Virus record (IMG/VR): IMGVR_UViG_3300042922_000911
Span: 1 to 64,000 of that record
Origin: a virus
Strand: one strand, 5' to 3'
Length of the DNA stretch: 64,000 nt
Shown here: in pieces, positions 1 through 64,000 of the stretch
Position numbering within the stretch: the first letter of the stretch is position 1
Layout: each line of letters opens with the position of its first letter
Notes under the pieces: generated by a model
What the model saw: only the letters and a program-made list of their open reading frames with translations
Told to the model about the DNA's origin: nothing
Database searches by the model: none
Position numbers and translations under genes: made by a program

Positions 1-505
1 GATCGGCCCGCAAGGCATCCAAGGCCCGGCCGGTGCCGACGGCCTCGACGGTGCGCCGGGTGCCGACGGTGCTACCGGCCCGCAGGGTGAGATCGGCCCG
101 CAGGGGCCGCAGGGCGAGATCGGCCCGCAAGGCATCCAAGGCCCGGCCGGTGCCGACGGCCTCGACGGTGCGCCGGGTGCCGACGGTGCTACCGGCCCGC
201 AGGGTGAGATCGGCCCACAGGGGCCGCAGGGCTTGCAGGGCGTGCCGGGTGACACCGGCCCCGCCGGGCCTGCCGGTGCCGATGGCCTCGACGGGGCCAC
301 CGGCCCGCAGGGCGAGATCGGCCCGCAAGGCATCCAAGGCCCGGCCGGTGCCGACGGCCTCGACGGGGCCACCGGCCCGCAGGGCGAGATCGGCCCACAG
401 GGGCCGCAGGGCGAGCAAGGCCCACAGGGCATCCAGGGGCCACCAGGCGAAACGGGTGCCACCGGCGACACCGGCCCGGCCGGGCCGCAGGGCGACCCCG
501 GCACG
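1..505 (+). repeat. Tandem DNA repeats encoding collagen triplets
   Basis: 1-117 is nearly identical to 118-234; GAGATCGGCCC(G/A)CA(A/G)GG recurs. Confidence 0.9.
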
Positions 506-841
506 GCCTATGACATTGGCGTGGGCGTCGCCGGGCTCATGCCGGAAGGCGAGAAAATTCTTATCTTCCAGGCCGTGCGCGACTTCACGCTCCCGGCGTC
601 GCTGACCGGCAGCTCGTCGAAGAGCGGCACGGCCGCGACGAGCTCGTACACGTTCACGATCGCGAAGAACGGCTCGAGCATCGGCAGCGTGAACTATGCG
701 GCGGCCGCCACCACGGCCACGTTCACGTTCGCCTCGAGCGTGAGTTTCGCCGCGGGCGACACCCTCACGATCACCACCGACGGCACCGCTGACGCGACGC
801 TCGCCAACGTCGGAATCACACTGAAAGGCACGGTGAGCTGA
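2..841 (+). CDS. Collagen-like (Gly-X-Y) fibre protein, 5'-truncated
   Basis: Frame is open from position 2 ([17 protein letters not shown]...); continuous G-X-Y triplets, then a beta-rich C-terminal domain. Confidence 0.85.
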
Positions 842-2205
842 TGCCGCCGGTGTTCTTCCAGCGGTACGTGATGCGCGAGAGCGCGCCCCCACCGCCCGCC
901 GATCCGACGATGCCGACGCCCATGAGCTATTGGCGGTTCGAGAGTGCCCCGAGCAATTCGTTTCGCCCGTCTATGGGCACCGACAACCTAACCTTCGGCA
1001 CGACCGGCACGGCGGCTGGCGTGGCGACCGGCAAAGTCGGCAACTGCGCCGACTTCGTGACCAAGGACTTTTCCTATGTATCTGCTATCGTCAACAACGC
1101 CAGCAAGAGCATAGCGTTTTGGGTCAACGGCAGCGATCCGTCGGCAACGAAAGTCATCCTCAAGCTGGCAAATGGTTCTGCGTCGAATACATTTTGTTCG
1201 ATTGGATGCACCGCAACCGAATTTGGCGCATGGGATTTGACAGGCAGCAATTTTATTGCGGCCGGTTCCGCTGCATCTATTCTAAATGGCGCGTGGCACC
1301 ATATCGTATACGTCGAGGATTCGGTCGGCAATACCCGCAAAATTTACCTTAACGGTGCCCTTGTAACGACTGGCTCGGGCGACCTTTGGAGTTCCACGAC
1401 CTATCCCTACATCGAGATCGGCACGAGCATGGACGCCTACATGGACGAGCTTGCCGTTTACCGCGTCGCGCTCACCGCTGAACAGGTCGCGTACCTCTAC
1501 AACAACCCCGGCTCGATCGTCGGGCTCGGCAACGGCAGCTCGACGCCGGCCGACACGACCGGGCTCGTCGCGCCTACCTACGGCTGGAATTTCGACGGCG
1601 ACACCCTCGACGCCATGCCGACGGCCGTCAACAGTGACGCGCTCTCGGGCCTCTCGGGCTCGCCGGCCTACTGTGACGGCCGAAGCGGCCGGGGCAACAC
1701 CGTAAACGCCAGTAGCCGGGTGAATTACACCGCCATCAGCAACGCGGTCAACGACAATGTAAGCGTCAGCTTTTGGTGGCGTCACGACGCGGTTTCGACC
1801 TCGACCGCGATCCGGCTATTGGTTAGCTGGCAGGCCATCACGACCAACCGCGCGCGCTCAATTGGCATTGCGGCAAACGGCAATGTCGGCGTCTACAACA
1901 GCGCGGGCACCTTCATTTCCGCCGGCTCGGCTTGGACAAAGGGCCTGTTTGACGGCAAATGGCACCACATCGTTCTAGTGGAAAGCCCGACCGGGGCCTA
2001 CCGCCGGCTTTACGTCGATGGCGTCTTGAACACGCTCACCAACGGCAACTATTGGACGGCCGCTTCGGGCTCGAAAAACTTTGCCGTCGGCGGCGACTTC
2101 AACCAGGGATTCAAGGCGTTCGGAGACTTTGACGAGGTGCGCGTTTACATCGGCACCGCGCTCACGCAGGCCCAGGTGACGGCCCTCTACAACGCCGGGG
2201 CCTAG
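841..2205 (+). CDS. Double LamG/concanavalin-A-like domain virion or adhesion protein
   Basis: Two domains with YWRF/GWNFDG, S(I/V)xFW, GxWHHIV, (I/L)Y(L/V)(N/D)G and DE(L/V)xVYxxALT motifs. Confidence 0.85.
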   Translation: MPPVFFQRYVMRESAPPPPADPTMPTPMSYWRFESAPSNSFRPSMGTDNLTFGTTGTAAGVATGKVGNCADFVTKDFSYVSAIVNNASKSIAFWVNGSDPSATKVILKLANGSASNTFCSIGCTATEFGAWDLTGSNFIAAGSAASILNGAWHHIVYVEDSVGNTRKIYLNGALVTTGSGDLWSSTTYPYIEIGTSMDAYMDELAVYRVALTAEQVAYLYNNPGSIVGLGNGSSTPADTTGLVAPTYGWNFDGDTLDAMPTAVNSDALSGLSGSPAYCDGRSGRGNTVNASSRVNYTAISNAVNDNVSVSFWWRHDAVSTSTAIRLLVSWQAITTNRARSIGIAANGNVGVYNSAGTFISAGSAWTKGLFDGKWHHIVLVESPTGAYRRLYVDGVLNTLTNGNYWTAASGSKNFAVGGDFNQGFKAFGDFDEVRVYIGTALTQAQVTALYNAGA

Positions 2206-2984
2206 TCGGCCTCGACCTCGCTTGCGGCGGTGCCGGGCACCTTGCGCTCGAGGGCGCGTTGCTGGTGGTTCTCGACGTGGCGGCTCGCGCGGCGCAGAAA
2301 CTCGGCGAGCGCCTGGCCGTGGGGCACGTCGCGTTCTATTCGCGTGGCGAGAGCTGCGAGCGCGCCGGGCGGTAACTCCCTGACGGGCTCGGTCATGTTG
2401 GCGAGGGCGATCGCGTCGGCGAGGGCCGCGTATAGCTCGCGCAGCTCTTCGCGGCTGATGCTCTTCTTACCTTGTGCCATCGGTGCGCCCCCACGATTCG
2501 GCCTGGAGGTCTTCGGCGCGCTCGACGCGCTCGGTTCCGTCGTCCCAGATAATCAGGTAAGCGTCTGCGCGCCCGGCAAAGGCTTTCACCTTGCCGAAGG
2601 TCCTGCCGTGAATCAACTTGCCGGGGTTGTCGCGGTCGAGCATGGTGATCGCCTTGCTGACCCGCTGGCCGATCGCCCAAGGGGTGTTAATCATGGTGGT
2701 TTCCCTTTCCGCCGGTTATCGCGGCACCGAGAGCGCGGGAAGCGCCGAAACCGGCCACGGGGGCGCGGTTGCGGGTGCAGGGTAGGGGCCTGCTCGCGGT
2801 GCCATTCCAGATAAGCGACATTATCAATGCTTTTTCGGTGTCCTTCCTGGTTCCAGCTACGGTGTCAGAGCAAGTGACATAATTAGTGCCGGAATCGGTC
2901 TAACCTCAACATACCACGTTGTCACCATTTGCAAAGGCGATATACAAGTGTTCAGGCCAAAATATCGCAAATTCACATCAAAAG

Positions 2985-3012
2985 CGGCCCCGAGCGTATA
3001 TCTCGGGGCCGT
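2985..3012 (-). terminator. Rho-independent terminator
   Basis: CGGCCCCGAG-N7-CTCGGGGCCG hairpin followed by CTTTTGAT on the minus strand, downstream of the ORF ending at 3056. Confidence 0.65.
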
Positions 3013-3291
3013 TATGTCGAAACCGTCATTTTTTGATGCAAATCGGGGAATGTTGTCAGTCTGCGTGGTTTCCAGGGCGCGCGACGCCCGCGCGACGCGC
3101 CAACAGCCGCAACATGGCGTCGGGGATTGCTTGCAGCTTGGCGATCGCTGCCGTCGCCTCGGGCGTCCCTTCCGCCTCGAGCAGTTCGATCGCGAGGCCC
3201 AAGGCATCAAAGGCGCTCGCGTTCTCGGCGGCTTGCCATAACGCCATGAGGTCGTCGTGATCCTCGGGGCCTATCTCTTTGAGCAAGCGGC

Positions 3292-3519
3292 TCATGGCCA
3301 CTCGCCCCGCGACTTCATCAGCTCGACGTACCCCGGCGGCGCGACGAGCTCGGCGAGCTTGGCGATCGCCGCGTCCTGGTCGGCCCCGCTGCGCTTGGCG
3401 AAGACGACCTCGATCGCCGCGATCTTCACCGCGTAAAGCTCCCGGTTCTGCGCCGTCGCCTTGAAGTACATGGCGAGCATGGCCGCGAGGGCCAGCACCC
3501 ACCCAATCAGCTCGATCAT
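3292..3519 (-). CDS. Small membrane protein
   Basis: Hydrophobic N-terminus MIELIGWVLALAAMLAMYF. Confidence 0.6.
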   Translation of the reverse strand: MIELIGWVLALAAMLAMYFKATAQNRELYAVKIAAIEVVFAKRSGADQDAAIAKLAELVAPPGYVELMKSRGEWP

Positions 3520-4502
3520 GACTTCTTGCCTTTCTTCTTGCCGAGGCCCTGCGCGTCGCGGTATTCGGCCCACAGGCTCGCGTCGGTGATCCAGATGCCG
3601 TTGCGGCACACGCCCGCAAGCGCCCCGGCCTCGACGGCCTTCACCAGCCGCGAGAGCGGCACGCCCACGGTGCCCGCGCAGCCCGCGAGCGTCATGGGGC
3701 GCACCAGCCACGACGGCATGGCATTCGGGTCCGCGGCCGGTGCCGGTGCCGACGGGGGAGCTGCGTCGATCACCTCGGCGACGACTTGCGGCTCATGGCG
3801 CTTCTTGGCGGCCGCGCTGAAATGCTCGACCCCGTGCCGCTCGAGCGTCGCCTGCCCGCCCGCGCGCCCACCGCCCATGCGGCCGATCTCGCGGAAAAAC
3901 TCAGGCCCGCGCGCATCCTTGAGGGCCGTGCCGCCAGCCTTCCCGGCGTCGCGCATGTGGTCGCTGCCGTGGCGATCGACGGTCTTTCGCCCGCCCTTGC
4001 GCCCCCACTCCCTGGTGCGCTGATCGCCCTTCTGGAAGCCACCCCGGCGCGGCAGCGGCTCGCTAGGGTTCGCCTCTTTCTTTTCCTGATAGCGCCGCGC
4101 GTTCGCGGCCTTCTGGCAATCCCGGCACCAGAAATTGATGCCGTCGCGCGAACGGTGGTTCTTGTTGAACGCCTCGAGCGGCTTTTCCTGCTCGCATTTC
4201 GAGCAGACCTTGGCCCCGTCCGTCGCCGCGGCGATCGGCTCTTCGCGCAGCCGCTTGGGCAGCGGGCGCGGGTTGTCGGGCATCAGGGGCCGCGGCGAGC
4301 CCGCTGGCGTGCCGTCCTTGCGCGGTCGCCCCATGGGGCGCTTCGCAGGCGGCTCGGGCACGGGCTCAGGCACGCGCATGGGGCCGGTGACGATCGGTGG
4401 CCTGCCCTCGGCGACGCAGATAGCGCAAGGGTTCGCGGGGCCATTGGGAAAGATGCCCTCGAGTAATTCGGTGGCGCAGGAGATACACAGATAGCGGGCC
4501 AC
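3516..4502 (-). CDS. Multidomain protein: Zn ribbons, AT-hook, KGG/GsiB-like repeats, C-terminal HTH-like domain
   Basis: CISC..CAIC; KRPMGRPRK; CSKC..CRDC; REWGRKGG, DAGKAGG, FFREIGRMGG; GTG start with SD. Confidence 0.7.
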   Translation of the reverse strand: MARYLCISCATELLEGIFPNGPANPCAICVAEGRPPIVTGPMRVPEPVPEPPAKRPMGRPRKDGTPAGSPRPLMPDNPRPLPKRLREEPIAAATDGAKVCSKCEQEKPLEAFNKNHRSRDGINFWCRDCQKAANARRYQEKKEANPSEPLPRRGGFQKGDQRTREWGRKGGRKTVDRHGSDHMRDAGKAGGTALKDARGPEFFREIGRMGGGRAGGQATLERHGVEHFSAAAKKRHEPQVVAEVIDAAPPSAPAPAADPNAMPSWLVRPMTLAGCAGTVGVPLSRLVKAVEAGALAGVCRNGIWITDASLWAEYRDAQGLGKKKGKKS

Positions 4503-4506
4503 GGCC

Positions 4507-4854
4507 TTACCCCTTATTCTCGGTCGTGAAGGCCCGGAGGTTCTTCCAGGCCTGGGCCACATGCGCGGCCCACGGCTTGCACTCGGGCGGGTACTGCTCG
4601 GCGAGGACGTGCGTCAGGTGCCGCCAGGCCCGGTAAAGGTCGTCACCGCTCACGTCCTCGCCCGTCAGCCCGTCGAAGGTCGCGAGCTGGTGCGACGCCC
4701 CGCCGTCTTCGCGCCGGATGCCGCTCATGAGAACGAACACGTCGGTTCCGCCTACCATCGGGTCGGCTGCGGCGGCCGCGCGCAGCTCGTCGGCCGTGAA
4801 GGGGCCGCGCGTGAAGTCGAGCCGGTATTTCATGGCGTACTTGTGTTCGCTCAT
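4507..4854 (-). CDS. Hypothetical protein
   Basis: ORF whose start overlaps the upstream stop. Confidence 0.6.
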   Translation of the reverse strand: MSEHKYAMKYRLDFTRGPFTADELRAAAAADPMVGGTDVFVLMSGIRREDGGASHQLATFDGLTGEDVSGDDLYRAWRHLTHVLAEQYPPECKPWAAHVAQAWKNLRAFTTENKG

Positions 4855-5237
4855 TTCCGCACCCGCCGCGCTTCGTAGACCAGGCACACGGCCTCGGGCG
4901 TGGTGCCCGTGCGCGAGAGCCTGACGTTCCACAGCATCAGCTCGAGGCCGGCGTCGAGCTCTTCGGGCAGCTCCCACGCGGTCACGAAAAGGCTGTGTTC
5001 CGGCTCGCCCATGCGCGCGATCTCGTCTGACAGCACCATGAGAACCTGCCGCATGTCGTGGCCGTTCGCCACGCGGGCGCGTTCCTCGTCAGCGAATTTC
5101 GCGGCCCACCGGCGGCGACGGCCGCCAGGCTCACCCTCGATCGCCTCGACGTATTCCCACGCGACTATTTCAAACGGCTTGATGCTCTGAATGGAATCGA
5201 GCAGGGCTTGCGTCTGCTCGGGGTTGACCTCCCACAT
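4851..5237 (-). CDS. Hypothetical protein
   Basis: ORF with AAGGAAAGGAA SD. Confidence 0.65.
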   Translation of the reverse strand: MWEVNPEQTQALLDSIQSIKPFEIVAWEYVEAIEGEPGGRRRRWAAKFADEERARVANGHDMRQVLMVLSDEIARMGEPEHSLFVTAWELPEELDAGLELMLWNVRLSRTGTTPEAVCLVYEARRVRK

Positions 5238-5749
5238 GTGGTTTCCTTTCCTTGTGTGGTGAACAGCGGCTATCAGCCGCGAATCAGAAGGTATAATCCG
5301 GCACCGAGCGCGATACAGTAGCCCGCATCGGCGATCCAGATTATCTTGCGACCTCGCGCACCGTTTTTAAGGGCGACGTGCGCGAGGGCCTGGGCGACCC
5401 CGCCGAGAACGATCACGGCGAGGACCGCGAGCTTACCCGGTGTCATCGGGCAGCTCGCGGTCCTCGTCATGTTTCAGGGGCCAGCCGTTCATGCCGTCGA
5501 GGTAGCCGGGCTCAAAGCAGGGCGAGAGCGCCGCGATCACGGCGTTCATTTCATCGAAGCCCACATACTTGACCCCGTGCCGGCTGACGGCCTTGAACAG
5601 CTCTGCGGCAAGGGAAACGGGAATGCCCATGACGATCCTCCCGGCAACAGGCGGTCACAGGCAAGGGTTCAGCCCCGCGCGTGACCTCGAGCGGCCAATG
5701 ACAACATACCCCGCAACAGGGTTAGAGCGCAAGGTGTGACGGAAACGCC

Positions 5750-6073
5750 CTATGCGCCCCCGTGGGCGGCATCGAGGACGCCGCGGGCGAACGCCTCGAT
5801 GTTTGCAAGCAATGTCAGCGCCGTGTCGCCGCCGTCGAGGCCCTGGTCGGCGGCCACCACGACGTTTGACGCGAGCAATTGCAGGGCGATCGCGAGGCGA
5901 TCGGCGTCGGTCAGCTCGAGGCGGCCGTCGGCGTACTCGTCGGTTTGCTCGCGCAGATGCTCGACGAGGCGAGCTGTGACCGGCAGGGCGTGCTTACGGC
6001 TGGCCCTTGGCGCGGCGGCGTTTGCGGCGGCGCGCTCCTTGCGGGTGCGTTTGGCTTTCGGCTTGGGGGGCAT
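5750..6073 (-). CDS. Hypothetical protein with basic N-terminus
   Basis: GAGAACCCCCATG start context. Confidence 0.6.
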   Translation of the reverse strand: MPPKPKAKRTRKERAAANAAAPRASRKHALPVTARLVEHLREQTDEYADGRLELTDADRLAIALQLLASNVVVAADQGLDGGDTALTLLANIEAFARGVLDAAHGGA

Positions 6074-6241
6074 GGGGGTTCTCTTTCAGTCGGCGCGCAC
6101 CAAAGACGCGCCCCCCGGCGGGTGCCGGGGAGCGAAGGGCGTCGAGCAGGGCGAGCGCACAGGTCAGGCAGCGCGCGGGCGTGAGAATGAGGTACTGAAC
6201 CAGCGCGTTACACAAGGGGCAATGGACGACGCGACGCGCCA

Positions 6242-6889
6242 TCAGGCGGGCAGAACGTAGGTGTAGGCGATCGCGCTGAACGGGTTGGTAGGATCGTCGA
6301 GCTTGATTTGCCCGCGCCCGTTGGCCTCGGCGGTGCGATACCACGCGGGCTGATCGGCGCGGCGATCGGTCGTGGTGAAGTCGTGAACGGGCTGCATGTT
6401 CGCGGCCGTGGTGCCCACCGTCGCGCCATCGGGCAGGGTCGCCAGCACCTCGGCGAGCGTGGTGGCCGTTTCTTTCGTGAAGCCAAGCACGACGCTCGAC
6501 GGCTCGGGCATGGCCACCGGGGAAGCCACAGCGGGCGCGGGTTTCGGCTTCTTGACCTTCGGGGTCGCGGCCTTCGCGGGCTTAAGCTTGGCTTCTGGCG
6601 CGGGTTTCGGGGTGGCCTGTTTCTGCTTGCGCTCGGCGTCGAGCTTGGCGAGGTTCGCGCGGTTCACGGGCTTCAACACGACGCGCATCTTCTCGGCGTC
6701 GAGGTCTTCGACCGTCTGCCCGTCCTTCAACAGGCCGAGGTACTTGCTTTTCAGCTTCCCGCCTTCGCGGAAGAAAACGTACCAGTAGGGGCCGTGCCCG
6801 TTTTCGTTCTGGCACGTCTTGCAATGCTCATGCTTGCCGCACTTTCGGCGCTCATGCCGGTAGGTGCGCGTTTTGCCCTTTTCAGCCAT
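6242..6889 (-). CDS. DUF6788-like Zn-binding protein
   Basis: RRKCGKHEHCKTC..GHGPYWY..GKLKSKYLG signature followed by a Lys/Ala/Pro-rich linker. Confidence 0.7.
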   Translation of the reverse strand: MAEKGKTRTYRHERRKCGKHEHCKTCQNENGHGPYWYVFFREGGKLKSKYLGLLKDGQTVEDLDAEKMRVVLKPVNRANLAKLDAERKQKQATPKPAPEAKLKPAKAATPKVKKPKPAPAVASPVAMPEPSSVVLGFTKETATTLAEVLATLPDGATVGTTAANMQPVHDFTTTDRRADQPAWYRTAEANGRGQIKLDDPTNPFSAIAYTYVLPA

Positions 6890-7327
6890 GGCAGCGTCCT
6901 CTTTTTGGCTCTTGGTTACACAGGATTCCATTATTCTACACCTCCGTCGGGGTCGTTTGCATCAGGCAGATCGGACAAAACGGCCGAAGGGTCAGGAATG
7001 CGACGCCACGCGCATCCGAAGAGCTGCGCGAGGCGGGCCGCATGCTTGTCTGCTTCCTCGGGATTCCACCAGCTTGTGACCGTTTCGCGCTCGTCGCCCC
7101 TGACGGCCTGAATCTTCCAGATGCCGCCCGAATCGAGGTCGCGGAAAATTTGCAGCTCGACGACCTGGGCGGGCTTGGAGGTGCGCGAGGGAACCGGCGT
7201 GGCCGGGGCTTTTCGGGTGGTTGGCATGTGGTGGCCTTACCTTTCGTTACACAGGATTACACAGGAAAGTTACACAGGGCGCGGATTCGCGCTCGATCGC
7301 CCGTTGGGTTTAGGGGCCTGGGCGGGT

Positions 7328-7624
7328 TTAGGTGCCGGCCTTCCAGTCGAGCCGGAAGATCGTGCCGATCGTGTCGCGCTCGGCCGTCTGCTCGCCGGGG
7401 ATGGCTTCTTGCCGGATGGCGTTGGTGAGCTGCTTGGCCGCGTCGTCGGATGCGAGGTAGCTCGCGGCCGTGGCGATCGCCCGAATGGCTTGGTACACGG
7501 CATCGGGGCCGATGGCCCTGACCTCGACGGCGACGCCCTCGGGCGCGGTGCGTCGGATGGCCTTCGCGATAGCGCCCGCGATAAGGTGCGGGTCGGTGGC
7601 GCGGCGTACCTTAATGACTTCCAT
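7328..7624 (-). CDS. spoVS: Stage V sporulation protein S homolog (Alba-like fold)
   Basis: MEVIKV..DPHLIAGAIA..EVRAIGPDAVYQAIRAIATA..ERDTI aligns with SpoVS MEILKV..NPNSVAGALA..EIQAIGAGALNQAVKAVAIA..ERTAI; AGGAG SD. Confidence 0.8.
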   Translation of the reverse strand: MEVIKVRRATDPHLIAGAIAKAIRRTAPEGVAVEVRAIGPDAVYQAIRAIATAASYLASDDAAKQLTNAIRQEAIPGEQTAERDTIGTIFRLDWKAGT

Positions 7625-8971
7625 GCGGCGGCTCCTGCTGCGGAAAGGGGGAGGGGCAACCTCACGGCTGGCCCAATTTCCGTAGGATAGCAGCATGGCG
7701 ACGAACGCCCCCTTTTTTCTGTCACACAGGCCCGGCGAGGCCGATCGCGTGGGCGACCTCCCCGCCCTGCTGCCGTATGGTGTCGGCCACGACCTCGACG
7801 GCCTCGCGCAGGCCGCGCAGCTCGCGCAGCTTCGCAAGCTCAATTTCGGCCATGACGCGGGGTATCTCGTACAGTTGAAGGTCTTTGACCTTGGCGGCAA
7901 GCGCGTCGAGGTCGTCGTTATCGTTCAGCTCAGCCATTCGTGGGCCTCCTTGCACTCGGGGCAGGGGTTGGTGTCGTCGTGGCCGTGTTCCTCCCGCATG
8001 GGGCAGTTTTCGAGGTGGTCTTCGGCTTTGATGGTCTTCGCCCGGCCCTCGTCCATGACGGCGAAGTAGCGGGTAAAGAACGCGCCGATCGCCCGCATCT
8101 GCCCGGCGTCGAGCTGGGTGTACCCCGGCGGTTGGCCGGGCGCGGCCGGGGGCGTGTACACGTCGCACACGGGCATCATCGAATCACGGTCGCCCGACGG
8201 GTCTTTGACCCACCGGATCGAGGCTACCAGCCCGTCATTCAGGGCGAGAAAGTGATCAGTCGCCATGGGGGTTCTCTCCTTTCAGGGCCTCGACGGCCTT
8301 GTGCAGCTCGACGTGTTCAAGCGCCCGATCGAGCGCGTCGAAACGCTCGCGCAGGTTCGCCCGGCACTTCGCCACGTCTTCGGCCTTCACCTCGTCGCGG
8401 GCGAAGTTCGCCGCGAGCGTGACGGTTCCGGCCACGATCTTCCGAAGATGCTCGGCGGTGTAGGCGACGTGTTCCAGCACGGCAGGATCGAGGGGCCGCG
8501 CTGGCCTGTTTGGGGTGTCTGTCATGGTGTCCTCCCGGCGCGGCTTGCTGACCGCGCCTTTACGCATTCTAGGTGAGCAGGCACCACGCCCGAAGGCGTG
8601 GCGCATGCGAGGTGGTGTTGCGGGTCTACCGGCTCGCCGCAGAGGTGGCAAGGCCCCTCGGCGGCGAGCGACTTCCAAGGGTTCACGCCGTCAGGCGCTC
8701 CCCGGCAGCGACGATCGCCTCGTCCCATGGCCCGGTGCAGGTCGAGCCGATCGGCTCGCAGGCCTCGGCGTCGTAGATGGCGACGCCCGTGCTGTCGGCG
8801 AGCAGGTTGAACCACTCGTCGCCCACGCGCACTTGCACCACGGCCTCGCTGGTCGTGTTGCCGAACCAGATGCTATTGCCCACCTCGTCGAAGCCCTGCG
8901 CCTGCGCGGCTTCGCGCAGGGTGTCGGGCGTGAGGGGCGTTTTAGCTTTGAAACCGAACATGGGGGCCTCC

Positions 8972-9232
8972 TTAGAAGCGGTTGACGCGGGCCTTCAAGT
9001 CGGCCTCGGTCATGGGGGCGAACGTCACGCGGATTCCGGCGATCGTCTTTTTCAGCGCGGGCAGTTCGTAGTCGATGAAGTCGCTGAATTGGATGGGGGC
9101 GAGCTGATGAACGCTGCTGTGGCCGTACTTGGCGAAAAGATGCTCATGAACGTCCTCGTTGCTCAGCCCGAGGCGCTTGGCCGTGCCCCACAGAAGGCGG
9201 AGCTGCTTGGCGGTGAGCTTGGTTTCGGTCAT
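8972..9232 (-). CDS. Mu gp16/GemA-like (DUF1018) protein
   Basis: QLRLLWGTAKRLGLSNEDVHEHL..YGHSSVHQL pattern. Confidence 0.55.
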   Translation of the reverse strand: MTETKLTAKQLRLLWGTAKRLGLSNEDVHEHLFAKYGHSSVHQLAPIQFSDFIDYELPALKKTIAGIRVTFAPMTEADLKARVNRF

Positions 9233-9351
9233 GGGGCATCCCTCCGTTACACAGGAATCTCGATGCCTGTATATTACACAGGAAAAGCCCCCGGCACACC
9301 GAGCGGCCGGGGGAAATTTCCTGTGTAATGCGACGAAGGGAAACCAAGGCG

Positions 9352-9828
9352 CTAGAGCGGCCCTTGCCAGGTGAACAGCACAAGGTCTTTTTGAAACTGG
9401 CGGCGCACGAAGCCTTTCAGTTCGCGCACGCCAAGCTCGCGGCGTTTCTTCATCCCGCCCCAAACCCATTCGATCGTGCCATCCCAAAGGCTTCCGTCCT
9501 CGGTCGTGACGCTCACGGTGTCGCCGAGCCTGGGCGGGCGCGTCAGCTTCCAGTGGCACACGATCGCCGTCTGATCGGTGAGCGACACGCCCGGCGGGTT
9601 CACGCCGCTCACAAGCTCGTCGGCCGGCAGCTCGCGAAGCATCAATTCGGCCCCCTCGAGCGCCGAGCGGATCACGTAGTCGCGCACCGGGCCGGTCGCG
9701 TAGCCCGCGGCCCCGCCGAGGATCGTCACCTCGGCTTTCCACTTCCGGCCGCGCGCGAGGTAGCGCACGCGCAAGTCGGTGAGCTGCGTGCTTACCGGGC
9801 TGGCGTTCAGGGCTTCCCACAGTTTCAT
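9352..9828 (-). CDS. Hypothetical protein
   Basis: ORF directly downstream of dnaN with GGAGG SD. Confidence 0.65.
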   Translation of the reverse strand: MKLWEALNASPVSTQLTDLRVRYLARGRKWKAEVTILGGAAGYATGPVRDYVIRSALEGAELMLRELPADELVSGVNPPGVSLTDQTAIVCHWKLTRPPRLGDTVSVTTEDGSLWDGTIEWVWGGMKKRRELGVRELKGFVRRQFQKDLVLFTWQGPL

Positions 9829-9829
9829 G

Positions 9830-10978
9830 TTAAGCCTCCACTCGGTTGACGGGCATGACCAGGGCGTAAGGCTCCTGGGCGTTGGGGTCGGTCAGGACGA
9901 TGGGCAAGAGCGGCCCGTTGAAATTCAGCGCGACGAGCTCGCTCGAGGACGCCGACAGGGCCTCGTTCAAGAACCCGCCCTTCGCGTGGATCGTGAAGGC
10001 CTCGCCCGGCACCTCGGTTTCCCACTTGATGCCGATCGCGTCGTCGGCGTTGCCGCGATCGCCGTCGGATGCGTGAATGGTCAGCTCGTCTTCGTTGAAC
10101 ACCAGCTTGAGAACGCGGTCTTCTTGGGCCTGGGCGAGAACCATGGTGCGCTCGAGGGCACCGATCAGCTCGCGGCGCACCGCGCTCACGACCTTGGTAA
10201 AGCCCGTGGGGCAAATTTGCTGCACCGGCGGGAACAGCCCGTCGATCGTGCGGGTCGTGATGTAGCGATCGCCAATCAGGAACCCGAGGCTCGTCGCGTG
10301 CTTCTCGCTGGCCGGATAGAAGAGCTGCACCGTTTCGGCCCCGGTGGCCTCGACCACGTTCTTCACCTCGATAATCGCCCGCTTGGGCACGATCACGTTG
10401 AGGGGTTCCCCGCCCTTCGGCCAGTCGAGCAAGTACCGGCTCAGCCGATACCCGTCGGTCGCCTCGATGGCGAGCCGGCCCAATTCGGTGTCGGCCTGGA
10501 CGTGAACGCCGAGCTGCACTTGCGACAGGGCCTCGCCCTTCGCCGTGGCGTACAGGACGTTGCCCACGGCCTCGGCGAAGACCTTGCCGCTCAGCGTCAG
10601 CAGCGGGGCACCCTCGGGCAGCTCCACTTCGGGAAACTCGGCGGCCGAAAGCGTGTTCAGGTGGAATTTCGAGCGGCCCGACTTCAACAGCAGCCGGTTT
10701 TCTTCAAGCGCGAGCTGTACGTCGTCCGAGAGCCTGCCCACAATGTCGCGCAGCACGTCGAACGGCACCGTGATCTCGCCGGATTCAAGCACCATGGCGA
10801 CCGTCGGCACCACGATCGCAAGCTCAAGGTCGGTGCCCTTCAAGACCAGCGTTCCGGCCTTCGCATCGGCGACCAGCAGGGCGTTTTTCAGAATGGGGAG
10901 GGTCTTCGACTTGCCCGCGACGTTTCGGGCGTCACGAAGCGCCGCCTTCAAGGCGGGGAGCGAGATAGTCAGCTTCAT
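9830..10978 (-). CDS. dnaN: DNA polymerase III beta subunit (sliding clamp)
   Basis: LPILKNALL, GTDLELAI, EFP, ATDGYRL, IVPKRAI, IDGLFP and LVMP motifs; about 380 aa. Confidence 0.95.
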   Translation of the reverse strand: MKLTISLPALKAALRDARNVAGKSKTLPILKNALLVADAKAGTLVLKGTDLELAIVVPTVAMVLESGEITVPFDVLRDIVGRLSDDVQLALEENRLLLKSGRSKFHLNTLSAAEFPEVELPEGAPLLTLSGKVFAEAVGNVLYATAKGEALSQVQLGVHVQADTELGRLAIEATDGYRLSRYLLDWPKGGEPLNVIVPKRAIIEVKNVVEATGAETVQLFYPASEKHATSLGFLIGDRYITTRTIDGLFPPVQQICPTGFTKVVSAVRRELIGALERTMVLAQAQEDRVLKLVFNEDELTIHASDGDRGNADDAIGIKWETEVPGEAFTIHAKGGFLNEALSASSSELVALNFNGPLLPIVLTDPNAQEPYALVMPVNRVEA

Positions 10979-11096
10979 GGGGTTCCTTTCCAACACAAGG
11001 GGCCGGAACCACGGGGTTCCGGCCGTCGAGGCGCTATGCCGCTAAGGGAGCGGCGCTGTAAGGGGTTGCGGTAGCCATTTCCGCAACCATTGTACC

Positions 11097-11525
11097 CTAA
11101 ATCGTGCCGTCGGCGTCACGACATACGGGGCAGACGCAAGGCCCCGCCTCGCCTATCACCCGGCCAATGCCCTCGCACTCGCTGCACTCCCCGAGGGCAA
11201 CGAGGTCGAGCGCGCGCACCGCGTCGGCCGCTTTCACCTCGGCCTCGTCGATGGATCGGCCGCGCCGCCAAATGGTCAGGTCGGGCACGGGGAGCTGACG
11301 CTTGCCGACCTTCGTCGTGAGGCCGGTCAGCTTGAAGCCGTACACCCGCGCGGGCCGCGCGAGGTACAGGCTGACGAGGTAGGCGCGTAAGGCCTCTTCC
11401 TCGGGCGTGTCGCGATCGGCGAACAGGCGATCGCACAGCGCGCGCTCGGCGAGCTTGATGCGCTCTTCCAGCGCGGGCATGGTGATCGGCGCGTAGGCCT
11501 TCGGGGTCGCGGTAGTGGTAGCCAT
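11097..11525 (-). CDS. Hypothetical protein with C-terminal Zn finger
   Basis: CSECEGIG..CVCPVC. Confidence 0.6.
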   Translation of the reverse strand: MATTTATPKAYAPITMPALEERIKLAERALCDRLFADRDTPEEEALRAYLVSLYLARPARVYGFKLTGLTTKVGKRQLPVPDLTIWRRGRSIDEAEVKAADAVRALDLVALGECSECEGIGRVIGEAGPCVCPVCRDADGTI

Positions 11526-11741
11526 GGGGGTTCTCCTTTCAATCGGGGGTGGGGTCGTCAGGGGGCGCGGGCTCGGCCGTCGCCTCGGGGGGCGGGTTCT
11601 CGGGCTCGTATTCCCAGAACCCATGCCCCTCGTCAGAAACCGGGGTGAAGTACATGTCGCCCACGTTTCAGCCCTCCGTTACACAGGGAAGCGTTACACA
11701 GGGACGTTACACAGGAAAGGCCCCGCGCGGGGGCCTCGGGT

Positions 11742-12014
11742 CTAGCCTTCCAGCTTGCGGGTCAGCTCGGCCACGCCGTTCATGGCGGCGCTCGTCATGA
11801 CGATCGTGTACATGCCGTTGGCTTCGGGCGTGTCCCACTCGTCCATGCGGGCGAGCCACGCTTTCGCGAGGTGCAAGCAGGCCTCGGCCTGCGTGCGCTC
11901 GTCCATGTCGAGGTGGCACATGCCGAGGTTCGCCGCCGCGCTGGCGTTCTTCGCGGCCTGCTCGACGCGAGCCATGGGAATGTCGGTCCACTTGGGGAGG
12001 TTCAGAGCTTCCAT
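11742..12014 (-). CDS. Hypothetical protein
   Basis: AAGGAGAACCCCCATG start context. Confidence 0.65.
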   Translation of the reverse strand: MEALNLPKWTDIPMARVEQAAKNASAAANLGMCHLDMDERTQAEACLHLAKAWLARMDEWDTPEANGMYTIVMTSAAMNGVAELTRKLEG

Positions 12015-12127
12015 GGGGGTTCTCCTTATATGAGGGGGAGGGGCGTTCCACCTGGGAACAACGCCACGTTAGCGGTTTCCTGTGTAACAAACACCGGCCA
12101 TCATGCCCAAAGAAATTACACAGGGCG

Positions 12128-12168
12128 TGGCAGAAAAACGGGGGTCGCTCGCCGGGTCCCTATACGCT
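12128..12168 (+). promoter_or_regulatory. Putative activator-dependent promoter, probably leaderless
   Basis: TGGCAGAAA at 12128, TACGCT at 12163, ATG at 12175. Confidence 0.6.
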
Positions 12169-12174
12169 GCTCCC

Positions 12175-13092
12175 ATGCTTGAGATCGACGGCAACCACTG
12201 GCGCATGACGCTGCCTTGTAAGCTCTCGACGCCCCCTGGCCCCGACCTTGTGAAGGCGGCCGGGGCGCAGCTCACGCCTGACGAGAAGGCCAAGCCGCTG
12301 ATCAGCGTCGGCAAGGACTACCCGCAAAGCAAGCTGGTTCAGATTCGCCCCGACACCGCGCGCATGATCGAGGGCGCGGCCTGCGTGCCCTTCCACGACA
12401 TTCAAGACGAGTTCGTTGAACCCGGCGGCCTGGTGCTGACCTACTTCGCCAAGCAGGGCCGCATCAACTGGCACCACGGCAAGACCCCGTGGGATATTGT
12501 CGGGCACCCGCTCAAATGGATTCAGACGCCGCAAGAATGGTACTTGTGGGCGCACATTTACGACGGGCTCCCCAACGCCGAAGGCGCGTTCAAGCTGGCC
12601 TCGGCCGGCGCGCAGCTCGCGTGGTCCGTCGAGGGCCGCACGCTCGAGCGGCACCCGAAAAACGAGAAGCGCGTCACGCGCGCGCTGGTGATCAACCTCG
12701 CGCTTACGCACAACCCCATCTGCCCCGACACCTACGCGATCGCGTCGAGCCTCGCGACGAAAGAACATCGGAACGGCGTGGCAGAAATTGGGGGGTCGGT
12801 GCCCCATGCCGTGCTACACAAGAGTTTAAGCACGCCAAGCGGCGCGGTTCTGGTGCCTGAGAGCCTGGAAGACGAGCCCCAAGAAGTGCTTGCGAACCAT
12901 TACCGCGCCTGCGTCGGTGGCGTCTGCCGCTGCCTCGACTTGGAAAAGGGTTTGTTCGTGGGCGGGCACCAGGGCGCGCTTTACCACTTTTACGGGTGCT
13001 GCGGCGCGACGCCCGAGCTGACGGCGAAGCTCGCCAGCCACCACATCGACCTCGCCCGAGAAACCGCGTTCCTGTTGAAGGGAGAAGGATAG
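12175..13092 (+). CDS. Prohead (maturation) protease, Twort-like
   Basis: DIQDE..GLxLxYF..GRINWHH..SVEG..NLALTHNP pattern; lies upstream of scaffold and capsid genes. Confidence 0.8.
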   Translation: MLEIDGNHWRMTLPCKLSTPPGPDLVKAAGAQLTPDEKAKPLISVGKDYPQSKLVQIRPDTARMIEGAACVPFHDIQDEFVEPGGLVLTYFAKQGRINWHHGKTPWDIVGHPLKWIQTPQEWYLWAHIYDGLPNAEGAFKLASAGAQLAWSVEGRTLERHPKNEKRVTRALVINLALTHNPICPDTYAIASSLATKEHRNGVAEIGGSVPHAVLHKSLSTPSGAVLVPESLEDEPQEVLANHYRACVGGVCRCLDLEKGLFVGGHQGALYHFYGCCGATPELTAKLASHHIDLARETAFLLKGEG

Positions 13093-13094
13093 CC

Positions 13095-13871
13095 ATGTAC
13101 CAGAACACCCCTGGCCTCGACACGGCGCTCGCCGGTCTGGAATCCATTGTGAAGGGCGGCCCCCTGAACCCGATGGACGCGCCCGGCGGCCAGCCGCTCG
13201 CCTCGCCCGGCTCGCCCCTCGCGAAAGACGCCCCCAACGACCTGTCGAAGGCCGACGACGACGAGGTTTATGACCTGGGCGACGAGGACGACGACGACGA
13301 AGAGCTCGAAAAGTCGATCCTCGACTACGCCGGCCTCGACGTGATCAAGGCCCTCACGGGCGACGACGATCAGCCCGGCACCGAGCATCCGTTGATCACC
13401 CTGACCAAGGGCCTCGACCTGATGGCGGGCGATCTGACCGAGGCGATCGCCACCGGCTTCGCCGGCCAAGCGCCCGTGAACGAGGCGCTGGTGAAGGCGC
13501 TCGGCTCGGCCATCCAGCGTTCCGACGCGCAAACCGAGCTGATCAAGGGCCTGGTCGGCACCATTTCCGACCTGAACGGCTCGCTCGAGGGCATCAACAA
13601 GCAGCTCGTCGAGCTGGGCGCGAAGCCCGTCCCCCGCCGCGCGGTGACGCCCGGCGTGCAGGTTCTCGAAAAGGCCGTCGCGGGCACCCCTGCCGCCGGC
13701 ACCGAGAGCCATTCCACTTTCCCTGCTACTTACGGGCTGCATCCTGAAAAGCTGCGCGAAAAGCTCGTCAAGGGCATTGGCACGCTGGGCCTCGACATGG
13801 GCCTCGCGGGCGTCATGGACCGCACCGGCACCGTTGAGCCGGCTGTCTTCGAGCGGATCAAAGACCTGTAA
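13095..13871 (+). CDS. Scaffolding-like protein
   Basis: Acidic and helical, between protease and capsid; repeated phi-x-K-[ASG] motifs. Confidence 0.7.
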   Translation: MYQNTPGLDTALAGLESIVKGGPLNPMDAPGGQPLASPGSPLAKDAPNDLSKADDDEVYDLGDEDDDDEELEKSILDYAGLDVIKALTGDDDQPGTEHPLITLTKGLDLMAGDLTEAIATGFAGQAPVNEALVKALGSAIQRSDAQTELIKGLVGTISDLNGSLEGINKQLVELGAKPVPRRAVTPGVQVLEKAVAGTPAAGTESHSTFPATYGLHPEKLREKLVKGIGTLGLDMGLAGVMDRTGTVEPAVFERIKDL

Positions 13872-13930
13872 GCAACGGTCAAGCGTAGCGGCCTGAAACC
13901 CGCGACCCACCTTAAGAAGGAGGATTCCCC

Positions 13931-15391
13931 ATGCAATTCAACGCGCCTGGCCTGGCTGATTACAGCGGCCATTTCGCCTCGCTCGATTCCGGCGACGTGT
14001 CGTTTGGTGCCGGTGGCTCGTACTTCGGTCGCCCTGACATTGTGGCGAACCTGAACAAGGCCCTCGGCGACGGTGCCAGCTTCGGCACCACCTCGGCCGC
14101 CGGCCCCAACGGCGTGAACGTCCTGATCCCGCAGAGCCTCGAAACGACCCTCCAGGTCGTCGGCTTCAAGGCTCAGATGCTCAAGCTTTGGCAGCGAATC
14201 GCCAAGAAGCCGGCGTACTCGACCATCGAAGAGTACGACATGCTGAAGTCGTTCGGGCAGGACGAGCTCATGTGGATGAGCGAGGGTGGCTTGCCCAACA
14301 TCGACGCCTCCGAGTACAGCCGTGAAGTCGCTCAGGTGCGCTACCTGGGCACTCAGCGCGCCGTCACCCATCAGATGACCCTGGTGAACGTGATCTCGGG
14401 CATTCAGAACATCATCGACCGCGAGGACCGCAACGGAACCTTGCAGCTCCTTCGCAACCTGGAAACCGCGCTTTTCGAGGGCGACGATCGCGTTGACGCG
14501 CTCAGCATCAAGGGCATCTTCCAGCAGATCGAGGTCAACGCCCCGAAGAACGTGATCGATCTTCGCGGCAAGCCGATCACCGATGCCGTCCTGGAAGACC
14601 TCGACAACCGCGCGGCCGACAACTACGCGACCATCGACACGATGTTCATGGACAACCGCCAGAAGAACAACCTGTCGCAGTTCGCCTTCGCCAACAAGCG
14701 GTTCATGATCGGCAACAGCGGCCAGCAGGGCCAAACCAACCTGGGCTTGCCGGTTGAGCGTTACATCGGCAACAACTCGCAGTTCGCGCTCGAGAGCCAC
14801 CAGTTCATTCGCGCGGGCGTCGCCTACGACCTGACCTTCGTGCCCCGCGTCGGTGCCCCCGCGGCCCCCACGTCGGCCGCCTTGGTCGAGGCCAACAACG
14901 CGGCGTCGCTGCTCCCCGTCGGCACCTACTCTTACGCGATCGTCGGCGTGAACAGCAAGGGCGAGGGCGCGGAAGCGGTCGTCACCAACGGCGCGGCCGT
15001 GGATTCGTCCACGACCAACGGCCTGACCTGGGTCGATCCCGCCGATGCGGTCTACATCAAGATTTACCGCCGCGACACCGCGACCGGCAAATACTTGTTC
15101 CAGGCCAAGGTGGCGAAGGGCGTTCAGGCCTACAACGACGCCGGTCAGGACGTGCCCGGCACGTCGAAGGCTTACGCCCTCATGATGGACGGCGACGAGG
15201 GCATGGCCTGGAAGCAGCTCGCCCCGCTCATGAAGCTGCCGCTGGCGCAGATCGACACCTCGATCCGCTGGGCCATCCTGCTCTACGGCACGCTCATGGT
15301 CTACCAGCCGACCAAGCAGTTCGTCTTCAAGAACGTGGGCAGCGTCGGCATCGAGCATGTCTACGACGAGGCGGATCGCCCCCGCAACTAA
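13931..15391 (+). CDS. Major capsid protein (Twort/Herelleviridae-like, FN3-like insertion)
   Basis: QSLETTL..KLWQRIAKKPAYSTIEEY..LFEGD..NVIDLRG..QLAPLMKLPLA..ILLYG. Confidence 0.92.
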   Translation: MQFNAPGLADYSGHFASLDSGDVSFGAGGSYFGRPDIVANLNKALGDGASFGTTSAAGPNGVNVLIPQSLETTLQVVGFKAQMLKLWQRIAKKPAYSTIEEYDMLKSFGQDELMWMSEGGLPNIDASEYSREVAQVRYLGTQRAVTHQMTLVNVISGIQNIIDREDRNGTLQLLRNLETALFEGDDRVDALSIKGIFQQIEVNAPKNVIDLRGKPITDAVLEDLDNRAADNYATIDTMFMDNRQKNNLSQFAFANKRFMIGNSGQQGQTNLGLPVERYIGNNSQFALESHQFIRAGVAYDLTFVPRVGAPAAPTSAALVEANNAASLLPVGTYSYAIVGVNSKGEGAEAVVTNGAAVDSSTTNGLTWVDPADAVYIKIYRRDTATGKYLFQAKVAKGVQAYNDAGQDVPGTSKAYALMMDGDEGMAWKQLAPLMKLPLAQIDTSIRWAILLYGTLMVYQPTKQFVFKNVGSVGIEHVYDEADRPRN

Positions 15392-15412
15392 GCGGAACGG
15401 CTCAAACGCTCT

Positions 15413-15443
15413 TGGGGGCAGGGTTAACGCCCTGCCCCCTTTC
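15413..15443 (+). terminator. Hairpin terminator after capsid gene
   Basis: GGGGGCAGGG-TTAACG-CCCTGCCCCC followed by TTT. Confidence 0.7.
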
Positions 15444-15466
15444 CATATCCATAGGAGGAAACCCCC

Positions 15467-15781
15467 ATGTTCAATCTCGTTGCGAAGATCGGTACGCAGG
15501 CGCTCAACACGCACGTCGGCCGTTTCGAGTTTGCCCCGGCGACCGGCGTGCTGGTGAAGCCCGCGCCCAAGGACGTGACCGAGGAACAGGCCGCGTACCT
15601 GACCGCCAACGCCGAGCGGTTCGGCCTCACGCCCGCCAAGGGCAGCGCCCCGGCCCCGGTCGAGGCCCCGAAGGCCCCGCCGGCCGACCCCGGCCCGGCC
15701 CCCGGCGACGACGACGACCAGGCCGACGACCAGGCCGAGGCCCCCGCGCCCGCGCCGAAGACCCCCGGCAAGAAGAAGTAG
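15467..15781 (+). CDS. Small head-associated protein
   Basis: Position after capsid gene; Pro/Ala/Asp-rich tail. Confidence 0.65.
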   Translation: MFNLVAKIGTQALNTHVGRFEFAPATGVLVKPAPKDVTEEQAAYLTANAERFGLTPAKGSAPAPVEAPKAPPADPGPAPGDDDDQADDQAEAPAPAPKTPGKKK

Positions 15782-15793
15782 GGAGCTGCGGCC

Positions 15794-16924
15794 ATGCCCT
15801 TCGGAAACGACGCGATCGAGGTCAATCAGGGTGGCTACGTCACCTTGCCGTGCTGGCGTAACGACATTGGGGTGATCCCCGTTGCCGCGACGTTCAGCGT
15901 GCCTTTGCTCGGCATCGAGCCGACGCCCGCGAGCATCATGCGTGACGGCCTGGTGCGCGCCCGTTTCCCTAGGGCGAAGGCCTCTGACGCCTACCTCGGC
16001 GAGTACGAGGTCGTCTGGGACCTGACGGTGCCGATCATCGGCAACGACATGAACAACGACCTCGCGCCCATGACCGAGACTTTCGACGTGATCTCGACGG
16101 TGCGCGTTCTCGACACCGCCGACATGCCCCCCGAGGACGAGAGCTGGAAAGACGCGCGCGGCCTGCCGACGCCCGCCTATCTGCGCGAAAAGCAAATGTT
16201 CGGCGTCCCCATGCTCGACGGCGACGGCCGGCTCTTCAAGGACACCGCCGTTCAAAAGGCCCTCGACGCCGCGGCGCGGCGCGTCGAGGCGGAATGCGAC
16301 ATTGTGCTTGGAGAGCGGTACTTTTCCAGCCTCCCCGACGCCGTGGCCCCCGACGGCCTGACGGTGACGCCCGAAGCGGGCTACGACTACGACCCGTACC
16401 GCATCAGCGCCAACTATTCGTTCATGCGCCTGCGGCACCGGCCGGTCAAGCGGTTCGACGCCCTCGAGCTGTGGCTTGGCAAAATGTCCATGGTCAAGAT
16501 CCCCTCGAGCTACTTCACGCTTCACCCGGCATCCGGCGACGTGCAGCTCGTCGCCAACGCGATTCAGTCGCTCTCGATCAACGGCCTGTCGTTCCCCCTG
16601 CTCGCCGGCAGGCCCTCGGGCCAGGCCGTGCCGCACCTGTGGCATGCGAGCTACCTCGCCGGCCAGGAAGTCACCGCCGACATTTTCGAGGTCGTGAGCT
16701 GGATTGCGACGCAACAACTGCTGATCACCATTTCGGATTCGGTGATCGCCGGTATCGCGAGCCAGTCGGTCAGCATCGACGGCATCAGCGAATCGATCTC
16801 GACCACCTCGAGCGCCACCAACAGTACCTACGGCGCGGCGATCCTCGAGTACGAGAAGCGGATCAAGGAATGGTTCAAGAATGAGGCCCTGGTCTACCGG
16901 GGCATCACGATCGGGGGCCTGTAA
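15794..16924 (+). CDS. Head-tail adaptor
   Basis: GIASQSVSIDGISESISTTSSATNSTYGA motif; synteny. Confidence 0.75.
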   Translation: MPFGNDAIEVNQGGYVTLPCWRNDIGVIPVAATFSVPLLGIEPTPASIMRDGLVRARFPRAKASDAYLGEYEVVWDLTVPIIGNDMNNDLAPMTETFDVISTVRVLDTADMPPEDESWKDARGLPTPAYLREKQMFGVPMLDGDGRLFKDTAVQKALDAAARRVEAECDIVLGERYFSSLPDAVAPDGLTVTPEAGYDYDPYRISANYSFMRLRHRPVKRFDALELWLGKMSMVKIPSSYFTLHPASGDVQLVANAIQSLSINGLSFPLLAGRPSGQAVPHLWHASYLAGQEVTADIFEVVSWIATQQLLITISDSVIAGIASQSVSIDGISESISTTSSATNSTYGAAILEYEKRIKEWFKNEALVYRGITIGGL

Positions 16925-17595
16925 TGCCCGGCGTTCGCATCGACCTACGCAAGCTGGAAGACCTCATTCGCCGCAAGGGCGTGTGGGTCGATTGGGTTCG
17001 CACCTCGCGCTGCCCGTGCCTGACGGATTCGGGGCGCACCAAGTTCCAGTGTCCCGTGTGCGCCTCGACCGGCTGGATGAAGCTCGACACGCAGCGGGTC
17101 CGCGGCCTGCTCGTCAGCCAGAACCGCAAGGGCCAATTGAACGAGGGCGGCGAGCTCGGCACCGGCTCGGCGCAGTTCACCCCGCCCCGCTGGGTCAGGC
17201 TCGCCGAGGGCGACTGGATCGTGTCGGCGCAGTACCCGCAGCGCACCAGCGAGGTCGTCGAGCATCAGCCGTCGCCCCACTGGACGGGCGACCCCCTCAA
17301 CACCATGTTCCCCGTCGAGCTGGTCGCCCTGCGCGGCATTCGCGACGGCGCGGCGCACCTGTTCGACCCCACGGGCTACACCCTCGACACCGACAAGGGC
17401 GTGATCACCTGGGCCGATGCCGCCACCGATCGCCCCAAGGCGGGCGAGAAGTACGCCGTCGAGCTGATGCACCGCGAGGCCTACCAAATTTGGCGCGGCG
17501 ACAAGCCGATGCACCGTGGGGCCGAGGACAAGCGGCTTCACGACCGCGCGGCCCTGCGAATCCTCACGCGCCGCGTGCTGCGGGAGCCGGTCTGA
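16924..17595 (+). CDS. Head closure/neck protein
   Basis: RCPC..CPVCxxTGW N-terminus typical of Twort-like neck proteins. Confidence 0.7.
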   Translation: MPGVRIDLRKLEDLIRRKGVWVDWVRTSRCPCLTDSGRTKFQCPVCASTGWMKLDTQRVRGLLVSQNRKGQLNEGGELGTGSAQFTPPRWVRLAEGDWIVSAQYPQRTSEVVEHQPSPHWTGDPLNTMFPVELVALRGIRDGAAHLFDPTGYTLDTDKGVITWADAATDRPKAGEKYAVELMHREAYQIWRGDKPMHRGAEDKRLHDRAALRILTRRVLREPV

Positions 17596-18191
17596 TGATC
17601 GCCGTTTCCATTCGCCTGCGCCCGCGCGGCGGCAGCATCCTCGCCGACCCGCGCCGAATCGCAGCTCTTCGCAACGTCGAGAATTACCCGGCCACCGCGG
17701 CGGCCGTCGCGCGCCTGACCCGCGACGCCCAAAAGACCATGATGGGCGCGGTTCAGGGCAAGCGCGTTTTCTGGTCGGGCGGCAACTTCAAGGTCAACCG
17801 CGTGTCGGGCGCGCTCCACGGGGCGATCCTGGGCGGCTACCGCTACCCGTGGCGCGGCAACCCCCTCGCGGGCGCGCTCGAGGTGAAGCACAAGCACTAC
17901 AACTTTGTTACACAGGGAACCCGCGCCTACGACATGAAGCCGGGCCTGCTGCGGGGCCGCTCGGCCCGCGTGAGCAAGAAGGGCGTGCTGTACGCCGTCG
18001 TGCCGATCAAACTGCACCCCGAGGAACGCTGGTCGGCCGTGGTGTACCGCGTGGTGACGCAGTTCTCGAAAGGCTGGATTCACCCCGGCACGCCACCCCG
18101 CCGGATCGACCTGTACACCCAAGAAGAAATGAGGCGCACGGCCGCGCGTCGGCTTCGTGACGCGCTTAAGCAAGACATGGGGATGGTCTAA
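17595..18191 (+). CDS. Neck/tail completion protein
   Basis: GTRAYDMKPGLL..WIHPG; synteny. Confidence 0.65.
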   Translation: MIAVSIRLRPRGGSILADPRRIAALRNVENYPATAAAVARLTRDAQKTMMGAVQGKRVFWSGGNFKVNRVSGALHGAILGGYRYPWRGNPLAGALEVKHKHYNFVTQGTRAYDMKPGLLRGRSARVSKKGVLYAVVPIKLHPEERWSAVVYRVVTQFSKGWIHPGTPPRRIDLYTQEEMRRTAARRLRDALKQDMGMV

Positions 18192-18733
18192 TGCACACGC
18201 CCGAGAATTTCAGCTTCAAGCAAGCCGTCTACGATCGCCTAAAGAAGCGGCTTCCCAACAATCCAAAAACCGGCGAGTTCCGTGTCATAAAAAGCCATCC
18301 CCACGACAACAACCTGCTACCATGCCTGTCAGTTACACAGGCCGGGGGCGGCCTGGGCACCCAGACGATCGGCGAGGAACACGGCACCGTCAAGCTCGAC
18401 GGCGAGTGGTTCGGCGTCGAGGGCACGATGTACCGCGAAACGCTGCACATCACGGTCTGGACCTACCACCCCGATCACCGTGACGACCTGGCGGTTGCGA
18501 CCCGCTTCGCGCTGTGGCGCATCCTGAAAGAGCTTTCTGACGAGTTCGGTATCGCGGAAACGAGCATGTCGGAAGACGGCGACGGCAACACCGCCGACGA
18601 CGACCAGAACGCTCCGCAAGAGCTGTACCTTTTCAATTTCACGCTGACGGCCCTAGTTCCTCTCGAGGAAATGACGCCTTTAGGGCCTCCTACCGATGTG
18701 GTGTACACCGTCGCCTTTGGTGACGGGGAGTAA
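18191..18733 (+). CDS. Tail terminator-like protein
   Basis: Immediately upstream of the sheath gene. Confidence 0.6.
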   Translation: MHTPENFSFKQAVYDRLKKRLPNNPKTGEFRVIKSHPHDNNLLPCLSVTQAGGGLGTQTIGEEHGTVKLDGEWFGVEGTMYRETLHITVWTYHPDHRDDLAVATRFALWRILKELSDEFGIAETSMSEDGDGNTADDDQNAPQELYLFNFTLTALVPLEEMTPLGPPTDVVYTVAFGDGE

Positions 18734-18747
18734 AAGGAGGCTGCGTA

Positions 18748-20883
18748 ATGGCAACCCGTGGTATCGTTTTCGAGGGCCGCAAGATCCTCATTCCCGGCGC
18801 GTATGGCTACGGCGAGCCGCTGAACCCCGTTGAGTTCAACGCGGTCGCCCTCAACGTCGTGTGCCTCGTCGGCACCTCCAAGGGCGGCGAGCCCCACAAG
18901 CCGACGTACTTCGGCATCGGCTCTCAGGATTCCGCGCACCGCATGTACCGTGGCGGCAACCTGCCGGTCGCGGCCCGCGCGGCCTGGAACCCCTCGCCCG
19001 ACGAGAAGTTCAAGGGCGCTGACGTGATCTGCTTCATGCGCGTCAACCGGGCGATCGCCGCCTCGCGCGTGCTGTCGAACGCCGATTCGGTCGAGGTGAT
19101 CAAGGTGATCGACCGCGATTGGGGCGAGCATGGCAACGGCACCCAAGTCGGCATCACCGCCGGCAAGTTCGACGCGAGCCTGCGCCGCGTCAAGATCAAG
19201 AAGACCACCGACGGCATCGACCTCACCAGCCCCGACCTGGGCAAGGTCTTCCGGCTGGCGTACAGCGGCAACGGCGGCGCGACGGCTCAGGTGCAGGATT
19301 ACACCGACACCCTGACGTTCCTCGACATTCGCTACAACGGCGACGCGACGGGCGTCACCGCGCGCGTGAAGCTGAAAGACGGCAGCACGACCGATAAGGA
19401 GCTGGTGATCGACGTGACCGGCGCGACGGATGGCGGCGTGGACACGACCTTCGATCTCGTTCATGCCAACTTCGACACGCTCGAGGAACTGGCGGCCGCG
19501 ATCGACGCGATCACCGGCTTCAACGCGACCGTGCTGCCCGGCGGCGTCGGTCAGGCGTCGAATCTGCTCAACCTCACCTCGGCTCAGGTCGTGCCCCTCG
19601 CCAACGCCTCGGCGCTCACCCTGTCGGCCGACATGGAGAGCGGTCGCGAGCTCGTCGTGACCGTCACCCCTGCCGGCGGCGCGGTCGAGCATGACGGCTC
19701 GGCCTCGTTCACGGTGCGCCTGGGCACCAAGGGCGTCGAAACCGTCGAGAAGCTGGCCGAGTACATCGACAGCCAATCGTACTTCAACGTGTCGGTCCTG
19801 GGCTCCAACGGCATGCCGTCGAGCCACCTCGACGACCTGGCCGCCACCACGATCACCAGCGAGGGCATCGAGCTTCGCGCCATCAACGGCGCGATCGTCG
19901 ATTACCTGAACCGTTTCGGCGCGATCGTGAAGGGCGAGCTGCTCGTGACCGGCGTCAACCCGGTTGCGGCTTCCGGCCTGGTCTCGCTCACGGGCGGTTC
20001 CGAAGGCCCCCCGCCGACCATTGCCGACTGGAAAGCCGCCTTCGCGCGCCTCATGAACGAGCATGTTTACTTCGTCGTGCCCTGCACCGACGACGAGCTG
20101 ATCATTCAGGCCGCGCTCGATCACGTCGTCACCGCGCGAGACATTAAGGTGAAGCGTCGCCGCCAGCTCTTCTGCGGCGCGGCCCTCGACGACGTGAATT
20201 TCTCTAACCCCCTGCTGACCACGATCGAAGGCCTCAAGAACCGCATCTTCGACATTAACTCGTCGGCTGCGTCGTGCTTCGCGCCCGGCGTGTACGTCGA
20301 GGTGGATGGCGAGGAAGTCTTGAAGTCGTCGTGGGTTCTCGCGGCCGCCGCGGCGGGCATGAAGGGCGGCGGCAAGCCCCAAATGTCGCTCACGTACAAG
20401 TATTTCCGCTTCCTGGGCCTGCAAGGCGACTTCGACCCGACGGCCGAAGAGGAAGTGATCACCGCTGGCGCGAGCTACATGGTCAAGGTTCCCAACAAGG
20501 GGTATCAGCTCCGCGTGTCGCAGACGACCAACCTGCGGACCGGCGTGCCGTTCTACTCCGAGCCGAGCATGATCCACGTCGCCGACACGATCCTGACCGA
20601 CCTCGAGCTGACCTTGGGCGATCGCTTCACCGGCGTTCCGCCCGAGAAGAACGTCAAGATCATCCTGAACCAGATCAAGTCGGATACCGAGTACGTCTTG
20701 AAGAAATACCAGGACGAAGGCGCGCTCGTCGGCAACGACGACGTTCCCGGCTACAAGGTGACGCGCGTCAGCTACCTCCCCAACGAGCGCCGCTACCACG
20801 TCGAGCTGCAAGCCGAGATCGGTGTGCCCGGCAACTACATCACCATCAAGGCCGGCTGGACGACTACCGCCGCGTCGGTCTAA
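18748..20883 (+). CDS. Tail sheath protein
   Basis: IxFxGRKILIPGAY, LVGTSKGGEP, LTGGSEG..WKAAF, SLTYK; 711 aa. Confidence 0.92.
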   Translation: MATRGIVFEGRKILIPGAYGYGEPLNPVEFNAVALNVVCLVGTSKGGEPHKPTYFGIGSQDSAHRMYRGGNLPVAARAAWNPSPDEKFKGADVICFMRVNRAIAASRVLSNADSVEVIKVIDRDWGEHGNGTQVGITAGKFDASLRRVKIKKTTDGIDLTSPDLGKVFRLAYSGNGGATAQVQDYTDTLTFLDIRYNGDATGVTARVKLKDGSTTDKELVIDVTGATDGGVDTTFDLVHANFDTLEELAAAIDAITGFNATVLPGGVGQASNLLNLTSAQVVPLANASALTLSADMESGRELVVTVTPAGGAVEHDGSASFTVRLGTKGVETVEKLAEYIDSQSYFNVSVLGSNGMPSSHLDDLAATTITSEGIELRAINGAIVDYLNRFGAIVKGELLVTGVNPVAASGLVSLTGGSEGPPPTIADWKAAFARLMNEHVYFVVPCTDDELIIQAALDHVVTARDIKVKRRRQLFCGAALDDVNFSNPLLTTIEGLKNRIFDINSSAASCFAPGVYVEVDGEEVLKSSWVLAAAAAGMKGGGKPQMSLTYKYFRFLGLQGDFDPTAEEEVITAGASYMVKVPNKGYQLRVSQTTNLRTGVPFYSEPSMIHVADTILTDLELTLGDRFTGVPPEKNVKIILNQIKSDTEYVLKKYQDEGALVGNDDVPGYKVTRVSYLPNERRYHVELQAEIGVPGNYITIKAGWTTTAASV

Positions 20884-20892
20884 CGACCGACC

Positions 20893-20924
20893 AGGCCGAG
20901 GCCCCTTTGCGGGGGCCTCGGCCC
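20893..20924 (+). terminator. GC-rich hairpin between sheath and tube genes
   Basis: GGCCGAGGCCCC-TTTGCG-GGGGCCTCGGCC; no U-tract. Confidence 0.5.
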
Positions 20925-20972
20925 CCCTGTGACCCATTACCCGCGTCACACGCGGCATAGGAGGATAACAAC

Positions 20973-21389
20973 ATGACCATGTTGGCCAACCAGAAGGTGC
21001 GTACCCACCTTCAAGCCAAGCTCATGATCAACGGTCAGGACGTGGGCACCGCGCGCATGCAGAGCATGGAAGCGGACCACGACTTCGGCACCGAGGAAGT
21101 GCGCGGCATCGGCGATTACCTGCAAGTCGAGGCCGATCACCTGCGGTTCTCGGGCCGCCTGTCGCTCGATGCGTTCATGCTGCGCGAAGTCACCCTGCGT
21201 GACCTCGGCATTGCCGCGCTCGGCAAGAAGGTCCTCGAGCTGGACACGATCGATCTCGTCGTCGTGGATGAAGCGGGCACCGAGATTCGCAAGTACGTCC
21301 AATGCTCGATCATCAACTACACCGAAACGATCCGAGCCGGGCAAATTTGCGGCGAGCGGGCTTCCTGCTACTTCCGCGACACCGTGTAA
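20973..21389 (+). CDS. Tail tube protein
   Basis: ANQKVRT..QSM..DFGTEEVRGIGD; follows the sheath gene. Confidence 0.85.
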   Translation: MTMLANQKVRTHLQAKLMINGQDVGTARMQSMEADHDFGTEEVRGIGDYLQVEADHLRFSGRLSLDAFMLREVTLRDLGIAALGKKVLELDTIDLVVVDEAGTEIRKYVQCSIINYTETIRAGQICGERASCYFRDTV

Positions 21390-21453
21390 GCACCGGGGGG
21401 CCGCCGGCCCCCCTTTTCCGTTTTCCCCCGCCTGAAACGAAGAGGACGCCGAA

Positions 21454-22092
21454 ATGACCAACCCGCGCATTGATTCGACCACGATGCTCGACGAGAACAA
21501 CAACGCCGCCGACCTGGGCGAGGTCATCAGCCTCGACCCTGAACCCGCCAAAGCTGCCCCGGCACCGTCGCCGGTTCAGAAGGCCCCGGCCCCTGCCGCC
21601 CGGCCCGAGCCTGCGCCCGAGCAGACCGGCCCCACCCCCGAGCAGGAGGCCGAGGCCGGCGAGCTCGTCGTGCAAGTCGGCCTCGGCATCGAGTACACCG
21701 ACACGTTCACGCTGCGCGACGCCCTCAAGAGCTACAACGGCACCAAGCGCGACATTCGCCACCCCGAAACGGGAGAGCTTTTGCTGTCGGCGAAGGCTCA
21801 GCACGCCGTCATGCCCGAAAGCTGGCTCAAGAAGCGCGAAGGCAAGTTCAAGCTGCGCCGGCCGTCGTTCCACGACCTGATGGCCATGCGCTGCCGCATT
21901 GCCGAGTTCACGCGCGGCCTCGACGTGGACCCCGACACGACCGAAATGCTGACCGGCATGAGCGTGTGCGAGCAACTGCTTGTGGACGCCCCGGCCTGGT
22001 TCGACGTGGCGAAGGAGAAGAACGGCGACGTGGTGCGGCTCATTCTTCACTGGCACCGCCAGTGGGGCGATACGTTTCGCGAGGAAGATTAA
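21454..22092 (+). CDS. Tail assembly chaperone
   Basis: GKFKLRRPS..DAPAWF..DTFR; between tube and tape measure genes. Confidence 0.75.
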   Translation: MTNPRIDSTTMLDENNNAADLGEVISLDPEPAKAAPAPSPVQKAPAPAARPEPAPEQTGPTPEQEAEAGELVVQVGLGIEYTDTFTLRDALKSYNGTKRDIRHPETGELLLSAKAQHAVMPESWLKKREGKFKLRRPSFHDLMAMRCRIAEFTRGLDVDPDTTEMLTGMSVCEQLLVDAPAWFDVAKEKNGDVVRLILHWHRQWGDTFREED

Positions 22093-22474
22093 CCGGCTGA
22101 TGCCGGTCATGGCCGGGCTCGAGGCGTCGAGCCTGTGGGGGCAATGGCGGCTCGCGTTCAACCGCTCGGTAGCCGACCCCCTCGCCCGCGCCGTGACACC
22201 GGAACAAGCCCTGCTCGACCTGGAAGTGATGGCGGCCGTGAGAACCGCCGTCGAGCCGCAGACCACCGCCGAGTGGATGGACGAGCAGGAAGCGAGATAC
22301 GCGGCCCTGGACCGCGAGCAAGCGGCCCGAATGGCGGCAGACCTCCCCGAGGGCCTGCCGAGCATCGAGGAAGGCAACACCGACCCCGAGGCGGCATTCA
22401 GGCGGCTCATGGCGCTGACGGGCCGCGATCGCCCGATGGACCCGACCATGGAACCCGTGAGCTTGGAGGGCTGA
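22076..22474 (+). CDS. Chaperone extension (probable +1 frameshift product; alternative ATG at 22100)
   Basis: +1-frame ORF overlapping the chaperone end at TTT-CGC and stopping just before the tape measure start. Confidence 0.6.
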   Translation, partial: FARKINRLMPVMAGLEASSLWGQWRLAFNRSVADPLARAVTPEQALLDLEVMAAVRTAVEPQTTAEWMDEQEARYAALDREQAARMAADLPEGLPSIEEGNTDPEAAFRRLMALTGRDRPMDPTMEPVSLEG

Positions 22475-22475
22475 C

Positions 22476-25400
22476 ATGAACGAGAAGCTGGCGTTTGAAG
22501 CCGAGATCGACACCAAGCGCGCCATCGGGCAGCTCGGCTTGATCGAGGCCAAAGTGCGCGAGATCGCGAAGACGACGGCCCCCGCTCACGGCGGGGGCAT
22601 CGAGCCGATCGACAGCGTGAGCTTCAAGCGCAGCATGGGCGAGGTCACGACCGGCCTCGGCAAGCTCAAGACCGTTCAGAAGGACTTTCAAGCCGACCTC
22701 AAGCGGGGCATGGATGCCCTCGCCGACAGCCAATCGGCGAAGCTCCGCACCATGGTCACGAACCAGACGCAGGCGTTCAGGCAGCTCAACCAGGAGATCG
22801 CCCGCGCGCAAGCCAACGTCAACGCCCTCGCCCTCGCGCAGGGCGCGGCCTCGCGCGTGCCGTCCGTTACACAGGGCGGGGCGCTCATTCCTGTTACACA
22901 GGGAAGCCGCGCCGTGGTGCCATACGGTGCCGGCGGGGCGCTGATGGGGCAGACCCGCGCGCTCGCGCCGGGGCGCAACGAGGTTATTCACCGCTGGGCG
23001 CACGGCCACCACCCCAACGAGCGGCGGGGCGGCAGCGTCAGCCTGCTCGATTCCATGATGGGCGTCGGCGTGGGCGGGGCTTCCATGGGCGGCGGCGGGT
23101 CCGGCGGCGGGCTGCTCGGCGGCGGGGCCTCGGCGCTCGCGGCTGGCGGCATCGGGGCTGCGATCGCCACGGCCGGGCGCAGCCTCATGGGCGCGCTCGC
23201 GAAGAGCGTGGGGCTCGCCGCGGCGGGCCTGCGTTTCCTCGGCCCCGTGGGCGTCGGCACGGCCCTCGCGCTCGGGTCGGTGCCCGCGCTCAACGACCGG
23301 GCGAATCGGAACGTCGCGCCCGGCACCGACACCGGAAACGAGCTCGTCGATCGCACCATGCGAAACCTCGAGCTGCAATACCGCGACATGAAGCGCGAGG
23401 TCGAGGGCAAGAAAGACGACGGCAAGAACACCGCTCAACGCATCCTCGACACGATCGGCGGGTTCTTCTTCGGCTACGCGGCCGAGGGCAAGACCCTCGA
23501 CAACGGCCCGAGCCAGCCCGGCGCTCGCGACACCCTGCCCGGCGGCGGCGGCGGCGTCCCGCCGAAGGGGCCGTCGATCGGGCCGGATGGCTTGCTGACG
23601 CCCCCGCCCGGCCGCTGGACGGGTGCGCCCTCGATCGAGAGCCTGACGCGCGAGTACGCGGCCGAGCAGGCGAAGGCGGTTGCCGGCGAGAAGGACGAGG
23701 CCACCGGCGACGCCAAGGGCGGCATCTGGGAGAACCTGAAAGACTGGTTCACCAACAACAAGGCCGTCGCCGGCCTGGGCGCGGGCGTCGTCGGCGCGGG
23801 TGCCGCCATGGCGCTGATGGGCGGGCCGAAGATGGCGGCCATGCGCGGGCTTATGGGCCGCGTGGGCGGCCTCGGGTCGCTGCTCGGCGGCGGCGGCATG
23901 ATGTACTATGCGAACCGCGCGGTCGCATCCGTTGCCGAGCAGGGCGTGCAGGAAGCCGACATGGGCACGCGCCTCGCTGGCGACCAGGACACCGAGGGGC
24001 TTTTCGACAAGATCCACCGGCGGGCGAAGTTCCTGCAATTCACTCAGCTCGAGGCCAATTCGGCCGCTGACGCCTTGGGCGGTCAGATGGGGTCGAAGGA
24101 CCTCGTTTTCGACACCGAAAGCTCGCTCAAGTTCTCGCGCGCGCTCGGCCTGTCGGCTGAACACGGCGCGAGCATGTTGGGCGGCGCGGGCCGCGCGGGC
24201 GTCATGCAGCAGGGCGGGGTCATGAGCTTCACCCGCCAGCTCGCGGCCGGATTCGACCAGTCGAAGATGGTCGGCCGTCAAACGGAAGTCACCGAGGGCA
24301 TGATCGACGTGCTGACCGACATGGCCGGGCGCGTCGGCGCGCTCGGCGAGGGCGAGCGGTCGAGCGCGATCGCCATGCTGACGCACCTCAACAAGTCGGG
24401 CAATCCGATGTTCCAGGGCGCGGCCGGGGCGCAGCTCGTCAAGGGCATGGGACACGCCTTCCAGCCGGGCGCTGGCGGGAACGTCGTGGCCGATGCCAAC
24501 TTCGCCATGGCCATCCAGTCGGCGGCCGTGAAGTCGGGTAAGCCGCTCTCGTTCGTTGACCTGAACATCAGGCGCGAGGAAGGCGCGAGTACGCGCAACC
24601 TGCAAGCCCTCGGCGAACACATGAACAGCCGCATGAAGGGCGATTCCAAGCAGATGCAGGACGCCCGAATCGCGTACCTGCACGATCAGATGGGCGGATC
24701 GCTCAACTACACGCAGGCGCGCGACCTGTTGAAGATCACCAAGAACCTGACCGACTTCGGCGACCAGAAGGCCATTAACGAGATCGTCGGCGAAGACGTG
24801 CTGAACAAGCAAGTGGACAAGAACATGGACCACAAGAACGCCCGGCTCGCCCGTCAGACGGCCGTCATGGCCGACGACTTGCGCCGCTCGGTCGGCGAGG
24901 CCCTGTTGCCGACGTTCAAGCTGATTCAGACGGCCACGACGACCCTCGGCAAAGACTTGATGGATCACGCCAAGCCGGCGATCGGCGAGTTCAACGGCGC
25001 GATCCTCGAGCTGATTCCGACCGTCAAGGAAGCGGTCGGGGCGATCGCCGACGGCGTGGCGACCCTCGGCGGCAAGGTCGCCGAGGCCGTGGTGCCCTCG
25101 GCGCACGCGGCCGGCGCGCTGCCGGGCGTGGGCCGGCTGCTCTCGGGCGGCGGCAACGGCAAGTTCAACATGGCCGTCGGGCACCAGTCCGTCACCGGGC
25201 ATCAAGACGCGCTCAGGCGCATGGCCGCATCCGGCATCGACATGGCCGAGCTGGAAAAGGTGTCGGCCGAAACGGGCGTGCCCGTCGATCTGCTCTTGGG
25301 CGTCGCCAACCAGGAGAGCCGGGGCGACGCGACGCGCATCGGCCCGAAGGCCTGGGATTCGGGCTACAACCGCTGGGACCGCGCGCGCGGGCTGATGCAG

Positions 25401-26552
25401 CTCATGCCCTCGACGGCCGCCGGGCTCGGCCTGGACGAAGCCAACATCATGGACCCGAAGAAGAACCTGCGCGCGGGCGCGAAGCACCTCGGCTACCTGC
25501 TCAAGAAGCACAAGGGGAACGTGCGCCTCGCCCTCGCCGAGTACAACGGCGGCGGCGCGGCGGTGGCCATGAGTACCGACCCCGGCCATGAGCATCAGCG
25601 CGTTTTCGAGAACCCCAACAACCACGACCCCAAGAAGCCCAACAGCTACTTGCAGACCTACAACTATGCCAACGAGATTGAAGGCGGCCTCGACGAGGGG
25701 CGCGTCGCGCTCGAGGGGCCAGCGTCTTCGTCCCTGCGGGGCACCGGCCGGTATCAGCCGGCACCGGCGGGCGTCGCCCCCGGCGAGGGCCTGGGCGGCA
25801 TCAAGTCGCTTGATGCGTGGGAAAAGAGCGTGCTGGCGCGTAAGGGCACGAATCCGAAGCTGCGCGCGGCGATCATGGCGCTCATTCGCAAGGCCGAGGC
25901 CGACGGCATCCGGCTCGATCTCAGCTCGACGCACCGCGACTATGCGACGCAAAAGGCGCTTTATGAAGACGCCGTGCGCCGGCACGGGCCGAATCAGCGC
26001 ATGGTCGCGAAGCCCGGCCACAGCCACCACAACCACGGTGTCGCGGTGGACTTCAACCAGGCGCAGCCGCTCGACCCGAAGACCTATGCATGGATGCAGC
26101 GGCACGCCCCCGAGGTCGGCTTGTTCCAGCCCATGAGCTGGGAGAGCTGGCATTGGGAATTGGCCGAAGACCCCGCAAGCCGTGGCTCGGGCGACTTGCC
26201 GCACCCGCTCGCCGGCAAGCCCGCTGCGGCGCGCACGGCCGCCAAGCCCCCGGCGAAGCCTGCCGCCAAGCCCAACGGTAGGTCGGCGACGAAGCCCGCA
26301 GCGGCCCCGCTCGCCCCGGCCTACAAGCCGCCGGCACAGCTCGCGCCGCCGGGCAGCGGCCTCGACGGGGCGATTCAGAATTTCTTGCGTCAGGGCGCGG
26401 CCCCGGCCTCGGCCCCGGCGCAGATTTCACAGGTCTTCTACGTGAACGGCAACAACCCCGATCTTGACGGCATGCGCCGGGCCGCGCATCAGGGGGCCAT
26501 GGATGGCCTCGCCGCGGCCGAGGCTTCCAAGCGCGCCATGTGGAGCAGCTAA
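22476..26552 (+). CDS. Tape measure protein with lytic transglycosylase (SLT) and M15/VanY-type peptidase domains
   Basis: QES..GLMQLMP..NLRAGAKHL..ALAEYNGG; SxHRDYATQ..PGHSHHNHGVAVD..ESWHWE. Confidence 0.9.
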   Translation: MNEKLAFEAEIDTKRAIGQLGLIEAKVREIAKTTAPAHGGGIEPIDSVSFKRSMGEVTTGLGKLKTVQKDFQADLKRGMDALADSQSAKLRTMVTNQTQAFRQLNQEIARAQANVNALALAQGAASRVPSVTQGGALIPVTQGSRAVVPYGAGGALMGQTRALAPGRNEVIHRWAHGHHPNERRGGSVSLLDSMMGVGVGGASMGGGGSGGGLLGGGASALAAGGIGAAIATAGRSLMGALAKSVGLAAAGLRFLGPVGVGTALALGSVPALNDRANRNVAPGTDTGNELVDRTMRNLELQYRDMKREVEGKKDDGKNTAQRILDTIGGFFFGYAAEGKTLDNGPSQPGARDTLPGGGGGVPPKGPSIGPDGLLTPPPGRWTGAPSIESLTREYAAEQAKAVAGEKDEATGDAKGGIWENLKDWFTNNKAVAGLGAGVVGAGAAMALMGGPKMAAMRGLMGRVGGLGSLLGGGGMMYYANRAVASVAEQGVQEADMGTRLAGDQDTEGLFDKIHRRAKFLQFTQLEANSAADALGGQMGSKDLVFDTESSLKFSRALGLSAEHGASMLGGAGRAGVMQQGGVMSFTRQLAAGFDQSKMVGRQTEVTEGMIDVLTDMAGRVGALGEGERSSAIAMLTHLNKSGNPMFQGAAGAQLVKGMGHAFQPGAGGNVVADANFAMAIQSAAVKSGKPLSFVDLNIRREEGASTRNLQALGEHMNSRMKGDSKQMQDARIAYLHDQMGGSLNYTQARDLLKITKNLTDFGDQKAINEIVGEDVLNKQVDKNMDHKNARLARQTAVMADDLRRSVGEALLPTFKLIQTATTTLGKDLMDHAKPAIGEFNGAILELIPTVKEAVGAIADGVATLGGKVAEAVVPSAHAAGALPGVGRLLSGGGNGKFNMAVGHQSVTGHQDALRRMAASGIDMAELEKVSAETGVPVDLLLGVANQESRGDATRIGPKAWDSGYNRWDRARGLMQLMPSTAAGLGLDEANIMDPKKNLRAGAKHLGYLLKKHKGNVRLALAEYNGGGAAVAMSTDPGHEHQRVFENPNNHDPKKPNSYLQTYNYANEIEGGLDEGRVALEGPASSSLRGTGRYQPAPAGVAPGEGLGGIKSLDAWEKSVLARKGTNPKLRAAIMALIRKAEADGIRLDLSSTHRDYATQKALYEDAVRRHGPNQRMVAKPGHSHHNHGVAVDFNQAQPLDPKTYAWMQRHAPEVGLFQPMSWESWHWELAEDPASRGSGDLPHPLAGKPAAARTAAKPPAKPAAKPNGRSATKPAAAPLAPAYKPPAQLAPPGSGLDGAIQNFLRQGAAPASAPAQISQVFYVNGNNPDLDGMRRAAHQGAMDGLAAAEASKRAMWSS

Positions 26553-26577
26553 GCGTTACACAGGAAGGTTACACAGG

Positions 26578-28107
26578 ATGCCCGCAACGACCCGAATCAA
26601 GCTCGAAAACCGCTTCGGCGGCTCGACGGCCTGCAAGATCACGTTCCTCAGTGAGGAAGGGCTGTACACGATCAACCAAGAGCTGCTTGGCTCGACGTGG
26701 CGCGGCCCTTACGACGAGCATCTGATCGACGTGACGACGAACAAGGACCTGTCGAACCCCTGCGGCTCGTTCAGCATGAACCTTCACGACCGGCCGATCC
26801 CCTCGGGGCCGCTCAAGGGGCGTCGGCTTCAAGACGTGTTGAGGCCCCACGACCTCGTAATCATCAGCTTTCGGCGCGGCCCGGTCTTTCGGGGCCAGAT
26901 GATCGGCCTGGTCGGCGCGAAGCCCCTGGTCGTCGAGGACCTGGACCAGAACGGCGCGCGCATCCGTACCGTGAACGTGAGCGGCTTCGACTTCGGAAAG
27001 TTCCTGCTCACGGCTCAGAGCTTCTATTTCAAGGACATGCCCGAAGCCGATCCGGTCGTGGCGCACTTGCGCGGGCAGCTCCCTTTCTTCCAGGAGGACG
27101 GCCCCTTCGCTGCCTACGGCGGCATGGTGCCGCGCCACAAGCTATTCAGCTTCATGCTCGAGCAATGGTTGTTCAAGCTCTCAGGCCTCAACTGGCGGGG
27201 CGGGCAGATGGGCGAGCTGCAATTTCCCCTGCGGAACATGCTGAACCAGACCATGGGCGCGACGTTCGGGGAGATTCCCTTCACCGATCACACGATCGAC
27301 GACGAAATGAGCCTTTACAGCTTCATGAGCAACGTCGCCGAGAAGCCCTGGTGCGAGTTCTTCGTCGATACGTGGCCGATCGACGCCGAGTTCCAATCGG
27401 CCATGGTGCCTGACCCGATGTTGCTCGAGGGGCGCTTGTCGCCCTTCCCCGACCCCGCAATCAACGTCATGCCGCATTTCGTGCTGCGCGAGACACCCTT
27501 CGACAAGGAGAAGTGGAATCAGCTCCCCGTCTTTGAGATCGACAACGAGGTGATCCACCGGGCCGAAACCTCGGGCGAGGGCGACGTGTACAGCATCTAC
27601 TACGCGCGGCCGCCAGCCTACGCGGGGTCTAACACCAGCAACCACGTCGCGGGTCAGGGCATCCCGGCGTTCGACATGGTGGCGCTCGAGCGGTACGGCT
27701 ACCGGCCCTTGATGGTCGAGTGCCGCGGCATCCCCAACGTGCGCGAGGACGACGGCGAAAACCAGTTCACGCCGATGCAGCAGCAAGCCCGCGACTTCAC
27801 GAACCGGCTGGCGCGCTGGTTCTACATGAGCCCCGAGTTCCTGTCGGGCAGCTTCACGTTGCAGGGGAACCCTCAATACAACGTGGGCACGCGGCTTCGC
27901 CGGTTCCTGCCGACTTTTGAACACGGCGACGCCTGGGAGTTCTACATCGAGGGGCTGACCAACACGTTCGCGACCTACGGGCAGTACCGGACGACCCTGC
28001 GCGTGACGCGCGGCCTGCGGCCCGACCAGGACCGCTTTGCCGAGCCGTCGCACCTCGTCAACATTTCCGACTTCAACCTGACGCCGCCGTATTGGGGGAG
28101 GCACTAG
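26578..28107 (+). CDS. Baseplate hub protein
   Basis: Follows the tape measure gene; C-terminal SGSFTLQGNP..VGTRL..FYIEGL..TTLRVTRG. Confidence 0.75.
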   Translation: MPATTRIKLENRFGGSTACKITFLSEEGLYTINQELLGSTWRGPYDEHLIDVTTNKDLSNPCGSFSMNLHDRPIPSGPLKGRRLQDVLRPHDLVIISFRRGPVFRGQMIGLVGAKPLVVEDLDQNGARIRTVNVSGFDFGKFLLTAQSFYFKDMPEADPVVAHLRGQLPFFQEDGPFAAYGGMVPRHKLFSFMLEQWLFKLSGLNWRGGQMGELQFPLRNMLNQTMGATFGEIPFTDHTIDDEMSLYSFMSNVAEKPWCEFFVDTWPIDAEFQSAMVPDPMLLEGRLSPFPDPAINVMPHFVLRETPFDKEKWNQLPVFEIDNEVIHRAETSGEGDVYSIYYARPPAYAGSNTSNHVAGQGIPAFDMVALERYGYRPLMVECRGIPNVREDDGENQFTPMQQQARDFTNRLARWFYMSPEFLSGSFTLQGNPQYNVGTRLRRFLPTFEHGDAWEFYIEGLTNTFATYGQYRTTLRVTRGLRPDQDRFAEPSHLVNISDFNLTPPYWGRH

Positions 28108-28133
28108 CCCATGACCGCCGAGGTATCACGCTC

Positions 28134-29123
28134 ATGACCTTTCAGCAGTTCCCGAAGTCGCACCAGAACGCCATTCCCGACAAGAAGCCCCACGGCCCCG
28201 ACTACGGGCATAGCGTGCCGGGCTTCAAGACGGCGCGCGTGACATGGGTGCATGAGGAAGAAGGCACCGTTGACCTGTTCTTCGACGACGGAACCGTGCT
28301 GACCCACGTCAAATGCGACATGGGCGAATCCGGCCCCGATCGCGACGGCTGGGACTTGCCCGTGAAGCGGTCTATTGTGCGCGTGCAGTTCGCCAACGGC
28401 CAGCGCACGCACCCGCTCGTCGTCGGCTACCACCGCCGGCAGAACCGCATCAAGAAGCGCCCGCCGAAAAAGGCCAAGCGGCGCGTGTTCCAGAACGGCG
28501 GCCACGTCATGATGCACCACCACGGCGACGTGGAGATTCGGTTTGCCGACGGCACGCAAATCGTCATGAGCCGCACGCAGGAGCCGCCACCCGACACGAC
28601 CGAGAAGGACGACGCCCGCGACGACGACCCGGTGCCCGAGCTCATTCAGGGCAAGGCCCACGAAGATCACACGCAGCAGAAGAAGGAGAACCCCGACGGC
28701 CACCCCATGAAGGCCTGGGAGCGCGGCGAGGTGCCCGACGTGGACCGGCCCAACAAGCCCGCGAAGCCCTTTCAGTACAACATTCGCATGGCCGACGGCA
28801 CGCACTTCCGGTTCAAAGACGGCACCTGGACCGTCAAATGCCCGCACAATATGGCTTTCGAGGCCGAAGACGTGGACTTCAACTGCAAGACCTTCCAGGT
28901 CAGGGCCACCGACAAGATCGAGCTGTACACCGGCCCCTTTGGCGTCTTCGCGACCGGCGTCCACATCACGCCCGGCAACGTCATCGTTCCTGCGACCATG
29001 TTCGCCTGGCAGAACAGCCCGGTCAGCATGATCCCCTTCGTGCCCGGCCCCTTCAACCTGCCGACACCCGTGCCCAACATCGACCCGCTCAACCTCGCGA
29101 CGGCCCCCACCATCGAGCCTTAG
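28134..29123 (+). CDS. Baseplate central spike (gpV-like)
   Basis: OB-fold-like N-terminus (ARVTWV..GTVDL..LPVKRSIVRVQF..P) and beta-repeat C-terminus. Confidence 0.7.
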   Translation: MTFQQFPKSHQNAIPDKKPHGPDYGHSVPGFKTARVTWVHEEEGTVDLFFDDGTVLTHVKCDMGESGPDRDGWDLPVKRSIVRVQFANGQRTHPLVVGYHRRQNRIKKRPPKKAKRRVFQNGGHVMMHHHGDVEIRFADGTQIVMSRTQEPPPDTTEKDDARDDDPVPELIQGKAHEDHTQQKKENPDGHPMKAWERGEVPDVDRPNKPAKPFQYNIRMADGTHFRFKDGTWTVKCPHNMAFEAEDVDFNCKTFQVRATDKIELYTGPFGVFATGVHITPGNVIVPATMFAWQNSPVSMIPFVPGPFNLPTPVPNIDPLNLATAPTIEP

Positions 29124-29130
29124 CCGAGCG

Positions 29131-29171
29131 TGGCAGAAACCGGGGGGCGGAACCGCGCCCGGTGCTAGGAT
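29131..29171 (+). promoter_or_regulatory. Putative activator-dependent promoter
   Basis: TGGCAGAAA at 29131; TG-C-TAGGAT with hexamer at 29166. Confidence 0.65.
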
Positions 29172-29244
29172 TGACCTATTCCCGCGCCTGGCGTGGGTTC
29201 AGGTCATTTCGTTACACAGGACGCCGTTACACAGGAGGCGACCC

Positions 29245-30225
29245 ATGGCACCGCAGCATTTCACCTCGACCGTCAAGCGGCAGCTCCACGTCACCACCCT
29301 CGAGCTGATCGTCGGCAACCGGCCGCCGCTCGTCCTGACGCTCCCCCTCGGGCCGCAGCGTCAGACCTTCATCGAGCCGGCGCGCACGACGGCGAACCAG
29401 ACCCTCGGCGGCTACTACCTGGAAGAGTGGGGGCCTGGCATCAAGCCGATCACCTTGGCTGGGCACACGGGCTTCGCGGTGAAGGTCGCTTACCCCGGTG
29501 CGCCCGCCATGGACGGCTACGAGGGCTTCATGGCGCTCGTCGAAATGTTCCGCACCTACTTCCAGGTCGCTCGAGAGAACAGCCGGCGCAAGGAAGACGA
29601 GGGCGAGCGCCTGGAAATGAACCTGTACCTGTGGGAGGAAGACGAGGCCTGGCGGGTCGTGCCTTCCGGCCCCGACGCCCTGCGCCGGGAGCGCAGCGCG
29701 CAGGCCCCCTTGCGCTTCGACTTTAGCTTGAGCCTCATGGGCGTCGAGAACCTGCGCGATCGCCCGGTGCCCCTGTGGACCGGGCTGCTCGCGCCGCCTG
29801 GCATGGACGTGTTGATCACGGCCATGCGCGAATCCCAAAACTGGATGAACAACGTCCTCAACACCCCGATTATCGCGGGCATCAGCCTCAACAGCGCGGC
29901 GGGCTCCATTGGCGCGGCGCTCGCGAGCATGCGCGAGAAGGTGTCGGCCGTCCGGCAGACGATTGAAGGCGGGCTCGCCGGGGCAAAGGCCGCGCTCGGC
30001 CCGATCATGTCGGTGGCGACCGAGGCGCGCAACCTCATGCGCGAGGTGTCGGCCGCGCTCGCCGCCGGCCAGATGGCGGCGAACGTCGCGCTCGACATTG
30101 CCCGCGGCGCGCGGCACATCTACTGTACGGCGAAGAACCTGGGCAGCATCCTCATGAGCGCGAGCGGCCTGGGCACGATCCTCGGCCAGTGGGAGGCGGC
30201 CAAGCGCGCCATGGTGGCCTGTTAA
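29245..30225 (+). CDS. Baseplate/tail-tube initiator-like protein
   Basis: QTLGGYYLEEWGPGIKPITLAGHTG. Confidence 0.7.
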   Translation: MAPQHFTSTVKRQLHVTTLELIVGNRPPLVLTLPLGPQRQTFIEPARTTANQTLGGYYLEEWGPGIKPITLAGHTGFAVKVAYPGAPAMDGYEGFMALVEMFRTYFQVARENSRRKEDEGERLEMNLYLWEEDEAWRVVPSGPDALRRERSAQAPLRFDFSLSLMGVENLRDRPVPLWTGLLAPPGMDVLITAMRESQNWMNNVLNTPIIAGISLNSAAGSIGAALASMREKVSAVRQTIEGGLAGAKAALGPIMSVATEARNLMREVSAALAAGQMAANVALDIARGARHIYCTAKNLGSILMSASGLGTILGQWEAAKRAMVAC

Positions 30226-30821
30226 TGGGCGCGCTGCTTCGTCACCGCCTGAAAGGGCACGAAACGCTGCGATCGCTCGCGGTCGATTACCTCGGCGATC
30301 ACACGCGCTGGGCCGAGATCGCGCACCTGAACCGGCTTTACGCGGATCAATTCGACCTGTTGGCCCTCAAGTGGATTCTCTTGCCGATCGAGGTCGGCCC
30401 GGCGAGCCGCATCAACGGCGATCCGTTCCTGACCGACTTGAACGTGCTGAACGGTGGCCTGGTGCTGACGGAATCGGGGGCTTTGGGCACCGTGGCGGGC
30501 CTGAAAAACCTCGCGCGCGCCATTCTGCGGGCGCTCATGACGCCCAAAGGGGCGCTCTTCGCGCATCCGAGCTACGGCATGGACTTGGAACGCTACGTCG
30601 CGCACACGGGAAACCCCCTGTTTCTGCGCTTCTTGAAGCTGGAAGTCGAGCGCACCATTCTCAAAGACCCGCGCGTTGAGCGGGTCGAGAACGTGCGCGT
30701 GGTCTATCAGCCGACGCAACGCTCGATCGAGATTTTCGGGACGATTCACCCCGTCGCCGTCGAGGACGCGATCGAGCTGCTGGATAGGCAAGGGCGGGGC
30801 GTGATTAGGAGCATGACGTAA
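30225..30821 (+). CDS. LysM-like plus gp25-like baseplate wedge protein
   Basis: ETLRSLAVDYLGDHTRWAEIAHLN; TPKGALFAHPSYG..DPRV. Confidence 0.85.
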   Translation: MGALLRHRLKGHETLRSLAVDYLGDHTRWAEIAHLNRLYADQFDLLALKWILLPIEVGPASRINGDPFLTDLNVLNGGLVLTESGALGTVAGLKNLARAILRALMTPKGALFAHPSYGMDLERYVAHTGNPLFLRFLKLEVERTILKDPRVERVENVRVVYQPTQRSIEIFGTIHPVAVEDAIELLDRQGRGVIRSMT

Positions 30822-31942
30822 TGGCTGACTTGCAGGCGCTTACCTTCGATCAGATCGTCGGCATGATGGCTGGCGACGTGCTTTCCCACGCGACGGCCGA
30901 CGGCCGGCTGACCGACGTTGTGGAAGGCTCGATCCTGCTGACGCTCTACGAGGGCACGGCCGCGCCCATCGAAGAGCTGATGTACCGCTATCACGTCGAT
31001 CTGCCGATCCGCTACTACCTCGACCAGGCCGAGGGCGTCGCCCTCGAGCGGCTGGTCAAGAACTTCACCTTCGATCAGGTCAAGAAGACGCCTGCGGCGA
31101 AGGCCTCGGGGCAGCTCCGCTACCACGGCGAGGACGCCGCCACCATCCCGGCCAATTCCCGTTGGATCACGCCGCAGGGGCTCGTCGTTCTCGCGAGCGA
31201 GCTGGTGCAGATTGAGGTCGGCACGACGAGCGTCCTGGGCCTCGCGGCCCCCGAGGAAGCGGGGTCGCACGGCAACCTGCTCGCGGGCGTGCAGCTCACC
31301 CCCGTTGAGCCGATCACGGGCGTCACGCATGCGGTCGTCGAGCAACGCTGGACCGGCGGCACCAACTTGACGAGCGACGCCGACCTTCGGCAGGCCGTGA
31401 TCGACTTCCTGGACAGCCTGGTGCGCGGCACCAAGGGCTCGATCGTTCGCGGGTGCCGGGTGAGCGGCTACGGCCGCGTCTACCTTTCCGAGCCGCTGGG
31501 CGGCCGCGTCGTCGTGTGGGTGGACGACGCCGAGGACGCCAACGCGGCGAAGCTGCTCGCGTGCGCCGACGAGCTCGACACCAACTGGAAGGCCGCGGGC
31601 ATCATCATTTATTTGTTCCACCGGCCGGAACACGTCTTCGACATTGAAGCCGAGGTCTTCAACGACGGCACGGTGCCCCAAGAAACGCTTGAGGCCAACA
31701 TCGAATCGGCGTGGCGCAGCTACGTGGATACCGGCAAGCGCATGGGCGACTGGCTGACCCGCCTCGAGCTGATGGAAGTCGCATCCAAAGTGGCCGGGTA
31801 CAACGGCGTGAACATTTTCAGCCCCGGCAACGACTTCCGCATCAAGCCGAGCCTGAACCGCTACAACACCAAGTTCGGCGTCGGCGAGCTGTACCCCTAC
31901 GAAAAGCTCAAGATCGGCACGATTACTTGGAGGGCTGACTAA
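30821..31942 (+). CDS. Baseplate J/gp47-like protein
   Basis: TDVVEGSI..ASGQL..TIPANS..GSHGN..TGGTNLTSDADLR. Confidence 0.85.
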   Translation: MADLQALTFDQIVGMMAGDVLSHATADGRLTDVVEGSILLTLYEGTAAPIEELMYRYHVDLPIRYYLDQAEGVALERLVKNFTFDQVKKTPAAKASGQLRYHGEDAATIPANSRWITPQGLVVLASELVQIEVGTTSVLGLAAPEEAGSHGNLLAGVQLTPVEPITGVTHAVVEQRWTGGTNLTSDADLRQAVIDFLDSLVRGTKGSIVRGCRVSGYGRVYLSEPLGGRVVVWVDDAEDANAAKLLACADELDTNWKAAGIIIYLFHRPEHVFDIEAEVFNDGTVPQETLEANIESAWRSYVDTGKRMGDWLTRLELMEVASKVAGYNGVNIFSPGNDFRIKPSLNRYNTKFGVGELYPYEKLKIGTITWRAD

Positions 31943-32820
31943 TGCCCGAGCAGTTTCTTACACAGGAACAGCGCCAGGATATGTATCGGCGCATCTTTGC
32001 GGCGATTCCTCGCACCTTCCTCGACCCCAAGCACCCCGATAACGAGCTGATTGTCGGGGCGATCGCCTACGCCGTGGCCTACACCGAGGCCCACTGGCTC
32101 GAAATCGAGCGCGAACAGTTCCTCGACACGGCAACGATCGACGGCCTGACCCGCTTCGGCAACTGGTTCGGCGTGCCGGTCGAGAACGGCGAAGACGTGG
32201 AAGTGTACCGGCAGCGGCTTCAACAGGCGCTTTACGGCCCGCGTCAAACCATCAAGGCGATCGAGAACGTCGTCGGCGCGGCCACGGGGCTGACCGTCAG
32301 GGTTCATGAGGTCGGCCGCGACATTGTGACCATGAACCGGGGGGCCTGGACCGGCAAGAAGCTCCTGGGCGAAAGGTACTGCTGGGCGGTCTTTGAGGTC
32401 GTCACCGAGGGGCAAACGAACAAGGTCGTGAAGTTCATGGACCGCATTCGCGCCGCCGGCACGCGCTGGCGGCACATCGAGCGCGTCTATCACTCGATCC
32501 TGCACGACCTCGCGCCCGGCGGCGTGATCAGCCGCGAGCGCACGAAACACTGGTCGCTCGAGTTCCCCGAGATTCCCTTCCCGCTCTTCCCCGCGACGGC
32601 CAACCGCGAACACCTCGCGGCCCGTGGCTCGATGTGGGGCCGCGACTTCACGAAGCACTCTTACCGGCACGTCGAGCGGGCGCAGCTCATTCGGCCACTG
32701 GACGTTACACAGGAAGAAACGGAACACACAGTCCTGTGTAACTTCTTGCCTGACGACGCCCCGCTCTTCGCCTGGAACGATTCGGCGAGCCTGTGGGATG
32801 AATCCCGCTGGGCCAACTAG
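31942..32820 (+). CDS. Baseplate wedge (gpI-like) protein
   Basis: FLDTAT..LTRFGNWFGV..GEDVEVYRQRL..RAAG. Confidence 0.75.
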   Translation: MPEQFLTQEQRQDMYRRIFAAIPRTFLDPKHPDNELIVGAIAYAVAYTEAHWLEIEREQFLDTATIDGLTRFGNWFGVPVENGEDVEVYRQRLQQALYGPRQTIKAIENVVGAATGLTVRVHEVGRDIVTMNRGAWTGKKLLGERYCWAVFEVVTEGQTNKVVKFMDRIRAAGTRWRHIERVYHSILHDLAPGGVISRERTKHWSLEFPEIPFPLFPATANREHLAARGSMWGRDFTKHSYRHVERAQLIRPLDVTQEETEHTVLCNFLPDDAPLFAWNDSASLWDESRWAN

Positions 32821-32856
32821 GTTACACAGGAAAGACGTTACACAGGAGGACGCCCC

Positions 32857-33240
32857 ATGCCGACTACCCATTACGGCCTGCCCTACCAGCCCGCCGGTCA
32901 GGGCGATCGCCAGCTCGCGAATCAGGCCCTCGACGGCATCGACGAGAACATTCACGCGATCGCCGTCACGCTCTCGACGCTGGTTCAGAACACAAGCCTC
33001 GGCGAACACGTCGAGGGCGAGGCCCTGGTCGGCGCGCTCGACGGCACCAACCGCGTCTTCACGGTCAGCCGCGCGCCCATCACGGGCACCATGCGCGTCT
33101 TCGCCTACGGCTGCACCCTGCTCGAGGGCGAGCATTTGACGCTCTCGGGTGCCGGTAACAAGACGCTGACGTTCAACCCCGGCTTGCAGCCCCGGCCGGG
33201 CTACCCCGGCAAAGCCAGCTACCGCACGACGGAGGAATAG
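32857..33240 (+). CDS. Small tail/fibre-associated protein
   Basis: DGTNRVFTVS motif; synteny. Confidence 0.6.
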   Translation: MPTTHYGLPYQPAGQGDRQLANQALDGIDENIHAIAVTLSTLVQNTSLGEHVEGEALVGALDGTNRVFTVSRAPITGTMRVFAYGCTLLEGEHLTLSGAGNKTLTFNPGLQPRPGYPGKASYRTTEE

Positions 33241-33243
33241 CCC

Positions 33244-35448
33244 ATGCCCTACGATCCCGATCAGTCCTACGTCATTCCCAAGTTCGCCTATCAGGCCCCG
33301 GTGGCGGCCGACGTGGGCGACCCTGACGGCGGGGCGTCGGCCAATCTGGCCGACTTGCTCGGCGTGCTGCGGTTCTTCCGGGGCTCTTTCACCGACCAGG
33401 CCGACCGCGACGCGCTGACGGGCCTCGCCGACGGCCACTTCGTCATTCTCAAGACCGACGAGAACAAGCCGCGCATCGACGTGTGGCACACGGGCGCGTG
33501 GCGCGCGGCCACCACGACGCAAACGAGCGTCACCGGCCGGCTGGTGCCCCTGACGGAGAGCCCGCCGGGCTCGGGCCGCTACCCGCTGCCCTACTCGGGC
33601 GAGCATGAGCAGCTCTTCATCGAAACGATCCCGCAGCACGAAGGCGCAGAGCGCGACTACACCGTTGATGATTCCGACACGCCCATCTGCGCCGTGTTCA
33701 ATTCGGGCAAGGGGCCGAAGGTGGGTCAGGTCGTCTACGGCACCAGCGCGATCCTCGGCCTGACCGGCACCGACGCGGCGACCCTCGGCGGCTATGTGCC
33801 CTCGACGGCCGTCACGCCGAATGCGGTCGTGGTCCGCGGCCCCGACGGCTCGATCGCGGGCGTCGCCGGCTCCAACGCCGAAACGCTCGACGGCCACGCG
33901 ACGGCCGTCAGCCCGAGCCACACCCCCGACACGATCCCGGTTCACGACGGCGACGGCAACCTCGACGCCACCACCCTGACCGGCTTGCTCCCCTCGACGG
34001 CCGTTGCGGCCTCGGTCGTCGTGGTCAGGAACCCCGACGGCACCATTACAGGCATCGTGTCGGGAGGCGGCGGCAACGCCGACACCCTCGACGGCTACAA
34101 CAGCGCGGTTTCCCCGGCGCACACCCCCAACACGATCCCCGTCCATGACGCATCCGGCGGCCTGGACGCGACCACGCTCGGCGGCGCAGCCCCGGCGACG
34201 GCCTCGACCCCCAACACGATCGTCAAGCGCCTGGGCGACGGCTCGATCACCGGCGTCAGCTCCAACGCCGACACCCTCGACGGCTACAACACGCTCGTCA
34301 GCCCCGCGCACGCGGCGAACCGCATCCCCGTCCACGACGCGAGCGGCGGGCTCGACGCGACGACCCTCGCGGGCGCGGTGGCCTCGAGCGCCGTCACCGC
34401 GAACGCCATCGTCAAGCGCGACGGCAGCGGGGCGATCGCGGGCGCGGGCAGCAACGCCGACACCCTCGACGGGTACGACACGCTGGTTTCGCCCTCCCAT
34501 GCGGCCTTCAAGATTCCGGTTCACGACGCATCCGGCGGCCTGGACGCCACCACCCTGAACGGCGTGACCGCGACGACCTCGGCAACCGCCGGGGCGATCG
34601 TCAAGCGCAACCCAGACGGCACCATCACGGGCGTTTCGACCAACGCCGACACCCTCGACGGCTACACGACCGCCGTTTCCCCGGCTCACACCGCAAACAC
34701 CATCCCGGTTCACTCGGCTTCCGGCGGGCTCGACGCCACCACCCTCGGCGGCGCGGCCCCGGCCACCACCGCGACGGCCTCGACGATCGTCAAGCGCAAC
34801 GGCGACGGCACCATTACGGGCGTCAGCTCCAACGCCGACACCCTCGACGGCTACAACACGGCCGTCAGCCCGGCTCATACCGCAAACACCATCCCCGTCC
34901 ATGACGCCTCGGGCGGGCTCGACGCTACCACCCTCGGCGGGGCCGCGCCCTCGACGGCCGCCACGGCGAACGCCATCGTCAAGCGCAACGCCGACGGCTC
35001 GATCACGGGCGTCACGGCCTCGGGCAAGTGTGAGCTGCACGTCTTCGCCTACAACGCCAGCACGCAGAGCATCACCGGCAACAATTCCAGCCAAACCAAG
35101 CTCAATTTCGGCACCGAAACGACGGACACCTACAACCAGTTCGCCTCGGGCACGTTCACGGCACTCAGCGCGGGCGAGTACATCGTCGAGGTCGCCGTGC
35201 GCCCGGTGCGCGGCACGTCGGGCTCCAATAACCATTGCCTGATGCTCTACAAGAACGGCGCGGAGTTCATGAGCCACGGCTGGTATGCGGCTTCGGCTGA
35301 CATTGAATACTACGTCGCGCATACCGTCACGTTCCCGGTCACGCTCGCGGCCGGCGACACGGTGGAGCTGTACCAGCGCGTCACCAACACCGTCACGAAC
35401 CAGTCGGGCAACAACAAGCAGTACGTCAAAATCTACAATGCGGTCTAG
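33244..35448 (+). CDS. Tail fibre 1 (six ~63-aa repeats, C1q-like tip)
   Basis: NADTLDG..IPVHD..LDATTL repeats; beta-sandwich C-terminus (FTALSAGEY..LAAGDTVEL). Confidence 0.8.
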   Translation: MPYDPDQSYVIPKFAYQAPVAADVGDPDGGASANLADLLGVLRFFRGSFTDQADRDALTGLADGHFVILKTDENKPRIDVWHTGAWRAATTTQTSVTGRLVPLTESPPGSGRYPLPYSGEHEQLFIETIPQHEGAERDYTVDDSDTPICAVFNSGKGPKVGQVVYGTSAILGLTGTDAATLGGYVPSTAVTPNAVVVRGPDGSIAGVAGSNAETLDGHATAVSPSHTPDTIPVHDGDGNLDATTLTGLLPSTAVAASVVVVRNPDGTITGIVSGGGGNADTLDGYNSAVSPAHTPNTIPVHDASGGLDATTLGGAAPATASTPNTIVKRLGDGSITGVSSNADTLDGYNTLVSPAHAANRIPVHDASGGLDATTLAGAVASSAVTANAIVKRDGSGAIAGAGSNADTLDGYDTLVSPSHAAFKIPVHDASGGLDATTLNGVTATTSATAGAIVKRNPDGTITGVSTNADTLDGYTTAVSPAHTANTIPVHSASGGLDATTLGGAAPATTATASTIVKRNGDGTITGVSSNADTLDGYNTAVSPAHTANTIPVHDASGGLDATTLGGAAPSTAATANAIVKRNADGSITGVTASGKCELHVFAYNASTQSITGNNSSQTKLNFGTETTDTYNQFASGTFTALSAGEYIVEVAVRPVRGTSGSNNHCLMLYKNGAEFMSHGWYAASADIEYYVAHTVTFPVTLAAGDTVELYQRVTNTVTNQSGNNKQYVKIYNAV
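33874..35010 (+). repeat. Six ~189-bp tandem coding repeats
   Basis: Units start at about 33874, 34075, 34264, 34453, 34642 and 34831. Confidence 0.85.
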
Positions 35449-35457
35449 GAGGCGATC

Positions 35458-37716
35458 ATGGCCTACAATCCCGAATCCCCCTTCGCCGTCCCCGGCTTCG
35501 CGCTCGAGCCCCTGTTGCTCGAGGACGTGGGCGACCCCGCTGCGGGGCCGTCGGCCAACCTGAAACAGGCCTTCGACGTGTTGCGCCGGTTCAGGGGCTA
35601 CCAGACGACGAACGCGGCCAGGAACGCCCTCGCTGACCCACAGCCCGGCGACTTCGTGCTGATGCTCGCAAGCGGTGCGCGGCTGCGCGTGGACGTGTAT
35701 TACACAGGAAACGGCTGGACCCCTTGGGGCGACACCCCGGCCGGGGCGCACACGCGCCTGACGCCGCTCGTCGAGAACCCCACAGGCAGCGGCCGGTACG
35801 ATCTCTTCGGCTCGGGGTTGCATGAGCGCGTCTTCGTCGAGCGCATCCCCCAATTTGAAGGCGTCGAGCGGGATTACACCGTGGATACGGCCACGACCCC
35901 ATGGCAAGTCGTCTTCAACGAGGGTAAGAAGCCGCTCGAGGGGCGCACGGTCTTCGGGGCCGTGGCGCAACCGGACCTCACCAGCACGAACGCCGACACG
36001 CTTTTGGGCGCGCTCCCCGACAAGGGGCAGCTCGGCGGGGGCGTGGTCGTGCGCCAGGCCAACGGGACGATCGAGGGCGTCGGCGGCTCCAACGCCAACA
36101 GCCTCGACGGCTACGATTCGCTCGTTTCCCCTGGTCACGCCCCCAACAAGATCCCCGTTCACGACGACGACGGCAACCTCGACGCCACCACCCTCGGCGG
36201 CTTCGCGCCCTCGGGCGGCAACGTCGGCTCGCGGGTCGTGGTGCGCGGGGCCGACGGCTCGATCGCGGGCTACGGCGGCACCGGCGGCGTCAACGGCGAC
36301 ACCCTCGACGGCTTCGACACCGTGGTAAGCCCGAGCCACGCGGCCGACAAGGTGCCGGTTCACGACGAGCTCGGCGGCCTGGACGCCACCACGCTCGAGG
36401 GCGCTGCGGCCTCGACCGCGGCAACCGCCGACGCGATCGCCAAGCGCGACGGCAGCGGGGCGATCGCCGGGGCATCGAGCGACAAAGACACCGTGGACGG
36501 CTACACGACGGCCGTCAGCCCCACGCACACGGCCGACACCATCCCCGTTCACGATGCCGACGGCAACCTCGACGCCACCACCCTCGGCGGCGCGGCCCCC
36601 GACACGGCCGCGATCGCCGGGGCGATCGTCAAGCGCAACCCAGACGGCACGATCACGGGCCTGTCGAGCGACAAGGACACCGTAGACGGCTACACGACGG
36701 CCGTCAGCCCCACGCACACGGCAAGCACCATCCCGGTTCACTCGGCGACCGGCGGCCTGGACGCCACGACCCTCGGCGGGGCCGCGCCCTCGGCGGTCGT
36801 CGCCGGCAACACGATCGTCAAGCGCGACGGGTCGGGCGGAATCGCTGGCGTGAGCAGCGACGCGGCGACCCTCGACACCTTCGACACCGTGGTTTCGCCC
36901 ACGCACACGGCGAGCCGCATCCCGGTTCACGACGCCGACGGCAACCTCGACGCCACAACCCTCGGCGGGGCCGCGCCGGCCACGGCCGCCACGGCGAACG
37001 CCATCGTCAAGCGCAACGCCGACGGCACCATCACCGGGGCGGTTCTGACGACCGTGGACGGCTACAACACGGTCGTTTCCCCGACCCACACCGCCAACAA
37101 GATCCCGGTTCACTCGGCTGCCGGTGCGCTCGACGCCACCACCCTCATGGGGGCGCTCCCCGCCACCAGCGGCCCCGACACGATCCTCAAGCGCAAGGCC
37201 GACGGCACGATCGAGGGCATCACGGCGAGCCCCGGCAAGCTGGAATTGGTCTATTACGGCTACATGGCGGCCGACAAGCAGATCGCGGCGTCGGGAACCA
37301 CGGGCTTCCTGTGTAACACCGAGGTCGTCGATACCCTCGGCCTCACCTGGACGACCAGCGGCGGCAAATACTACTTCACGATGCCATCGGGCAGCACGGG
37401 CGAATACCTCGTCGTCTTTGGGCACGCCATGAACGCCATGAGCTCGGGCGTGATCACCATCGGCATGGGCTTTACGGAGTTTGACACCGGCATGGGCGAC
37501 TACGACCCGGCGAACGATCGCGTCATCGGCCATTACAGCTCCAGCCGCGCCGACGCCTGGACATTGAGGTTCATTCAATGCCACCGGGTAAAGCTGACGG
37601 CGGGCGAGCGGTGGGGCGTGTTCAACGCCAATATCACCGGCATCACGCGCGGCATCAGCGTCAAGTGGCTCGCCGGGCAAAACAACACCTTCATTCGCAT
37701 TTACCGAATCCTGTAA
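35458..37716 (+). CDS. Tail fibre 2 (paralog of fibre 1 with a different tip)
   Basis: Shares the N-terminal domain and six repeats; divergent C-terminus. Confidence 0.8.
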   Translation: MAYNPESPFAVPGFALEPLLLEDVGDPAAGPSANLKQAFDVLRRFRGYQTTNAARNALADPQPGDFVLMLASGARLRVDVYYTGNGWTPWGDTPAGAHTRLTPLVENPTGSGRYDLFGSGLHERVFVERIPQFEGVERDYTVDTATTPWQVVFNEGKKPLEGRTVFGAVAQPDLTSTNADTLLGALPDKGQLGGGVVVRQANGTIEGVGGSNANSLDGYDSLVSPGHAPNKIPVHDDDGNLDATTLGGFAPSGGNVGSRVVVRGADGSIAGYGGTGGVNGDTLDGFDTVVSPSHAADKVPVHDELGGLDATTLEGAAASTAATADAIAKRDGSGAIAGASSDKDTVDGYTTAVSPTHTADTIPVHDADGNLDATTLGGAAPDTAAIAGAIVKRNPDGTITGLSSDKDTVDGYTTAVSPTHTASTIPVHSATGGLDATTLGGAAPSAVVAGNTIVKRDGSGGIAGVSSDAATLDTFDTVVSPTHTASRIPVHDADGNLDATTLGGAAPATAATANAIVKRNADGTITGAVLTTVDGYNTVVSPTHTANKIPVHSAAGALDATTLMGALPATSGPDTILKRKADGTIEGITASPGKLELVYYGYMAADKQIAASGTTGFLCNTEVVDTLGLTWTTSGGKYYFTMPSGSTGEYLVVFGHAMNAMSSGVITIGMGFTEFDTGMGDYDPANDRVIGHYSSSRADAWTLRFIQCHRVKLTAGERWGVFNANITGITRGISVKWLAGQNNTFIRIYRIL
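36091..37220 (+). repeat. Six ~189-bp tandem coding repeats
   Basis: Same repeat family as in fibre 1. Confidence 0.85.
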
Positions 37717-37756
37717 GGCGGCAGAAAGCCACGTTGGGCAATAGCCCTTCGGGTGC

Positions 37757-37797
37757 TGGCAGAAACGGGCGGTTGAGCGGCCTCAGAATGCTACGAT
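37757..37797 (+). promoter_or_regulatory. Putative activator-dependent promoter
   Basis: TGGCAGAAA at 37757; TG-C-TACGAT with hexamer at 37792. Confidence 0.65.
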
Positions 37798-37823
37798 CGC
37801 CCCCATAGCAAGGAAGGGACACC

Positions 37824-39086
37824 ATGGCGAACGAGCATCCCGCAAGCACCATGCCCACTACCTTCGCGACTGACGCGGAAGTAGCAGCGGCCATCACCGC
37901 GCACAACAACGCCTTTCACGCGCAGGACATTCCGCAGCGCCCCCGCCGTCGCAACAGCGTCGAGGCGGGGCGCGTCAGCGCGGCCGATGGCCTGCCCAAC
38001 TTCATCGAGGCGGGCGCGGGCCTGAAAGCGACCCTGCGCGGTGCCGCCGTGCCGGCGGTCTTCAACTTCGCGGCGGGCTACGACCAGGGGCGACCCGTCG
38101 ATAACCGCGTGACGATCGACGAGGACCTGTCGAACCTGTGGACGCTCACGGCGAACGCGACGAATTACCTGTTCCTCGAGCGGCAGAGCGACAACACGCT
38201 CGTCCCCTTGGCCTACACCGTCAGGCCCTCAGACGGCATGACGCTCCCCGCCACGGCGGCGCTCAACCAGCACCACTACGTCATTCCCGAGGGGCGCATG
38301 TACGTCTGCACGCAGGCCTCGACCGGCGGCGGCAGCTCGAAAGTCAACGCGGCCACCACGGCGAACGCCCAATCGGGCGGCGCGCAGGGCGGCTACCCGG
38401 CGTCGAACGCCTACGACACCAACGGCGCGAGCGGCTGGCGCTCGTCGCAGCTCGGGACCATGGTCTTCGATCGCGCCTGGATCGGTCAGGTCTTCGCCAC
38501 GCGCAAGCGCATCACCGAGGTAGAAATTACACAGGAAACAGCCTCCAACAACCGCATTACGAGCTGCAAGGTCGAGGTGAGCGACAACAACTGGGCCACG
38601 GCCACCACGCTCGGGACGTTCCCCCTGGTCGGCGGCTACAACAAGATCACCATCCCCTCGCCGAGCCTGGGCCAGTCCATTCGCGTGAAAGCGAACGCCA
38701 GTACGGGTTCTTCGACGCCCTGGATCGTCTTCACGGTCAAGTTCAACGAGGACGTGCCGATCGTCGGCAACCCGCCGGTCTTCGCGACCAAGGAGCGCGT
38801 CTGCGTGGGCGAGGCCGTCACCGGCGCGACCTCAGTCACCGGAACGACGGGCTACGCCCTCAACGGCGAGTACGCGACCGGCCGGCGCGCGCTCAGCCCC
38901 GGCGTCTTGAACACCATCAAGCACGCCCTCGGCACGACCAGCGCGCACCTGACCCTGCGCGGGGCCACGGCTGCCGGCGGCGCGCTCGGGCCGATCACCT
39001 ACACCAGCATGGACCACCTGACGCTCAACCTCACGCCTGACGGCTCGGTCGTCGAGGGCGAGGCGATCGTCACGCGCGGCTATTAG
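37824..39086 (+). CDS. Tail protein with discoidin (F5/8 type C)-like domain
   Basis: ASNAYD..WRS..WIGQVF..ITEVEI..VEVSDN..W. Confidence 0.7.
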   Translation: MANEHPASTMPTTFATDAEVAAAITAHNNAFHAQDIPQRPRRRNSVEAGRVSAADGLPNFIEAGAGLKATLRGAAVPAVFNFAAGYDQGRPVDNRVTIDEDLSNLWTLTANATNYLFLERQSDNTLVPLAYTVRPSDGMTLPATAALNQHHYVIPEGRMYVCTQASTGGGSSKVNAATTANAQSGGAQGGYPASNAYDTNGASGWRSSQLGTMVFDRAWIGQVFATRKRITEVEITQETASNNRITSCKVEVSDNNWATATTLGTFPLVGGYNKITIPSPSLGQSIRVKANASTGSSTPWIVFTVKFNEDVPIVGNPPVFATKERVCVGEAVTGATSVTGTTGYALNGEYATGRRALSPGVLNTIKHALGTTSAHLTLRGATAAGGALGPITYTSMDHLTLNLTPDGSVVEGEAIVTRGY

Positions 39087-39100
39087 AAGGAGCGACGACG

Positions 39101-39616
39101 ATGCCGAATGGATTGCTGCCCCTCGCGGGCAAGAAGGCGCTCGCGTACCACGCGGGCCAGAACGTCACGCACGCGGCGATCGGCCGCGGCGATTGGGCCG
39201 ACAAGCAGAACCCGCCGATGGAAGACTTCAACGGCGACGCGCTCAAAGACGAGATCGGCCGCATCACCATTTCGGAAGTCGCTTACTTGATGGCTGACGC
39301 CGAGGGCACGATTCAGTTCTCGGGCGATTCCAGCCACTACCGCTTCGCCACCGAGGCCGAGATCGACGACGCGGCGCTTGAAGAGCTCGCGCCGTCGAAT
39401 CAGGTCGTCTTCAAGTTCATCATCCCCGAGAACGTGGCGGTCGGCGAGCTCGTCTGCGAAATCGCGCTCATTTACCAGGGCACCACGACCACGGCCGGAT
39501 TCGCCACTGGCGGCCAAGTCACCGACCCCGGCCATGTGTTCTACGTCGTCAACATTCCCGGCAACCCCATCGAGCCCGACAAAGAGCTCGAGCGGTGGGT
39601 TCGCGTGATCATGTAA
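39101..39616 (+). CDS. Baseplate/tail-fibre attachment protein
   Basis: HAAIGRGD..W..P..LKDEIGR..EIAL. Confidence 0.65.
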   Translation: MPNGLLPLAGKKALAYHAGQNVTHAAIGRGDWADKQNPPMEDFNGDALKDEIGRITISEVAYLMADAEGTIQFSGDSSHYRFATEAEIDDAALEELAPSNQVVFKFIIPENVAVGELVCEIALIYQGTTTTAGFATGGQVTDPGHVFYVVNIPGNPIEPDKELERWVRVIM

Positions 39617-39629
39617 GGAGGCCCCGAGA

Positions 39630-42600
39630 ATGACCCGCATTATCAACGACCAGCCGGAAAACGAGCTGAACGAGCTTGAAGTCGCCTTCTCGGGCGATCG
39701 CGACCTCGGGGACTACGAGCTGCGCCGCATTCAGCACAACACCGACCAGAAAATCCGCCGGCTCGGCGATTCGATCTACCCCGAAGGCTTCATCACGCAG
39801 GGGCTCGAGGGCACGGTGCAGCTCGTAACGAACGTGCTGACCCGTTCTGACAACTTCACCCATGCCGACTGGACGAAGGCCAACGGCGCGACCGTCGCGG
39901 CCAACGTCGCGGCCGACCGCGCGGGCGAGCAGAAAATGTCGCGCCTGAACATGGCGGCGAGTGGCGACCCGTACCTCGAGTACGTCGTGAGCGCCGATCC
40001 TGCCACCGGCCGGATCGTCTTCCACCTGGACGCCAAGCTCGAAACGACCCCGCTGCTCAAGCTCTCGTTCTGGGATGGCGTCGAGGAAACCAGCGTCACC
40101 AGCTTCACCCTGACGAGCGAGATCACCCGCTACACGATCGCCAACGACGACGCCTGGACCGAGGACACCGACACGCTGACCGTGCGCGTGCGCGGCACCC
40201 TCGGCGGCACGGTCATTCTCGGCCGCGCCCAGGTCGAAGAGATCGAGGCCGGTCAGCCCCTCGTCGGCCATACCTACGTGCCGACGGCCGGCGCACCCGC
40301 ATCTGCCGAGGGCAACGTCGTCAGCTTCGCCGCGGGCGCGGCCTTCGCGGGTGCCCTGCCCCGACTGGTCGCGGCCCAGACCCTCACCTATGACCCGCTC
40401 AAGCTGACGGGCTCGGATACGGTGTACCTCGAGCTGGCCCAACTCTACATCGACGCCGAAGAGCATCGGCCCGACCTCGACCACCCGATCACCGGCTTCC
40501 CCGGCAACGATTCGGTGCGCGAATCGACGCAGCTCGTCACGACCGACACCACCAACCCGACGGTTCCCGTCGATCCGGTGGCTGAAAACCCGCAGTACCG
40601 CAGCAAGCTCGCGGTTCCCGTGTACCAGTTCAACCGCGACACGAACACGCTGACGCCTGTCGTGCTGCGGAACAACCTCGACATTTCCAAGATGAACGGC
40701 CTGCTCAACGGCCGGCGCATCGAAACGCAGACCGTGCCCGAAGACGCGCTCGACACGATCGCGACCGAGGGCCAGTACGGCTTGCTCGCGGCCCAGGCGC
40801 GGCGCATGTTCAACGCCACGGGCAATTACGTCAACTTCCGAAACAAGGGCGAGCGGCCGATCGTGCAGGACACGACCGACACCGAGGCCGTCACCCTCAA
40901 GATCAACCCGCTCGACGGCTACGCCTCGGGCCGCAGCTACTACCTGGAAGAGCCCATCTTCAAGACGCTCTCGCTCGAGGCCACCACCGAAGCGCGCGTG
41001 AACGAGGGCCATTCGTACCTGACGGCCACCGTGCCGCGCACCTACACCCTTTCCAAGTTCCCCGTCACCGACATTGACAGCCTTTCGGGCATCGTCGAGG
41101 TCGTCGATGCCGACGTGGTGAAGTCGGCCCTGCTGAACCCGCTCGATCCGATCTACACCGGCGGCGAAGAGCGGCCCATCTACCAGATCATCGAGGTCAA
41201 GCAGACCGTCGGCGAAACGACCACCGTGTTCGTCGCCGGCACCGACTACGTGCAGAACGGCGACTTCGTGGACTGGACGCCAGCGAGCGGCACGGCCGAG
41301 CCGGAAGCGGGCAGCACCTACAAGGTGACGTACCGCTACACGCGCACGTTCGGGGCTGACGAGTACAGCTTCAACGCGACCAGCGTCACGTTCCTCGGCG
41401 ACGGCACCGACCTCGCGCCGCTGCCGGTCAACAACACGCCCTTCCAGGTCGATTACCATTACGGGCTCTCGCGCCGCGATCTGATCTACTTGTCCAACCG
41501 CGGCACGGCCTCGGGCGGCTCTATTGGCGTGGTGACGGGCATCCCCCACTATGCCCCGGTCGCCCCGGCCGAGCCTGCGGGCACCATGCCCTTGTGGGAA
41601 GTCCTGGTGCCCTACGACAGCACCGCGATCAAGCTGACCGACCGTTACACGCCCGGTGTCTCGATGGCGGAAATGGTCAAGATGCAAAAACTGCTCTACT
41701 CGGCGCTTTACGACATTGCGACCCTCGCGGCGCACGTCAACTACAAGACCAAGAACACCGGCCTGAAAGAGGTTCAGACCGATCCGTTCATGAACGCTGA
41801 CCTGTTCGACACCAACGCCGCGTGGTTTGGCGAGCCGGGCGAGCTGGCCGCGCGCATCGACCTCGACACCGGCACGCTTCGCATGGCGCGCACGCGGGCC
41901 GAGGCGGTCTTGAACCTCGACACCAGCCGCTCGACGTGCGCGACGCGCGGCGCGTGGGCGGGCCTGCCTTTCGAGGACGTGGCGAAGGCCTCGCAGCTTC
42001 AATACAGCTCCCATGAGAGCGTCAACCCGTTCAGCTCGGTTGTGCTGCCGGTGATCCCGCCCATGATCACGCTCTCGGTCAGCGCCTTCCGCACGACCAA
42101 CAGCGGCCCGCGCGATCTCCAACGCTGGTTCACCTGGGCCGCGGACCGCACGACCCGTACCGAAGTCTTCATCCCCGAGGGTCAGGTCATTTTCGAGAAC
42201 GACGACGAGGGCTTCAACCGCTCGAGGCGCAACGGCCGCGACGTGCTGAGCCTGCGTTTCACCACCCGCGGCACCCGGTTCCTGCCCGGCGAGCTCGTCA
42301 CGATCCGCGTCGATGGCGTGAGCGTCGGCACGACCAACGCCGACGCCAGCGGCAACTTTGAGTTCACCGTCACCCGCGAGGCCGTCAGCCTGAGTGGCAT
42401 CGTGACGGCGACCGGCGAGGTGTCGGGCGTCGCGCGGGCGACCTTCAACATTCCTTTCCGCACGCAGCGCGTCGATCCGCAGGCGCAGACCTTCGTCTTC
42501 GACGTGAACGGCGATTGTACGGGCGTGGACCTGTTCTTCTTCTCCAAGGGCACCACCGAGCCGTGTATCGTCACGATGCGGCCCCTGACGGTCGGCCTGC

Positions 42601-43514
42601 CTTCCGAAGAGGTGCTTGCCATGCGCGTCTTGATGCCGTCTGAGGTCAAGACCGACGGCACCGCGACCCGCATCAACTGGCCCGAGCCGGTGCCGGTCGT
42701 CGGCGGCGAGAGCTACGTCGTGGTCGCGGCCTCCAATGACGACGCCTACCGCGTCTGGATGGCGCAGCTCGGGAAAGCCAACCTCGGCCCCGGCGGCGGC
42801 ATCATCACCAAGAACCCGTATGCCCCCGGCTCGCGCATTGCCTCGGGCGACGGCGTGACGTGGACGCCCTACCAGGACAGCGATCTTCGGTTCAACGCCT
42901 ACCAGGCGAAGTACGAGCCGACGGCAACCGCCTACTTCGACGCTTCCGACTTCTCGGGAAGCGGCGGCGTGACTGGCTTCCAGCTTCACGTTTTCCAGCG
43001 CATCGAAGAGGGCGCGGCCCTCACCTGGCAGTACAGCACCGACGAAGAGGCCACCTGGACGCCGTTCGACCCGGCCGAAGAGGTCAACTTGCCGATCGTG
43101 GCCGACACGCTGATCGTTCGCGCCATCATGACGAGCGATCCGGCCAACCGCTACGCGGGCGTCGGCATCAATCACGAATCGGTCGTCCTCGAAACCTTCA
43201 AGAACGCCACCAAGTCGAGCTATGTGACGCTCGAAAAGACGCTCGAGGAAACCACGACGAGCTGCAAGGGCTACGTGCGCTGCAACAAGCCCGTCAACAC
43301 GACCGTCACGCCCTACATGTCGAACGACGGCGGGGAAACGTGGATCGCGGGCGCGCTGGTGACTTCGCGCGGCATCACGCCGACGGTGACGGAGTACGAG
43401 TACACCTTCACCTTTGGCGGCGGCGACGACAAGCTGCGCGCCCGCCTCGACCTCGAAACGACCACGGCCGTTCGCGTGCCGTGGGTCGATGAGTGGTCGG
43501 CGGTCGTGCTGTAA
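39630..43514 (+). CDS. Large baseplate/receptor-binding protein (DUF4815-like)
   Basis: RLGDSIYPEG, DPFMN, VNPF, VDPQAQTF..GVDLFF, DLRF motifs. Confidence 0.75.
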   Translation: MTRIINDQPENELNELEVAFSGDRDLGDYELRRIQHNTDQKIRRLGDSIYPEGFITQGLEGTVQLVTNVLTRSDNFTHADWTKANGATVAANVAADRAGEQKMSRLNMAASGDPYLEYVVSADPATGRIVFHLDAKLETTPLLKLSFWDGVEETSVTSFTLTSEITRYTIANDDAWTEDTDTLTVRVRGTLGGTVILGRAQVEEIEAGQPLVGHTYVPTAGAPASAEGNVVSFAAGAAFAGALPRLVAAQTLTYDPLKLTGSDTVYLELAQLYIDAEEHRPDLDHPITGFPGNDSVRESTQLVTTDTTNPTVPVDPVAENPQYRSKLAVPVYQFNRDTNTLTPVVLRNNLDISKMNGLLNGRRIETQTVPEDALDTIATEGQYGLLAAQARRMFNATGNYVNFRNKGERPIVQDTTDTEAVTLKINPLDGYASGRSYYLEEPIFKTLSLEATTEARVNEGHSYLTATVPRTYTLSKFPVTDIDSLSGIVEVVDADVVKSALLNPLDPIYTGGEERPIYQIIEVKQTVGETTTVFVAGTDYVQNGDFVDWTPASGTAEPEAGSTYKVTYRYTRTFGADEYSFNATSVTFLGDGTDLAPLPVNNTPFQVDYHYGLSRRDLIYLSNRGTASGGSIGVVTGIPHYAPVAPAEPAGTMPLWEVLVPYDSTAIKLTDRYTPGVSMAEMVKMQKLLYSALYDIATLAAHVNYKTKNTGLKEVQTDPFMNADLFDTNAAWFGEPGELAARIDLDTGTLRMARTRAEAVLNLDTSRSTCATRGAWAGLPFEDVAKASQLQYSSHESVNPFSSVVLPVIPPMITLSVSAFRTTNSGPRDLQRWFTWAADRTTRTEVFIPEGQVIFENDDEGFNRSRRNGRDVLSLRFTTRGTRFLPGELVTIRVDGVSVGTTNADASGNFEFTVTREAVSLSGIVTATGEVSGVARATFNIPFRTQRVDPQAQTFVFDVNGDCTGVDLFFFSKGTTEPCIVTMRPLTVGLPSEEVLAMRVLMPSEVKTDGTATRINWPEPVPVVGGESYVVVAASNDDAYRVWMAQLGKANLGPGGGIITKNPYAPGSRIASGDGVTWTPYQDSDLRFNAYQAKYEPTATAYFDASDFSGSGGVTGFQLHVFQRIEEGAALTWQYSTDEEATWTPFDPAEEVNLPIVADTLIVRAIMTSDPANRYAGVGINHESVVLETFKNATKSSYVTLEKTLEETTTSCKGYVRCNKPVNTTVTPYMSNDGGETWIAGALVTSRGITPTVTEYEYTFTFGGGDDKLRARLDLETTTAVRVPWVDEWSAVVL

Positions 43515-43527
43515 GGGGGGGCGCGTC

Positions 43528-43926
43528 ATGAGCGAGTGCCCAATCGTCGTCACCAACTACGAGCCGGCGGCCGTCACGCCGCCGGTTCTCCCCGTCGGCT
43601 ACACCGAGCTCGTCGGCATCCTGCGCGACGGCGCGGGCGATCCGATTACGGGCCTGCTCCTGGTCGAGGTGCCCTTCGCCATGAAGACGACCGAGCCCGC
43701 TTTGATCCCGCCGGGCTCGTTCAGCATCTTCCTCGTCGATGGCGTGCCCTGCAAGGGGCAGGAAGGCACCTCGCCGGCCTGGTTGCCCATCACGGCCACG
43801 GCCACCCCGCAGAACAGCTATTTGAAGCTCAAGGTTCGGTTCAAGCACGGGGCCGAAAAGGACCTCGGCCGCGTGCTGGTGCCCGACGCCCCCGAAACCA
43901 ATATCGCCGCGATCGTCGGCGTTTAG
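43528..43926 (+). CDS. Hypothetical virion protein
   Basis: ORF following the large tail protein. Confidence 0.55.
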   Translation: MSECPIVVTNYEPAAVTPPVLPVGYTELVGILRDGAGDPITGLLLVEVPFAMKTTEPALIPPGSFSIFLVDGVPCKGQEGTSPAWLPITATATPQNSYLKLKVRFKHGAEKDLGRVLVPDAPETNIAAIVGV

Positions 43927-43941
43927 AAAGAGAGCTGCCCC

Positions 43942-44430
43942 ATGAGCATCATTGAAACGGTCACGACGGCCGTGCAGGGCCTTTCGGGGTTCCCGCCTTT
44001 CCTCGGCCTGATGGCGCTCGCCGCGCTCGACACCGCCGTTCTCGTCTGGGCCGCGTGGCACGCCCATGAGCTCGACAACACCGAGATCACCGACGGCATG
44101 CAGAAGTTCGCGCTGGTCGTGGGCGTCTTCATCCTCGGCCAGTCGCTCGTCACGACCTCGCCCATGCTCGCGTTCTTCGTCGATCCGCTTTACGCGGCGG
44201 CGGCCGTGAACGAGGTGCTGTCGATCCTCAAGAACGTGCGCCTGGGGCTCGAGGCCCAAGGGAAGCCCGTGCCGATCTTCGTGGGCGTGCTGACCGGCAG
44301 GCTCTCGCAGTTCCAAGAAGGCTTGCTGCCCGCCGACTTCGCGGCCGCCGCGGCGACGCCCGGCCCCACAGCGCCCCCGGCGATCGCCGCCGACCCTGTT
44401 ACACAGGAAGGGCACGACCAGGGCGAATGA
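43942..44430 (+). CDS. Holin (TcdE/holin-4-like)
   Basis: Hydrophobic helices; NEVLSILKN..PVP motif; precedes the amidase. Confidence 0.75.
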   Translation: MSIIETVTTAVQGLSGFPPFLGLMALAALDTAVLVWAAWHAHELDNTEITDGMQKFALVVGVFILGQSLVTTSPMLAFFVDPLYAAAAVNEVLSILKNVRLGLEAQGKPVPIFVGVLTGRLSQFQEGLLPADFAAAAATPGPTAPPAIAADPVTQEGHDQGE

Positions 44431-44552
44431 CCGGGCTTCCTGTGTAACACCCGAGAGCGTTACACAGGAAGCCGACCCCGACCCCGCATTACACAGGAAA
44501 CCCCCGACGCTCGCCGCAAAGACGCCCCCGGCTCGTTACACAGGAGCCGCAC

Positions 44553-45269
44553 ATGACCACCTCGAAAGCCGCCAAGGCCACGACCCCCGCGCCGTTCTCG
44601 CTCGCCACTGACCTGACCGACGAGTTCGCCAAGGGCGTTCAAAACGTCGTCTGGAACGGCGACACGCTGAACCTCAAGCACTCCAACGACCAGAAGGGCA
44701 TGGCCACGGGCAAGATCCTCGGGCTGTACTTCCACTGGCCGGTGACGGACTACAACGACATTTACAACAGCTACCACCTGGGCGTGCCCTACTTCCCGAA
44801 GCACGACAAGGCGGGTCTGACCAAGAACCTCAACTTCTCGCAGCTCGGCAAGCAGCTCTGGAAGCGCAACACCGGCCACATCGGCATGAGCCTGTGCGGC
44901 ATGTGGGATGCCTCGATGGGGCCTGACGGCAAGCTGCACGCCGGGCCGTTCCCGCTGAAAGACGCTCAGCTCAAGGTCGCCGCGCGCGCCGGCGCGGAGT
45001 TCTGCATTCTGCACGGCATCGACCCGCGCGGCAGCCACCAGGCCCCCGAGTACGCCTACAAGGGCGGGGCGCTCGTTCCGACGGGCAAGACCATCTGGAT
45101 TCCCAACGTGACCGATCACGCCTGGTTCGGCAAGCGCGACGGGTACGGGTCGTGGGATTGCGGCCCCTACACGCCCATCATCTTGCAGCAGCTCTTCAAG
45201 GACTACGACGAGCTCAAGAAGACCCCCGAGGCCGATCGGAAGTTCCTGTACCGGGAGCTTCTGAAATGA
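44553..45269 (+). CDS. Endolysin, N-acetylmuramoyl-L-alanine amidase (Amidase_2-like)
   Basis: YFHW..YHL..WKRNTGHIGMSLCG..TDHA..WDC. Confidence 0.7.
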   Translation: MTTSKAAKATTPAPFSLATDLTDEFAKGVQNVVWNGDTLNLKHSNDQKGMATGKILGLYFHWPVTDYNDIYNSYHLGVPYFPKHDKAGLTKNLNFSQLGKQLWKRNTGHIGMSLCGMWDASMGPDGKLHAGPFPLKDAQLKVAARAGAEFCILHGIDPRGSHQAPEYAYKGGALVPTGKTIWIPNVTDHAWFGKRDGYGSWDCGPYTPIILQQLFKDYDELKKTPEADRKFLYRELLK

Positions 45270-45976
45270 GCGCGCTCGACGAGCTCAAGCGCGCCCGGCT
45301 GACCTCGGTTCTGATCGTCGCGGCCTTCCTCGTCGGCCTGGTCGTCGCCTCGCTGGTCAAGTGCCATCTGCCACCGCCCGGCGATCGCCAGCCCCTTCGC
45401 CCCCTGCCCGCTGTGACCGACGGCCCCGCGCCGTCGGCCACGCCCCCCGCGGCCACCGCGACGGCGGCCGTCAAGACAAGGGTCGTGATCGAGCGGCCCG
45501 TGCCCCGGCCGGTTTCCTGTGTAACAAGCATCCCGCAGAATGTTACACAGGAAGCCTCGAGCGGGGCGCACCTCCCCGACCCGGCGATCGCCCCCGGTGC
45601 GTCGGGCATCCTCGCTCAGCCGCTCGAGGTGGAACGCATCATCATCGAAACCGAGGGCATCAGCACGGCCGTCGCCCCGGTGCCGACCCCGCCTCCCCCT
45701 GTGTACGTTACAACGGATGCCCGGCCGGGTGCCTTCGGCGTCCTGGTCGGCACCATGCCGGGTGTCGTGGCGCTCGACTACCAGTTCGCTCGAGGCGAGC
45801 TTTTGGGGCACACCATCGGGGCCTCAACAATCGTTAACGGGCGAATGTTGGGCGTCGGTGGCGGAATTTCCCTAGTCGAAATCCACGACCGTTTATACTT
45901 GGGCGCAGGCGCATACCAAGAGTATAAGCTGATTCCCGACCCTGGCCTGTACATCGGGGCGGGGTGGCGTTTTTAG
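45266..45976 (+). CDS. Membrane-anchored lysis-cassette protein (spanin-like candidate)
   Basis: N-terminal TM helix, Pro/Thr-rich linker, C-terminal amphipathic strands ending YIGAGWRF. Confidence 0.6.
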   Translation: MSALDELKRARLTSVLIVAAFLVGLVVASLVKCHLPPPGDRQPLRPLPAVTDGPAPSATPPAATATAAVKTRVVIERPVPRPVSCVTSIPQNVTQEASSGAHLPDPAIAPGASGILAQPLEVERIIIETEGISTAVAPVPTPPPPVYVTTDARPGAFGVLVGTMPGVVALDYQFARGELLGHTIGASTIVNGRMLGVGGGISLVEIHDRLYLGAGAYQEYKLIPDPGLYIGAGWRF

Positions 45977-45989
45977 AAGGGGGCCTCCC

Positions 45990-46385
45990 ATGGCGAACGA
46001 GAAGAAGTACGACCCGATCCTCGCTATCTGCGGCTTGGGCGGCGGCCACATGGAAGCCACCATTCAGGGCAAGCGCGCGCTCTTGTCGGTCGTCAACGGC
46101 GATCGCGTGAGCCTGAACGTCGAGGGCACCGTGCCGGCCGATTCGGCCCCGGCGACCTTCCGCCTGGTCGAGGGCGTTCGCACGCTCTCGGTTGTCTCGA
46201 CGGTCGAGGCCTTCGTCGCCCCCTACGAAGAGAACGTGGGCACGCCAGCGGCCGGGGCCGTCCACGGCGAGCGGTTCCACTTGCAGGCCGGCGTGCGCCG
46301 CGAGCTGCCGTGGGGCACCAACACGATCGCGGTTCAGGCCGTTGGCGCTGTGGCGGGCAAGGTCTACGCCGAAGGTCGCCTGTAA
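45990..46385 (+). CDS. Hypothetical protein
   Basis: ORF with SD. Confidence 0.6.
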   Translation: MANEKKYDPILAICGLGGGHMEATIQGKRALLSVVNGDRVSLNVEGTVPADSAPATFRLVEGVRTLSVVSTVEAFVAPYEENVGTPAAGAVHGERFHLQAGVRRELPWGTNTIAVQAVGAVAGKVYAEGRL

Positions 46386-46879
46386 TGCCGGGGCCGATTG
46401 CGCCCGGCGGCGCGGCCCTTTCGGAGATCACGCCCTACGTTCTGGCCGTCTACGGCCTGATCGGGGGCTTGTTCGTTTTCATCTTCAACGAGCAGAAGAA
46501 GCGAATCGACACGGCCGAGGCCAAGATCACGACGATCGAGCGCGACGCCACCGACAAGCGCGACGCGCTGCGCCGGGAGCTGCGCGACGAGCATGACAAG
46601 TTCACCGCCAAGCAGGCCACGGAACACAAGGAGCTGATCGCCAAGGTCGAGAAGGACCGCAAGGAGCTTGAAGAGAAGCTGGACAGCCACATGAAGACCG
46701 TTGTCGAGCGGCTGGACGGCATCAAGGAAAGCATGAACACCTGGGCGATCAACCTGACGCGCGACTACGTGACCCGCCAGGAGTTCCGCGAGCTGATCGC
46801 CGTGGTTCCTCGGGCCGCTGGCGGCCACGCGCAACCCGGTCATACCGGCCCGCTCCCCGGATCTGGCCATGGGACCTAA
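46385..46879 (+). CDS. TM plus coiled-coil protein (holin/antiholin-like)
   Basis: One TM helix followed by a charged heptad region ending YVTRQEF. Confidence 0.6.
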   Translation: MPGPIAPGGAALSEITPYVLAVYGLIGGLFVFIFNEQKKRIDTAEAKITTIERDATDKRDALRRELRDEHDKFTAKQATEHKELIAKVEKDRKELEEKLDSHMKTVVERLDGIKESMNTWAINLTRDYVTRQEFRELIAVVPRAAGGHAQPGHTGPLPGSGHGT

Positions 46880-47357
46880 AAACGAAGAGCAAATTTACAC
46901 CGACATTCAAACCAGGCTGGTGCGCTTTTTTGTCGAGGGCGTGCCGCAGGCGTTCACCCGTCAGATCGCGGTGAACGCCGCTCTTCGTGCGTCTGGGCGC
47001 TCAAAGGCGCGTGGCTCGGCCATCCCGGCAAAGCTTCGGGAGTGGCGCGACACCATCCAGCTCTTGTACCTCGCGGCCGTCATGGAGGCAGATCCGAAGT
47101 ATGAAGCGTTCCCGCGAAGTGGCGAGTTTACAGGCCCCGTCGAGTTAAGCATTGTAATCTGGGGGAGCCAGGCCGACGGCACCAACGTCCTGAAAGAGAT
47201 CGAGGACGCGCTGAATTTTGTTGCGTACCCTGACGATAGGGTTATTGTTAAGGGGGGCTTCGCTTTCGGCGACCGTATGCTATCAGAACGAGGGGGTTTG
47301 TTGCGTAATGTAACATGTGTGCGGCAAGGCGTTGACATATCGGTTCAGTTTCGGTGA
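46869..47357 (+). CDS. rusA: RusA-like Holliday junction resolvase
   Basis: FFVEGVP..GPVELSI..DGTNVLKEIEDAL..YPDDRVI. Confidence 0.75.
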   Translation: MGPKNEEQIYTDIQTRLVRFFVEGVPQAFTRQIAVNAALRASGRSKARGSAIPAKLREWRDTIQLLYLAAVMEADPKYEAFPRSGEFTGPVELSIVIWGSQADGTNVLKEIEDALNFVAYPDDRVIVKGGFAFGDRMLSERGGLLRNVTCVRQGVDISVQFR

Positions 47358-47361
47358 TAGT
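47332..47361 (+). promoter_or_regulatory. Sigma70-type promoter candidate for the replication operon/ncRNA
   Basis: TTGACA-N18-GATAGT in an AT-rich region. Confidence 0.5.
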
Positions 47362-47482
47362 AACAGTGTGGCAACGGTTGCTCGTTACCGAATCAGTATT
47401 TACAACGGTTTACGCACCAAGTTAGTGACAAAAAAAGGAGCCGACCTTCGTCTGCCCCTTTCGGAATGACCAGTTTGGTGTT

Positions 47483-47662
47483 AGCTTTGGTTTACCTTGA
47501 ACAAATAAAGAAGCCCCCCGCATCGGCCCCTTAAACCTGACGCGGGAGACTTCTTCGGAAAAGGCCACCACAAACCCATTCGGTGCAGGATCTAGCGCAA
47601 GCTAGGTTCAGCCTCGGACGGCTTTGTGTTGGTTAAACCACAGATCAAGGTATACCACGGCT
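47483..47662 (+). ncRNA. Candidate structured RNA (~180 nt rod with internal bubble)
   Basis: Nested complementary stems with G-U pairs and a terminal GCAA tetraloop. Confidence 0.5.
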
Positions 47663-47729
47663 TCGCGCCAAATTCAACCGTCGATTCAACGAAAAGCCGG
47701 GGGGCGGCCCCCCGTAAGGAGTTCGGAAG

Positions 47730-48047
47730 ATGGCAGATTCGCAAGCGAGCAACCAGGCCTCGGGCAGTTTCGCCCAGGTCAGCAACGAGTTCCTTGCCGC
47801 GCTGATGAGCGTGCAGTTCACCGCCCGTGAGCTGCGCGTCATGCTCTACTGCGTGCGCCAAGGCGGGTACGACAATGACAAGCTCCGGCTGTGTCAGGCA
47901 ACCTCCCTGTTTCCCCACAACGCCAAGTCCACCATCGACCGGCTGGTGAAGGGGCGCGTACTGGTCGCCAACGGCAACCGCTACGACCTCAACACCGACC
48001 CCTCGACGTGGGCGCTCGACGTGGTGAAGGCAAGCAGGTCCGCATGA
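47730..48047 (+). CDS. Stand-alone phage replication protein O N-terminal-like domain
   Basis: FAQVSNEFLAALMSVQFTARELRVMLYCVRQ..YDLNTDPSTW. Confidence 0.65.
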   Translation: MADSQASNQASGSFAQVSNEFLAALMSVQFTARELRVMLYCVRQGGYDNDKLRLCQATSLFPHNAKSTIDRLVKGRVLVANGNRYDLNTDPSTWALDVVKASRSA

Positions 48048-49345
48048 CCGAGCCCCGCTCGCCGGGGCCGCAACGAGAGGACGGATTCACCCCGGTCACA
48101 CACCATTTGCTTGAGCTTTGGTGCATGCTCGGCCTCACGTCGCGACAGTGGCCGATCCTGATCCACGTCTGCCGGATCACCTACGGGTGGGACAAGACGG
48201 AGCGGGTCACGGATCTGTACTCGATCGCGGCCGCCGTGAACCAGAAGCCCGACAAGGTGAAAGACACCCTCGCCGTCATGGCCGAAGGGCGTCTGCTCGA
48301 CCTGGACGGCGTTCCCTACCGTCGCAACACCTTCACCATCGGCATCAACAAGCACTATCCCGAATGGCGAGGCGACTTTGAGCTGCCTCGGCCGGTTCTG
48401 CTGCGCTACGCAGCCGAAGACGGCTACATGCTCGGCGACACGATCCTCAGTCGGCCCGTCGAGCAAACTCCCCAAAATGGGGAGTTTGAAAGTCCCCAAA
48501 ATGGGGAGTTTGCCGCCGATCGCCCTCAAAGCGTGACGGCAAGCGCCTCGGCGGAAAGTCCCCAAAATGGGGAGTTTACTCCCCAAACCGGGGAGTTCCA
48601 AAGTCCCCAAAATGGGGAGTTTGAAAGTCCCCAAAATGGGGAGTTCCTGAAAACCGAAGTCACCAGCCGCATTGCCGGAAGTCCCCAAAATGGGGAGTTT
48701 GAAAGTCCCCAAAATGGGGAGTTTGAAAGTCCCCAAAATGGGGAGTTTGGTGACGGCAAACCCGCTGATAGTGCGGGTTCCAGCTCGCCTAAAGAAAGGT
48801 ACTTAGTAAGTAGTAACCATCATGGCGACGGCGATCGCCTTTCAGGCGCGGGCGATCTCGCGCATGCGGGCGATCCCGCGCATGAGGGAGGCCCGGCGAT
48901 CGGTCCTAATGGAGCTTGGGCCAAGGAGGGCTATTCACTTTCAGGCCAACCGGAACCCCCCACCCCCCTACCCCCCGCCCCCCTGGTCGGCTGGAAGCGG
49001 CTGTGCGAGGTTTTCGCGAAGCTTCACGAACGCGGCCCCTACCCGATCGACCCGCATCAAGCCGAGCTGCGTGCGACGTGCGTCGAGTACGAGGTCACGG
49101 GCGACGAGTTCGCCGACGTGCTGGAAGCGTGGGCCGCGAAGCGGCGGGAGCGGCGGGCGGATACCCGCATCGGCTCGCCGGAATTGGCGAAGCGGATTCT
49201 TCGCGACGTGTTGAATGAGCGTGCTGCGAAAGCGCAGCGCGAGGCGAACGGCACCGAGAGGGTGCCGGGCAATAGGCTCACCGCCGAAGACTTCAAGGCT
49301 CGCGCCTTGGAGAAGAAGCGGCGGGCGAAGGAGGGATTGGCATGA
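48044..49345 (+). CDS. Lambda O-like replication initiator
   Basis: EDGFTPV..LTSRQWPIL..RITYGWDK..GINKHYPEW; internal iterons. Confidence 0.85.
   Translation: MTEPRSPGPQREDGFTPVTHHLLELWCMLGLTSRQWPILIHVCRITYGWDKTERVTDLYSIAAAVNQKPDKVKDTLAVMAEGRLLDLDGVPYRRNTFTIGINKHYPEWRGDFELPRPVLLRYAAEDGYMLGDTILSRPVEQTPQNGEFESPQNGEFAADRPQSVTASASAESPQNGEFTPQTGEFQSPQNGEFESPQNGEFLKTEVTSRIAGSPQNGEFESPQNGEFESPQNGEFGDGKPADSAGSSSPKERYLVSSNHHGDGDRLSGAGDLAHAGDPAHEGGPAIGPNGAWAKEGYSLSGQPEPPTPLPPAPLVGWKRLCEVFAKLHERGPYPIDPHQAELRATCVEYEVTGDEFADVLEAWAAKRRERRADTRIGSPELAKRILRDVLNERAAKAQREANGTERVPGNRLTAEDFKARALEKKRRAKEGLA
48466..48748 (+). repeat. Origin iterons (9 copies of TCCCCAAAATGGGGAGTT, one variant)
   Basis: Palindromic unit CTCCCCA-AAA-TGGGGAG, 24-bp period within clusters; AT-rich tract at about 48790-48818. 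Confidence 0.85.
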
Positions 49346-50286
49346 CCCCCGAGAAGAAGCCCCCCAAGGGGCGCGTGTTGAAGTTCCCCGGCACCAACCC
49401 CGGTGACGTGGTTTCCAAGCAGCTCCCGCCCGACACGGGCAGCACCCCGGCGACGCCGATCGCCGACCATGCGGTGATGGCGCTGCGCTACAAGGCCCGC
49501 ATGGACTTGAAGCCCTGCCCCGACTGTGGCGAGGCCCCCGTCGAGAAGCCGATCGGCCCCGGCGGCTCCCCGGTGCCGGTGTACTGCGATTGCCGGATGC
49601 AGCGGTACGCCGAGGCCGAGGCCACCCGCAACCGCGAGGTGCGCCGGATCGGCTGGCTGAACAAGTTTGAGCGGGTGCTGCCCGAGCGTCAGCACAAGGG
49701 GCTGACCCTCGACGCCCTCGACGACCTCCCCGAAACCCGGCGGGGCGTCGTGGTGGCCCAGGCCTTCATTGCCGGGGCCGACGAACACCTCGCCAAGGGC
49801 CACGGCCTGTTTTTCTACGGCGACCCCGGCACGGGCAAGGGCACGGTCAGCAAGTGCCTCGCCGGGGAGCTGGAAGCGAAGGGCTACCGGGTAGTTTGGG
49901 CCAAGCTGGAAGACCTGACGCAGCGCAGTTTCCGCAAGGACGCCCCCGAGCTGATGGAGGCGCTTTACAGCGCGGATCTCGTCGTGATCGACGAGCTCGG
50001 CTACACCGGCGAGAACCGGGCGAGCCTGAAAGTGTTGTTCCCGGTGATCGACTACCGCTTTGAAACCGGCAAAAGCACTATCTGCACCGCGAATTTCGAC
50101 GTGTACGCGCTGCAAGCCCGCTATCACTCATTCCTGATGCGTGACGAGGGCGAAACCCACGACACGGCGACGGTTCAAGTCGATCGGTGGCGAACCCGCA
50201 TGAATCCGCCTCGAGCCGTGCCCTTCAAGTTTGAGGGCCGCGATCTTCGCGACGTGTACGAGTACAACCCTTTCGAGGGGCTGTAA
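49342..50286 (+). CDS. DnaC/IstB-like AAA+ helicase loader
   Basis: CPDC..CDC, Walker A GDPGTGKG, Walker B LVVIDELG, TICTAN. Confidence 0.88.
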   Translation: MTPEKKPPKGRVLKFPGTNPGDVVSKQLPPDTGSTPATPIADHAVMALRYKARMDLKPCPDCGEAPVEKPIGPGGSPVPVYCDCRMQRYAEAEATRNREVRRIGWLNKFERVLPERQHKGLTLDALDDLPETRRGVVVAQAFIAGADEHLAKGHGLFFYGDPGTGKGTVSKCLAGELEAKGYRVVWAKLEDLTQRSFRKDAPELMEALYSADLVVIDELGYTGENRASLKVLFPVIDYRFETGKSTICTANFDVYALQARYHSFLMRDEGETHDTATVQVDRWRTRMNPPRAVPFKFEGRDLRDVYEYNPFEGL

Positions 50287-50346
50287 CAATGACCACCAGA
50301 CCTTCGGGGCCTGTCGCTGTGGCCCAAAACGAAGAGGGACGCGACA

Positions 50347-50961
50347 TTGAGCGCAAGGAACAACTGCAACTTCATCTGCCGCCTCGCCACCGACCCCGAG
50401 GTGCGCTATTTCGAGAACGGCAACAGTGTCACCCGGTTCCGCGTGGCGATCGTCGCCGGGTGGGGCGAGTACGAAGAGGCCAATTTCTTCGATGTGGAGT
50501 TCTGGGGCCAGCGCGGCGAAGCTCTCGCCGAGCGGTTCAAGACCGGCGGGCAGATCGGCATTTCCGGCGAGCTGACGATTAACAAGTTCGACGGCAAGGA
50601 CGGGGAAGTTCAAAAGCCCCTGATCAAGGGCCAGGACTGGACTTTCGCCGGGGAAACCGAGGGCAAGGGCGGCGGCAACGGCGGCGGCGGCGATCGCCCT
50701 CAAACCCGCTCGCAGGGCGGTTATAACGGTCAAAACCGGGGTAATTCCGATCGCCCCCAACAGCACCAGCGCGGCGGCGGCTCGCAGGGCGGGAACCGGG
50801 GCTATAACAACCAGCGCGGCGGCGGCCGTCAGGGTGGCGGGAACGGCTACCAGCGGGGCGGCCCGCAGCGCGGCAAGAACCTCGACCAGGGCAACGCGGA
50901 GGCCGATGCAGCCTTCGCCGGGATGCCCGAGGACTTGGGGGCGTGGCCCGAGGCCCGCTAA
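50347..50961 (+). CDS. ssb: Single-stranded DNA-binding protein
   Basis: NxCxFIxRLATDPEVRY..FFDVEFWG..GGQIGISGEL; Gly/Gln-rich tail. Confidence 0.92.
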   Translation: MSARNNCNFICRLATDPEVRYFENGNSVTRFRVAIVAGWGEYEEANFFDVEFWGQRGEALAERFKTGGQIGISGELTINKFDGKDGEVQKPLIKGQDWTFAGETEGKGGGNGGGGDRPQTRSQGGYNGQNRGNSDRPQQHQRGGGSQGGNRGYNNQRGGGRQGGGNGYQRGGPQRGKNLDQGNAEADAAFAGMPEDLGAWPEAR

Positions 50962-50997
50962 GCTCATAGGTATTTTGTTACACAGGAGAGCCGGAAA

Positions 50998-52023
50998 ATG
51001 GCTGATACCGTTCATTTCGACACCTTCCACCAGCCTAGCACGGCGGGGTTCTTGTGCCCCGTCTGTCAGGCGTTCTTCGGGGCCTCGACCCCGAAAGCCG
51101 CGCTGGAACAGCACGCTCGCTTCCACGTTCTCGGCGAGGCCCCCGTGCCTCACCGGGAAACGGCGGCGATCGCCCTGATCGGCCGCGAGATCCCCGTGCT
51201 GCCGGATGGCGGGTACGTGAAGCTCGTTGACTTCATGGGCAGCGATCAGCGCATCATCGACGGGGCGCGGGTGTCTTTGGTCGATGCGGCCGCCAAGAAG
51301 ACGCAGAGCCTCGCCGGGCTGATGGCCTACCTGATCCGCAACGCTCACACCAGCCCGCTCGAGCATGTGGTCTTCACGTTTGAGGTCTACTGCCCGATCT
51401 TCATTGCCCGCCAGTGGTTCAGGCACCGCACATGGTCGTTCTCCGAATGGTCAGGGCGTTACGGCGTGCTGCCCGACGCCTTCCACGTCCCTGACGACGC
51501 GCTTCTGTGCGGCCCGTCGGCCATGAACAAGCAGGGCTCGGGCGCGCAGCTCGACGCCGGCAGCCGCTCGATGGTTCGCGAGCTGCTGACCCGCGTGCAG
51601 CGCGCGGCGTTCGATGCCTATCACACCCTGCTCGGCCTGGGCCTCGCTGGCGAGAACGCCCGCATTCTGCTCCCCGTGGGCACCTACACCAAGTTTTACG
51701 CGACGGTGGACTTGAACAACCTGCTCAAGTTCATTGCCCTGCGCGAGGACGGCCACGCGCAGGCGCAAATTCAGGTCTACGGCGCGGCCCTGCGGCAGAT
51801 TGCCGAGGCCGTGGTGCCGGTGGCCATGGACGTGTTCAAGCGTCAGGTCCTCAACGGGGCGCGCTTCAACGAGGGGCAGAAGGGCGTGTTGCTCGCCCTC
51901 GCGGCCGTCGCCGGCCGTCAGGCGATCGTCGAGCAGATGGACGCCGCGGGGCTCACCAGCAAGAGCGAGCGCGGCGAGCTGCTGGCGAAGCTCGGCATGG
52001 AAGCCGAGGGGGAGGCCGCATGA
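50998..52023 (+). CDS. thyX: FAD-dependent thymidylate synthase with N-terminal C2H2-like finger
   Basis: HTSPLEH..RQWFRHRTWSFSEWSGRY. Confidence 0.95.
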   Translation: MADTVHFDTFHQPSTAGFLCPVCQAFFGASTPKAALEQHARFHVLGEAPVPHRETAAIALIGREIPVLPDGGYVKLVDFMGSDQRIIDGARVSLVDAAAKKTQSLAGLMAYLIRNAHTSPLEHVVFTFEVYCPIFIARQWFRHRTWSFSEWSGRYGVLPDAFHVPDDALLCGPSAMNKQGSGAQLDAGSRSMVRELLTRVQRAAFDAYHTLLGLGLAGENARILLPVGTYTKFYATVDLNNLLKFIALREDGHAQAQIQVYGAALRQIAEAVVPVAMDVFKRQVLNGARFNEGQKGVLLALAAVAGRQAIVEQMDAAGLTSKSERGELLAKLGMEAEGEAA

Positions 52024-52811
52024 CCGCTTTCCCCGTCCCTTGCCAGCGGATCTACCTCGCCGGGGCGCAAGCGGCCTATGCCGACGACGTGCGCGGCCGG
52101 TTGCTGCTGTCGAGCTACGGCGACAAGAACGTGACGCGCGTCATGGCGGCGCTCGAGGCGGGCGGCTGGCTGATTGATTCGGGTGCCTACACAGCCTGGT
52201 CGAAAGGCCGGGCGATCGACCTCGACGGCTACATGAGCTTTCTCGATCAGGCGCTCGGGGCCTACCCCGTCGATGGGTACTTCGCCCTGGACGTGATTCC
52301 CGGCCGCGTGGGCGGGATGCCGACGGCCGACGAGGTTAAGCGGGCGTGGGAAGCGTCCATGGTCAACCTCGACCGGATGCAGGCTCGAGGCTTCGCGCCG
52401 ATTCCGGTCTTCCACTTCGGGGCGGATTGGGCACGGCTCGACGAGCTCATAGCCGGGGGGTTCGACGTGATCGCCCTCGGCGGCACAGTCAAGAAGCCCC
52501 GGCCCGCCGTGCTGGCGTGGCTCGACGAGGCGTTCGCCCGCTACCCCGCGCAGAAATTCCACGGCCTCGGCTGCACCAGCGAGGCCCAACTTACCCGAAT
52601 CCCCTTCTGGTCGTGCGATTCGACTTCGTGGCTGACCCTCGCCATGTTCGGCGTGGGCGGCAACGAATGGCTGCTTCGTGGGCGATCGTCGAGGGCTCTT
52701 CGCCGCATCGGCCTGGTCGCCTTCGACGACCTCGCATCGAACGCGGCCCCCCGCAAACCACGCGCCCGGCGCAAGACGGTGACGCAGCTCCCCCTAGCCT
52801 TTGAGAGGTGA
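52020..52811 (+). CDS. TGT-fold DpdA-like DNA transglycosylase
   Basis: IDSGAY..LDVIPG..IPVFH..IALGG..FHGLG..SCDSTSW; adjacent to queDEC. Confidence 0.75.
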   Translation: MTAFPVPCQRIYLAGAQAAYADDVRGRLLLSSYGDKNVTRVMAALEAGGWLIDSGAYTAWSKGRAIDLDGYMSFLDQALGAYPVDGYFALDVIPGRVGGMPTADEVKRAWEASMVNLDRMQARGFAPIPVFHFGADWARLDELIAGGFDVIALGGTVKKPRPAVLAWLDEAFARYPAQKFHGLGCTSEAQLTRIPFWSCDSTSWLTLAMFGVGGNEWLLRGRSSRALRRIGLVAFDDLASNAAPRKPRARRKTVTQLPLAFER

Positions 52812-52815
52812 ACCC

Positions 52816-53268
52816 ATGACCACGACGACCCCTTACGTCGCGACCGTGTGGCGAGAAGTCGAGTTTCACGCCAGCCACCAGCTTCCCTACCACGACGGCA
52901 AATGCGCGCGGCCCCACGGCCACAACTTCAAGATGCGCGTGAGCGTCACCGGCCCCGTGCAGGACGACGACCCCGCGAATCCCGAGAGCGGCATGGTGAT
53001 CGACCTCGCCAAGCTCGGCGACCTGATGAAGACGGCCGGGGAGCTGTACTTCGACCACCACAACATCAACGAAACGACGGGCATCCTGTGCCCGACCTCC
53101 GAGCGGCTGGCGTGGTACGTCGGCATCTACGCCAAGCACCACATCGAGGCCCGCGACGGCGCGGCCTACGTGTCGAGCGTGAGCGTCCAAGAAACCGACC
53201 GATCGGGGGCGATCGTCGCCTTTGTCGGCAAGGGCGTCGAGAGCGGGAGGGAAGCGGCATGGGTGTAA
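52816..53268 (+). CDS. queD: 6-carboxytetrahydropterin synthase
   Basis: FHASHQL..KCARPHGHN..GMVID..DH..PTSE..ET. Confidence 0.92.
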   Translation: MTTTTPYVATVWREVEFHASHQLPYHDGKCARPHGHNFKMRVSVTGPVQDDDPANPESGMVIDLAKLGDLMKTAGELYFDHHNINETTGILCPTSERLAWYVGIYAKHHIEARDGAAYVSSVSVQETDRSGAIVAFVGKGVESGREAAWV

Positions 53269-53930
53269 GCGTCAGCTACCCCGTCGCCGAGCTCTTCGCG
53301 AGCTTCCAGGGCGAGGGCGTCTTCGCTGGTCAGGGGGCCTTGTTCGCCCGCTTGATGGGCTGTGACGTGAAGTGCTGGTTCTGCGACCAGGCCGAAACGT
53401 GGCGACCCGACGCCGTGAAGCTCGACGGCATCCGGCACATGCACGGCTACGAGATCGCCGAGGCGCTTCACGCCCTCGTCGGTGGCGACTATGCCAAGAT
53501 GCCCGAGCGGGTGATCGTCACCGGCGGCGAGCCGACCATTCACGATCTCGCGCCGCTCTTCCACGCCCTCGACGACATTGGGCTGAACGTCCATGTCGAA
53601 ACCGCCGGGCACCGGCCGCTGCCCCGCGGGGCGCATTGGGTGACGGTCGCACCGAAGCTGGTGCCCAAGTACCCCGGCATCAACCGCGACACGCTGCTCG
53701 CGGCCCATGAGTTCAAGTGCGTGGTGACGGAACCCGGCGACATGGCCCGCTATGACACGCTTTTCGCCGAGCATCCGGTCTTTAACCACCTCAAGACGCC
53801 CGTTTACTACATTCCCGAGGCATCGAAAGTCAACGATGGGGCCATTCTCGCGGCGATCGCCGAGCGGGTCGGCCGGGGCGGCCGGTATCGCGCCGGGGTG
53901 CAGCTCCACAAGCAGTTTGCGGTCAGGTAG
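53259..53930 (+). CDS. queE: 7-carboxy-7-deazaguanine synthase (radical SAM)
   Basis: SFQGEG..CDVKCWFCD..TGGEP..ETAG..QLHK. Confidence 0.93.
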   Translation: MGVSVSYPVAELFASFQGEGVFAGQGALFARLMGCDVKCWFCDQAETWRPDAVKLDGIRHMHGYEIAEALHALVGGDYAKMPERVIVTGGEPTIHDLAPLFHALDDIGLNVHVETAGHRPLPRGAHWVTVAPKLVPKYPGINRDTLLAAHEFKCVVTEPGDMARYDTLFAEHPVFNHLKTPVYYIPEASKVNDGAILAAIAERVGRGGRYRAGVQLHKQFAVR

Positions 53931-53935
53931 GAAGG

Positions 53936-54631
53936 ATGAACCCCATGAACATTCGTCGCAGCGTGGTTGTGCTGTCGGGCGGGCTGGATTCGACGACGTG
54001 CGCCCTGATGGCGAACGCCCTGACCTCGGTCGCGGCCGTGGTGCATTTCGACTACGGCCAGCGGCACGGCGTCGAGCGGGAATGCTTCGACTATTGGGCC
54101 AAGCGGCTCGCCGTTCCGGCCTACGTCATTCCCGTGCCCTCGCTCGAGCTGGTGGGGGCGTCGGCCCTCACGGCCGGGCCGTTGGCCCTCGACCCCAACG
54201 AGCGGCACCCGCAGAACGCGACGCTGCCGGCGAGCTTCGTGCCCGGCCGCAACCTCGTCTTCCTCACCCTCGCAGCCGCGCTCGCCGAAAAGCTCGGCGC
54301 GTCGGAGGTCTGGACGGGCGTGTGCGGCAACGACCACGCGGGCTACCCCGACTGTCGCCCCGACACGATGGAAGCCTTGCAGCTCGCCATCCGGCGCGGC
54401 ATGGGCACCGACGGAATCAAGCTGATCACGCCCTTCATTCATCAGGACAAGGGCTCGATCTGGAAGGCGGCCGAAGCCACTGGCCACCTCGCCGAGATCA
54501 TCGAGCATACGCATACCTGCTACCGGGGCGAGCGCAAGCGGCGGCTCCCGTGGGGCTACGGTTGCAGCCGGTGCATGGCCTGCGACGAGCGCCGCGCGGG
54601 CTTCAACGCCCATTTCGGCGATCGGAGGTAG
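53936..54631 (+). CDS. queC: 7-cyano-7-deazaguanine synthase
   Basis: SGGLDS, FDYGQRH, VPGRN, YPDCR, TCY..CSRCMAC. Confidence 0.95.
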   Translation: MNPMNIRRSVVVLSGGLDSTTCALMANALTSVAAVVHFDYGQRHGVERECFDYWAKRLAVPAYVIPVPSLELVGASALTAGPLALDPNERHPQNATLPASFVPGRNLVFLTLAAALAEKLGASEVWTGVCGNDHAGYPDCRPDTMEALQLAIRRGMGTDGIKLITPFIHQDKGSIWKAAEATGHLAEIIEHTHTCYRGERKRRLPWGYGCSRCMACDERRAGFNAHFGDRR

Positions 54632-54633
54632 CC

Positions 54634-54867
54634 ATGGACACGCAGATCGATCGGGTTGAAATGACCGTGCATGGTGTCGTTCGCGACGACCACGCCGCCG
54701 TTCCTTTCCGCGTGACGTTCTCGGGGCGCGGGGCGGTGGATGCCTCGCTGTTCTTCCCCGATGGGGTCGATGAAGAGGCCTTGTACCTGCCCATGCTGCA
54801 CGCGGCCGTCATGGCGGCGTGGAAAGCCAGGCCCAAGAAGGCGACAGCGGCGAGGGGGGCGGATTGA
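54634..54867 (+). CDS. Small hypothetical protein
   Basis: GGAGG SD; stop overlaps the MTase start. Confidence 0.6.
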   Translation: MDTQIDRVEMTVHGVVRDDHAAVPFRVTFSGRGAVDASLFFPDGVDEEALYLPMLHAAVMAAWKARPKKATAARGAD

Positions 54868-56180
54868 TGCTACGGAAGGGACTTGTCACCCGAAACGACC
54901 GCTGGGAGCTTCATTACGGCGATTGCCTGAAAGACGGCATTCTCGCCTCGATGCCCGACGAGAGCGTTCACAGCGTCGTTCTCGACGGCCCGTATGGGTT
55001 CGACCCGAAGAAGGACGACTATCAGGCCGGCGACGACGCCCCGGCAACCGCTGGCGAGGGGAGCTGGGACCAGGCCGACGCCCGGCGCGACATGTCAGAC
55101 GCCGCCCAGGCCGACGACCTCACCGAGGCCGAGCGCCTGCGGAACCGGCTGACCCGTGGGGTCAACTACCTCGACGGCGGCGATCGCCTCACCACCGACA
55201 ACGAAACGTGGGGCGTGGATTCGGTCGTCGGCGGCTACGCGGCCGAGAAGGGCATGGTCGAGCTGCCCCGCTACATCATGCCGCCGGAAGCCATGTTCAA
55301 CTTTCAGCTTTGGTGCGCCGAGTGGGCGCGCGAAGACTTGCGGCTGCTCAAGCCCGGCGGCTTCCTGCTCGCCTTCTGCTCGACGAAGTGCTATCACCGG
55401 CAGGCCGTGGGCATCGAAGACGCGGGCTTTGAGGTGCGCGACATGATCCACTGGATCTACGGCCAGGGCATGCCCAAGGGCACCATGGCCTGGAAGGCCT
55501 ACGAACGCAGCTCCAAGGCCCCCGCCGGCCTGAAAGCCAAGAAGAAAGGCACGATCCTCACCACGCCCGAAACCGACGAGGGCCGCGCGCTCTTCGGCTG
55601 GCACACGGGGCTCAAGCCCGGCCATGAGCCGATCGTCGTCGCCCGCAAGCCGTTCAAGGGCACCATCTACGGCAACATGCAGGCGCACGGCACCGGGGCG
55701 TTCAACATCGAGGGCTGCGCGGTGCCCGGTGGCCTCGACCAGGACGACCGGCACCCGTCGAACGTGATTGTGACCCACAGCCCCGAGTGTGTGAAGGGCG
55801 CGGCGTGCGTGCCGTGGTGCCCCGTGCCGCAGATGGAGGCGCGCTTCGCTGGCGCGTCGGGCTACTTCAAATGCCTGTATTGGGAGCCGGGCGAGTGGGA
55901 ATGGCAAGTGGCGAGCCGCTACGTGCCCAAGCCCGGCAAGAAAGAGAAGGGCGCGGGCCGGGAACACCCGACCGTGAAGCCCGTGGCCCTGATGAAAGAG
56001 CTTACCCGGCTTGTGACCCCTCGAGGGGGCCGCGTGCTGGATCACTTCGGCGGGTCAGGCACGACGGGCGTCGCTGCCATCGACGAAGGCTTTTACCCCG
56101 TGCTGGTTGAGCGTGCCCCCAAGTACCTACGCATCATCCAGCAGCGTTGCGGGAGCGCACAGCTCCCCCTATTCAAATAG
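54867..56180 (+). CDS. DNA amino-methyltransferase (N4C/N6A, beta class)
   Basis: DGPY (motif IV variant), WIYGQGMPK, LKPGHEPI, HPTVKP, DHFGGSGTTG. Confidence 0.85.
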   Translation: MLRKGLVTRNDRWELHYGDCLKDGILASMPDESVHSVVLDGPYGFDPKKDDYQAGDDAPATAGEGSWDQADARRDMSDAAQADDLTEAERLRNRLTRGVNYLDGGDRLTTDNETWGVDSVVGGYAAEKGMVELPRYIMPPEAMFNFQLWCAEWAREDLRLLKPGGFLLAFCSTKCYHRQAVGIEDAGFEVRDMIHWIYGQGMPKGTMAWKAYERSSKAPAGLKAKKKGTILTTPETDEGRALFGWHTGLKPGHEPIVVARKPFKGTIYGNMQAHGTGAFNIEGCAVPGGLDQDDRHPSNVIVTHSPECVKGAACVPWCPVPQMEARFAGASGYFKCLYWEPGEWEWQVASRYVPKPGKKEKGAGREHPTVKPVALMKELTRLVTPRGGRVLDHFGGSGTTGVAAIDEGFYPVLVERAPKYLRIIQQRCGSAQLPLFK

Positions 56181-56207
56181 GCCCGAGGCCGGGCCGGGAG
56201 GACCACC

Positions 56208-56855
56208 ATGGAGAACCACAACCCCTTAACCCTCGACGAGCTCGCCGAAGAGCTCGCGCAGACGAGAACCGCGTGCGACGAGCTGGAAGCAGCCGCCGGC
56301 CGCTACGCGAGCATCTTCGACCGTTTCATGCTGCCCTTAGCTGCCGCCGCGGGCATCCCCGGCGTGCAAGACCCCGAGGTAGTCTTGCCCGAGGCGATCG
56401 CCCGGCTTGTTACACAGGACGGGATGATCGACCGGCGGAACGACCGGCTAAACCAGCCTGACGACGGCTGGAAGGGTGCATGCATGGCCCTCGCCCAGGT
56501 CGTCGCCGACAACCCGCGCTTGGGCCACCTGATGCCCATAGGGCTCGAGGTCAGCGTCACCGACCTCATTACACAGGCGATCACCTACCTGTCGCGCGAC
56601 CTCGACAATGCCGAGGCCGAGGTGAAGAGCCTGCGCGAGCGCCTGCAAAGCGAGCAGCAAGCCCACGGCGGCACGTTCGCGCGCCTGAAAGCGGCGCAAC
56701 GAGAGGCGGGCGCGGCCTACGACATTCTCGGCGACGCCTCGCTCGCGGTGAACGTGGCGAGTGACGTGCTTCGCAGCGTTCGCGACGGCGTGCTGCGCGA
56801 AGACGTGCCCGAGGGCGTGGCAGAAACGGCCGTTCCCGAGGCCCCTGAATCGTAA
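56208..56855 (+). CDS. Hypothetical coiled-coil protein
   Basis: GGAGG SD; helical. Confidence 0.65.
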   Translation: MENHNPLTLDELAEELAQTRTACDELEAAAGRYASIFDRFMLPLAAAAGIPGVQDPEVVLPEAIARLVTQDGMIDRRNDRLNQPDDGWKGACMALAQVVADNPRLGHLMPIGLEVSVTDLITQAITYLSRDLDNAEAEVKSLRERLQSEQQAHGGTFARLKAAQREAGAAYDILGDASLAVNVASDVLRSVRDGVLREDVPEGVAETAVPEAPES

Positions 56856-57037
56856 CATAGGGGACAGAAACGCCCCCTTGCTCGACGCCCCAAGCGGCCA
56901 CAGCAGCGCCTTTCGGCCGCGCTGGCCGGTTATGTTACTTGCATTGTTGAGCATTGATAAGTTTCCAGTCGAAAGTTTGCATACTAGCGCCTGAGTGTTT
57001 TACATTGGGAAACATTCGGCAGGAAGGAGCCACCCGC

Positions 57038-59470
57038 ATGATCACGGCAAACGCGCAAAGCGTGCTGGAAAAGCGGTATTACCTGAAAGACGACAGCGGC
57101 GTTCTGATTGAGAAGACGCCCGAGGACCTGTGGGGCCGCGTGAGCCGCGCCGTCGCTGAACCCGAGCGGGTTTACAGCGCCGAGGCCTACGACCTGGCCC
57201 AAGCCAACTTTTACGGCATTCTGCTCGCGGGCGACTTCACGCCCAACAGCCCGGCGATCGCCAACGCGGGCGCGCGCACCGGCCAGTGTTCGGCGTGCTT
57301 CGTGCTGCCGCTCGAGGACGACCTGGGCGGCATCTTCGACACCGTGAAGCACACGGCACTCATTCACCAGACTGGCGGCGGCACCGGGTTCAGCCTGTCG
57401 CGCCTGCGGCCGAAAGACGACTTCGTGCGCTCGACCGGCGGCAAGTCGAGCGGCCCGCTCACCTTCGCCGACGTGCTGAACGCGGCCACCGAGAGCATCA
57501 AGCAGGGCGGCATGCGCCGGGGTGCCAACATGGGCATGTTGCGGATCGATCACCCTGACATTCTCGACTTCATCGAGTACAAAGACGACCTGACCAAGCT
57601 CACCAACTTCAACATCAGCGTCGCCGTTACACAGGCGTTTCTCGACGCCTACGACGCCGGCACCAGCTACGACCTGATCAACCCGCGCACCGGGGCCGTC
57701 ACCGGAAGCCTCGACGCCCGCACGGTCATGAAGAACATCGTTCACCACGCCTGGAAGACGGGCGAGCCGGGCCTTGCCTTCATCGACCGCATGAACGAGT
57801 ATTGCCCGGTGCCCTGGATGGGGCAGTACGAGGCGACCAACCCGTGCGGCGAACAGCCCCTTTTGCCCTACGAGAGCTGCAACCTCGGCAGCATCGACCT
57901 CGCGAAGTTCGTCGTCGAGACACCGACCGGCCCCGCGCTCGACTGGAACCGGCTGGCGTGGGCGATTCACGTCGGGACGCACTTCCTCGACAACATCGTG
58001 TCGATCAACCAGTTCCCGATCCCCGAGCTGAAACGCATGAGCGACCTCACGCGCAAGATCGGCCTCGGCGTGATGGGATGGGCGCGGCTGCTGCTGCTGC
58101 TCGGCATCGGTTACGGCAGCGACGAATCGCTCTCGCTCGCCCGTCAGGTGGCCTCGTTCCTCGACTACCATTCCAAGCTCGCGAGCATCGAGCTTGCCAA
58201 GTGGCGGGGCAGCTTCCCGGCACGCGCCGGGCACGAAGACGAGTTCAATGCGTTCTTCGACCGCATCTGCGCCGAGCGTCAGGCCAAGCCCGACCGTCAC
58301 CCGTCGTGCGACTACATCAGCCTCGCCGAGCTGCAACGGCAGTACGGCATCAGGAACAGCAACACGACGACCGAGGCCCCCACGGGCACGATCTCGATTA
58401 TCGCCGGCACCACGGGCGGCATCGAGCCGATCTTCGCGCTGGCCTTCAAGCGGTGGCAGGCCGACATGCACATGCTGGATTCGGAACCGACCTTTGAAGC
58501 GTTCCTCGCCAAGCGCGGGTTCGACGCCGAGCGCCTGGTCGAGCTGCTGCGTCAGGTGGACGAGAACCACGGGACGCTGACCGGCCTCGACGTGACCCCG
58601 TACAGCGCCCATGAGCAAAGCATCATCGACGCGGCCCGCCCCATCTTCACGGTGGCCCATGACGTGACGCCGCGCCAGCACATCGAAACGCAGGCGGCGT
58701 GGCAGGACTTCAACGATAGCGCCATCAGCAAGACCGTCAACTTCGACGAGAGCGCGACCGAAGACGACGTGGAAGAGGTGTACAAGCTCGCCATCCTGCG
58801 CGGCTGCAAGGGCGTGACGGTTTACCGCAACAACAGCCGCAAGCACCAGCCGCTCAGCGTCAGCGAGAAGCCCGCGGCCGACCTTGCGGCCCCCGAGGTG
58901 GCGGCGGCGATCGCCCGCGCGGCCGACCGCATTCTCGCCACCGAGCCCCGCGAGCGTCGCACCGACCTGTACGGGTACACCCGCGAGGTCAAGACCGGGG
59001 AGGGTAACTTGTACCTGACGCTCAACTACGACGAGCAGGGGTTGCGCGAGGTGTTCGGCAACCTCGGCCGCTCGGGCGGCACGCTCCACAGCCTCACCGA
59101 GGCGATCGGCCGGCTGGCCTCGCTCGCCTTGCAGTTCAACGTGCCCCGCGACGAGGTGGCGCGTGCCCTCGTCGGCATCCGAGGCCCCGAGCCGGTCGGG
59201 TTCGGCCCTCGACAGATTCTCTCGATCCCCGACGCCATCGGCAAGGCGATCGCGTCAGCTCCCCGTTCCCTTAACGGTGAGCTGCCCACGATGGAAGCCC
59301 CACGCGAGGCGATCGCCAAGCAGCCGGTTCCCGTCGCTGCCGAGGCCAAACGGCTCGAGGCCGTCGCCGTCTACGGCAAGTCGCCCGATTGCCCTGAATG
59401 CAGCTCTCGCCTCGACTTCGGGGAAGGCTGCATGACGTGCCATTCGTGCGGCTACTCGAAATGTAGCTAG
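57038..59470 (+). CDS. nrdJ: Class II (B12-dependent) ribonucleotide reductase with C-terminal Zn ribbon
   Basis: PNSP, CSACFV, GGGTG, RRGANM, TNPCGEQ, CNLGS, APTGT, SKTVN, C-terminal CPEC..CHSCGYSKC; no beta subunit adjacent. Confidence 0.92.
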   Translation: MITANAQSVLEKRYYLKDDSGVLIEKTPEDLWGRVSRAVAEPERVYSAEAYDLAQANFYGILLAGDFTPNSPAIANAGARTGQCSACFVLPLEDDLGGIFDTVKHTALIHQTGGGTGFSLSRLRPKDDFVRSTGGKSSGPLTFADVLNAATESIKQGGMRRGANMGMLRIDHPDILDFIEYKDDLTKLTNFNISVAVTQAFLDAYDAGTSYDLINPRTGAVTGSLDARTVMKNIVHHAWKTGEPGLAFIDRMNEYCPVPWMGQYEATNPCGEQPLLPYESCNLGSIDLAKFVVETPTGPALDWNRLAWAIHVGTHFLDNIVSINQFPIPELKRMSDLTRKIGLGVMGWARLLLLLGIGYGSDESLSLARQVASFLDYHSKLASIELAKWRGSFPARAGHEDEFNAFFDRICAERQAKPDRHPSCDYISLAELQRQYGIRNSNTTTEAPTGTISIIAGTTGGIEPIFALAFKRWQADMHMLDSEPTFEAFLAKRGFDAERLVELLRQVDENHGTLTGLDVTPYSAHEQSIIDAARPIFTVAHDVTPRQHIETQAAWQDFNDSAISKTVNFDESATEDDVEEVYKLAILRGCKGVTVYRNNSRKHQPLSVSEKPAADLAAPEVAAAIARAADRILATEPRERRTDLYGYTREVKTGEGNLYLTLNYDEQGLREVFGNLGRSGGTLHSLTEAIGRLASLALQFNVPRDEVARALVGIRGPEPVGFGPRQILSIPDAIGKAIASAPRSLNGELPTMEAPREAIAKQPVPVAAEAKRLEAVAVYGKSPDCPECSSRLDFGEGCMTCHSCGYSKCS

Positions 59471-59500
59471 AAGACCACCACGACAGGAAAAGACCACCAC

Positions 59501-60331
59501 ATGAAACCCGTTACCCTCAACCTCGTTAGCTATTCAGGCGGCAAGGATTCCGGCGCGCTTGTGCTGCACCTCATGGAGCAGGGCGTGCCGAATCTGGTGC
59601 TGGTGTTCTGCGATACCCATTGGGAACACCCGGCGACCTACCGCTATGCCTACGAGTTCGCCCAGGCCGTCGGCCTGCGCCTGCGGGTCGTCGATTCCGA
59701 GGGCATGGTGAACCTGTGCCTTCGGAAGAAGCGCGCCCCGTCTACGCGCGTGCGGTTCTGCACCCAGGAATTGAAGCTCAAGCCGTTTGAACGCTACGTC
59801 AAGACCCTGCATGAGCAGGGCTTCGATACGGTCGTCTGGATCGGCGTGCGCGCGGAGGAAAGCCCCGCGCGCGCCAAGATGCCCGAGAGCGAGCATTCGG
59901 ATTACTACGATTGCGAGGTGCGACGCCCCATCCTCGGTTACACCATCGACGACGTGAAGGCCATTCACGCCCGCCACGGCCTCGAGCTGAACCCCTTGTA
60001 CAAGCTCGGCATGGGCCGCGTGGGCTGCATGCCCTGCATCATGGCGAATAAGGACGAGCTGAAAAGCATTGCCGACCGCTTCCCCGAGGTGTTCGACAAG
60101 GTGGCCGATCTTGAAGACAAGCTCGGCCGCACGTTCTGGACGGCCGGGGACACCCCGACCCGCTTCTGCTCCAAGGTGGCCGTCACGAAAGACGGCCGCC
60201 ATGTGCCCGTGCCGACCGCGCGGGACGTGAGGACGTGGGCGACGACGGAGAGGGGCCAGGCACCGGGGCAAGTCCCGATGTTTGAACCCCCTGTGCCCGC
60301 GTGCAGTTCCAAATACAACCTATGTGAGTGA
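59501..60331 (+). CDS. PAPS-reductase/DndC-like PP-loop protein
   Basis: SYSGGKDS, DTHWEHP, FCTQELK, GVRAEES..R, RVGCMPC. Confidence 0.85.
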   Translation: MKPVTLNLVSYSGGKDSGALVLHLMEQGVPNLVLVFCDTHWEHPATYRYAYEFAQAVGLRLRVVDSEGMVNLCLRKKRAPSTRVRFCTQELKLKPFERYVKTLHEQGFDTVVWIGVRAEESPARAKMPESEHSDYYDCEVRRPILGYTIDDVKAIHARHGLELNPLYKLGMGRVGCMPCIMANKDELKSIADRFPEVFDKVADLEDKLGRTFWTAGDTPTRFCSKVAVTKDGRHVPVPTARDVRTWATTERGQAPGQVPMFEPPVPACSSKYNLCE

Positions 60332-60334
60332 CGA

Positions 60335-60365
60335 AAGGGAGGCCGGATGCGGCCTCCCTTTTTTT
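60335..60365 (+). terminator. Rho-independent terminator
   Basis: AAGGGAGGCCG-GATG-CGGCCTCCCTTTTTTT. Confidence 0.85.
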
Positions 60366-60464
60366 ACCAATTTAGTTACACAGGAAGTGACGACCTTGGT
60401 CACTTTTTATTTACCGAAACAGTTACACAGGAAAAGCCACCACACAACCCTTAAGGAGCGCCCC

Positions 60465-60944
60465 ATGCGATTCTACGTCGCCACAACCTTCGACAATTGG
60501 GCATTGGCGGAACGCTACGCCAACGCCCTGACCTCGGCGGGCTACACTTGCACCTTGCCCTGGTGGAAGTACCACCCGAGCCAGCGGCCCAAGGGCATGC
60601 CCGTGGATCTTCAAGCGATTGCCCGGCAGGAGGTCGAGGCCGTCGAGAAGTCCGATCTGTTGTTCCTGCTGCACCCGGCCAAGGACGGCTCTCACGTCGA
60701 GCTGGGCGTCGCCCTCGCCAACCGCGCCGAGGTCGTGGTCGTCGGGCCTGACGTGGACGACGAAACGGCGTGCATCTTCTACCGGCACCCGGCGGTCATG
60801 CGAATTGCGCTCGAGGCCGAAGCGTTCCTGACGAGCGGGGGGCCTGCGAAGCTCGCTGACTTCATCTGGCATAACCGGCTCGCCCCGTGGGCCAACGCTG
60901 CTTACCACGAGCTCGGCACGGCCGCCGCGATCGTCGAGGCCTGA
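60465..60944 (+). CDS. Nucleoside 2-deoxyribosyltransferase/nucleotide N-glycosidase-like protein
   Basis: FYVA..EVEAVEKSDLL..GSHVELGVALA. Confidence 0.7.
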   Translation: MRFYVATTFDNWALAERYANALTSAGYTCTLPWWKYHPSQRPKGMPVDLQAIARQEVEAVEKSDLLFLLHPAKDGSHVELGVALANRAEVVVVGPDVDDETACIFYRHPAVMRIALEAEAFLTSGGPAKLADFIWHNRLAPWANAAYHELGTAAAIVEA

Positions 60945-61454
60945 GCCCGTGTGGGCCGGCTGGGAAACTCCGACGCTGGCTTTCTTCACTGTGGCGACCC
61001 TGGTAGCCGTCGAGCTGCTGCGCCCTCGCCTTTCCCCTGACGCCCACAACGACGCCCAAGACCAACATGACGCGCTGCCCGATCACGACGAGAGGGGGTA
61101 AGCCGCCGTGACGAAAAAGTACAAATACGCCACCGCGCCCGCTTCCGTCTGCGAATACTGCGGAAAGCGGCTGCGTAGCTGGTTCAACACCATGCACCGC
61201 AAGTGTGAGATCGCTTATTTCGCGGTTCTCGAAAGCCCCGAGTTCATAGCGACCGAGCCCGAGCCCGTGCATGAGCGCCTGGTCGGCTTCCCGCCCGCCA
61301 CGTTCTGCGCCTGCTGCCGACGCCTCGACAACAGCATTCAGCCGAAAAGCGTGTGCCCGTGCGGCTCCCCGATGGGGCCGCCGCCCGTATCTTTCAGAAC
61401 CGAAAAATAAACGCTTAATTTTTCGCGGGTTTATTTTTCTTTTATCAATTTTGG

Positions 61455-61495
61455 TGGCAGAAAACGGCCCTCGATCGGCTCGCATTCTGCATAAT
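61455..61495 (+). promoter_or_regulatory. Putative activator-dependent promoter
   Basis: TGGCAGAAA at 61455; CATAAT at 61490; AT-rich tract upstream. Confidence 0.6.
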
Positions 61496-61573
61496 CGCCT
61501 TAACGCTACACAGGAAATGTTTCGCCGTTTCGCCCAGGCATGAGCCCTTAACTCTGCTGAAAGGAAAAATAGA

Positions 61574-63376
61574 ATGACCGAGTACGGAACCCTCCCACAG
61601 CCGCCCGAGCTTTCCACTTGCCTGTGTGGCAGCGGCTCGCGGTTCTACCAATGCTGCAAGAAGCACCCCGATCGCCGGTTTCTCGTTCAGATGCTCTTCG
61701 GCGACGGGCTCGAGGTGTTCGCGCGGGCCTCGACCGATGCGAAGGCCCTCGCCGTGGTGGACGCCGCCGAGGCCTACCAGATGCAGAAGATGGTCGAGGA
61801 ACAGGTCATGGGCCGCGTGCTGATTCACGACGACCCGACGCGCTTCCTGTTCGTGCCCAAGGGCGTCTGGTCGCGGGAGCTGCGCGGCCGGTTCCCGTTG
61901 TGGGTCGCCCTCGAGCGCATCGGCTTCCACGCCATGGGCCACCCCGCCGAGGCCGTGAAGCAGCCCCACATGATCGCGCCCCCCGGCCCGCGCGGGCTGG
62001 CGCTCGCCATGGCCGCACAGGGCGAGTACGAGGTCTATACCTACTTGCGCCTGATGGAGAGCCGCGAGGCGAAACAGGTCCTCACGGCCAACGAGATCGC
62101 GCTTGAGCTGCGGATCGACTTCAACGAGGCGATCGCCCTGCTCGACGACGTGGCCGAGAAGGTGCGCGTCGCGAACCTGACGCCCGACGACCAGGCCGAG
62201 GCGATCGCCCCCTCGATCGAGCGGAACGCCCTGCTCGACCTCCCCGACATGGACGAGGCCACCAAGAACGCCGGCCCGCCCATGAGCCTGAGCGACGCCC
62301 TCGCCGACGGCATGCCGGGCGACGTGCGCGCGGGCCTCGACGCCCTGCTCAAGGACGTGGGCAACGCCATCGAGGCCGACGGCCTGACGCCCACGTTTGA
62401 GAGCTGCAACGGCGCGGGCCTGCTCGAGGTGACGGAGGCCGACGGGGCGATCGCCCTCGACTTCCCCCCGCAGCCGGTGCCCAAGAACCTCGACGAGGAC
62501 ACCGAGGCGGCGATCGCCAGCCGCACCCGCGCCCTCGCGCGCGAGCTGGCCTTCGCGCTGTACCGGCAGCAAGTCGGCCTGGACGCCGAGATCGTGCGCG
62601 CCACGGTCATGGACATTCTGAGCGAGTACGACAGCGTGGCGGCCGAGCTTGCCGAGGTCGAGGCCGTGCAGGGCGACGGCGAGGTGACGGTCGTCCTGAA
62701 TGTGCCCCCCGATTCCCCGCTCGTCGATCTGATGCGCGCGGCCGCCCGGCTCTTGAACGAGGCCGGTGCGCTCGACACGCCCACGATCGACGAGCATGTG
62801 ATCGTGGATTGGGATGCCGAGGTGAAGGACCTCGCCGGCCAGTTGGGCATGGCCCCGCTCGACCTGACGAACGCGGTGCGCTACGCGACGACGCAGCTCT
62901 TGCGCCATGAGGTCGAGGGTTTGCCGCTCGAGGCCGGGCATGTGGCGATCGCCCTGAACCTCGACCCCATCACGGCGCGCGAGGTCATGCGCCTCGCCGT
63001 GCTGGAAGTCGCCGCCATGGAGCCGGGCGAGCGCAACCACCTCATGGGCATGATCGGCTCTGTGCTGCCGTGCCGCGACTTCACGCCCCATGAGCGGTCG
63101 TATGCGGTGGTGGCCCTGCTGCGTCACCGGGCGATCGGCGGCATGCTGGCCTGGAAGCACCTCGAAAACGTGTTCGGCCTGCGCGCCTTTGAAGCCTCGC
63201 GCCTGGGCGTCGAGGCCATGGCGATCGCCGACATGCTGACGGTGAAGCGGCCCGACCTGTACGACGAGGCCATGCGCTTCTGGGCGACGCAGCCCCCGAC
63301 GGGCTCTGACACCTTCCTCGCGGACCTCGACGAGGTGGTTCGGGCGTGGGTGCCGGAAGGGGCCGCGCATGCCTGA
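61574..63376 (+). CDS. Hypothetical protein with N-terminal SEC-C-like motif
   Basis: CLCGSGSRFYQCC. Confidence 0.7.
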   Translation: MTEYGTLPQPPELSTCLCGSGSRFYQCCKKHPDRRFLVQMLFGDGLEVFARASTDAKALAVVDAAEAYQMQKMVEEQVMGRVLIHDDPTRFLFVPKGVWSRELRGRFPLWVALERIGFHAMGHPAEAVKQPHMIAPPGPRGLALAMAAQGEYEVYTYLRLMESREAKQVLTANEIALELRIDFNEAIALLDDVAEKVRVANLTPDDQAEAIAPSIERNALLDLPDMDEATKNAGPPMSLSDALADGMPGDVRAGLDALLKDVGNAIEADGLTPTFESCNGAGLLEVTEADGAIALDFPPQPVPKNLDEDTEAAIASRTRALARELAFALYRQQVGLDAEIVRATVMDILSEYDSVAAELAEVEAVQGDGEVTVVLNVPPDSPLVDLMRAAARLLNEAGALDTPTIDEHVIVDWDAEVKDLAGQLGMAPLDLTNAVRYATTQLLRHEVEGLPLEAGHVAIALNLDPITAREVMRLAVLEVAAMEPGERNHLMGMIGSVLPCRDFTPHERSYAVVALLRHRAIGGMLAWKHLENVFGLRAFEASRLGVEAMAIADMLTVKRPDLYDEAMRFWATQPPTGSDTFLADLDEVVRAWVPEGAAHA

Positions 63377-64000
63377 GCTGCGTTACCTGAGCGTTTGCAG
63401 CGGCATCGAGGCGGCCACGGTGGCGTGGCACCCGCTCGGCTGGAAGCCCGTGGCCTTTTCCGAGATCGACAAGTTCCCGTGCGCCGTGTTGGCGCACCAT
63501 TACCCCGATGTGCCCAACCTGGGCGACATGACGAAGATTCACGAAAGCGAGGTGTTCCGTGGGGCAGCTATCGATCTCTTGGTCGGCGGAACCCCCTGTC
63601 AGGCCTTCTCCGTCGCCGGCCTCCGAAAGGGATTGGCTGATCCGCGTGGTAACTTGGCGCTCGAGTTCCTTCGATTGGCTGACCTCAAGCGTCCCCGGTG
63701 GATTGTCTGGGAAAACGTCCCCGGTGTCCTGTCGAGCGCAGGAGGACGGGACTTTGGTTCCTTCCTCGGGGCGTTGGCTCAGCTCGGGTATGGGTTCGCC
63801 TACCGAGTGCTTGACGCTCAATTCTTCGGAGTGGCCCAAAGACGCCGCCGTGTGTTTGTTGTCGGCTACCTTGGAGACTGGCGGCGTGCCGCAGCGGTAC
63901 TTTTTGAGCGCGAATGCCTGCTCGGGCATCCTGCGCCGAGCCGAAAAGCGGGGCCGCACGCTGCCGCCGTTCCTGCTGATGGCCCTCGAGCAGACGGCAG
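63369..64000 (+). CDS. C5-cytosine DNA methyltransferase, 3'-truncated
   Basis: Manual translation: SVCSGIEAA, GGTPCQAFS, WENVPG, QRRRRVF. Confidence 0.92.
   Translation, partial: MPELRYLSVCSGIEAATVAWHPLGWKPVAFSEIDKFPCAVLAHHYPDVPNLGDMTKIHESEVFRGAAIDLLVGGTPCQAFSVAGLRKGLADPRGNLALEFLRLADLKRPRWIVWENVPGVLSSAGGRDFGSFLGALAQLGYGFAYRVLDAQFFGVAQRRRRVFVVGYLGDWRRAAAVLFERECLLGHPAPSRKAGPHAAAVPADGPRADG

Follow-up and report, generated by a model that had tools for sequence, protein, structure and literature searches.

Short words that recur throughout phage genomes have earlier led to mechanisms, as with the promoters of T7, the stoperators of L5, Chi, and the nicks of T5 and tf. In Cluster K mycobacteriophages, start-associated sequences place a conserved word right before start codons, with the ribosome-binding site forming part of it. 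Repressors of the L5 type bind as monomers to more than 20 asymmetric 13-mers and block elongation in one orientation only (PMC9283540). In phage tf an exact 9-mer occurs 14 times and always on the top strand, while the genes lie in two convergent units; near-miss variants are very few, the density is ~1 per 3.3 kb, and the word of its relatives is slightly different (PMC3517423).

The word, its copies and their placement

The record analysed was that of an uncultured soil phage (IMGVR_UViG_3300042922_000911, 95,822 bp), and the window is the 64-kb stretch comprising its bases 1-64000. The 41 copies of the word TTACACAGG listed by the initial annotation were all found to be exact, 35 on the plus strand and 6 on the minus strand (Table 1). 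The whole record contained 56 exact copies (48+/8-) compared with ~0.15 expected, an enrichment of ~350-fold. The claimed over-representation held in dinucleotide-preserving shuffles (mean 0.13, maximum 2) and against a third-order Markov expectation of 0.16, and the reversed control word gave 0 copies in the whole record. The consensus could be extended to (G/A)TTACACAGG(A)(A), or 11-12 nt, while one-mismatch variants numbered only 7, of which ~3 were credible. Information content in the flanks was near zero, and no conserved partner element was found at a fixed distance among the 56 copies. A sigma70 two-element promoter was rejected on the same grounds, with no second hexamer at 16-18 bp (2/56 with TAnnnT). 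The TTACACAGG set is confirmed as a real cis-acting site system.

Table 1. Copies of TTACACAGG and one variant in the window, with their surroundings
Feature	Position	Strand	Context
Single copy	6916..6924	+	7 nt within start of minus-strand gene 6242-6931; antisense, reads S-C-V-T
Array of 3, spacings 10, 13	7247..7278	+	Gap before minus-strand gene 6931-7227; antisense to local transcription
Array	9247..9328	++-	Inner + and - copies flank GC-rich terminator-like hairpin; outer + copy 14 nt from ATG of minus-strand gene 8972-9232
Array of 3, spacings 15, 13	11679..11715	+	Hairpin after gene 11742-12014 on one side, ribosome-binding site of minus-strand gene 11539-11664 on the other
Back-to-back pair	12079..12124	- then +	Divergent control region; each copy faces its own arm; + copy adjoins TGGCAGAAA promoter box at 12128
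In-gene copy	17908..17916	+	Tail gene 17595-18191; T-Q here, R-D in relatives
In-gene copy	18333..18341	+	Gene 18191-18733; SVTQA, kept in relative G001
Pair, spacing 27	22867..22902	+	Within 1358-aa tail lysin gene
Pair, spacing 13	26556..26577	+	Fills 25-bp gap; second copy abuts ATG at 26578
Pair, spacing 15	29212..29235	+	5' leader, downstream of TGGCAGAAA promoter at 29131; last copy provides AGGAGG for gene starting 29245
Single copy	31958..31966	+	16 nt into gene 31942-32820
Group	32705..32846	+-++	First two form 11-bp inverted pair in variable insert of gene 31942-32820; last two fill gap and provide ribosome-binding site of gene at 32857
Single in-gene copy	35700..35708	+	Sole sense copy in other frame (Y-T-G)
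Lone reverse copy	37308..37316	-	Within gene 35458-37716
Single in-gene copy	38527..38535	+	Reads I-T-Q-E
Array, largest in window	44399..44544	+-+++	From end of gene 43942-44430 to 8 nt before lysis gene at 44553; first two copies a potential 12-bp stem
Inverted pair	45516..45551	-+	16-bp stem, Pro-rich linker of gene 45266-45976
Single copy	50978..50986	+	36-bp gap; provides ribosome-binding site of thymidylate-synthase-like gene at 50998
Two copies 159 bp apart	56410..56577	+	Within gene 56208-56855
In-gene copy	57627..57635	+	B12-dependent ribonucleotide reductase gene; V-T-Q-A
Pair, spacing 47	60376..60431	+	Flanks terminator-like hairpin; after terminator of gene 59501-60331, before gene at 60465
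One-mismatch variant CTACACAGG(AA)	61506..61514	+	~5 nt past predicted start of TGGCAGAAA promoter at 61455

Clustering in runs of 2-5 had been reported, and the 56 copies indeed resolved into 29 loci, 17 of them with 2-5 copies at direct spacings of 10-60 bp. Copy density was 1 per 1.7 kb, and that of loci ~1 per 3.3 kb (29 in 96 kb). Neighbouring direct copies lay near multiples of ~16.5 bp (R 0.63; p 0.001-0.01 after period scan), a post hoc finding on 20-22 distances with p about 0.005; the same spacing analysis gave no 10.5-bp phasing. A register of ~16.5 bp is expected of an oligomeric protein array, not of independent enzyme sites.

The reported placement before gene starts was also seen. 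Non-coding DNA makes up 8.5% of the genome and contained 33 of the 56 copies (binomial p 2e-21), usually immediately 5' of a ribosome-binding site; 15 of the 55 gaps of at least 12 bp had copies, and in both arms arrays occupied short gaps that directly precede start codons. The distance to a following ATG was 0-11 nt for only 6 copies. Upstream of five genes, the last copy ended 8-11 nt before the ATG and provided the AGGAG ribosome-binding site.

Such placement would be compatible with an RNA-level element, whereby UUACACAGGA in right-arm leaders would pair with an antisense partner at the ribosome-binding site or be bound there by an RNA-binding protein. The word is itself the ribosome-binding site in the five genes above, arrays occur in 5' leaders below two mapped promoter boxes, the irregular, non-helical spacing suits single-stranded recognition, and inverted pairs fold to 11-16-bp stems (z-scores -2.4 to -7.4). 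Ten complements were located 14-19 nt before left-arm start codons, so that left-arm mRNAs hold the exact complement beside their own ribosome-binding sites; these might pair with right-arm leaders and, on a bolder reading, constitute an early/late antisense switch. However, 23 copies are deep in coding sequence or far from any start, two arrays precede promoters, no RNA-binder, of the CsrA type or otherwise, was recognised among the proteins scanned, and the variants have no wobble-type pattern. We consider recognition at the RNA level rather unlikely.

The strand-specific, exact occurrence before genes could also be that of a single-element promoter for a phage-modified host RNA polymerase, as for the late promoters of T4. 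Tandem spacing of 13-16 bp would then set the start site at the next copy, and left-arm copies would give antisense transcripts. Against this, TAnnnT was present at -35-compatible spacing in only 2/56 copies, and upstream -35-like hexamers were at background level. For several last copies the distance to the ATG is 0-11 nt, too short for a leader, and three promoters in 30 bp, or in-gene arrays, would be unusual. The structural genes are already served by another class, TGGCAGAAA-N26-TAnnnT (9 copies), and the phage proteins scanned included neither a sigma factor nor an RNA polymerase. A promoter function thus appears very improbable.

Orientation, in-gene copies and distribution

The plus strand carried 86% of the copies and the other strand 14%. 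Genes at 2202-12014 were assigned to the minus strand by codon statistics, and in this left arm 10/12 copies and 4/4 arrays were on the plus strand, antisense to their genes, as the initial annotation had maintained. On the right arm (84 kb), 38 copies were sense and 6 antisense. Intergenic arrays not doubling as a ribosome-binding site were 10 plus and 1 minus. This confirms that TTACACAGG polarity tracks the chromosome, not transcription.

Coding copies accounted for 23 of the 56. Their proposed reading as V/I-T-Q was found in 19 of the 20 sense coding copies, which were in frame nTT-ACA-CAG-G, compared with 0.35 copies from synonymous shuffles. The word, with its rare codons, spelled 18 of 21 compatible peptides, and some in-gene copies arose via amino-acid changes or inserts relative to orthologues. 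The copy in gene 18191-18733 was made by rare synonymous codons, as judged from conservation of the peptide in relative G001. In-gene TTACACAGG is under selection, strong enough to alter protein sequences.

A phage nickase may cut the plus strand of mature DNA at TTACACAGG, by analogy with T5, tf and phiKMV-like phages. The loci occur at the density of the tf word, and the sharp consensus, chromosome-wide polarity and lineage-specific character of the system agree with such cutting. However, same-strand tandem copies 10-18 nt apart would free short oligonucleotides, and the six reverse copies 12-37 bp from forward ones would give staggered double cuts. Nicking gives no reason for the ~16.5-bp register, no nuclease candidate was found among the proteins scanned, and the share of copies on the other strand compares with none in tf. 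Programmed nicking is judged unlikely.

The initial annotation had looked to conservation in relatives as a check, and the two nearest relatives contained 0 copies. This is formally against the system, though a weak test, since major-capsid identity was only 54% and 49%. The arrays were absent from the IMG/VR, GTDB representative genomes and JGI metagenomes searched. Nor was the word abundant in 401 Cyanobacteriota, 401 Acidobacteriota (including one unpublished genome, G464) and 301 Pseudomonadota genomes, where the highest density was ~1 per 50 kb. The host-signal explanation raised earlier thus found no support in the ~1,100 genomes of these three phyla, outside which the host of the phage may lie. 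The private distribution of TTACACAGG fits a phage-encoded reader co-evolving with its sites.

These data also bear on a polar signal, Chi-like or other, that a one-way enzyme would read on one strand. Candidates for the enzyme are a motor, a fork and a helicase-nuclease that enters at a packaging or rolling-circle end. The word is exact and its polarity does not depend on transcription; recognition would be more likely with tandem copies, and the word is written into genes wherever the protein tolerates it. A site-free stretch of 18.6 kb is bounded by a multi-copy array, but the stretch is not significant (p 0.07). The density in the phage far exceeds the bacterial maximum above, recognition over 11-12 nt would be longer than for every known Chi, the word is absent in the relatives, and the register is unaccounted for. 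A signal of this type seems improbable.

The phage encodes DpdA, QueC, QueD, QueE and DNA methyltransferases, and the word could be a target of these modification enzymes (DpdA/7-deazaguanine pathway, methyltransferases). Phage DpdA systems, however, act within very short sequence contexts and substitute much of the G in the DNA, and nothing requires a 9-12-nt word, tandem arrays or a single strand. Moreover, relative G002 has DpdA and a methyltransferase with 0 copies of TTACACAGG. We regard a modification target as scarcely credible.

A proposed docking-site reading and its candidate proteins

Among the roles suggested by the initial annotation, a bound protein is favoured by the tandem arrays, the ~16.5-bp register and the back-to-back pair that resembles operators in the divergent control region; the data speak against a modification target and against a host signal of the Chi/KOPS type. 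Our tentative proposal, held with less than even confidence, is that a DNA-binding protein encoded by the phage docks at the asymmetric TTACACAGG copies, which then act as polar, stoperator-like barriers. We infer protein binding, the phage origin of the protein and the polar block alike. A sequence-specific phage protein would occupy the ~29 loci at (G/A)TTACACAGG(A)(A), recognised at the DNA level, often as short arrays in the ~16.5-bp register. Given the asymmetry of the site and its almost uniform direction along the chromosome, the protein bound there would be a polar obstacle or operator. The block would be aimed at rightward travellers, chiefly at RNA polymerase transcribing the 84-kb right arm, whose arrays lie directly before ribosome-binding sites; the pair 12079/12116 would provide the operators of the two divergent arms.

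Some observations count against docking sites. The four left-arm arrays face against local transcription, for which a block to rightward read-through is an ad hoc account, and copies deep in long genes are of no obvious use to a regulator. A nickase or translocating enzyme would also account for exactness and one-strand polarity. It is also conceivable, though unlikely, that the one-way-facing arrays form a chromosome-wide polar system acting on a unidirectional machine (rolling-circle fork, packaging motor or genome-long read-through transcription), with Ter/Tus- or KOPS-like logic and not gene-by-gene regulation.

For the proposed docking protein, the phage encodes several candidate DNA binders that are unique to it. 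One is a 78-aa protein with AT-hook plus ribbon-helix-helix-like features and a 4-copy array at the end of its gene. The others are AT-hook/zinc-ribbon proteins and a second stand-alone Rep-O-type winged helix. The most promising candidate is an ORFan with a poor predicted fold (pLDDT 59). AT-hook and zinc-ribbon features were seen in the 3516-4502 protein, along with KGG repeats; no nuclease motif was visible, its EndoVII/HNH-like match spanning only the zinc ribbon. SpoVS, suggested earlier as a binder, is weakened as the reader since orthologues are present in both relatives without TTACACAGG. Pfam and PHROG scans of ~60/107 proteins identified no two-domain repressor of the stoperator type (HTH plus stoperator domain) and no integrase, and many small proteins received no assignment.

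Comparison with known systems

Start-associated sequences of Cluster K likewise place a word just before starts with the ribosome-binding site included. They are, however, always near the start and gene-oriented, whereas only 5/56 TTACACAGG copies serve as a ribosome-binding site, the word occurs in arrays and in coding sequence (23 copies), and left-arm copies are antisense. Chi (RecBCD/AddAB) is similarly a short exact word, independent of transcription and active in one orientation relative to the DNA end. Chi, however, belongs to the host and is abundant in its chromosome, whereas TTACACAGG is at chance level in the ~1,100 genomes searched, is longer than any known Chi, and has a spacing register.

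Interruptions of the tf/T5/phiKMV-like type share with the present system an exact 9-mer on one strand despite convergent units (all copies in tf, 86% here), few near-misses, ~1 locus per 3.3 kb and a differing word in relatives (PMC3517423). Those nick sites are single and kb-spaced, whereas 17/29 TTACACAGG loci are arrays with spacings of 10-60 bp. The present sites also differ in having 14% of copies on the other strand, lying tight against ribosome-binding sites and having no nickase candidate among the proteins scanned.

As with the stoperators of Cluster A (L5 gp71, TipsytheTRex repressor; PMC9283540), dozens of exact asymmetric sites are spread genome-wide, mostly in short intergenic gaps and some at promoters, with strong orientation bias and a lineage-specific word. 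Cluster A stoperators are 13 bp and the present site is 9-12 bp; most TTACACAGG loci are tandem arrays in the ~16.5-bp register, and 23 copies are in genes. Stoperator orientation follows transcription in both arms, whereas TTACACAGG does not flip in the minus-transcribed arm, and no repressor homologue or sign of lysogeny was found here (~60/107 proteins scanned).

Compared with these systems, the case of TTACACAGG is unusually clean: ~350-fold enriched, exact, under selection altering proteins, DNA-tied in direction and non-helical in register. If nicks were found, the arrays would represent a new layout of a poorly understood phage DNA feature. If instead a binder were found, it would yield a compact, programmable, orientation-dependent DNA site/protein pair and a test of stoperator-like silencing beyond actinobacteriophages.

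The phage genome and the repeated word

The 95,822-bp IMG/VR virus record (66% GC), whose first 64,000 bases make up the window, carries a 98-bp terminal repeat, most likely reflecting a circular assembly. The phage is a myovirus, with a set of 107 genes called here from codon statistics. By these statistics genes 3-25 (2202-12014, the left arm) lie on the minus strand and all remaining genes (among them the right arm) on the plus strand. No DNA-level relatives were found among cultured phages, and protein relatives there reached identity levels of no more than 33% for the major capsid protein and 28% for the large terminase. The sole sequencing run containing the phage was a soil metagenome (DNA), and looking up the reductase in the Atlas yielded no pointer to the host.

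Annotated genes, TGGCAGAAA promoters and candidate reader proteins (positions beyond 64000 marked as record)
Feature	Position	Strand	Remarks
Major head protein	13931-15391		annotated gene
Tail sheath	18748-20883		annotated gene
Tail lysins			annotated genes, virion group
Portal	record 78301-79986		annotated gene
Large terminase	record 66593-68674		annotated gene
Polyvalent protein			annotated gene, 2903 aa
Replication module, lambda-type			Rep-O with internal iterons, DnaC-like loader, SSB
Beta clamp			phage-encoded
B12-dependent ribonucleotide reductase			nucleotide metabolism
7-deazaguanine cluster	52020-54631		full DNA-modification set: DpdA-like, QueD, QueE, QueC
TGGCAGAAA promoters	12128, 12779, 29131, 37757, 56818, 61455; record 78222, 84476, 93853	+	
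Candidate reader, 78 aa, AT-hook/ribbon-helix-helix-like	record 72653-72889		gene ends in 4-copy array; unique to phage
Candidate reader, ribbon-helix-helix-like	5750-6073		unique to phage
Candidate reader, Rep-O-type winged helix	47730-48047		stand-alone; unique to phage
Candidate readers, AT-hook/zinc-ribbon	3516-4502; record 74323-74799		unique to phage
Candidate reader, zinc-ribbon, lysine-rich	6242-6931		unique to phage

Several features of the genome were recorded alongside. Iterons of about 24 bp with a palindromic core CCCCAAAATGGGGA (eight exact and one variant, 48470-48760) lie within the Rep-O-like gene 48125-49345 and are, judged by sequence, a lambda-style origin inside the initiator gene; the stand-alone second Rep-O-type gene is located just 5′ of it. 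The 7-deazaguanine set is followed by a DNA methyltransferase (54867-56180) and a PAPS-reductase-like gene (59501-60331). A C5 cytosine methyltransferase is apparently split over two frames or pieces (63369-64000, record to 65075), with its PCQ motif region at 63.4-63.9 kb lacking a clean gene call and its C-terminal part at 64095-65075. Two paralogous genes (record 68702-69076 and 73003-73446), one situated after the large terminase gene, its partner after a 4-copy array, have a common core FE-x-(F/Y)H-x-ANP-x-VFE. The sequence GCGATCGC occurred 92 times in the whole record, four times the synonymous-shuffle expectation, nearly all in two reading frames and with two copies intergenic. Its density (1 per kb) exceeded that in non-cyanobacterial high-GC genomes (~1 per 5-6 kb), but it is enriched there too and is therefore no proof of a cyanobacterial host.

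All 41 positions listed in the initial annotation were exact matches to the 9-mer word TTACACAGG, for which the shuffle mean was 0.13. The whole genome contained 48 plus-strand and 8 minus-strand copies, and none of the reversed control word. The conserved form is (G/A)TTACACAGG(A)(A), with G or A at position -1 in 55 of the 56 copies and A at +1 in 43; no further conservation was detected within 20 nt on either side. Only seven one-mismatch variants were present, three of them CTACACAGGAA, in or near arrays (loci of several copies). The word is a real, strongly selected site system, so far unique to this phage.

Relatives were obtained from IMG/VR only, via capsid alignment. The nearest two, G001 (157 kb) and G002 (121 kb), contained no copy of the word, at capsid identities of only 54% and 49%, respectively. 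G001 has repeats of its own, a long promoter-like element in 15 copies and a start-associated word in 25. The former (L034-L041, e.g. 32338, 34333 and 40207) is a strand-specific element of ~45 bp, GGGCCCCCAGGAACGGTTTTTTC ... GGATAGTAGATAGTAGGGAGGG, positioned 5′ of genes; it resembles a promoter specific to that phage and includes an ECF-like GGAAC motif. Repeated words in G002 proved to be repeated protein modules rather than sites.

Pattern searches for tandem copies were similarly negative. In IMG/VR, a first scan gave no related element among the matches listed, which were for the most part collagen-like repeats from giant viruses of low GC. With a stricter pattern, the sole match was an unrelated 35%-GC phage with a single degenerate tandem repeat. 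The stricter pattern gave 15 scattered single matches in GTDB representative genomes, e.g. Phormidesmis tandem repeats. Of 81 matches in JGI metagenomes, the high-GC ones were unrelated tandem repeats of other periods, with no protein in common with the phage. Two high-GC prophage-like contigs with one tandem pair beside an integrase gene were likewise unrelated. In the literature, the only matches to the word were primers. The word was not abundant in 401 Cyanobacteriota, 401 Acidobacteriota (one, G464, unpublished) or 301 Pseudomonadota genomes; the highest bacterial density in these three of the candidate host phyla was ~1 per 50 kb, whereas the phage's own density was 1 per 1.7 kb. This scarcity across the ~1,100 genomes counted makes it less likely that the word is a Chi-like host signal.

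Selection within genes and anatomy of the arrays

Within genes, selection acts on the word at the nucleotide level, as indicated by its excess over shuffles, the use of rare codons and orthologue changes that create it. Synonymous-codon shuffles gave expectations of 0.35 sense and 0.23 antisense copies, against 19 and 4 observed. In plus-strand genes, 18 of the 21 [VILF]-T-Q-[GEDAV] peptides were encoded by the word via rare GTT/ATT and ACA codons, and four of six antisense-compatible peptides were also encoded by it. Orthologue comparison revealed two routes of gain: synonymous recruitment, with the peptide SVTQA kept in G001, and amino-acid change or insertion, where R-D became T-Q and one site lay in an insert absent from G002. 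The near-uniform reading frame of in-gene copies was discounted as an independent signal; it mostly mirrors the frames that codon usage and the protein tolerate, as placing the word in another frame would mean TTA/AGG, Cys codons or a stop codon.

Clustering near gene starts, as initially described, was borne out. The copies form 29 loci, 17 of them with two to five copies. The non-coding 8.5% of the genome contains 33 copies (p = 2e-21), and the word is present in 15 of 55 gaps. Right-arm arrays occupy the interval from a stop codon to the next start codon. For the genes starting at 29245, 32857, 44553, 50998 and 80214, 8-11 nt separate the end of the last copy from the ATG, and the AGG of the word plus the following AG constitutes the ribosome-binding site, while at the gene at 26578 the last copy directly adjoins the ATG. 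In left-arm transcripts the order is hairpin, array, GGAGGG and start codon, with the word antisense to the gene. The divergent control region (12015-12174) has one copy toward each arm, the rightward one adjoining a TGGCAGAAA promoter box. Six of the eight reverse copies are 12-37 bp from a forward copy, and those that were folded gave stems of 11-16 bp. A site-free stretch of 18.6 kb (84107 through the end to 6915) was not significant (p = 0.07).

A rival role of the word at the RNA level would account for the overlap with ribosome-binding sites and for the complement carried by left-arm transcripts, but it leaves unexplained the copies located far inside genes or 5′ of promoters. An Rfam search of the window found no RNA family. 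A two-element promoter was excluded, as only 2 of 56 copies had a suitably spaced -10-like hexamer. The phage has a separate promoter class, TGGCAGAAA-N26-TAnnnT without a -35 element, whose nine copies, all on the plus strand, precede structural, portal, reductase and polyvalent-protein genes. The arrays showed no link to it beyond a common preference for large gaps (3 shared gaps compared with 3.5 expected). Many left-arm genes (minus-strand starts in 5238-12014) share the context AAGGAGAACCCCC-ATG, and G001 has CAAGGAGAACCGCC-ATG 5′ of 25 genes; together these look like a family-wide start-associated sequence.

Strand polarity and spacing register

In-gene copies and those doubling as ribosome-binding sites have their own reasons for sense orientation and were thus left out of the polarity count. 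The remaining intergenic arrays were 10 plus to 1 minus; measured against local transcription, they divided into 5 sense and 5 antisense. In the left arm, all four arrays and the one in-gene copy were on the plus strand, so a rule following transcription was rejected. Orientation fits the chromosome instead, upholding the key point of the initial annotation; a binomial test on these counts gave ~0.006 (one-sided, against random orientation). The plus-strand tail-fibre-like gene 841-2205 converges on and overlaps the first minus-strand gene, 2202-2480. The overlap (2202-2205) leaves no space for a terminator, and rightward transcription could therefore enter the left arm antisense.

Direct neighbours were separated by 10, 13 (three times), 15 (three), 16, 18, 27 (two), 29, 33 (three), 47 (three), 51 and 60 bp. 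These distances showed no 10.5-bp phasing (Rayleigh p = 0.21) and clustered near multiples of ~16.5 bp (R = 0.63-0.64, p = 0.001-0.01 after a period scan of 8-25 bp), a register found post hoc from 20-22 distances. Spacers of equal length were unrelated in sequence by inspection, which argues against the register being a by-product of duplicated blocks. Taken post hoc, such a register is the expected output of an oligomeric protein array and would be unexpected for independent enzyme sites.

Candidate readers and known systems

A specific phage-encoded reader is suggested by the exactness of the word, its restriction to one phage and the selection for it within genes. All candidate readers (see table) are unique to the phage in tblastn comparisons with G001 and G002. 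For the 78-aa protein, whose monomer fold was poorly predicted (pLDDT 59), no homologues were found. Of the binders initially proposed, 3516-4502 is among these candidates; it has an AT-hook and KGG repeats outside its zinc ribbon, and its EndoVII/HNH-like match spans the zinc ribbon only. SpoVS (7328-7624) is a poorer candidate, because both word-free relatives have orthologues.

AT-hook-like GRP motifs occur in four phage-unique proteins (3516-4502; record 65628-66578, 72653-72889 and 74323-74799), two of which have a common zinc ribbon, Cys-x2-Cys ... DG ... Cys-x2-Cys. The terminase-adjacent 65628-66578, with an HTH-like N-terminus, is probably the small terminase, and its gene carries two copies of the word in a linker.

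The one-strand rule is best fitted by a rival in which the word would be a strand-specific nick site of the tf/T5 type; the genome of phage tf carries 14 exact copies of a 9-mer, all on the same strand even though its transcription units converge (PMC3517423). Nicking, however, leaves the arrays and the spacing register unexplained, and no enzyme candidate was found in this phage. A bound protein is instead favoured over a nickase or travelling enzyme by the tandem arrays, the spacing register and the operator-like arrangement of two sites in the divergent control region. Since the site is asymmetric and its orientation one-way, the bound protein may exert a polar effect.

The closest known mechanism is that of stoperators, in which a repressor bound as a monomer to an asymmetric 13-mer halts RNA polymerase in one orientation only (PMC9283540). 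That the present sites work like stoperators is a tentative suggestion, one we hold possible rather than probable. Stoperator orientation flips with the transcription of the arm, whereas the word does not flip in the left arm; the likeness proposed is thus one of action only, and not of family membership.

Follow-up and report, generated by a model that had tools for sequence, protein, structure and literature searches.

In phages T4 and RB69, the clients gp43, gp55 and gp33 have in common a peptide at their C termini that docks on the phage-encoded clamp, gp45, which belongs to another clamp family than the one considered here and is bound through another motif.

Clients of the bacterial β clamp carry a short clamp-binding motif (CBM), the canonical form of which is Q-φ-x-[L/M]-[F/L] or Q-φ-x-[L/M]-x-[F/L], with the highest affinity found for QLxLF and QLxLxF (2024 review, PMC11139829). 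Known examples include Pol II (QLGLF), Pol IV (QLVLGL), Pol V (QLNLF), Hda (QLSLPL), Pol III α (QADMF) and MutS/MutL (Dalrymple 2001; PMC11139829). In eukaryotes, binding of DNMT1 to PCNA is mediated by a PIP box and underlies replication-coupled maintenance methylation (PMC9690074). In phage Mu, a β-clamp-binding motif of MuC is needed for late transcription, for which there is experimental support (bioRxiv 10.1101/2025.01.04.631326). Bacterial Dpd systems and phage DpdA/preQ0 clusters (PMC10164549, PMC6884629) combine a TGT-like DpdA with neighboring queC, queD and queE genes and a predicted exchange of G for preQ0 in DNA; in bacteria, insertion by DpdA requires the ATPase DpdB (PMC10164549).

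The locus described here has the gene arrangement and the predicted base exchange of these clusters. It differs from them in that its DpdA bears a predicted clamp-docking tail, a feature that goes unmentioned in the DpdA papers ("C-terminal" occurs 0 times in PMC6884629). A methyltransferase (MTase) encoded nearby ends in a similar peptide. Both follow the motif grammar of the bacterial clients and have the motif in a similar place, in DpdA on a terminal tail that is modeled as disordered and in the MTase at the very C terminus, and the DpdA model puts it in the same pocket. Unlike those clients, which are polymerases, repair proteins and initiation regulators, the carriers here are a transglycosylase and an amino-methyltransferase; the word "methyl" is absent from the clamp review (PMC11139829), and our literature search found no paper on such tails or on DNA-modification enzymes as β-clamp clients. 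MuC is likewise a phage-encoded, nonreplicative protein with a canonical CBM, but it is a transcription activator on the host clamp, whereas here the motif-bearing proteins modify DNA and the phage has its own clamp. The likeness to DNMT1-PCNA, of which the phage side is a proposal, lies in a short motif that would tether a DNA methyltransferase to the replication clamp for prompt marking; the differences are those of a PCNA trimer and a β dimer, of a PIP box and a CBM, and of epigenetic inheritance and viral protection against restriction.

Our main reading, to which we assign a probability of about 0.6, is that the DpdA and MTase tails are CBMs that dock on a DnaN-type clamp, be it that of the phage, that of the host or both, and so concentrate modification on new phage DNA. 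Judged by their motifs and by one modeled complex, these two enzymes probably travel with the replication clamp and modify DNA while it is being copied. The features concerned are collected in Table 1.

Table 1. Features of the phage record that bear on clamp docking (positions in nucleotides)
Feature	Position	Strand	Remarks
dnaN (β sliding clamp)	9830..10978	-	382 aa from ATG at 10978; alternative upstream GTG at 10996 gives 388 aa
DpdA-like DNA guanine transglycosylase	52020..52811	+	263 aa; ATG at 52020 in ATGA overlap with thyX stop
QLPLAF, hexameric CBM (QLxLxF type)	52785..52802	+	DpdA residues 256-261, two residues before C terminus
queD (6-carboxytetrahydropterin synthase)	52816..53268	+	PF01242, 87 bits
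queE (7-carboxy-7-deazaguanine synthase, radical SAM)	53259..53930	+	Weak PF04055, 26.6 bits, below cut-off; assigned by position between queD and queC
queC (7-cyano-7-deazaguanine synthase)	53936..54631	+	PF06508, 199 bits
N6/N4 amino DNA methyltransferase	54867..56180	+	437 aa; PF01555, 85.3 bits (threshold 26.7); phrog_67, 6.8e-54
QLPLF, pentameric CBM (QLxLF type)	56160..56174	+	MTase residues 432-436, one residue before C terminus
PAPS-reductase-like PP-loop enzyme	59501..60331	+	276 aa; PF01507, 93.4 bits (threshold 22.5); phrog_424, 1.9e-62
QVPMF, CBM-like	60269..60283	+	PAPS-like residues 257-261; 6 residues before invariant C-x-S-x-Y-x-L-C-E end
CSSKYNLCE, invariant C-terminal Cys motif	60302..60328	+	C268 117/120, Y272 111/120, C275 119/120, E276 118/120
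C5-MTase	63369..65075		Fourth modification enzyme; without CBM

The phage and its sliding clamp

The window, a stretch of 64,000 nucleotides, is part of a phage record of 95,822 bp with direct terminal repeats. Compared by megablast with 50,697 phage records, the region had no match. A HIP1 density of 92 copies suggests that the host is a high-GC cyanobacterium.

A sequence-only reading of the window had recognized a DnaN by two motifs, ATDGYRL and LVMP, and this assignment is borne out. The motifs are residues 173-179 and 373-376 of a complete three-domain clamp (Pfam PF00712, PF02767 and PF02768 all present) that scores 188 bits against TIGR00663, above the cut-off of 137.65. Its nearest solved structure is the Pseudomonas aeruginosa clamp, with ∼33% identity. 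When mapped on the Escherichia coli clamp, the core of the peptide-binding pocket is kept (T174, L179, P250, I255, L373, M375 and P376) and its rim is changed (H175→Y177, R246→Q254, N320→K333 and R365→N378, the first of each pair in E. coli-like numbering). The same reading saw no polymerase in the window, and this extends to the entire 95,822-bp record, in which Pol A, Pol B and Pol III α gave no match; the phage clamp must therefore serve host Pol III and accept host-type motifs.

When viral contigs were searched with only the phage DnaN as query, no relatives emerged, and an alignment of seven phage clamps contained no stretch conserved enough for scanning. An alignment with divergent phage clamps (15-25% identity, lacking the MP C terminus) had too much noise to serve for folding, for which bacterial DnaNs from prophage-bearing genomes were used instead; six clamp loci served only for a local HMM.

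Three motifs near C termini

The QLPLAF, QLPLF and QVPMF peptides that the sequence-only reading had picked out are genuine translations, each in the frame of its gene, and all three fit the published definition: QLxLF in the MTase, QLxLxF in DpdA and Q-φ-x-M-F in a PAPS-reductase-like (PAPS-like) enzyme. They had been described as following a basic or flexible tail, which is apt for DpdA (pLDDT <50) but not for the PAPS-like protein (coil, pLDDT 80-89), and in the MTase there is only a four-residue linker, CGSA.

Within this phage, a CBM occurs in the last 25 residues of 3 of 82 ORFs, compared with 0.53 in shuffles (P = 0.0185), whereas CBMs anywhere in its proteins are not enriched (8 against 7.0 expected). 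The phage's own C-terminal excess is thus modest and only suggestive, and the weight comes from conservation in homologues. That the peptides might be unconserved was one of the points on which the earlier proposal could have failed; the motifs proved to be conserved in relatives of all three enzymes and for that reason represent more than chance. The pattern Q-L-x-L-(x)-F, which is more specific than mere hydrophobicity, is found again and again in these three enzyme families, which are unrelated, and exceeds its frequency in shuffled tails 10- to 100-fold, in homologue counts that are not phylogenetically independent.

The DpdA-like transglycosylase

The DpdA-like protein matches phrog_887 (4.5e-32) and, in tblastn, DpdA/TGT-like genes of 237 phage records, with homology to annotated phage DpdAs, and it has no Pfam or NCBIfam match. 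Its AF2 model is a confident α/β structure (mean pLDDT 89.5) with a last helix at residues 224-240, and D53, D91, H181 and D200 are invariant in the family alignment. On the family match and the adjoining preQ0 synthesis genes (queD, queE and queC lie directly downstream), it is a predicted phage DpdA.

Its tail, PRKPRARRKTVT, is modeled as disordered, with a pLDDT of 40-45 (below 50 for residues 252-263). When the 15 nearest DpdAs were aligned, 11-12 of them proved to have Q-x-x-[LMF]-[FL] at the corresponding C-terminal place, beyond a linker of variable length. An exhaustive phmmer search recovered the tails QLPLF, QLALF, QLTLL, QMALF, QLSLF, QLRLF and QVSIF from the nearest homologues, with 5 instances in the top 30 compared with 0.2 in shuffles, and viral relatives carry QLPMF (locus L010) and QLRMF (locus L011). 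This overturned an impression, gained from a word-indexed search in which 0 of 20 matches were tailed, that the DpdA tail is unique. Over 149 DpdA representatives, a wide regular expression found 7 instances against 1.4 in shuffles, where the maximum was also 7, and the DpdA tail signal is therefore limited to the nearest subfamily.

The structure prediction that had been suggested as a check came out in favor of docking for the DpdA peptide and the phage clamp. Predicted together, DnaN and DpdA residues 219-263 gave an ipSAE of 0.65, the best of three controls scoring 0.00; of 80 solved complexes 58 reach this score mark, as do 2 of 110 mismatched pairs, rates that apply only roughly because the present prediction was run with alignments of our own. 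Contact agreement between runs was at least 68%, and the pLDDT of the partner was at least 43. The model seats TVTQLPLAFE in the canonical pocket, with contacts between DpdA 253-262 and DnaN 174, 176-179, 250-251, 254-255, 333, 357, 359, 373 and 375-381, positions that correspond to E. coli pocket residues 172, 174-177, 242, 246-247, 320, 344, 346, 360 and 362-366. In silico, and for DpdA only, subsites I and II of the pocket are occupied by the peptide. The score may reflect what the predictor has learned from the abundant solved clamp-peptide structures rather than this particular pair.

The amino-methyltransferase

The MTase belongs to a large family (7245 homologues at E ≤ 1e-5), the alignment of which has invariant D40, P42 and Y43 (the catalytic D-x-P-Y motif) and F394, G396, S397 and G398 (the F-x-G-S-G SAM motif). 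Its closest homologues have QLPLF, QLPLI, QLPLV or NLPIF at the same place. A CBM of the published definition lies in the last 30 residues of 25 of 119 homologues, compared with 1.2 in shuffled tails (maximum 5) and with ∼0.1 expected at the density of the protein bodies, and ∼30 of 80 viral homologues have an x-[LMI]-F C terminus. Docking of the MTase would follow by likeness to DpdA. Its motif stands only four residues past the last helix, and so short a linker could limit the reach of the tail.

The PAPS-reductase-like enzyme

The third protein is modeled with high confidence (AF2 mean pLDDT 95.8) as a PAPS/APS-reductase fold, and Foldseek ranks CysH and APS reductases highest (E 1.5e-10). 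As an equivalog it falls short of both families compared, scoring 41 bits against a cut-off of 165 for CysH and 36 against 290 for DndC. There is also a weak match to a PDB entry named "PptA" (21fy), on which we found no literature. Invariant residues comprise S12-G13-G14-K15-D16-S17 (SGGKDS), C87, the GCMPC pair C176 and C179, and C268 and C275.

In E. coli CysH, the catalytic Cys is located in a flexible C-terminal ECGLH tail. By analogy, QVPMF could be no clamp tag at all but an intramolecular element of a mobile, Cys-bearing lid, packing on the body of the enzyme when the lid shuts and covers the active site or Fe-S center, in the manner of the C-terminal tail of CysH-type PAPS reductases; we give this a little less than an even chance. 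The fold itself is in keeping with such a lid, as are the five invariant Cys residues, two of which fall within the last nine positions in addition to the GCMPC pair, and CSSKYNLCE is likely to be the catalytic or Fe-S lid of the family. Residues 251-276 are, moreover, modeled as ordered coil: the 10-residue blocks that include the motif have pLDDT values of ∼89 and 83 and the last block 80, far from the values of the truly floppy DpdA tail. Against this, the aligned column has the consensus G-[KRG]-Q-[LYIF]-[DPS]-[LM]-[FL]-x-[ED][ED] (Q in 72 of 120, F/L in 95 of 120), and this consensus in brief, Q-[LYF]-D-[LM]-F with acidic residues behind it, precisely resembles QL[SD]LF. The spacers vary on both sides, the motif being separated from the Cys by 4-27 residues and from a W/Y anchor by 4-12, as is usual in linear motifs but strange in an element of fixed packing, and in prophages L153, L170 and L177 the motif occurs together with CBM-tailed MTases. 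Examples from the Pseudomonas or Enterobacterales prophages are an L153 MTase with ...PQIDLFEARA and a PAPS-like protein with ...GGAQFDLL. As QVPMF is modeled as an ordered part of the protein's own Cys-bearing lid, both clamp binding and action on DNA are uncertain for this enzyme, and we regard clamp binding as doubtful, at about even odds.

The original proposal of a clamp-tethered modification system is thereby narrowed. What stands is that the motifs fit and are conserved and that the DpdA tail is disordered and docks in the model; what is weakened or unsupported is its extension to the PAPS-like enzyme, with its ordered lid, and a linkage to dnaN, and the C5-MTase, a fourth modification enzyme, has no motif.

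Which clamp?

The linkage had been put forward for checking as a co-occurrence of the tails with phage dnaN across homologues, and in that form it found no support. A dnaN-like gene is present in 24 of 50 DpdA-bearing IMG/VR records but in only 1 of 42 MTase-bearing ones (Fisher P = 2.6e-7). Clamp genes are absent where DpdA relatives have canonical tails, namely L011 in G002 and L017 in G007, of which both genomes are 100% complete. With the tails thus unlinked to phage dnaN in relatives, the host clamp is at least as likely a receptor as that of the phage. The stricter form of this alternative holds that the receptor is the host β clamp, that the phage dnaN is an unrelated accessory raising the supply of clamps for host Pol III, and that there is no dedicated system of phage clamp plus modification; we consider it a serious contender, though at somewhat less than even odds. 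The MTase records speak for it, since many such MTases have CBM-like tails, as do the DpdA relatives just named and the presence of CBM-like motifs in PAPS-like proteins and MTases of prophages that depend on host clamps, from Pseudomonas, Enterobacterales, Bacteroidota and Bacillota. It is harder to square with the phage clamp, the pocket core of which is kept and has been modeled with the DpdA tail, and with the strong overall association of DpdA genes with phage clamp genes, which are found within 10 kb of dpdA in ∼45 of 80 loci. Binding to the phage clamp and binding to the host clamp are not mutually exclusive.

A further alternative is that the tails bind another hub, such as the phage SSB, the DnaC-like loader, each other, or a protease or chaperone, or that they are partnerless hydrophobic ends with a coincidental likeness to CBMs. 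Short hydrophobic C-terminal peptides do serve many systems, and the excess inside this phage, at P ∼0.02, is modest. The recurrence of so specific a pattern in unrelated families, the seating of the DpdA peptide in the canonical pocket where controls score zero, and the tracking of DpdA tail type with the clamp gene (present with 33 of 45 DpdAs that have hydrophobic C-terminal tails and with 8 of 30 that have other tails) all argue against this alternative, which we consider improbable.

Proposed mechanism and significance

Clamps are loaded at the fork and stay behind on the newly made duplex. In the mechanism that we favor, the DpdA QLPLAF and MTase QLPLF tails would dock in the hydrophobic pocket between clamp domains II and III, so that preQ0 insertion and methylation would be focused on phage DNA that has just been replicated. 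The phage clamp, in serving host Pol III, keeps a canonical pocket that the phage enzymes could share. We infer both the coupling to replication and the protective benefit.

A bolder version, which is possible but rather unlikely, makes clamp tethering of DNA-modification enzymes by polymerase-type peptides a general and so far undescribed phage strategy. Here, the phage's own clamp would be mainly a private landing pad that loads DpdA and the MTase on nascent DNA, providing the hold on DNA for which bacterial DpdA relies on the DpdB ATPase.

If the tails do bind a clamp, anti-restriction marks would be laid by enzymes physically coupled to replication, which would explain how each new genome copy is protected before it meets the nucleases of the host. 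The short list of β-clamp clients would then grow by DNA methyltransferases and base-exchange enzymes, providing a bacterial or phage counterpart of DNMT1-PCNA, and the frequency of clamp genes in DpdA-bearing phages could be accounted for. Deletion of a tail, or competing CBM peptides, would offer a simple handle with which to dissect or block phage DNA modification.

A shared codon stretch

The QLPL stretches of DpdA and the MTase are encoded by an identical 12 nt that includes the rare codon CTA, so that the two tails may not have been gained independently, one of them having perhaps been copied from the other in recent times. The shared stretch, CAGCTCCCCCTA, was also considered as a signal at the DNA level and rejected: the window has just these two sites, and relatives use other codons.

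Probable clamp-binding peptides on DNA modification enzymes

The sequence-only reading had placed clamp-binding-like peptides near the C termini of a DpdA-like transglycosylase, an N6/N4 amino-methyltransferase (MTase) and a PAPS-reductase-like PP-loop enzyme, and had proposed that all three are tethered to the β clamp, DnaN, so as to protect nascent phage DNA. The peptides themselves are confirmed, each lying exactly where it was reported and in the frame of its gene, and the interpretation as replication-coupled modification is partly supported: the DpdA and MTase motifs are canonical and conserved, but the PAPS-like enzyme is a doubtful member. Canonical clamp-binding motifs (CBMs) read Q-phi-x-[L/M]-[F/L] or Q-phi-x-[L/M]-x-[F/L], with QLxLF and QLxLxF being the forms of highest affinity (PMC11139829, a 2024 review). 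The MTase tail has the first of these forms and the DpdA tail the second, and the PAPS-like motif fits the general definition.

Features of the phage genome that bear on the proposed clamp tethering
Feature	Position	Strand	Remarks
dnaN	9830-10978	minus	All three clamp domains; TIGR00663, 188 bits (cut-off 137.65)
DpdA-like guanine transglycosylase	52020-52811		phrog_887, 4.5e-32
QLPLAF	52785-52802		In frame of DpdA-like gene
queD, queE, queC			Directly downstream of DpdA-like gene
N6/N4 amino-methyltransferase	54867-56180		PF01555, 85 bits
QLPLF	56160-56174		In frame of MTase gene
PAPS-reductase-like PP-loop enzyme	59501-60331		PF01507, 93 bits
QVPMF	60269-60283		In frame of PAPS-like gene
Nucleoside 2-deoxyribosyltransferase-like gene	60465-60944		After PAPS-like gene; weak Pfam match, 25.6 bits, below cut-off
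C5 cytosine methyltransferase, 568 aa	63369-65075 (whole record)		PF00145 spans first 170 residues only

A CBM occurs within the last 25 residues of 3 of the 82 phage ORFs, against 0.53 in shuffled sequences (P = 0.0185), with no enrichment of CBMs anywhere in the phage proteins (8 versus 7.0). The excess is modest, and the window alone is therefore at most suggestive. Neither the C5 methyltransferase, encoded on the same arm, nor the deoxyribosyltransferase-like protein carries a CBM-like motif.

The same 12 nucleotides, CAGCTCCCCCTA, encode QLPL in DpdA and in the MTase (52785-52796 and 56160-56171), and the window has no third copy of them. They include the rare leucine codon CTA, which accounts for 1.2% of leucine codons (22 in genes of at least 150 aa); 3 of these 22 fall within the last 17 codons of a gene, two in the MTase gene and one in the PAPS-like gene. 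In homologues the motifs are encoded by other codons, often AT-rich and rare. It may be that one QLPL tail was recently copied from the other, or that codon optimization does not extend to the ends of tails.

Conservation and modeling of the tails

Homologue counts for the three families are drawn from phylogenetically non-independent sequences; with that caveat, 25 of 119 MTase homologues among the matches listed have a CBM in their last 30 residues, compared with 1.2 in shuffled tails (maximum 5), and the motif is almost missing from the protein bodies. The nearest relatives have QLPLF, QLPLI, QLPLV or NLPIF in the corresponding position, and in remoter ones QLSLF, QLGLF, QLELF or QLDMF follows linkers that differ greatly in length. 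The MTase tail is conserved and canonical.

A word-indexed homologue search returned no tailed relatives of DpdA, and an exhaustive search found tails with QLPLF, QLALF (as the last five residues), QLTLL, QMALF, QLSLF, QLRLF and QVSIF. Of the 15 nearest DpdAs when aligned, 11-12 have Q-x-x-[LMF]-[FL] at their ends, preceded by a linker that varies; in the nearest two viral contigs the motif reads QLPMF and QLRMF. The flexible tail that had been claimed for DpdA is borne out by the AlphaFold2 model (mean pLDDT 89.5), in which no helix extends past residue 240 and pLDDT drops below 50 over residues 252-263, as is characteristic of a linear motif carried by a flexible tail.

Complex prediction with the phage DnaN (28-row alignment) and DpdA residues 219-263 gave a score of 0.65, against 0.00 for the best of three controls; 58 of 80 solved complexes reach the mark it passes, as do 2 of 110 mismatched pairs, counts that are rough because of self-made alignments. 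Contacts agreed between runs by at least 68%, with a partner pLDDT of at least 43. The confident contacts join DpdA 253-262 (TVTQLPLAFE) to DnaN 174, 176-179, 250-251, 254-255, 333, 357, 359, 373 and 375-381, which correspond, via an alignment of bacterial clamps, to the Escherichia coli pocket (172, 174-177, 242, 246-247, 320, 344, 346, 360 and 362-366). The phage clamp retains the core of the pocket, with changes at the rim (H175 to Y, R246 to Q, N320 to K and R365 to N). Because many clamp-peptide complexes have been solved, the pass may stem from the predictor's prior exposure to such complexes, and the result shows likeness to known complexes rather than binding. The DpdA tail is thus conserved and, in the models, disordered and able to dock.

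Across the PAPS-like family, the motif aligns at a constant position, with the consensus G-[KRG]-Q-[LYIF]-[DPS]-[LM]-[FL]-x-[ED][ED], shortly before an invariant C-x-S-x-Y-G-L-C-E terminus. Prophages of Pseudomonas, Enterobacterales, Bacteroidota and Bacillota have it too. A flexible tail had been claimed here as well, and this is not borne out: the AlphaFold2 model (mean pLDDT 95.8) renders the last 26 residues as confident coil (block means of 89, 83 and 80). That confidence, the fold of PAPS/APS reductases and the presence of invariant cysteines near the end suggest that QVPMF may instead be an intramolecular element of a C-terminal lid packing on the enzyme, although the spacers beside it are highly variable (4-27 residues to the cysteine and 4-12 from the upstream anchor) and acidic residues follow the motif, as in many CBMs. 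We put the odds of QVPMF being a clamp binder at about even, and this assignment is doubtful. The five invariant cysteines (C87, C176 and C179 in GCMPC, C268 and C275), of which two fall within the final nine residues, together with the C-terminal end suggest that the family uses Fe-S or persulfide chemistry. The enzyme is not an equivalog of either CysH or DndC.

Phage clamp or host clamp

The phage-encoded DnaN stands as claimed, with its three clamp domains and a TIGR00663 score above the cut-off, and the reported lack of a polymerase in the window extends, for families A, B and C, to the whole genome, so the phage has to pair a host polymerase with its own clamp. The genome also encodes a DnaC-like loader, SSB, class II RNR and ThyX. 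Among 42 viral records with related MTases, many having CBM-like tails, only one has dnaN, and DpdA relatives with canonical tails likewise lack dnaN, two 100%-complete genomes included. The tails therefore do not require a clamp of phage origin, and that of the host would be a natural receptor for them.

Beta-like, divergent clamp genes are found in 24 of 50 DpdA-bearing viral records (loci L010-L113, IMG/VR contigs with DpdA relatives) versus 1 of 42 MTase-bearing records (Fisher P = 2.6e-7), usually <10 kb from dpdA. The DpdAs concerned have hydrophobic tails of other kinds, G-[FL]-x-phi or x-[LMI]-F, with endings such as WPW-x-FK...G-F-G-L, G-F-F and x-L-F, and a clamp gene accompanies 33 of 45 such hydrophobic tails versus 8 of 30 others. 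The pattern lends support to a general connection of DpdA tails with clamps, in which a canonical tail is paired with a canonical clamp or that of the host, and a private tail with a divergent clamp from the phage. In the phage studied here, a genuine DnaN occurs together with canonical tails. We infer a specific role of its own clamp and a coupling to the fork.

Comparison with known systems

The tails share motif grammar, placement and modeled pocket with classical β-clamp clients; what is new is the carriers. The term "methyl" is absent from the 2024 clamp review (PMC11139829), and literature searches for clamp motifs in combination with methyltransferases, PAPS reductases or DpdA gave no relevant result. 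Functionally, DNMT1 on PCNA comes closest (PMC9690074); among phages, the nearest precedent for a CBM client outside replication is MuC of Mu (bioRxiv 10.1101/2025.01.04.631326). Bacterial DpdA is described in one account as requiring the ATPase DpdB (PMC10164549), and the papers on phage DpdA make no mention of C-terminal tails (PMC6884629).

Genome and host

The record has 95,822 bp, direct terminal repeats and 66% G+C, the window being its first 64 kb; CheckV rates its completeness at only 60%. Related DpdA/TGT genes are present in 237 phage records, and the true ATG of the DpdA-like gene overlaps the thyX stop as ATGA. GTP cyclohydrolase I (FolE, PF01227) was not found in the whole genome, so the phage preQ0 pathway must start from host dihydroneopterin triphosphate; dPreQ0 is its predicted product by default.

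The whole genome has 92 copies of the HIP1 octamer, GCGATCGC, against 3.6 expected from base composition, and 56 of the 92 copies read GGCGATCGCC. This excess points to a probable high-GC cyanobacterial host. The best phage match of DnaN is from a Synechococcus phage (30% identity). The 9-mer TTACACAGG, flagged earlier, has 48 copies on the plus strand and 8 on the minus strand of the whole genome.
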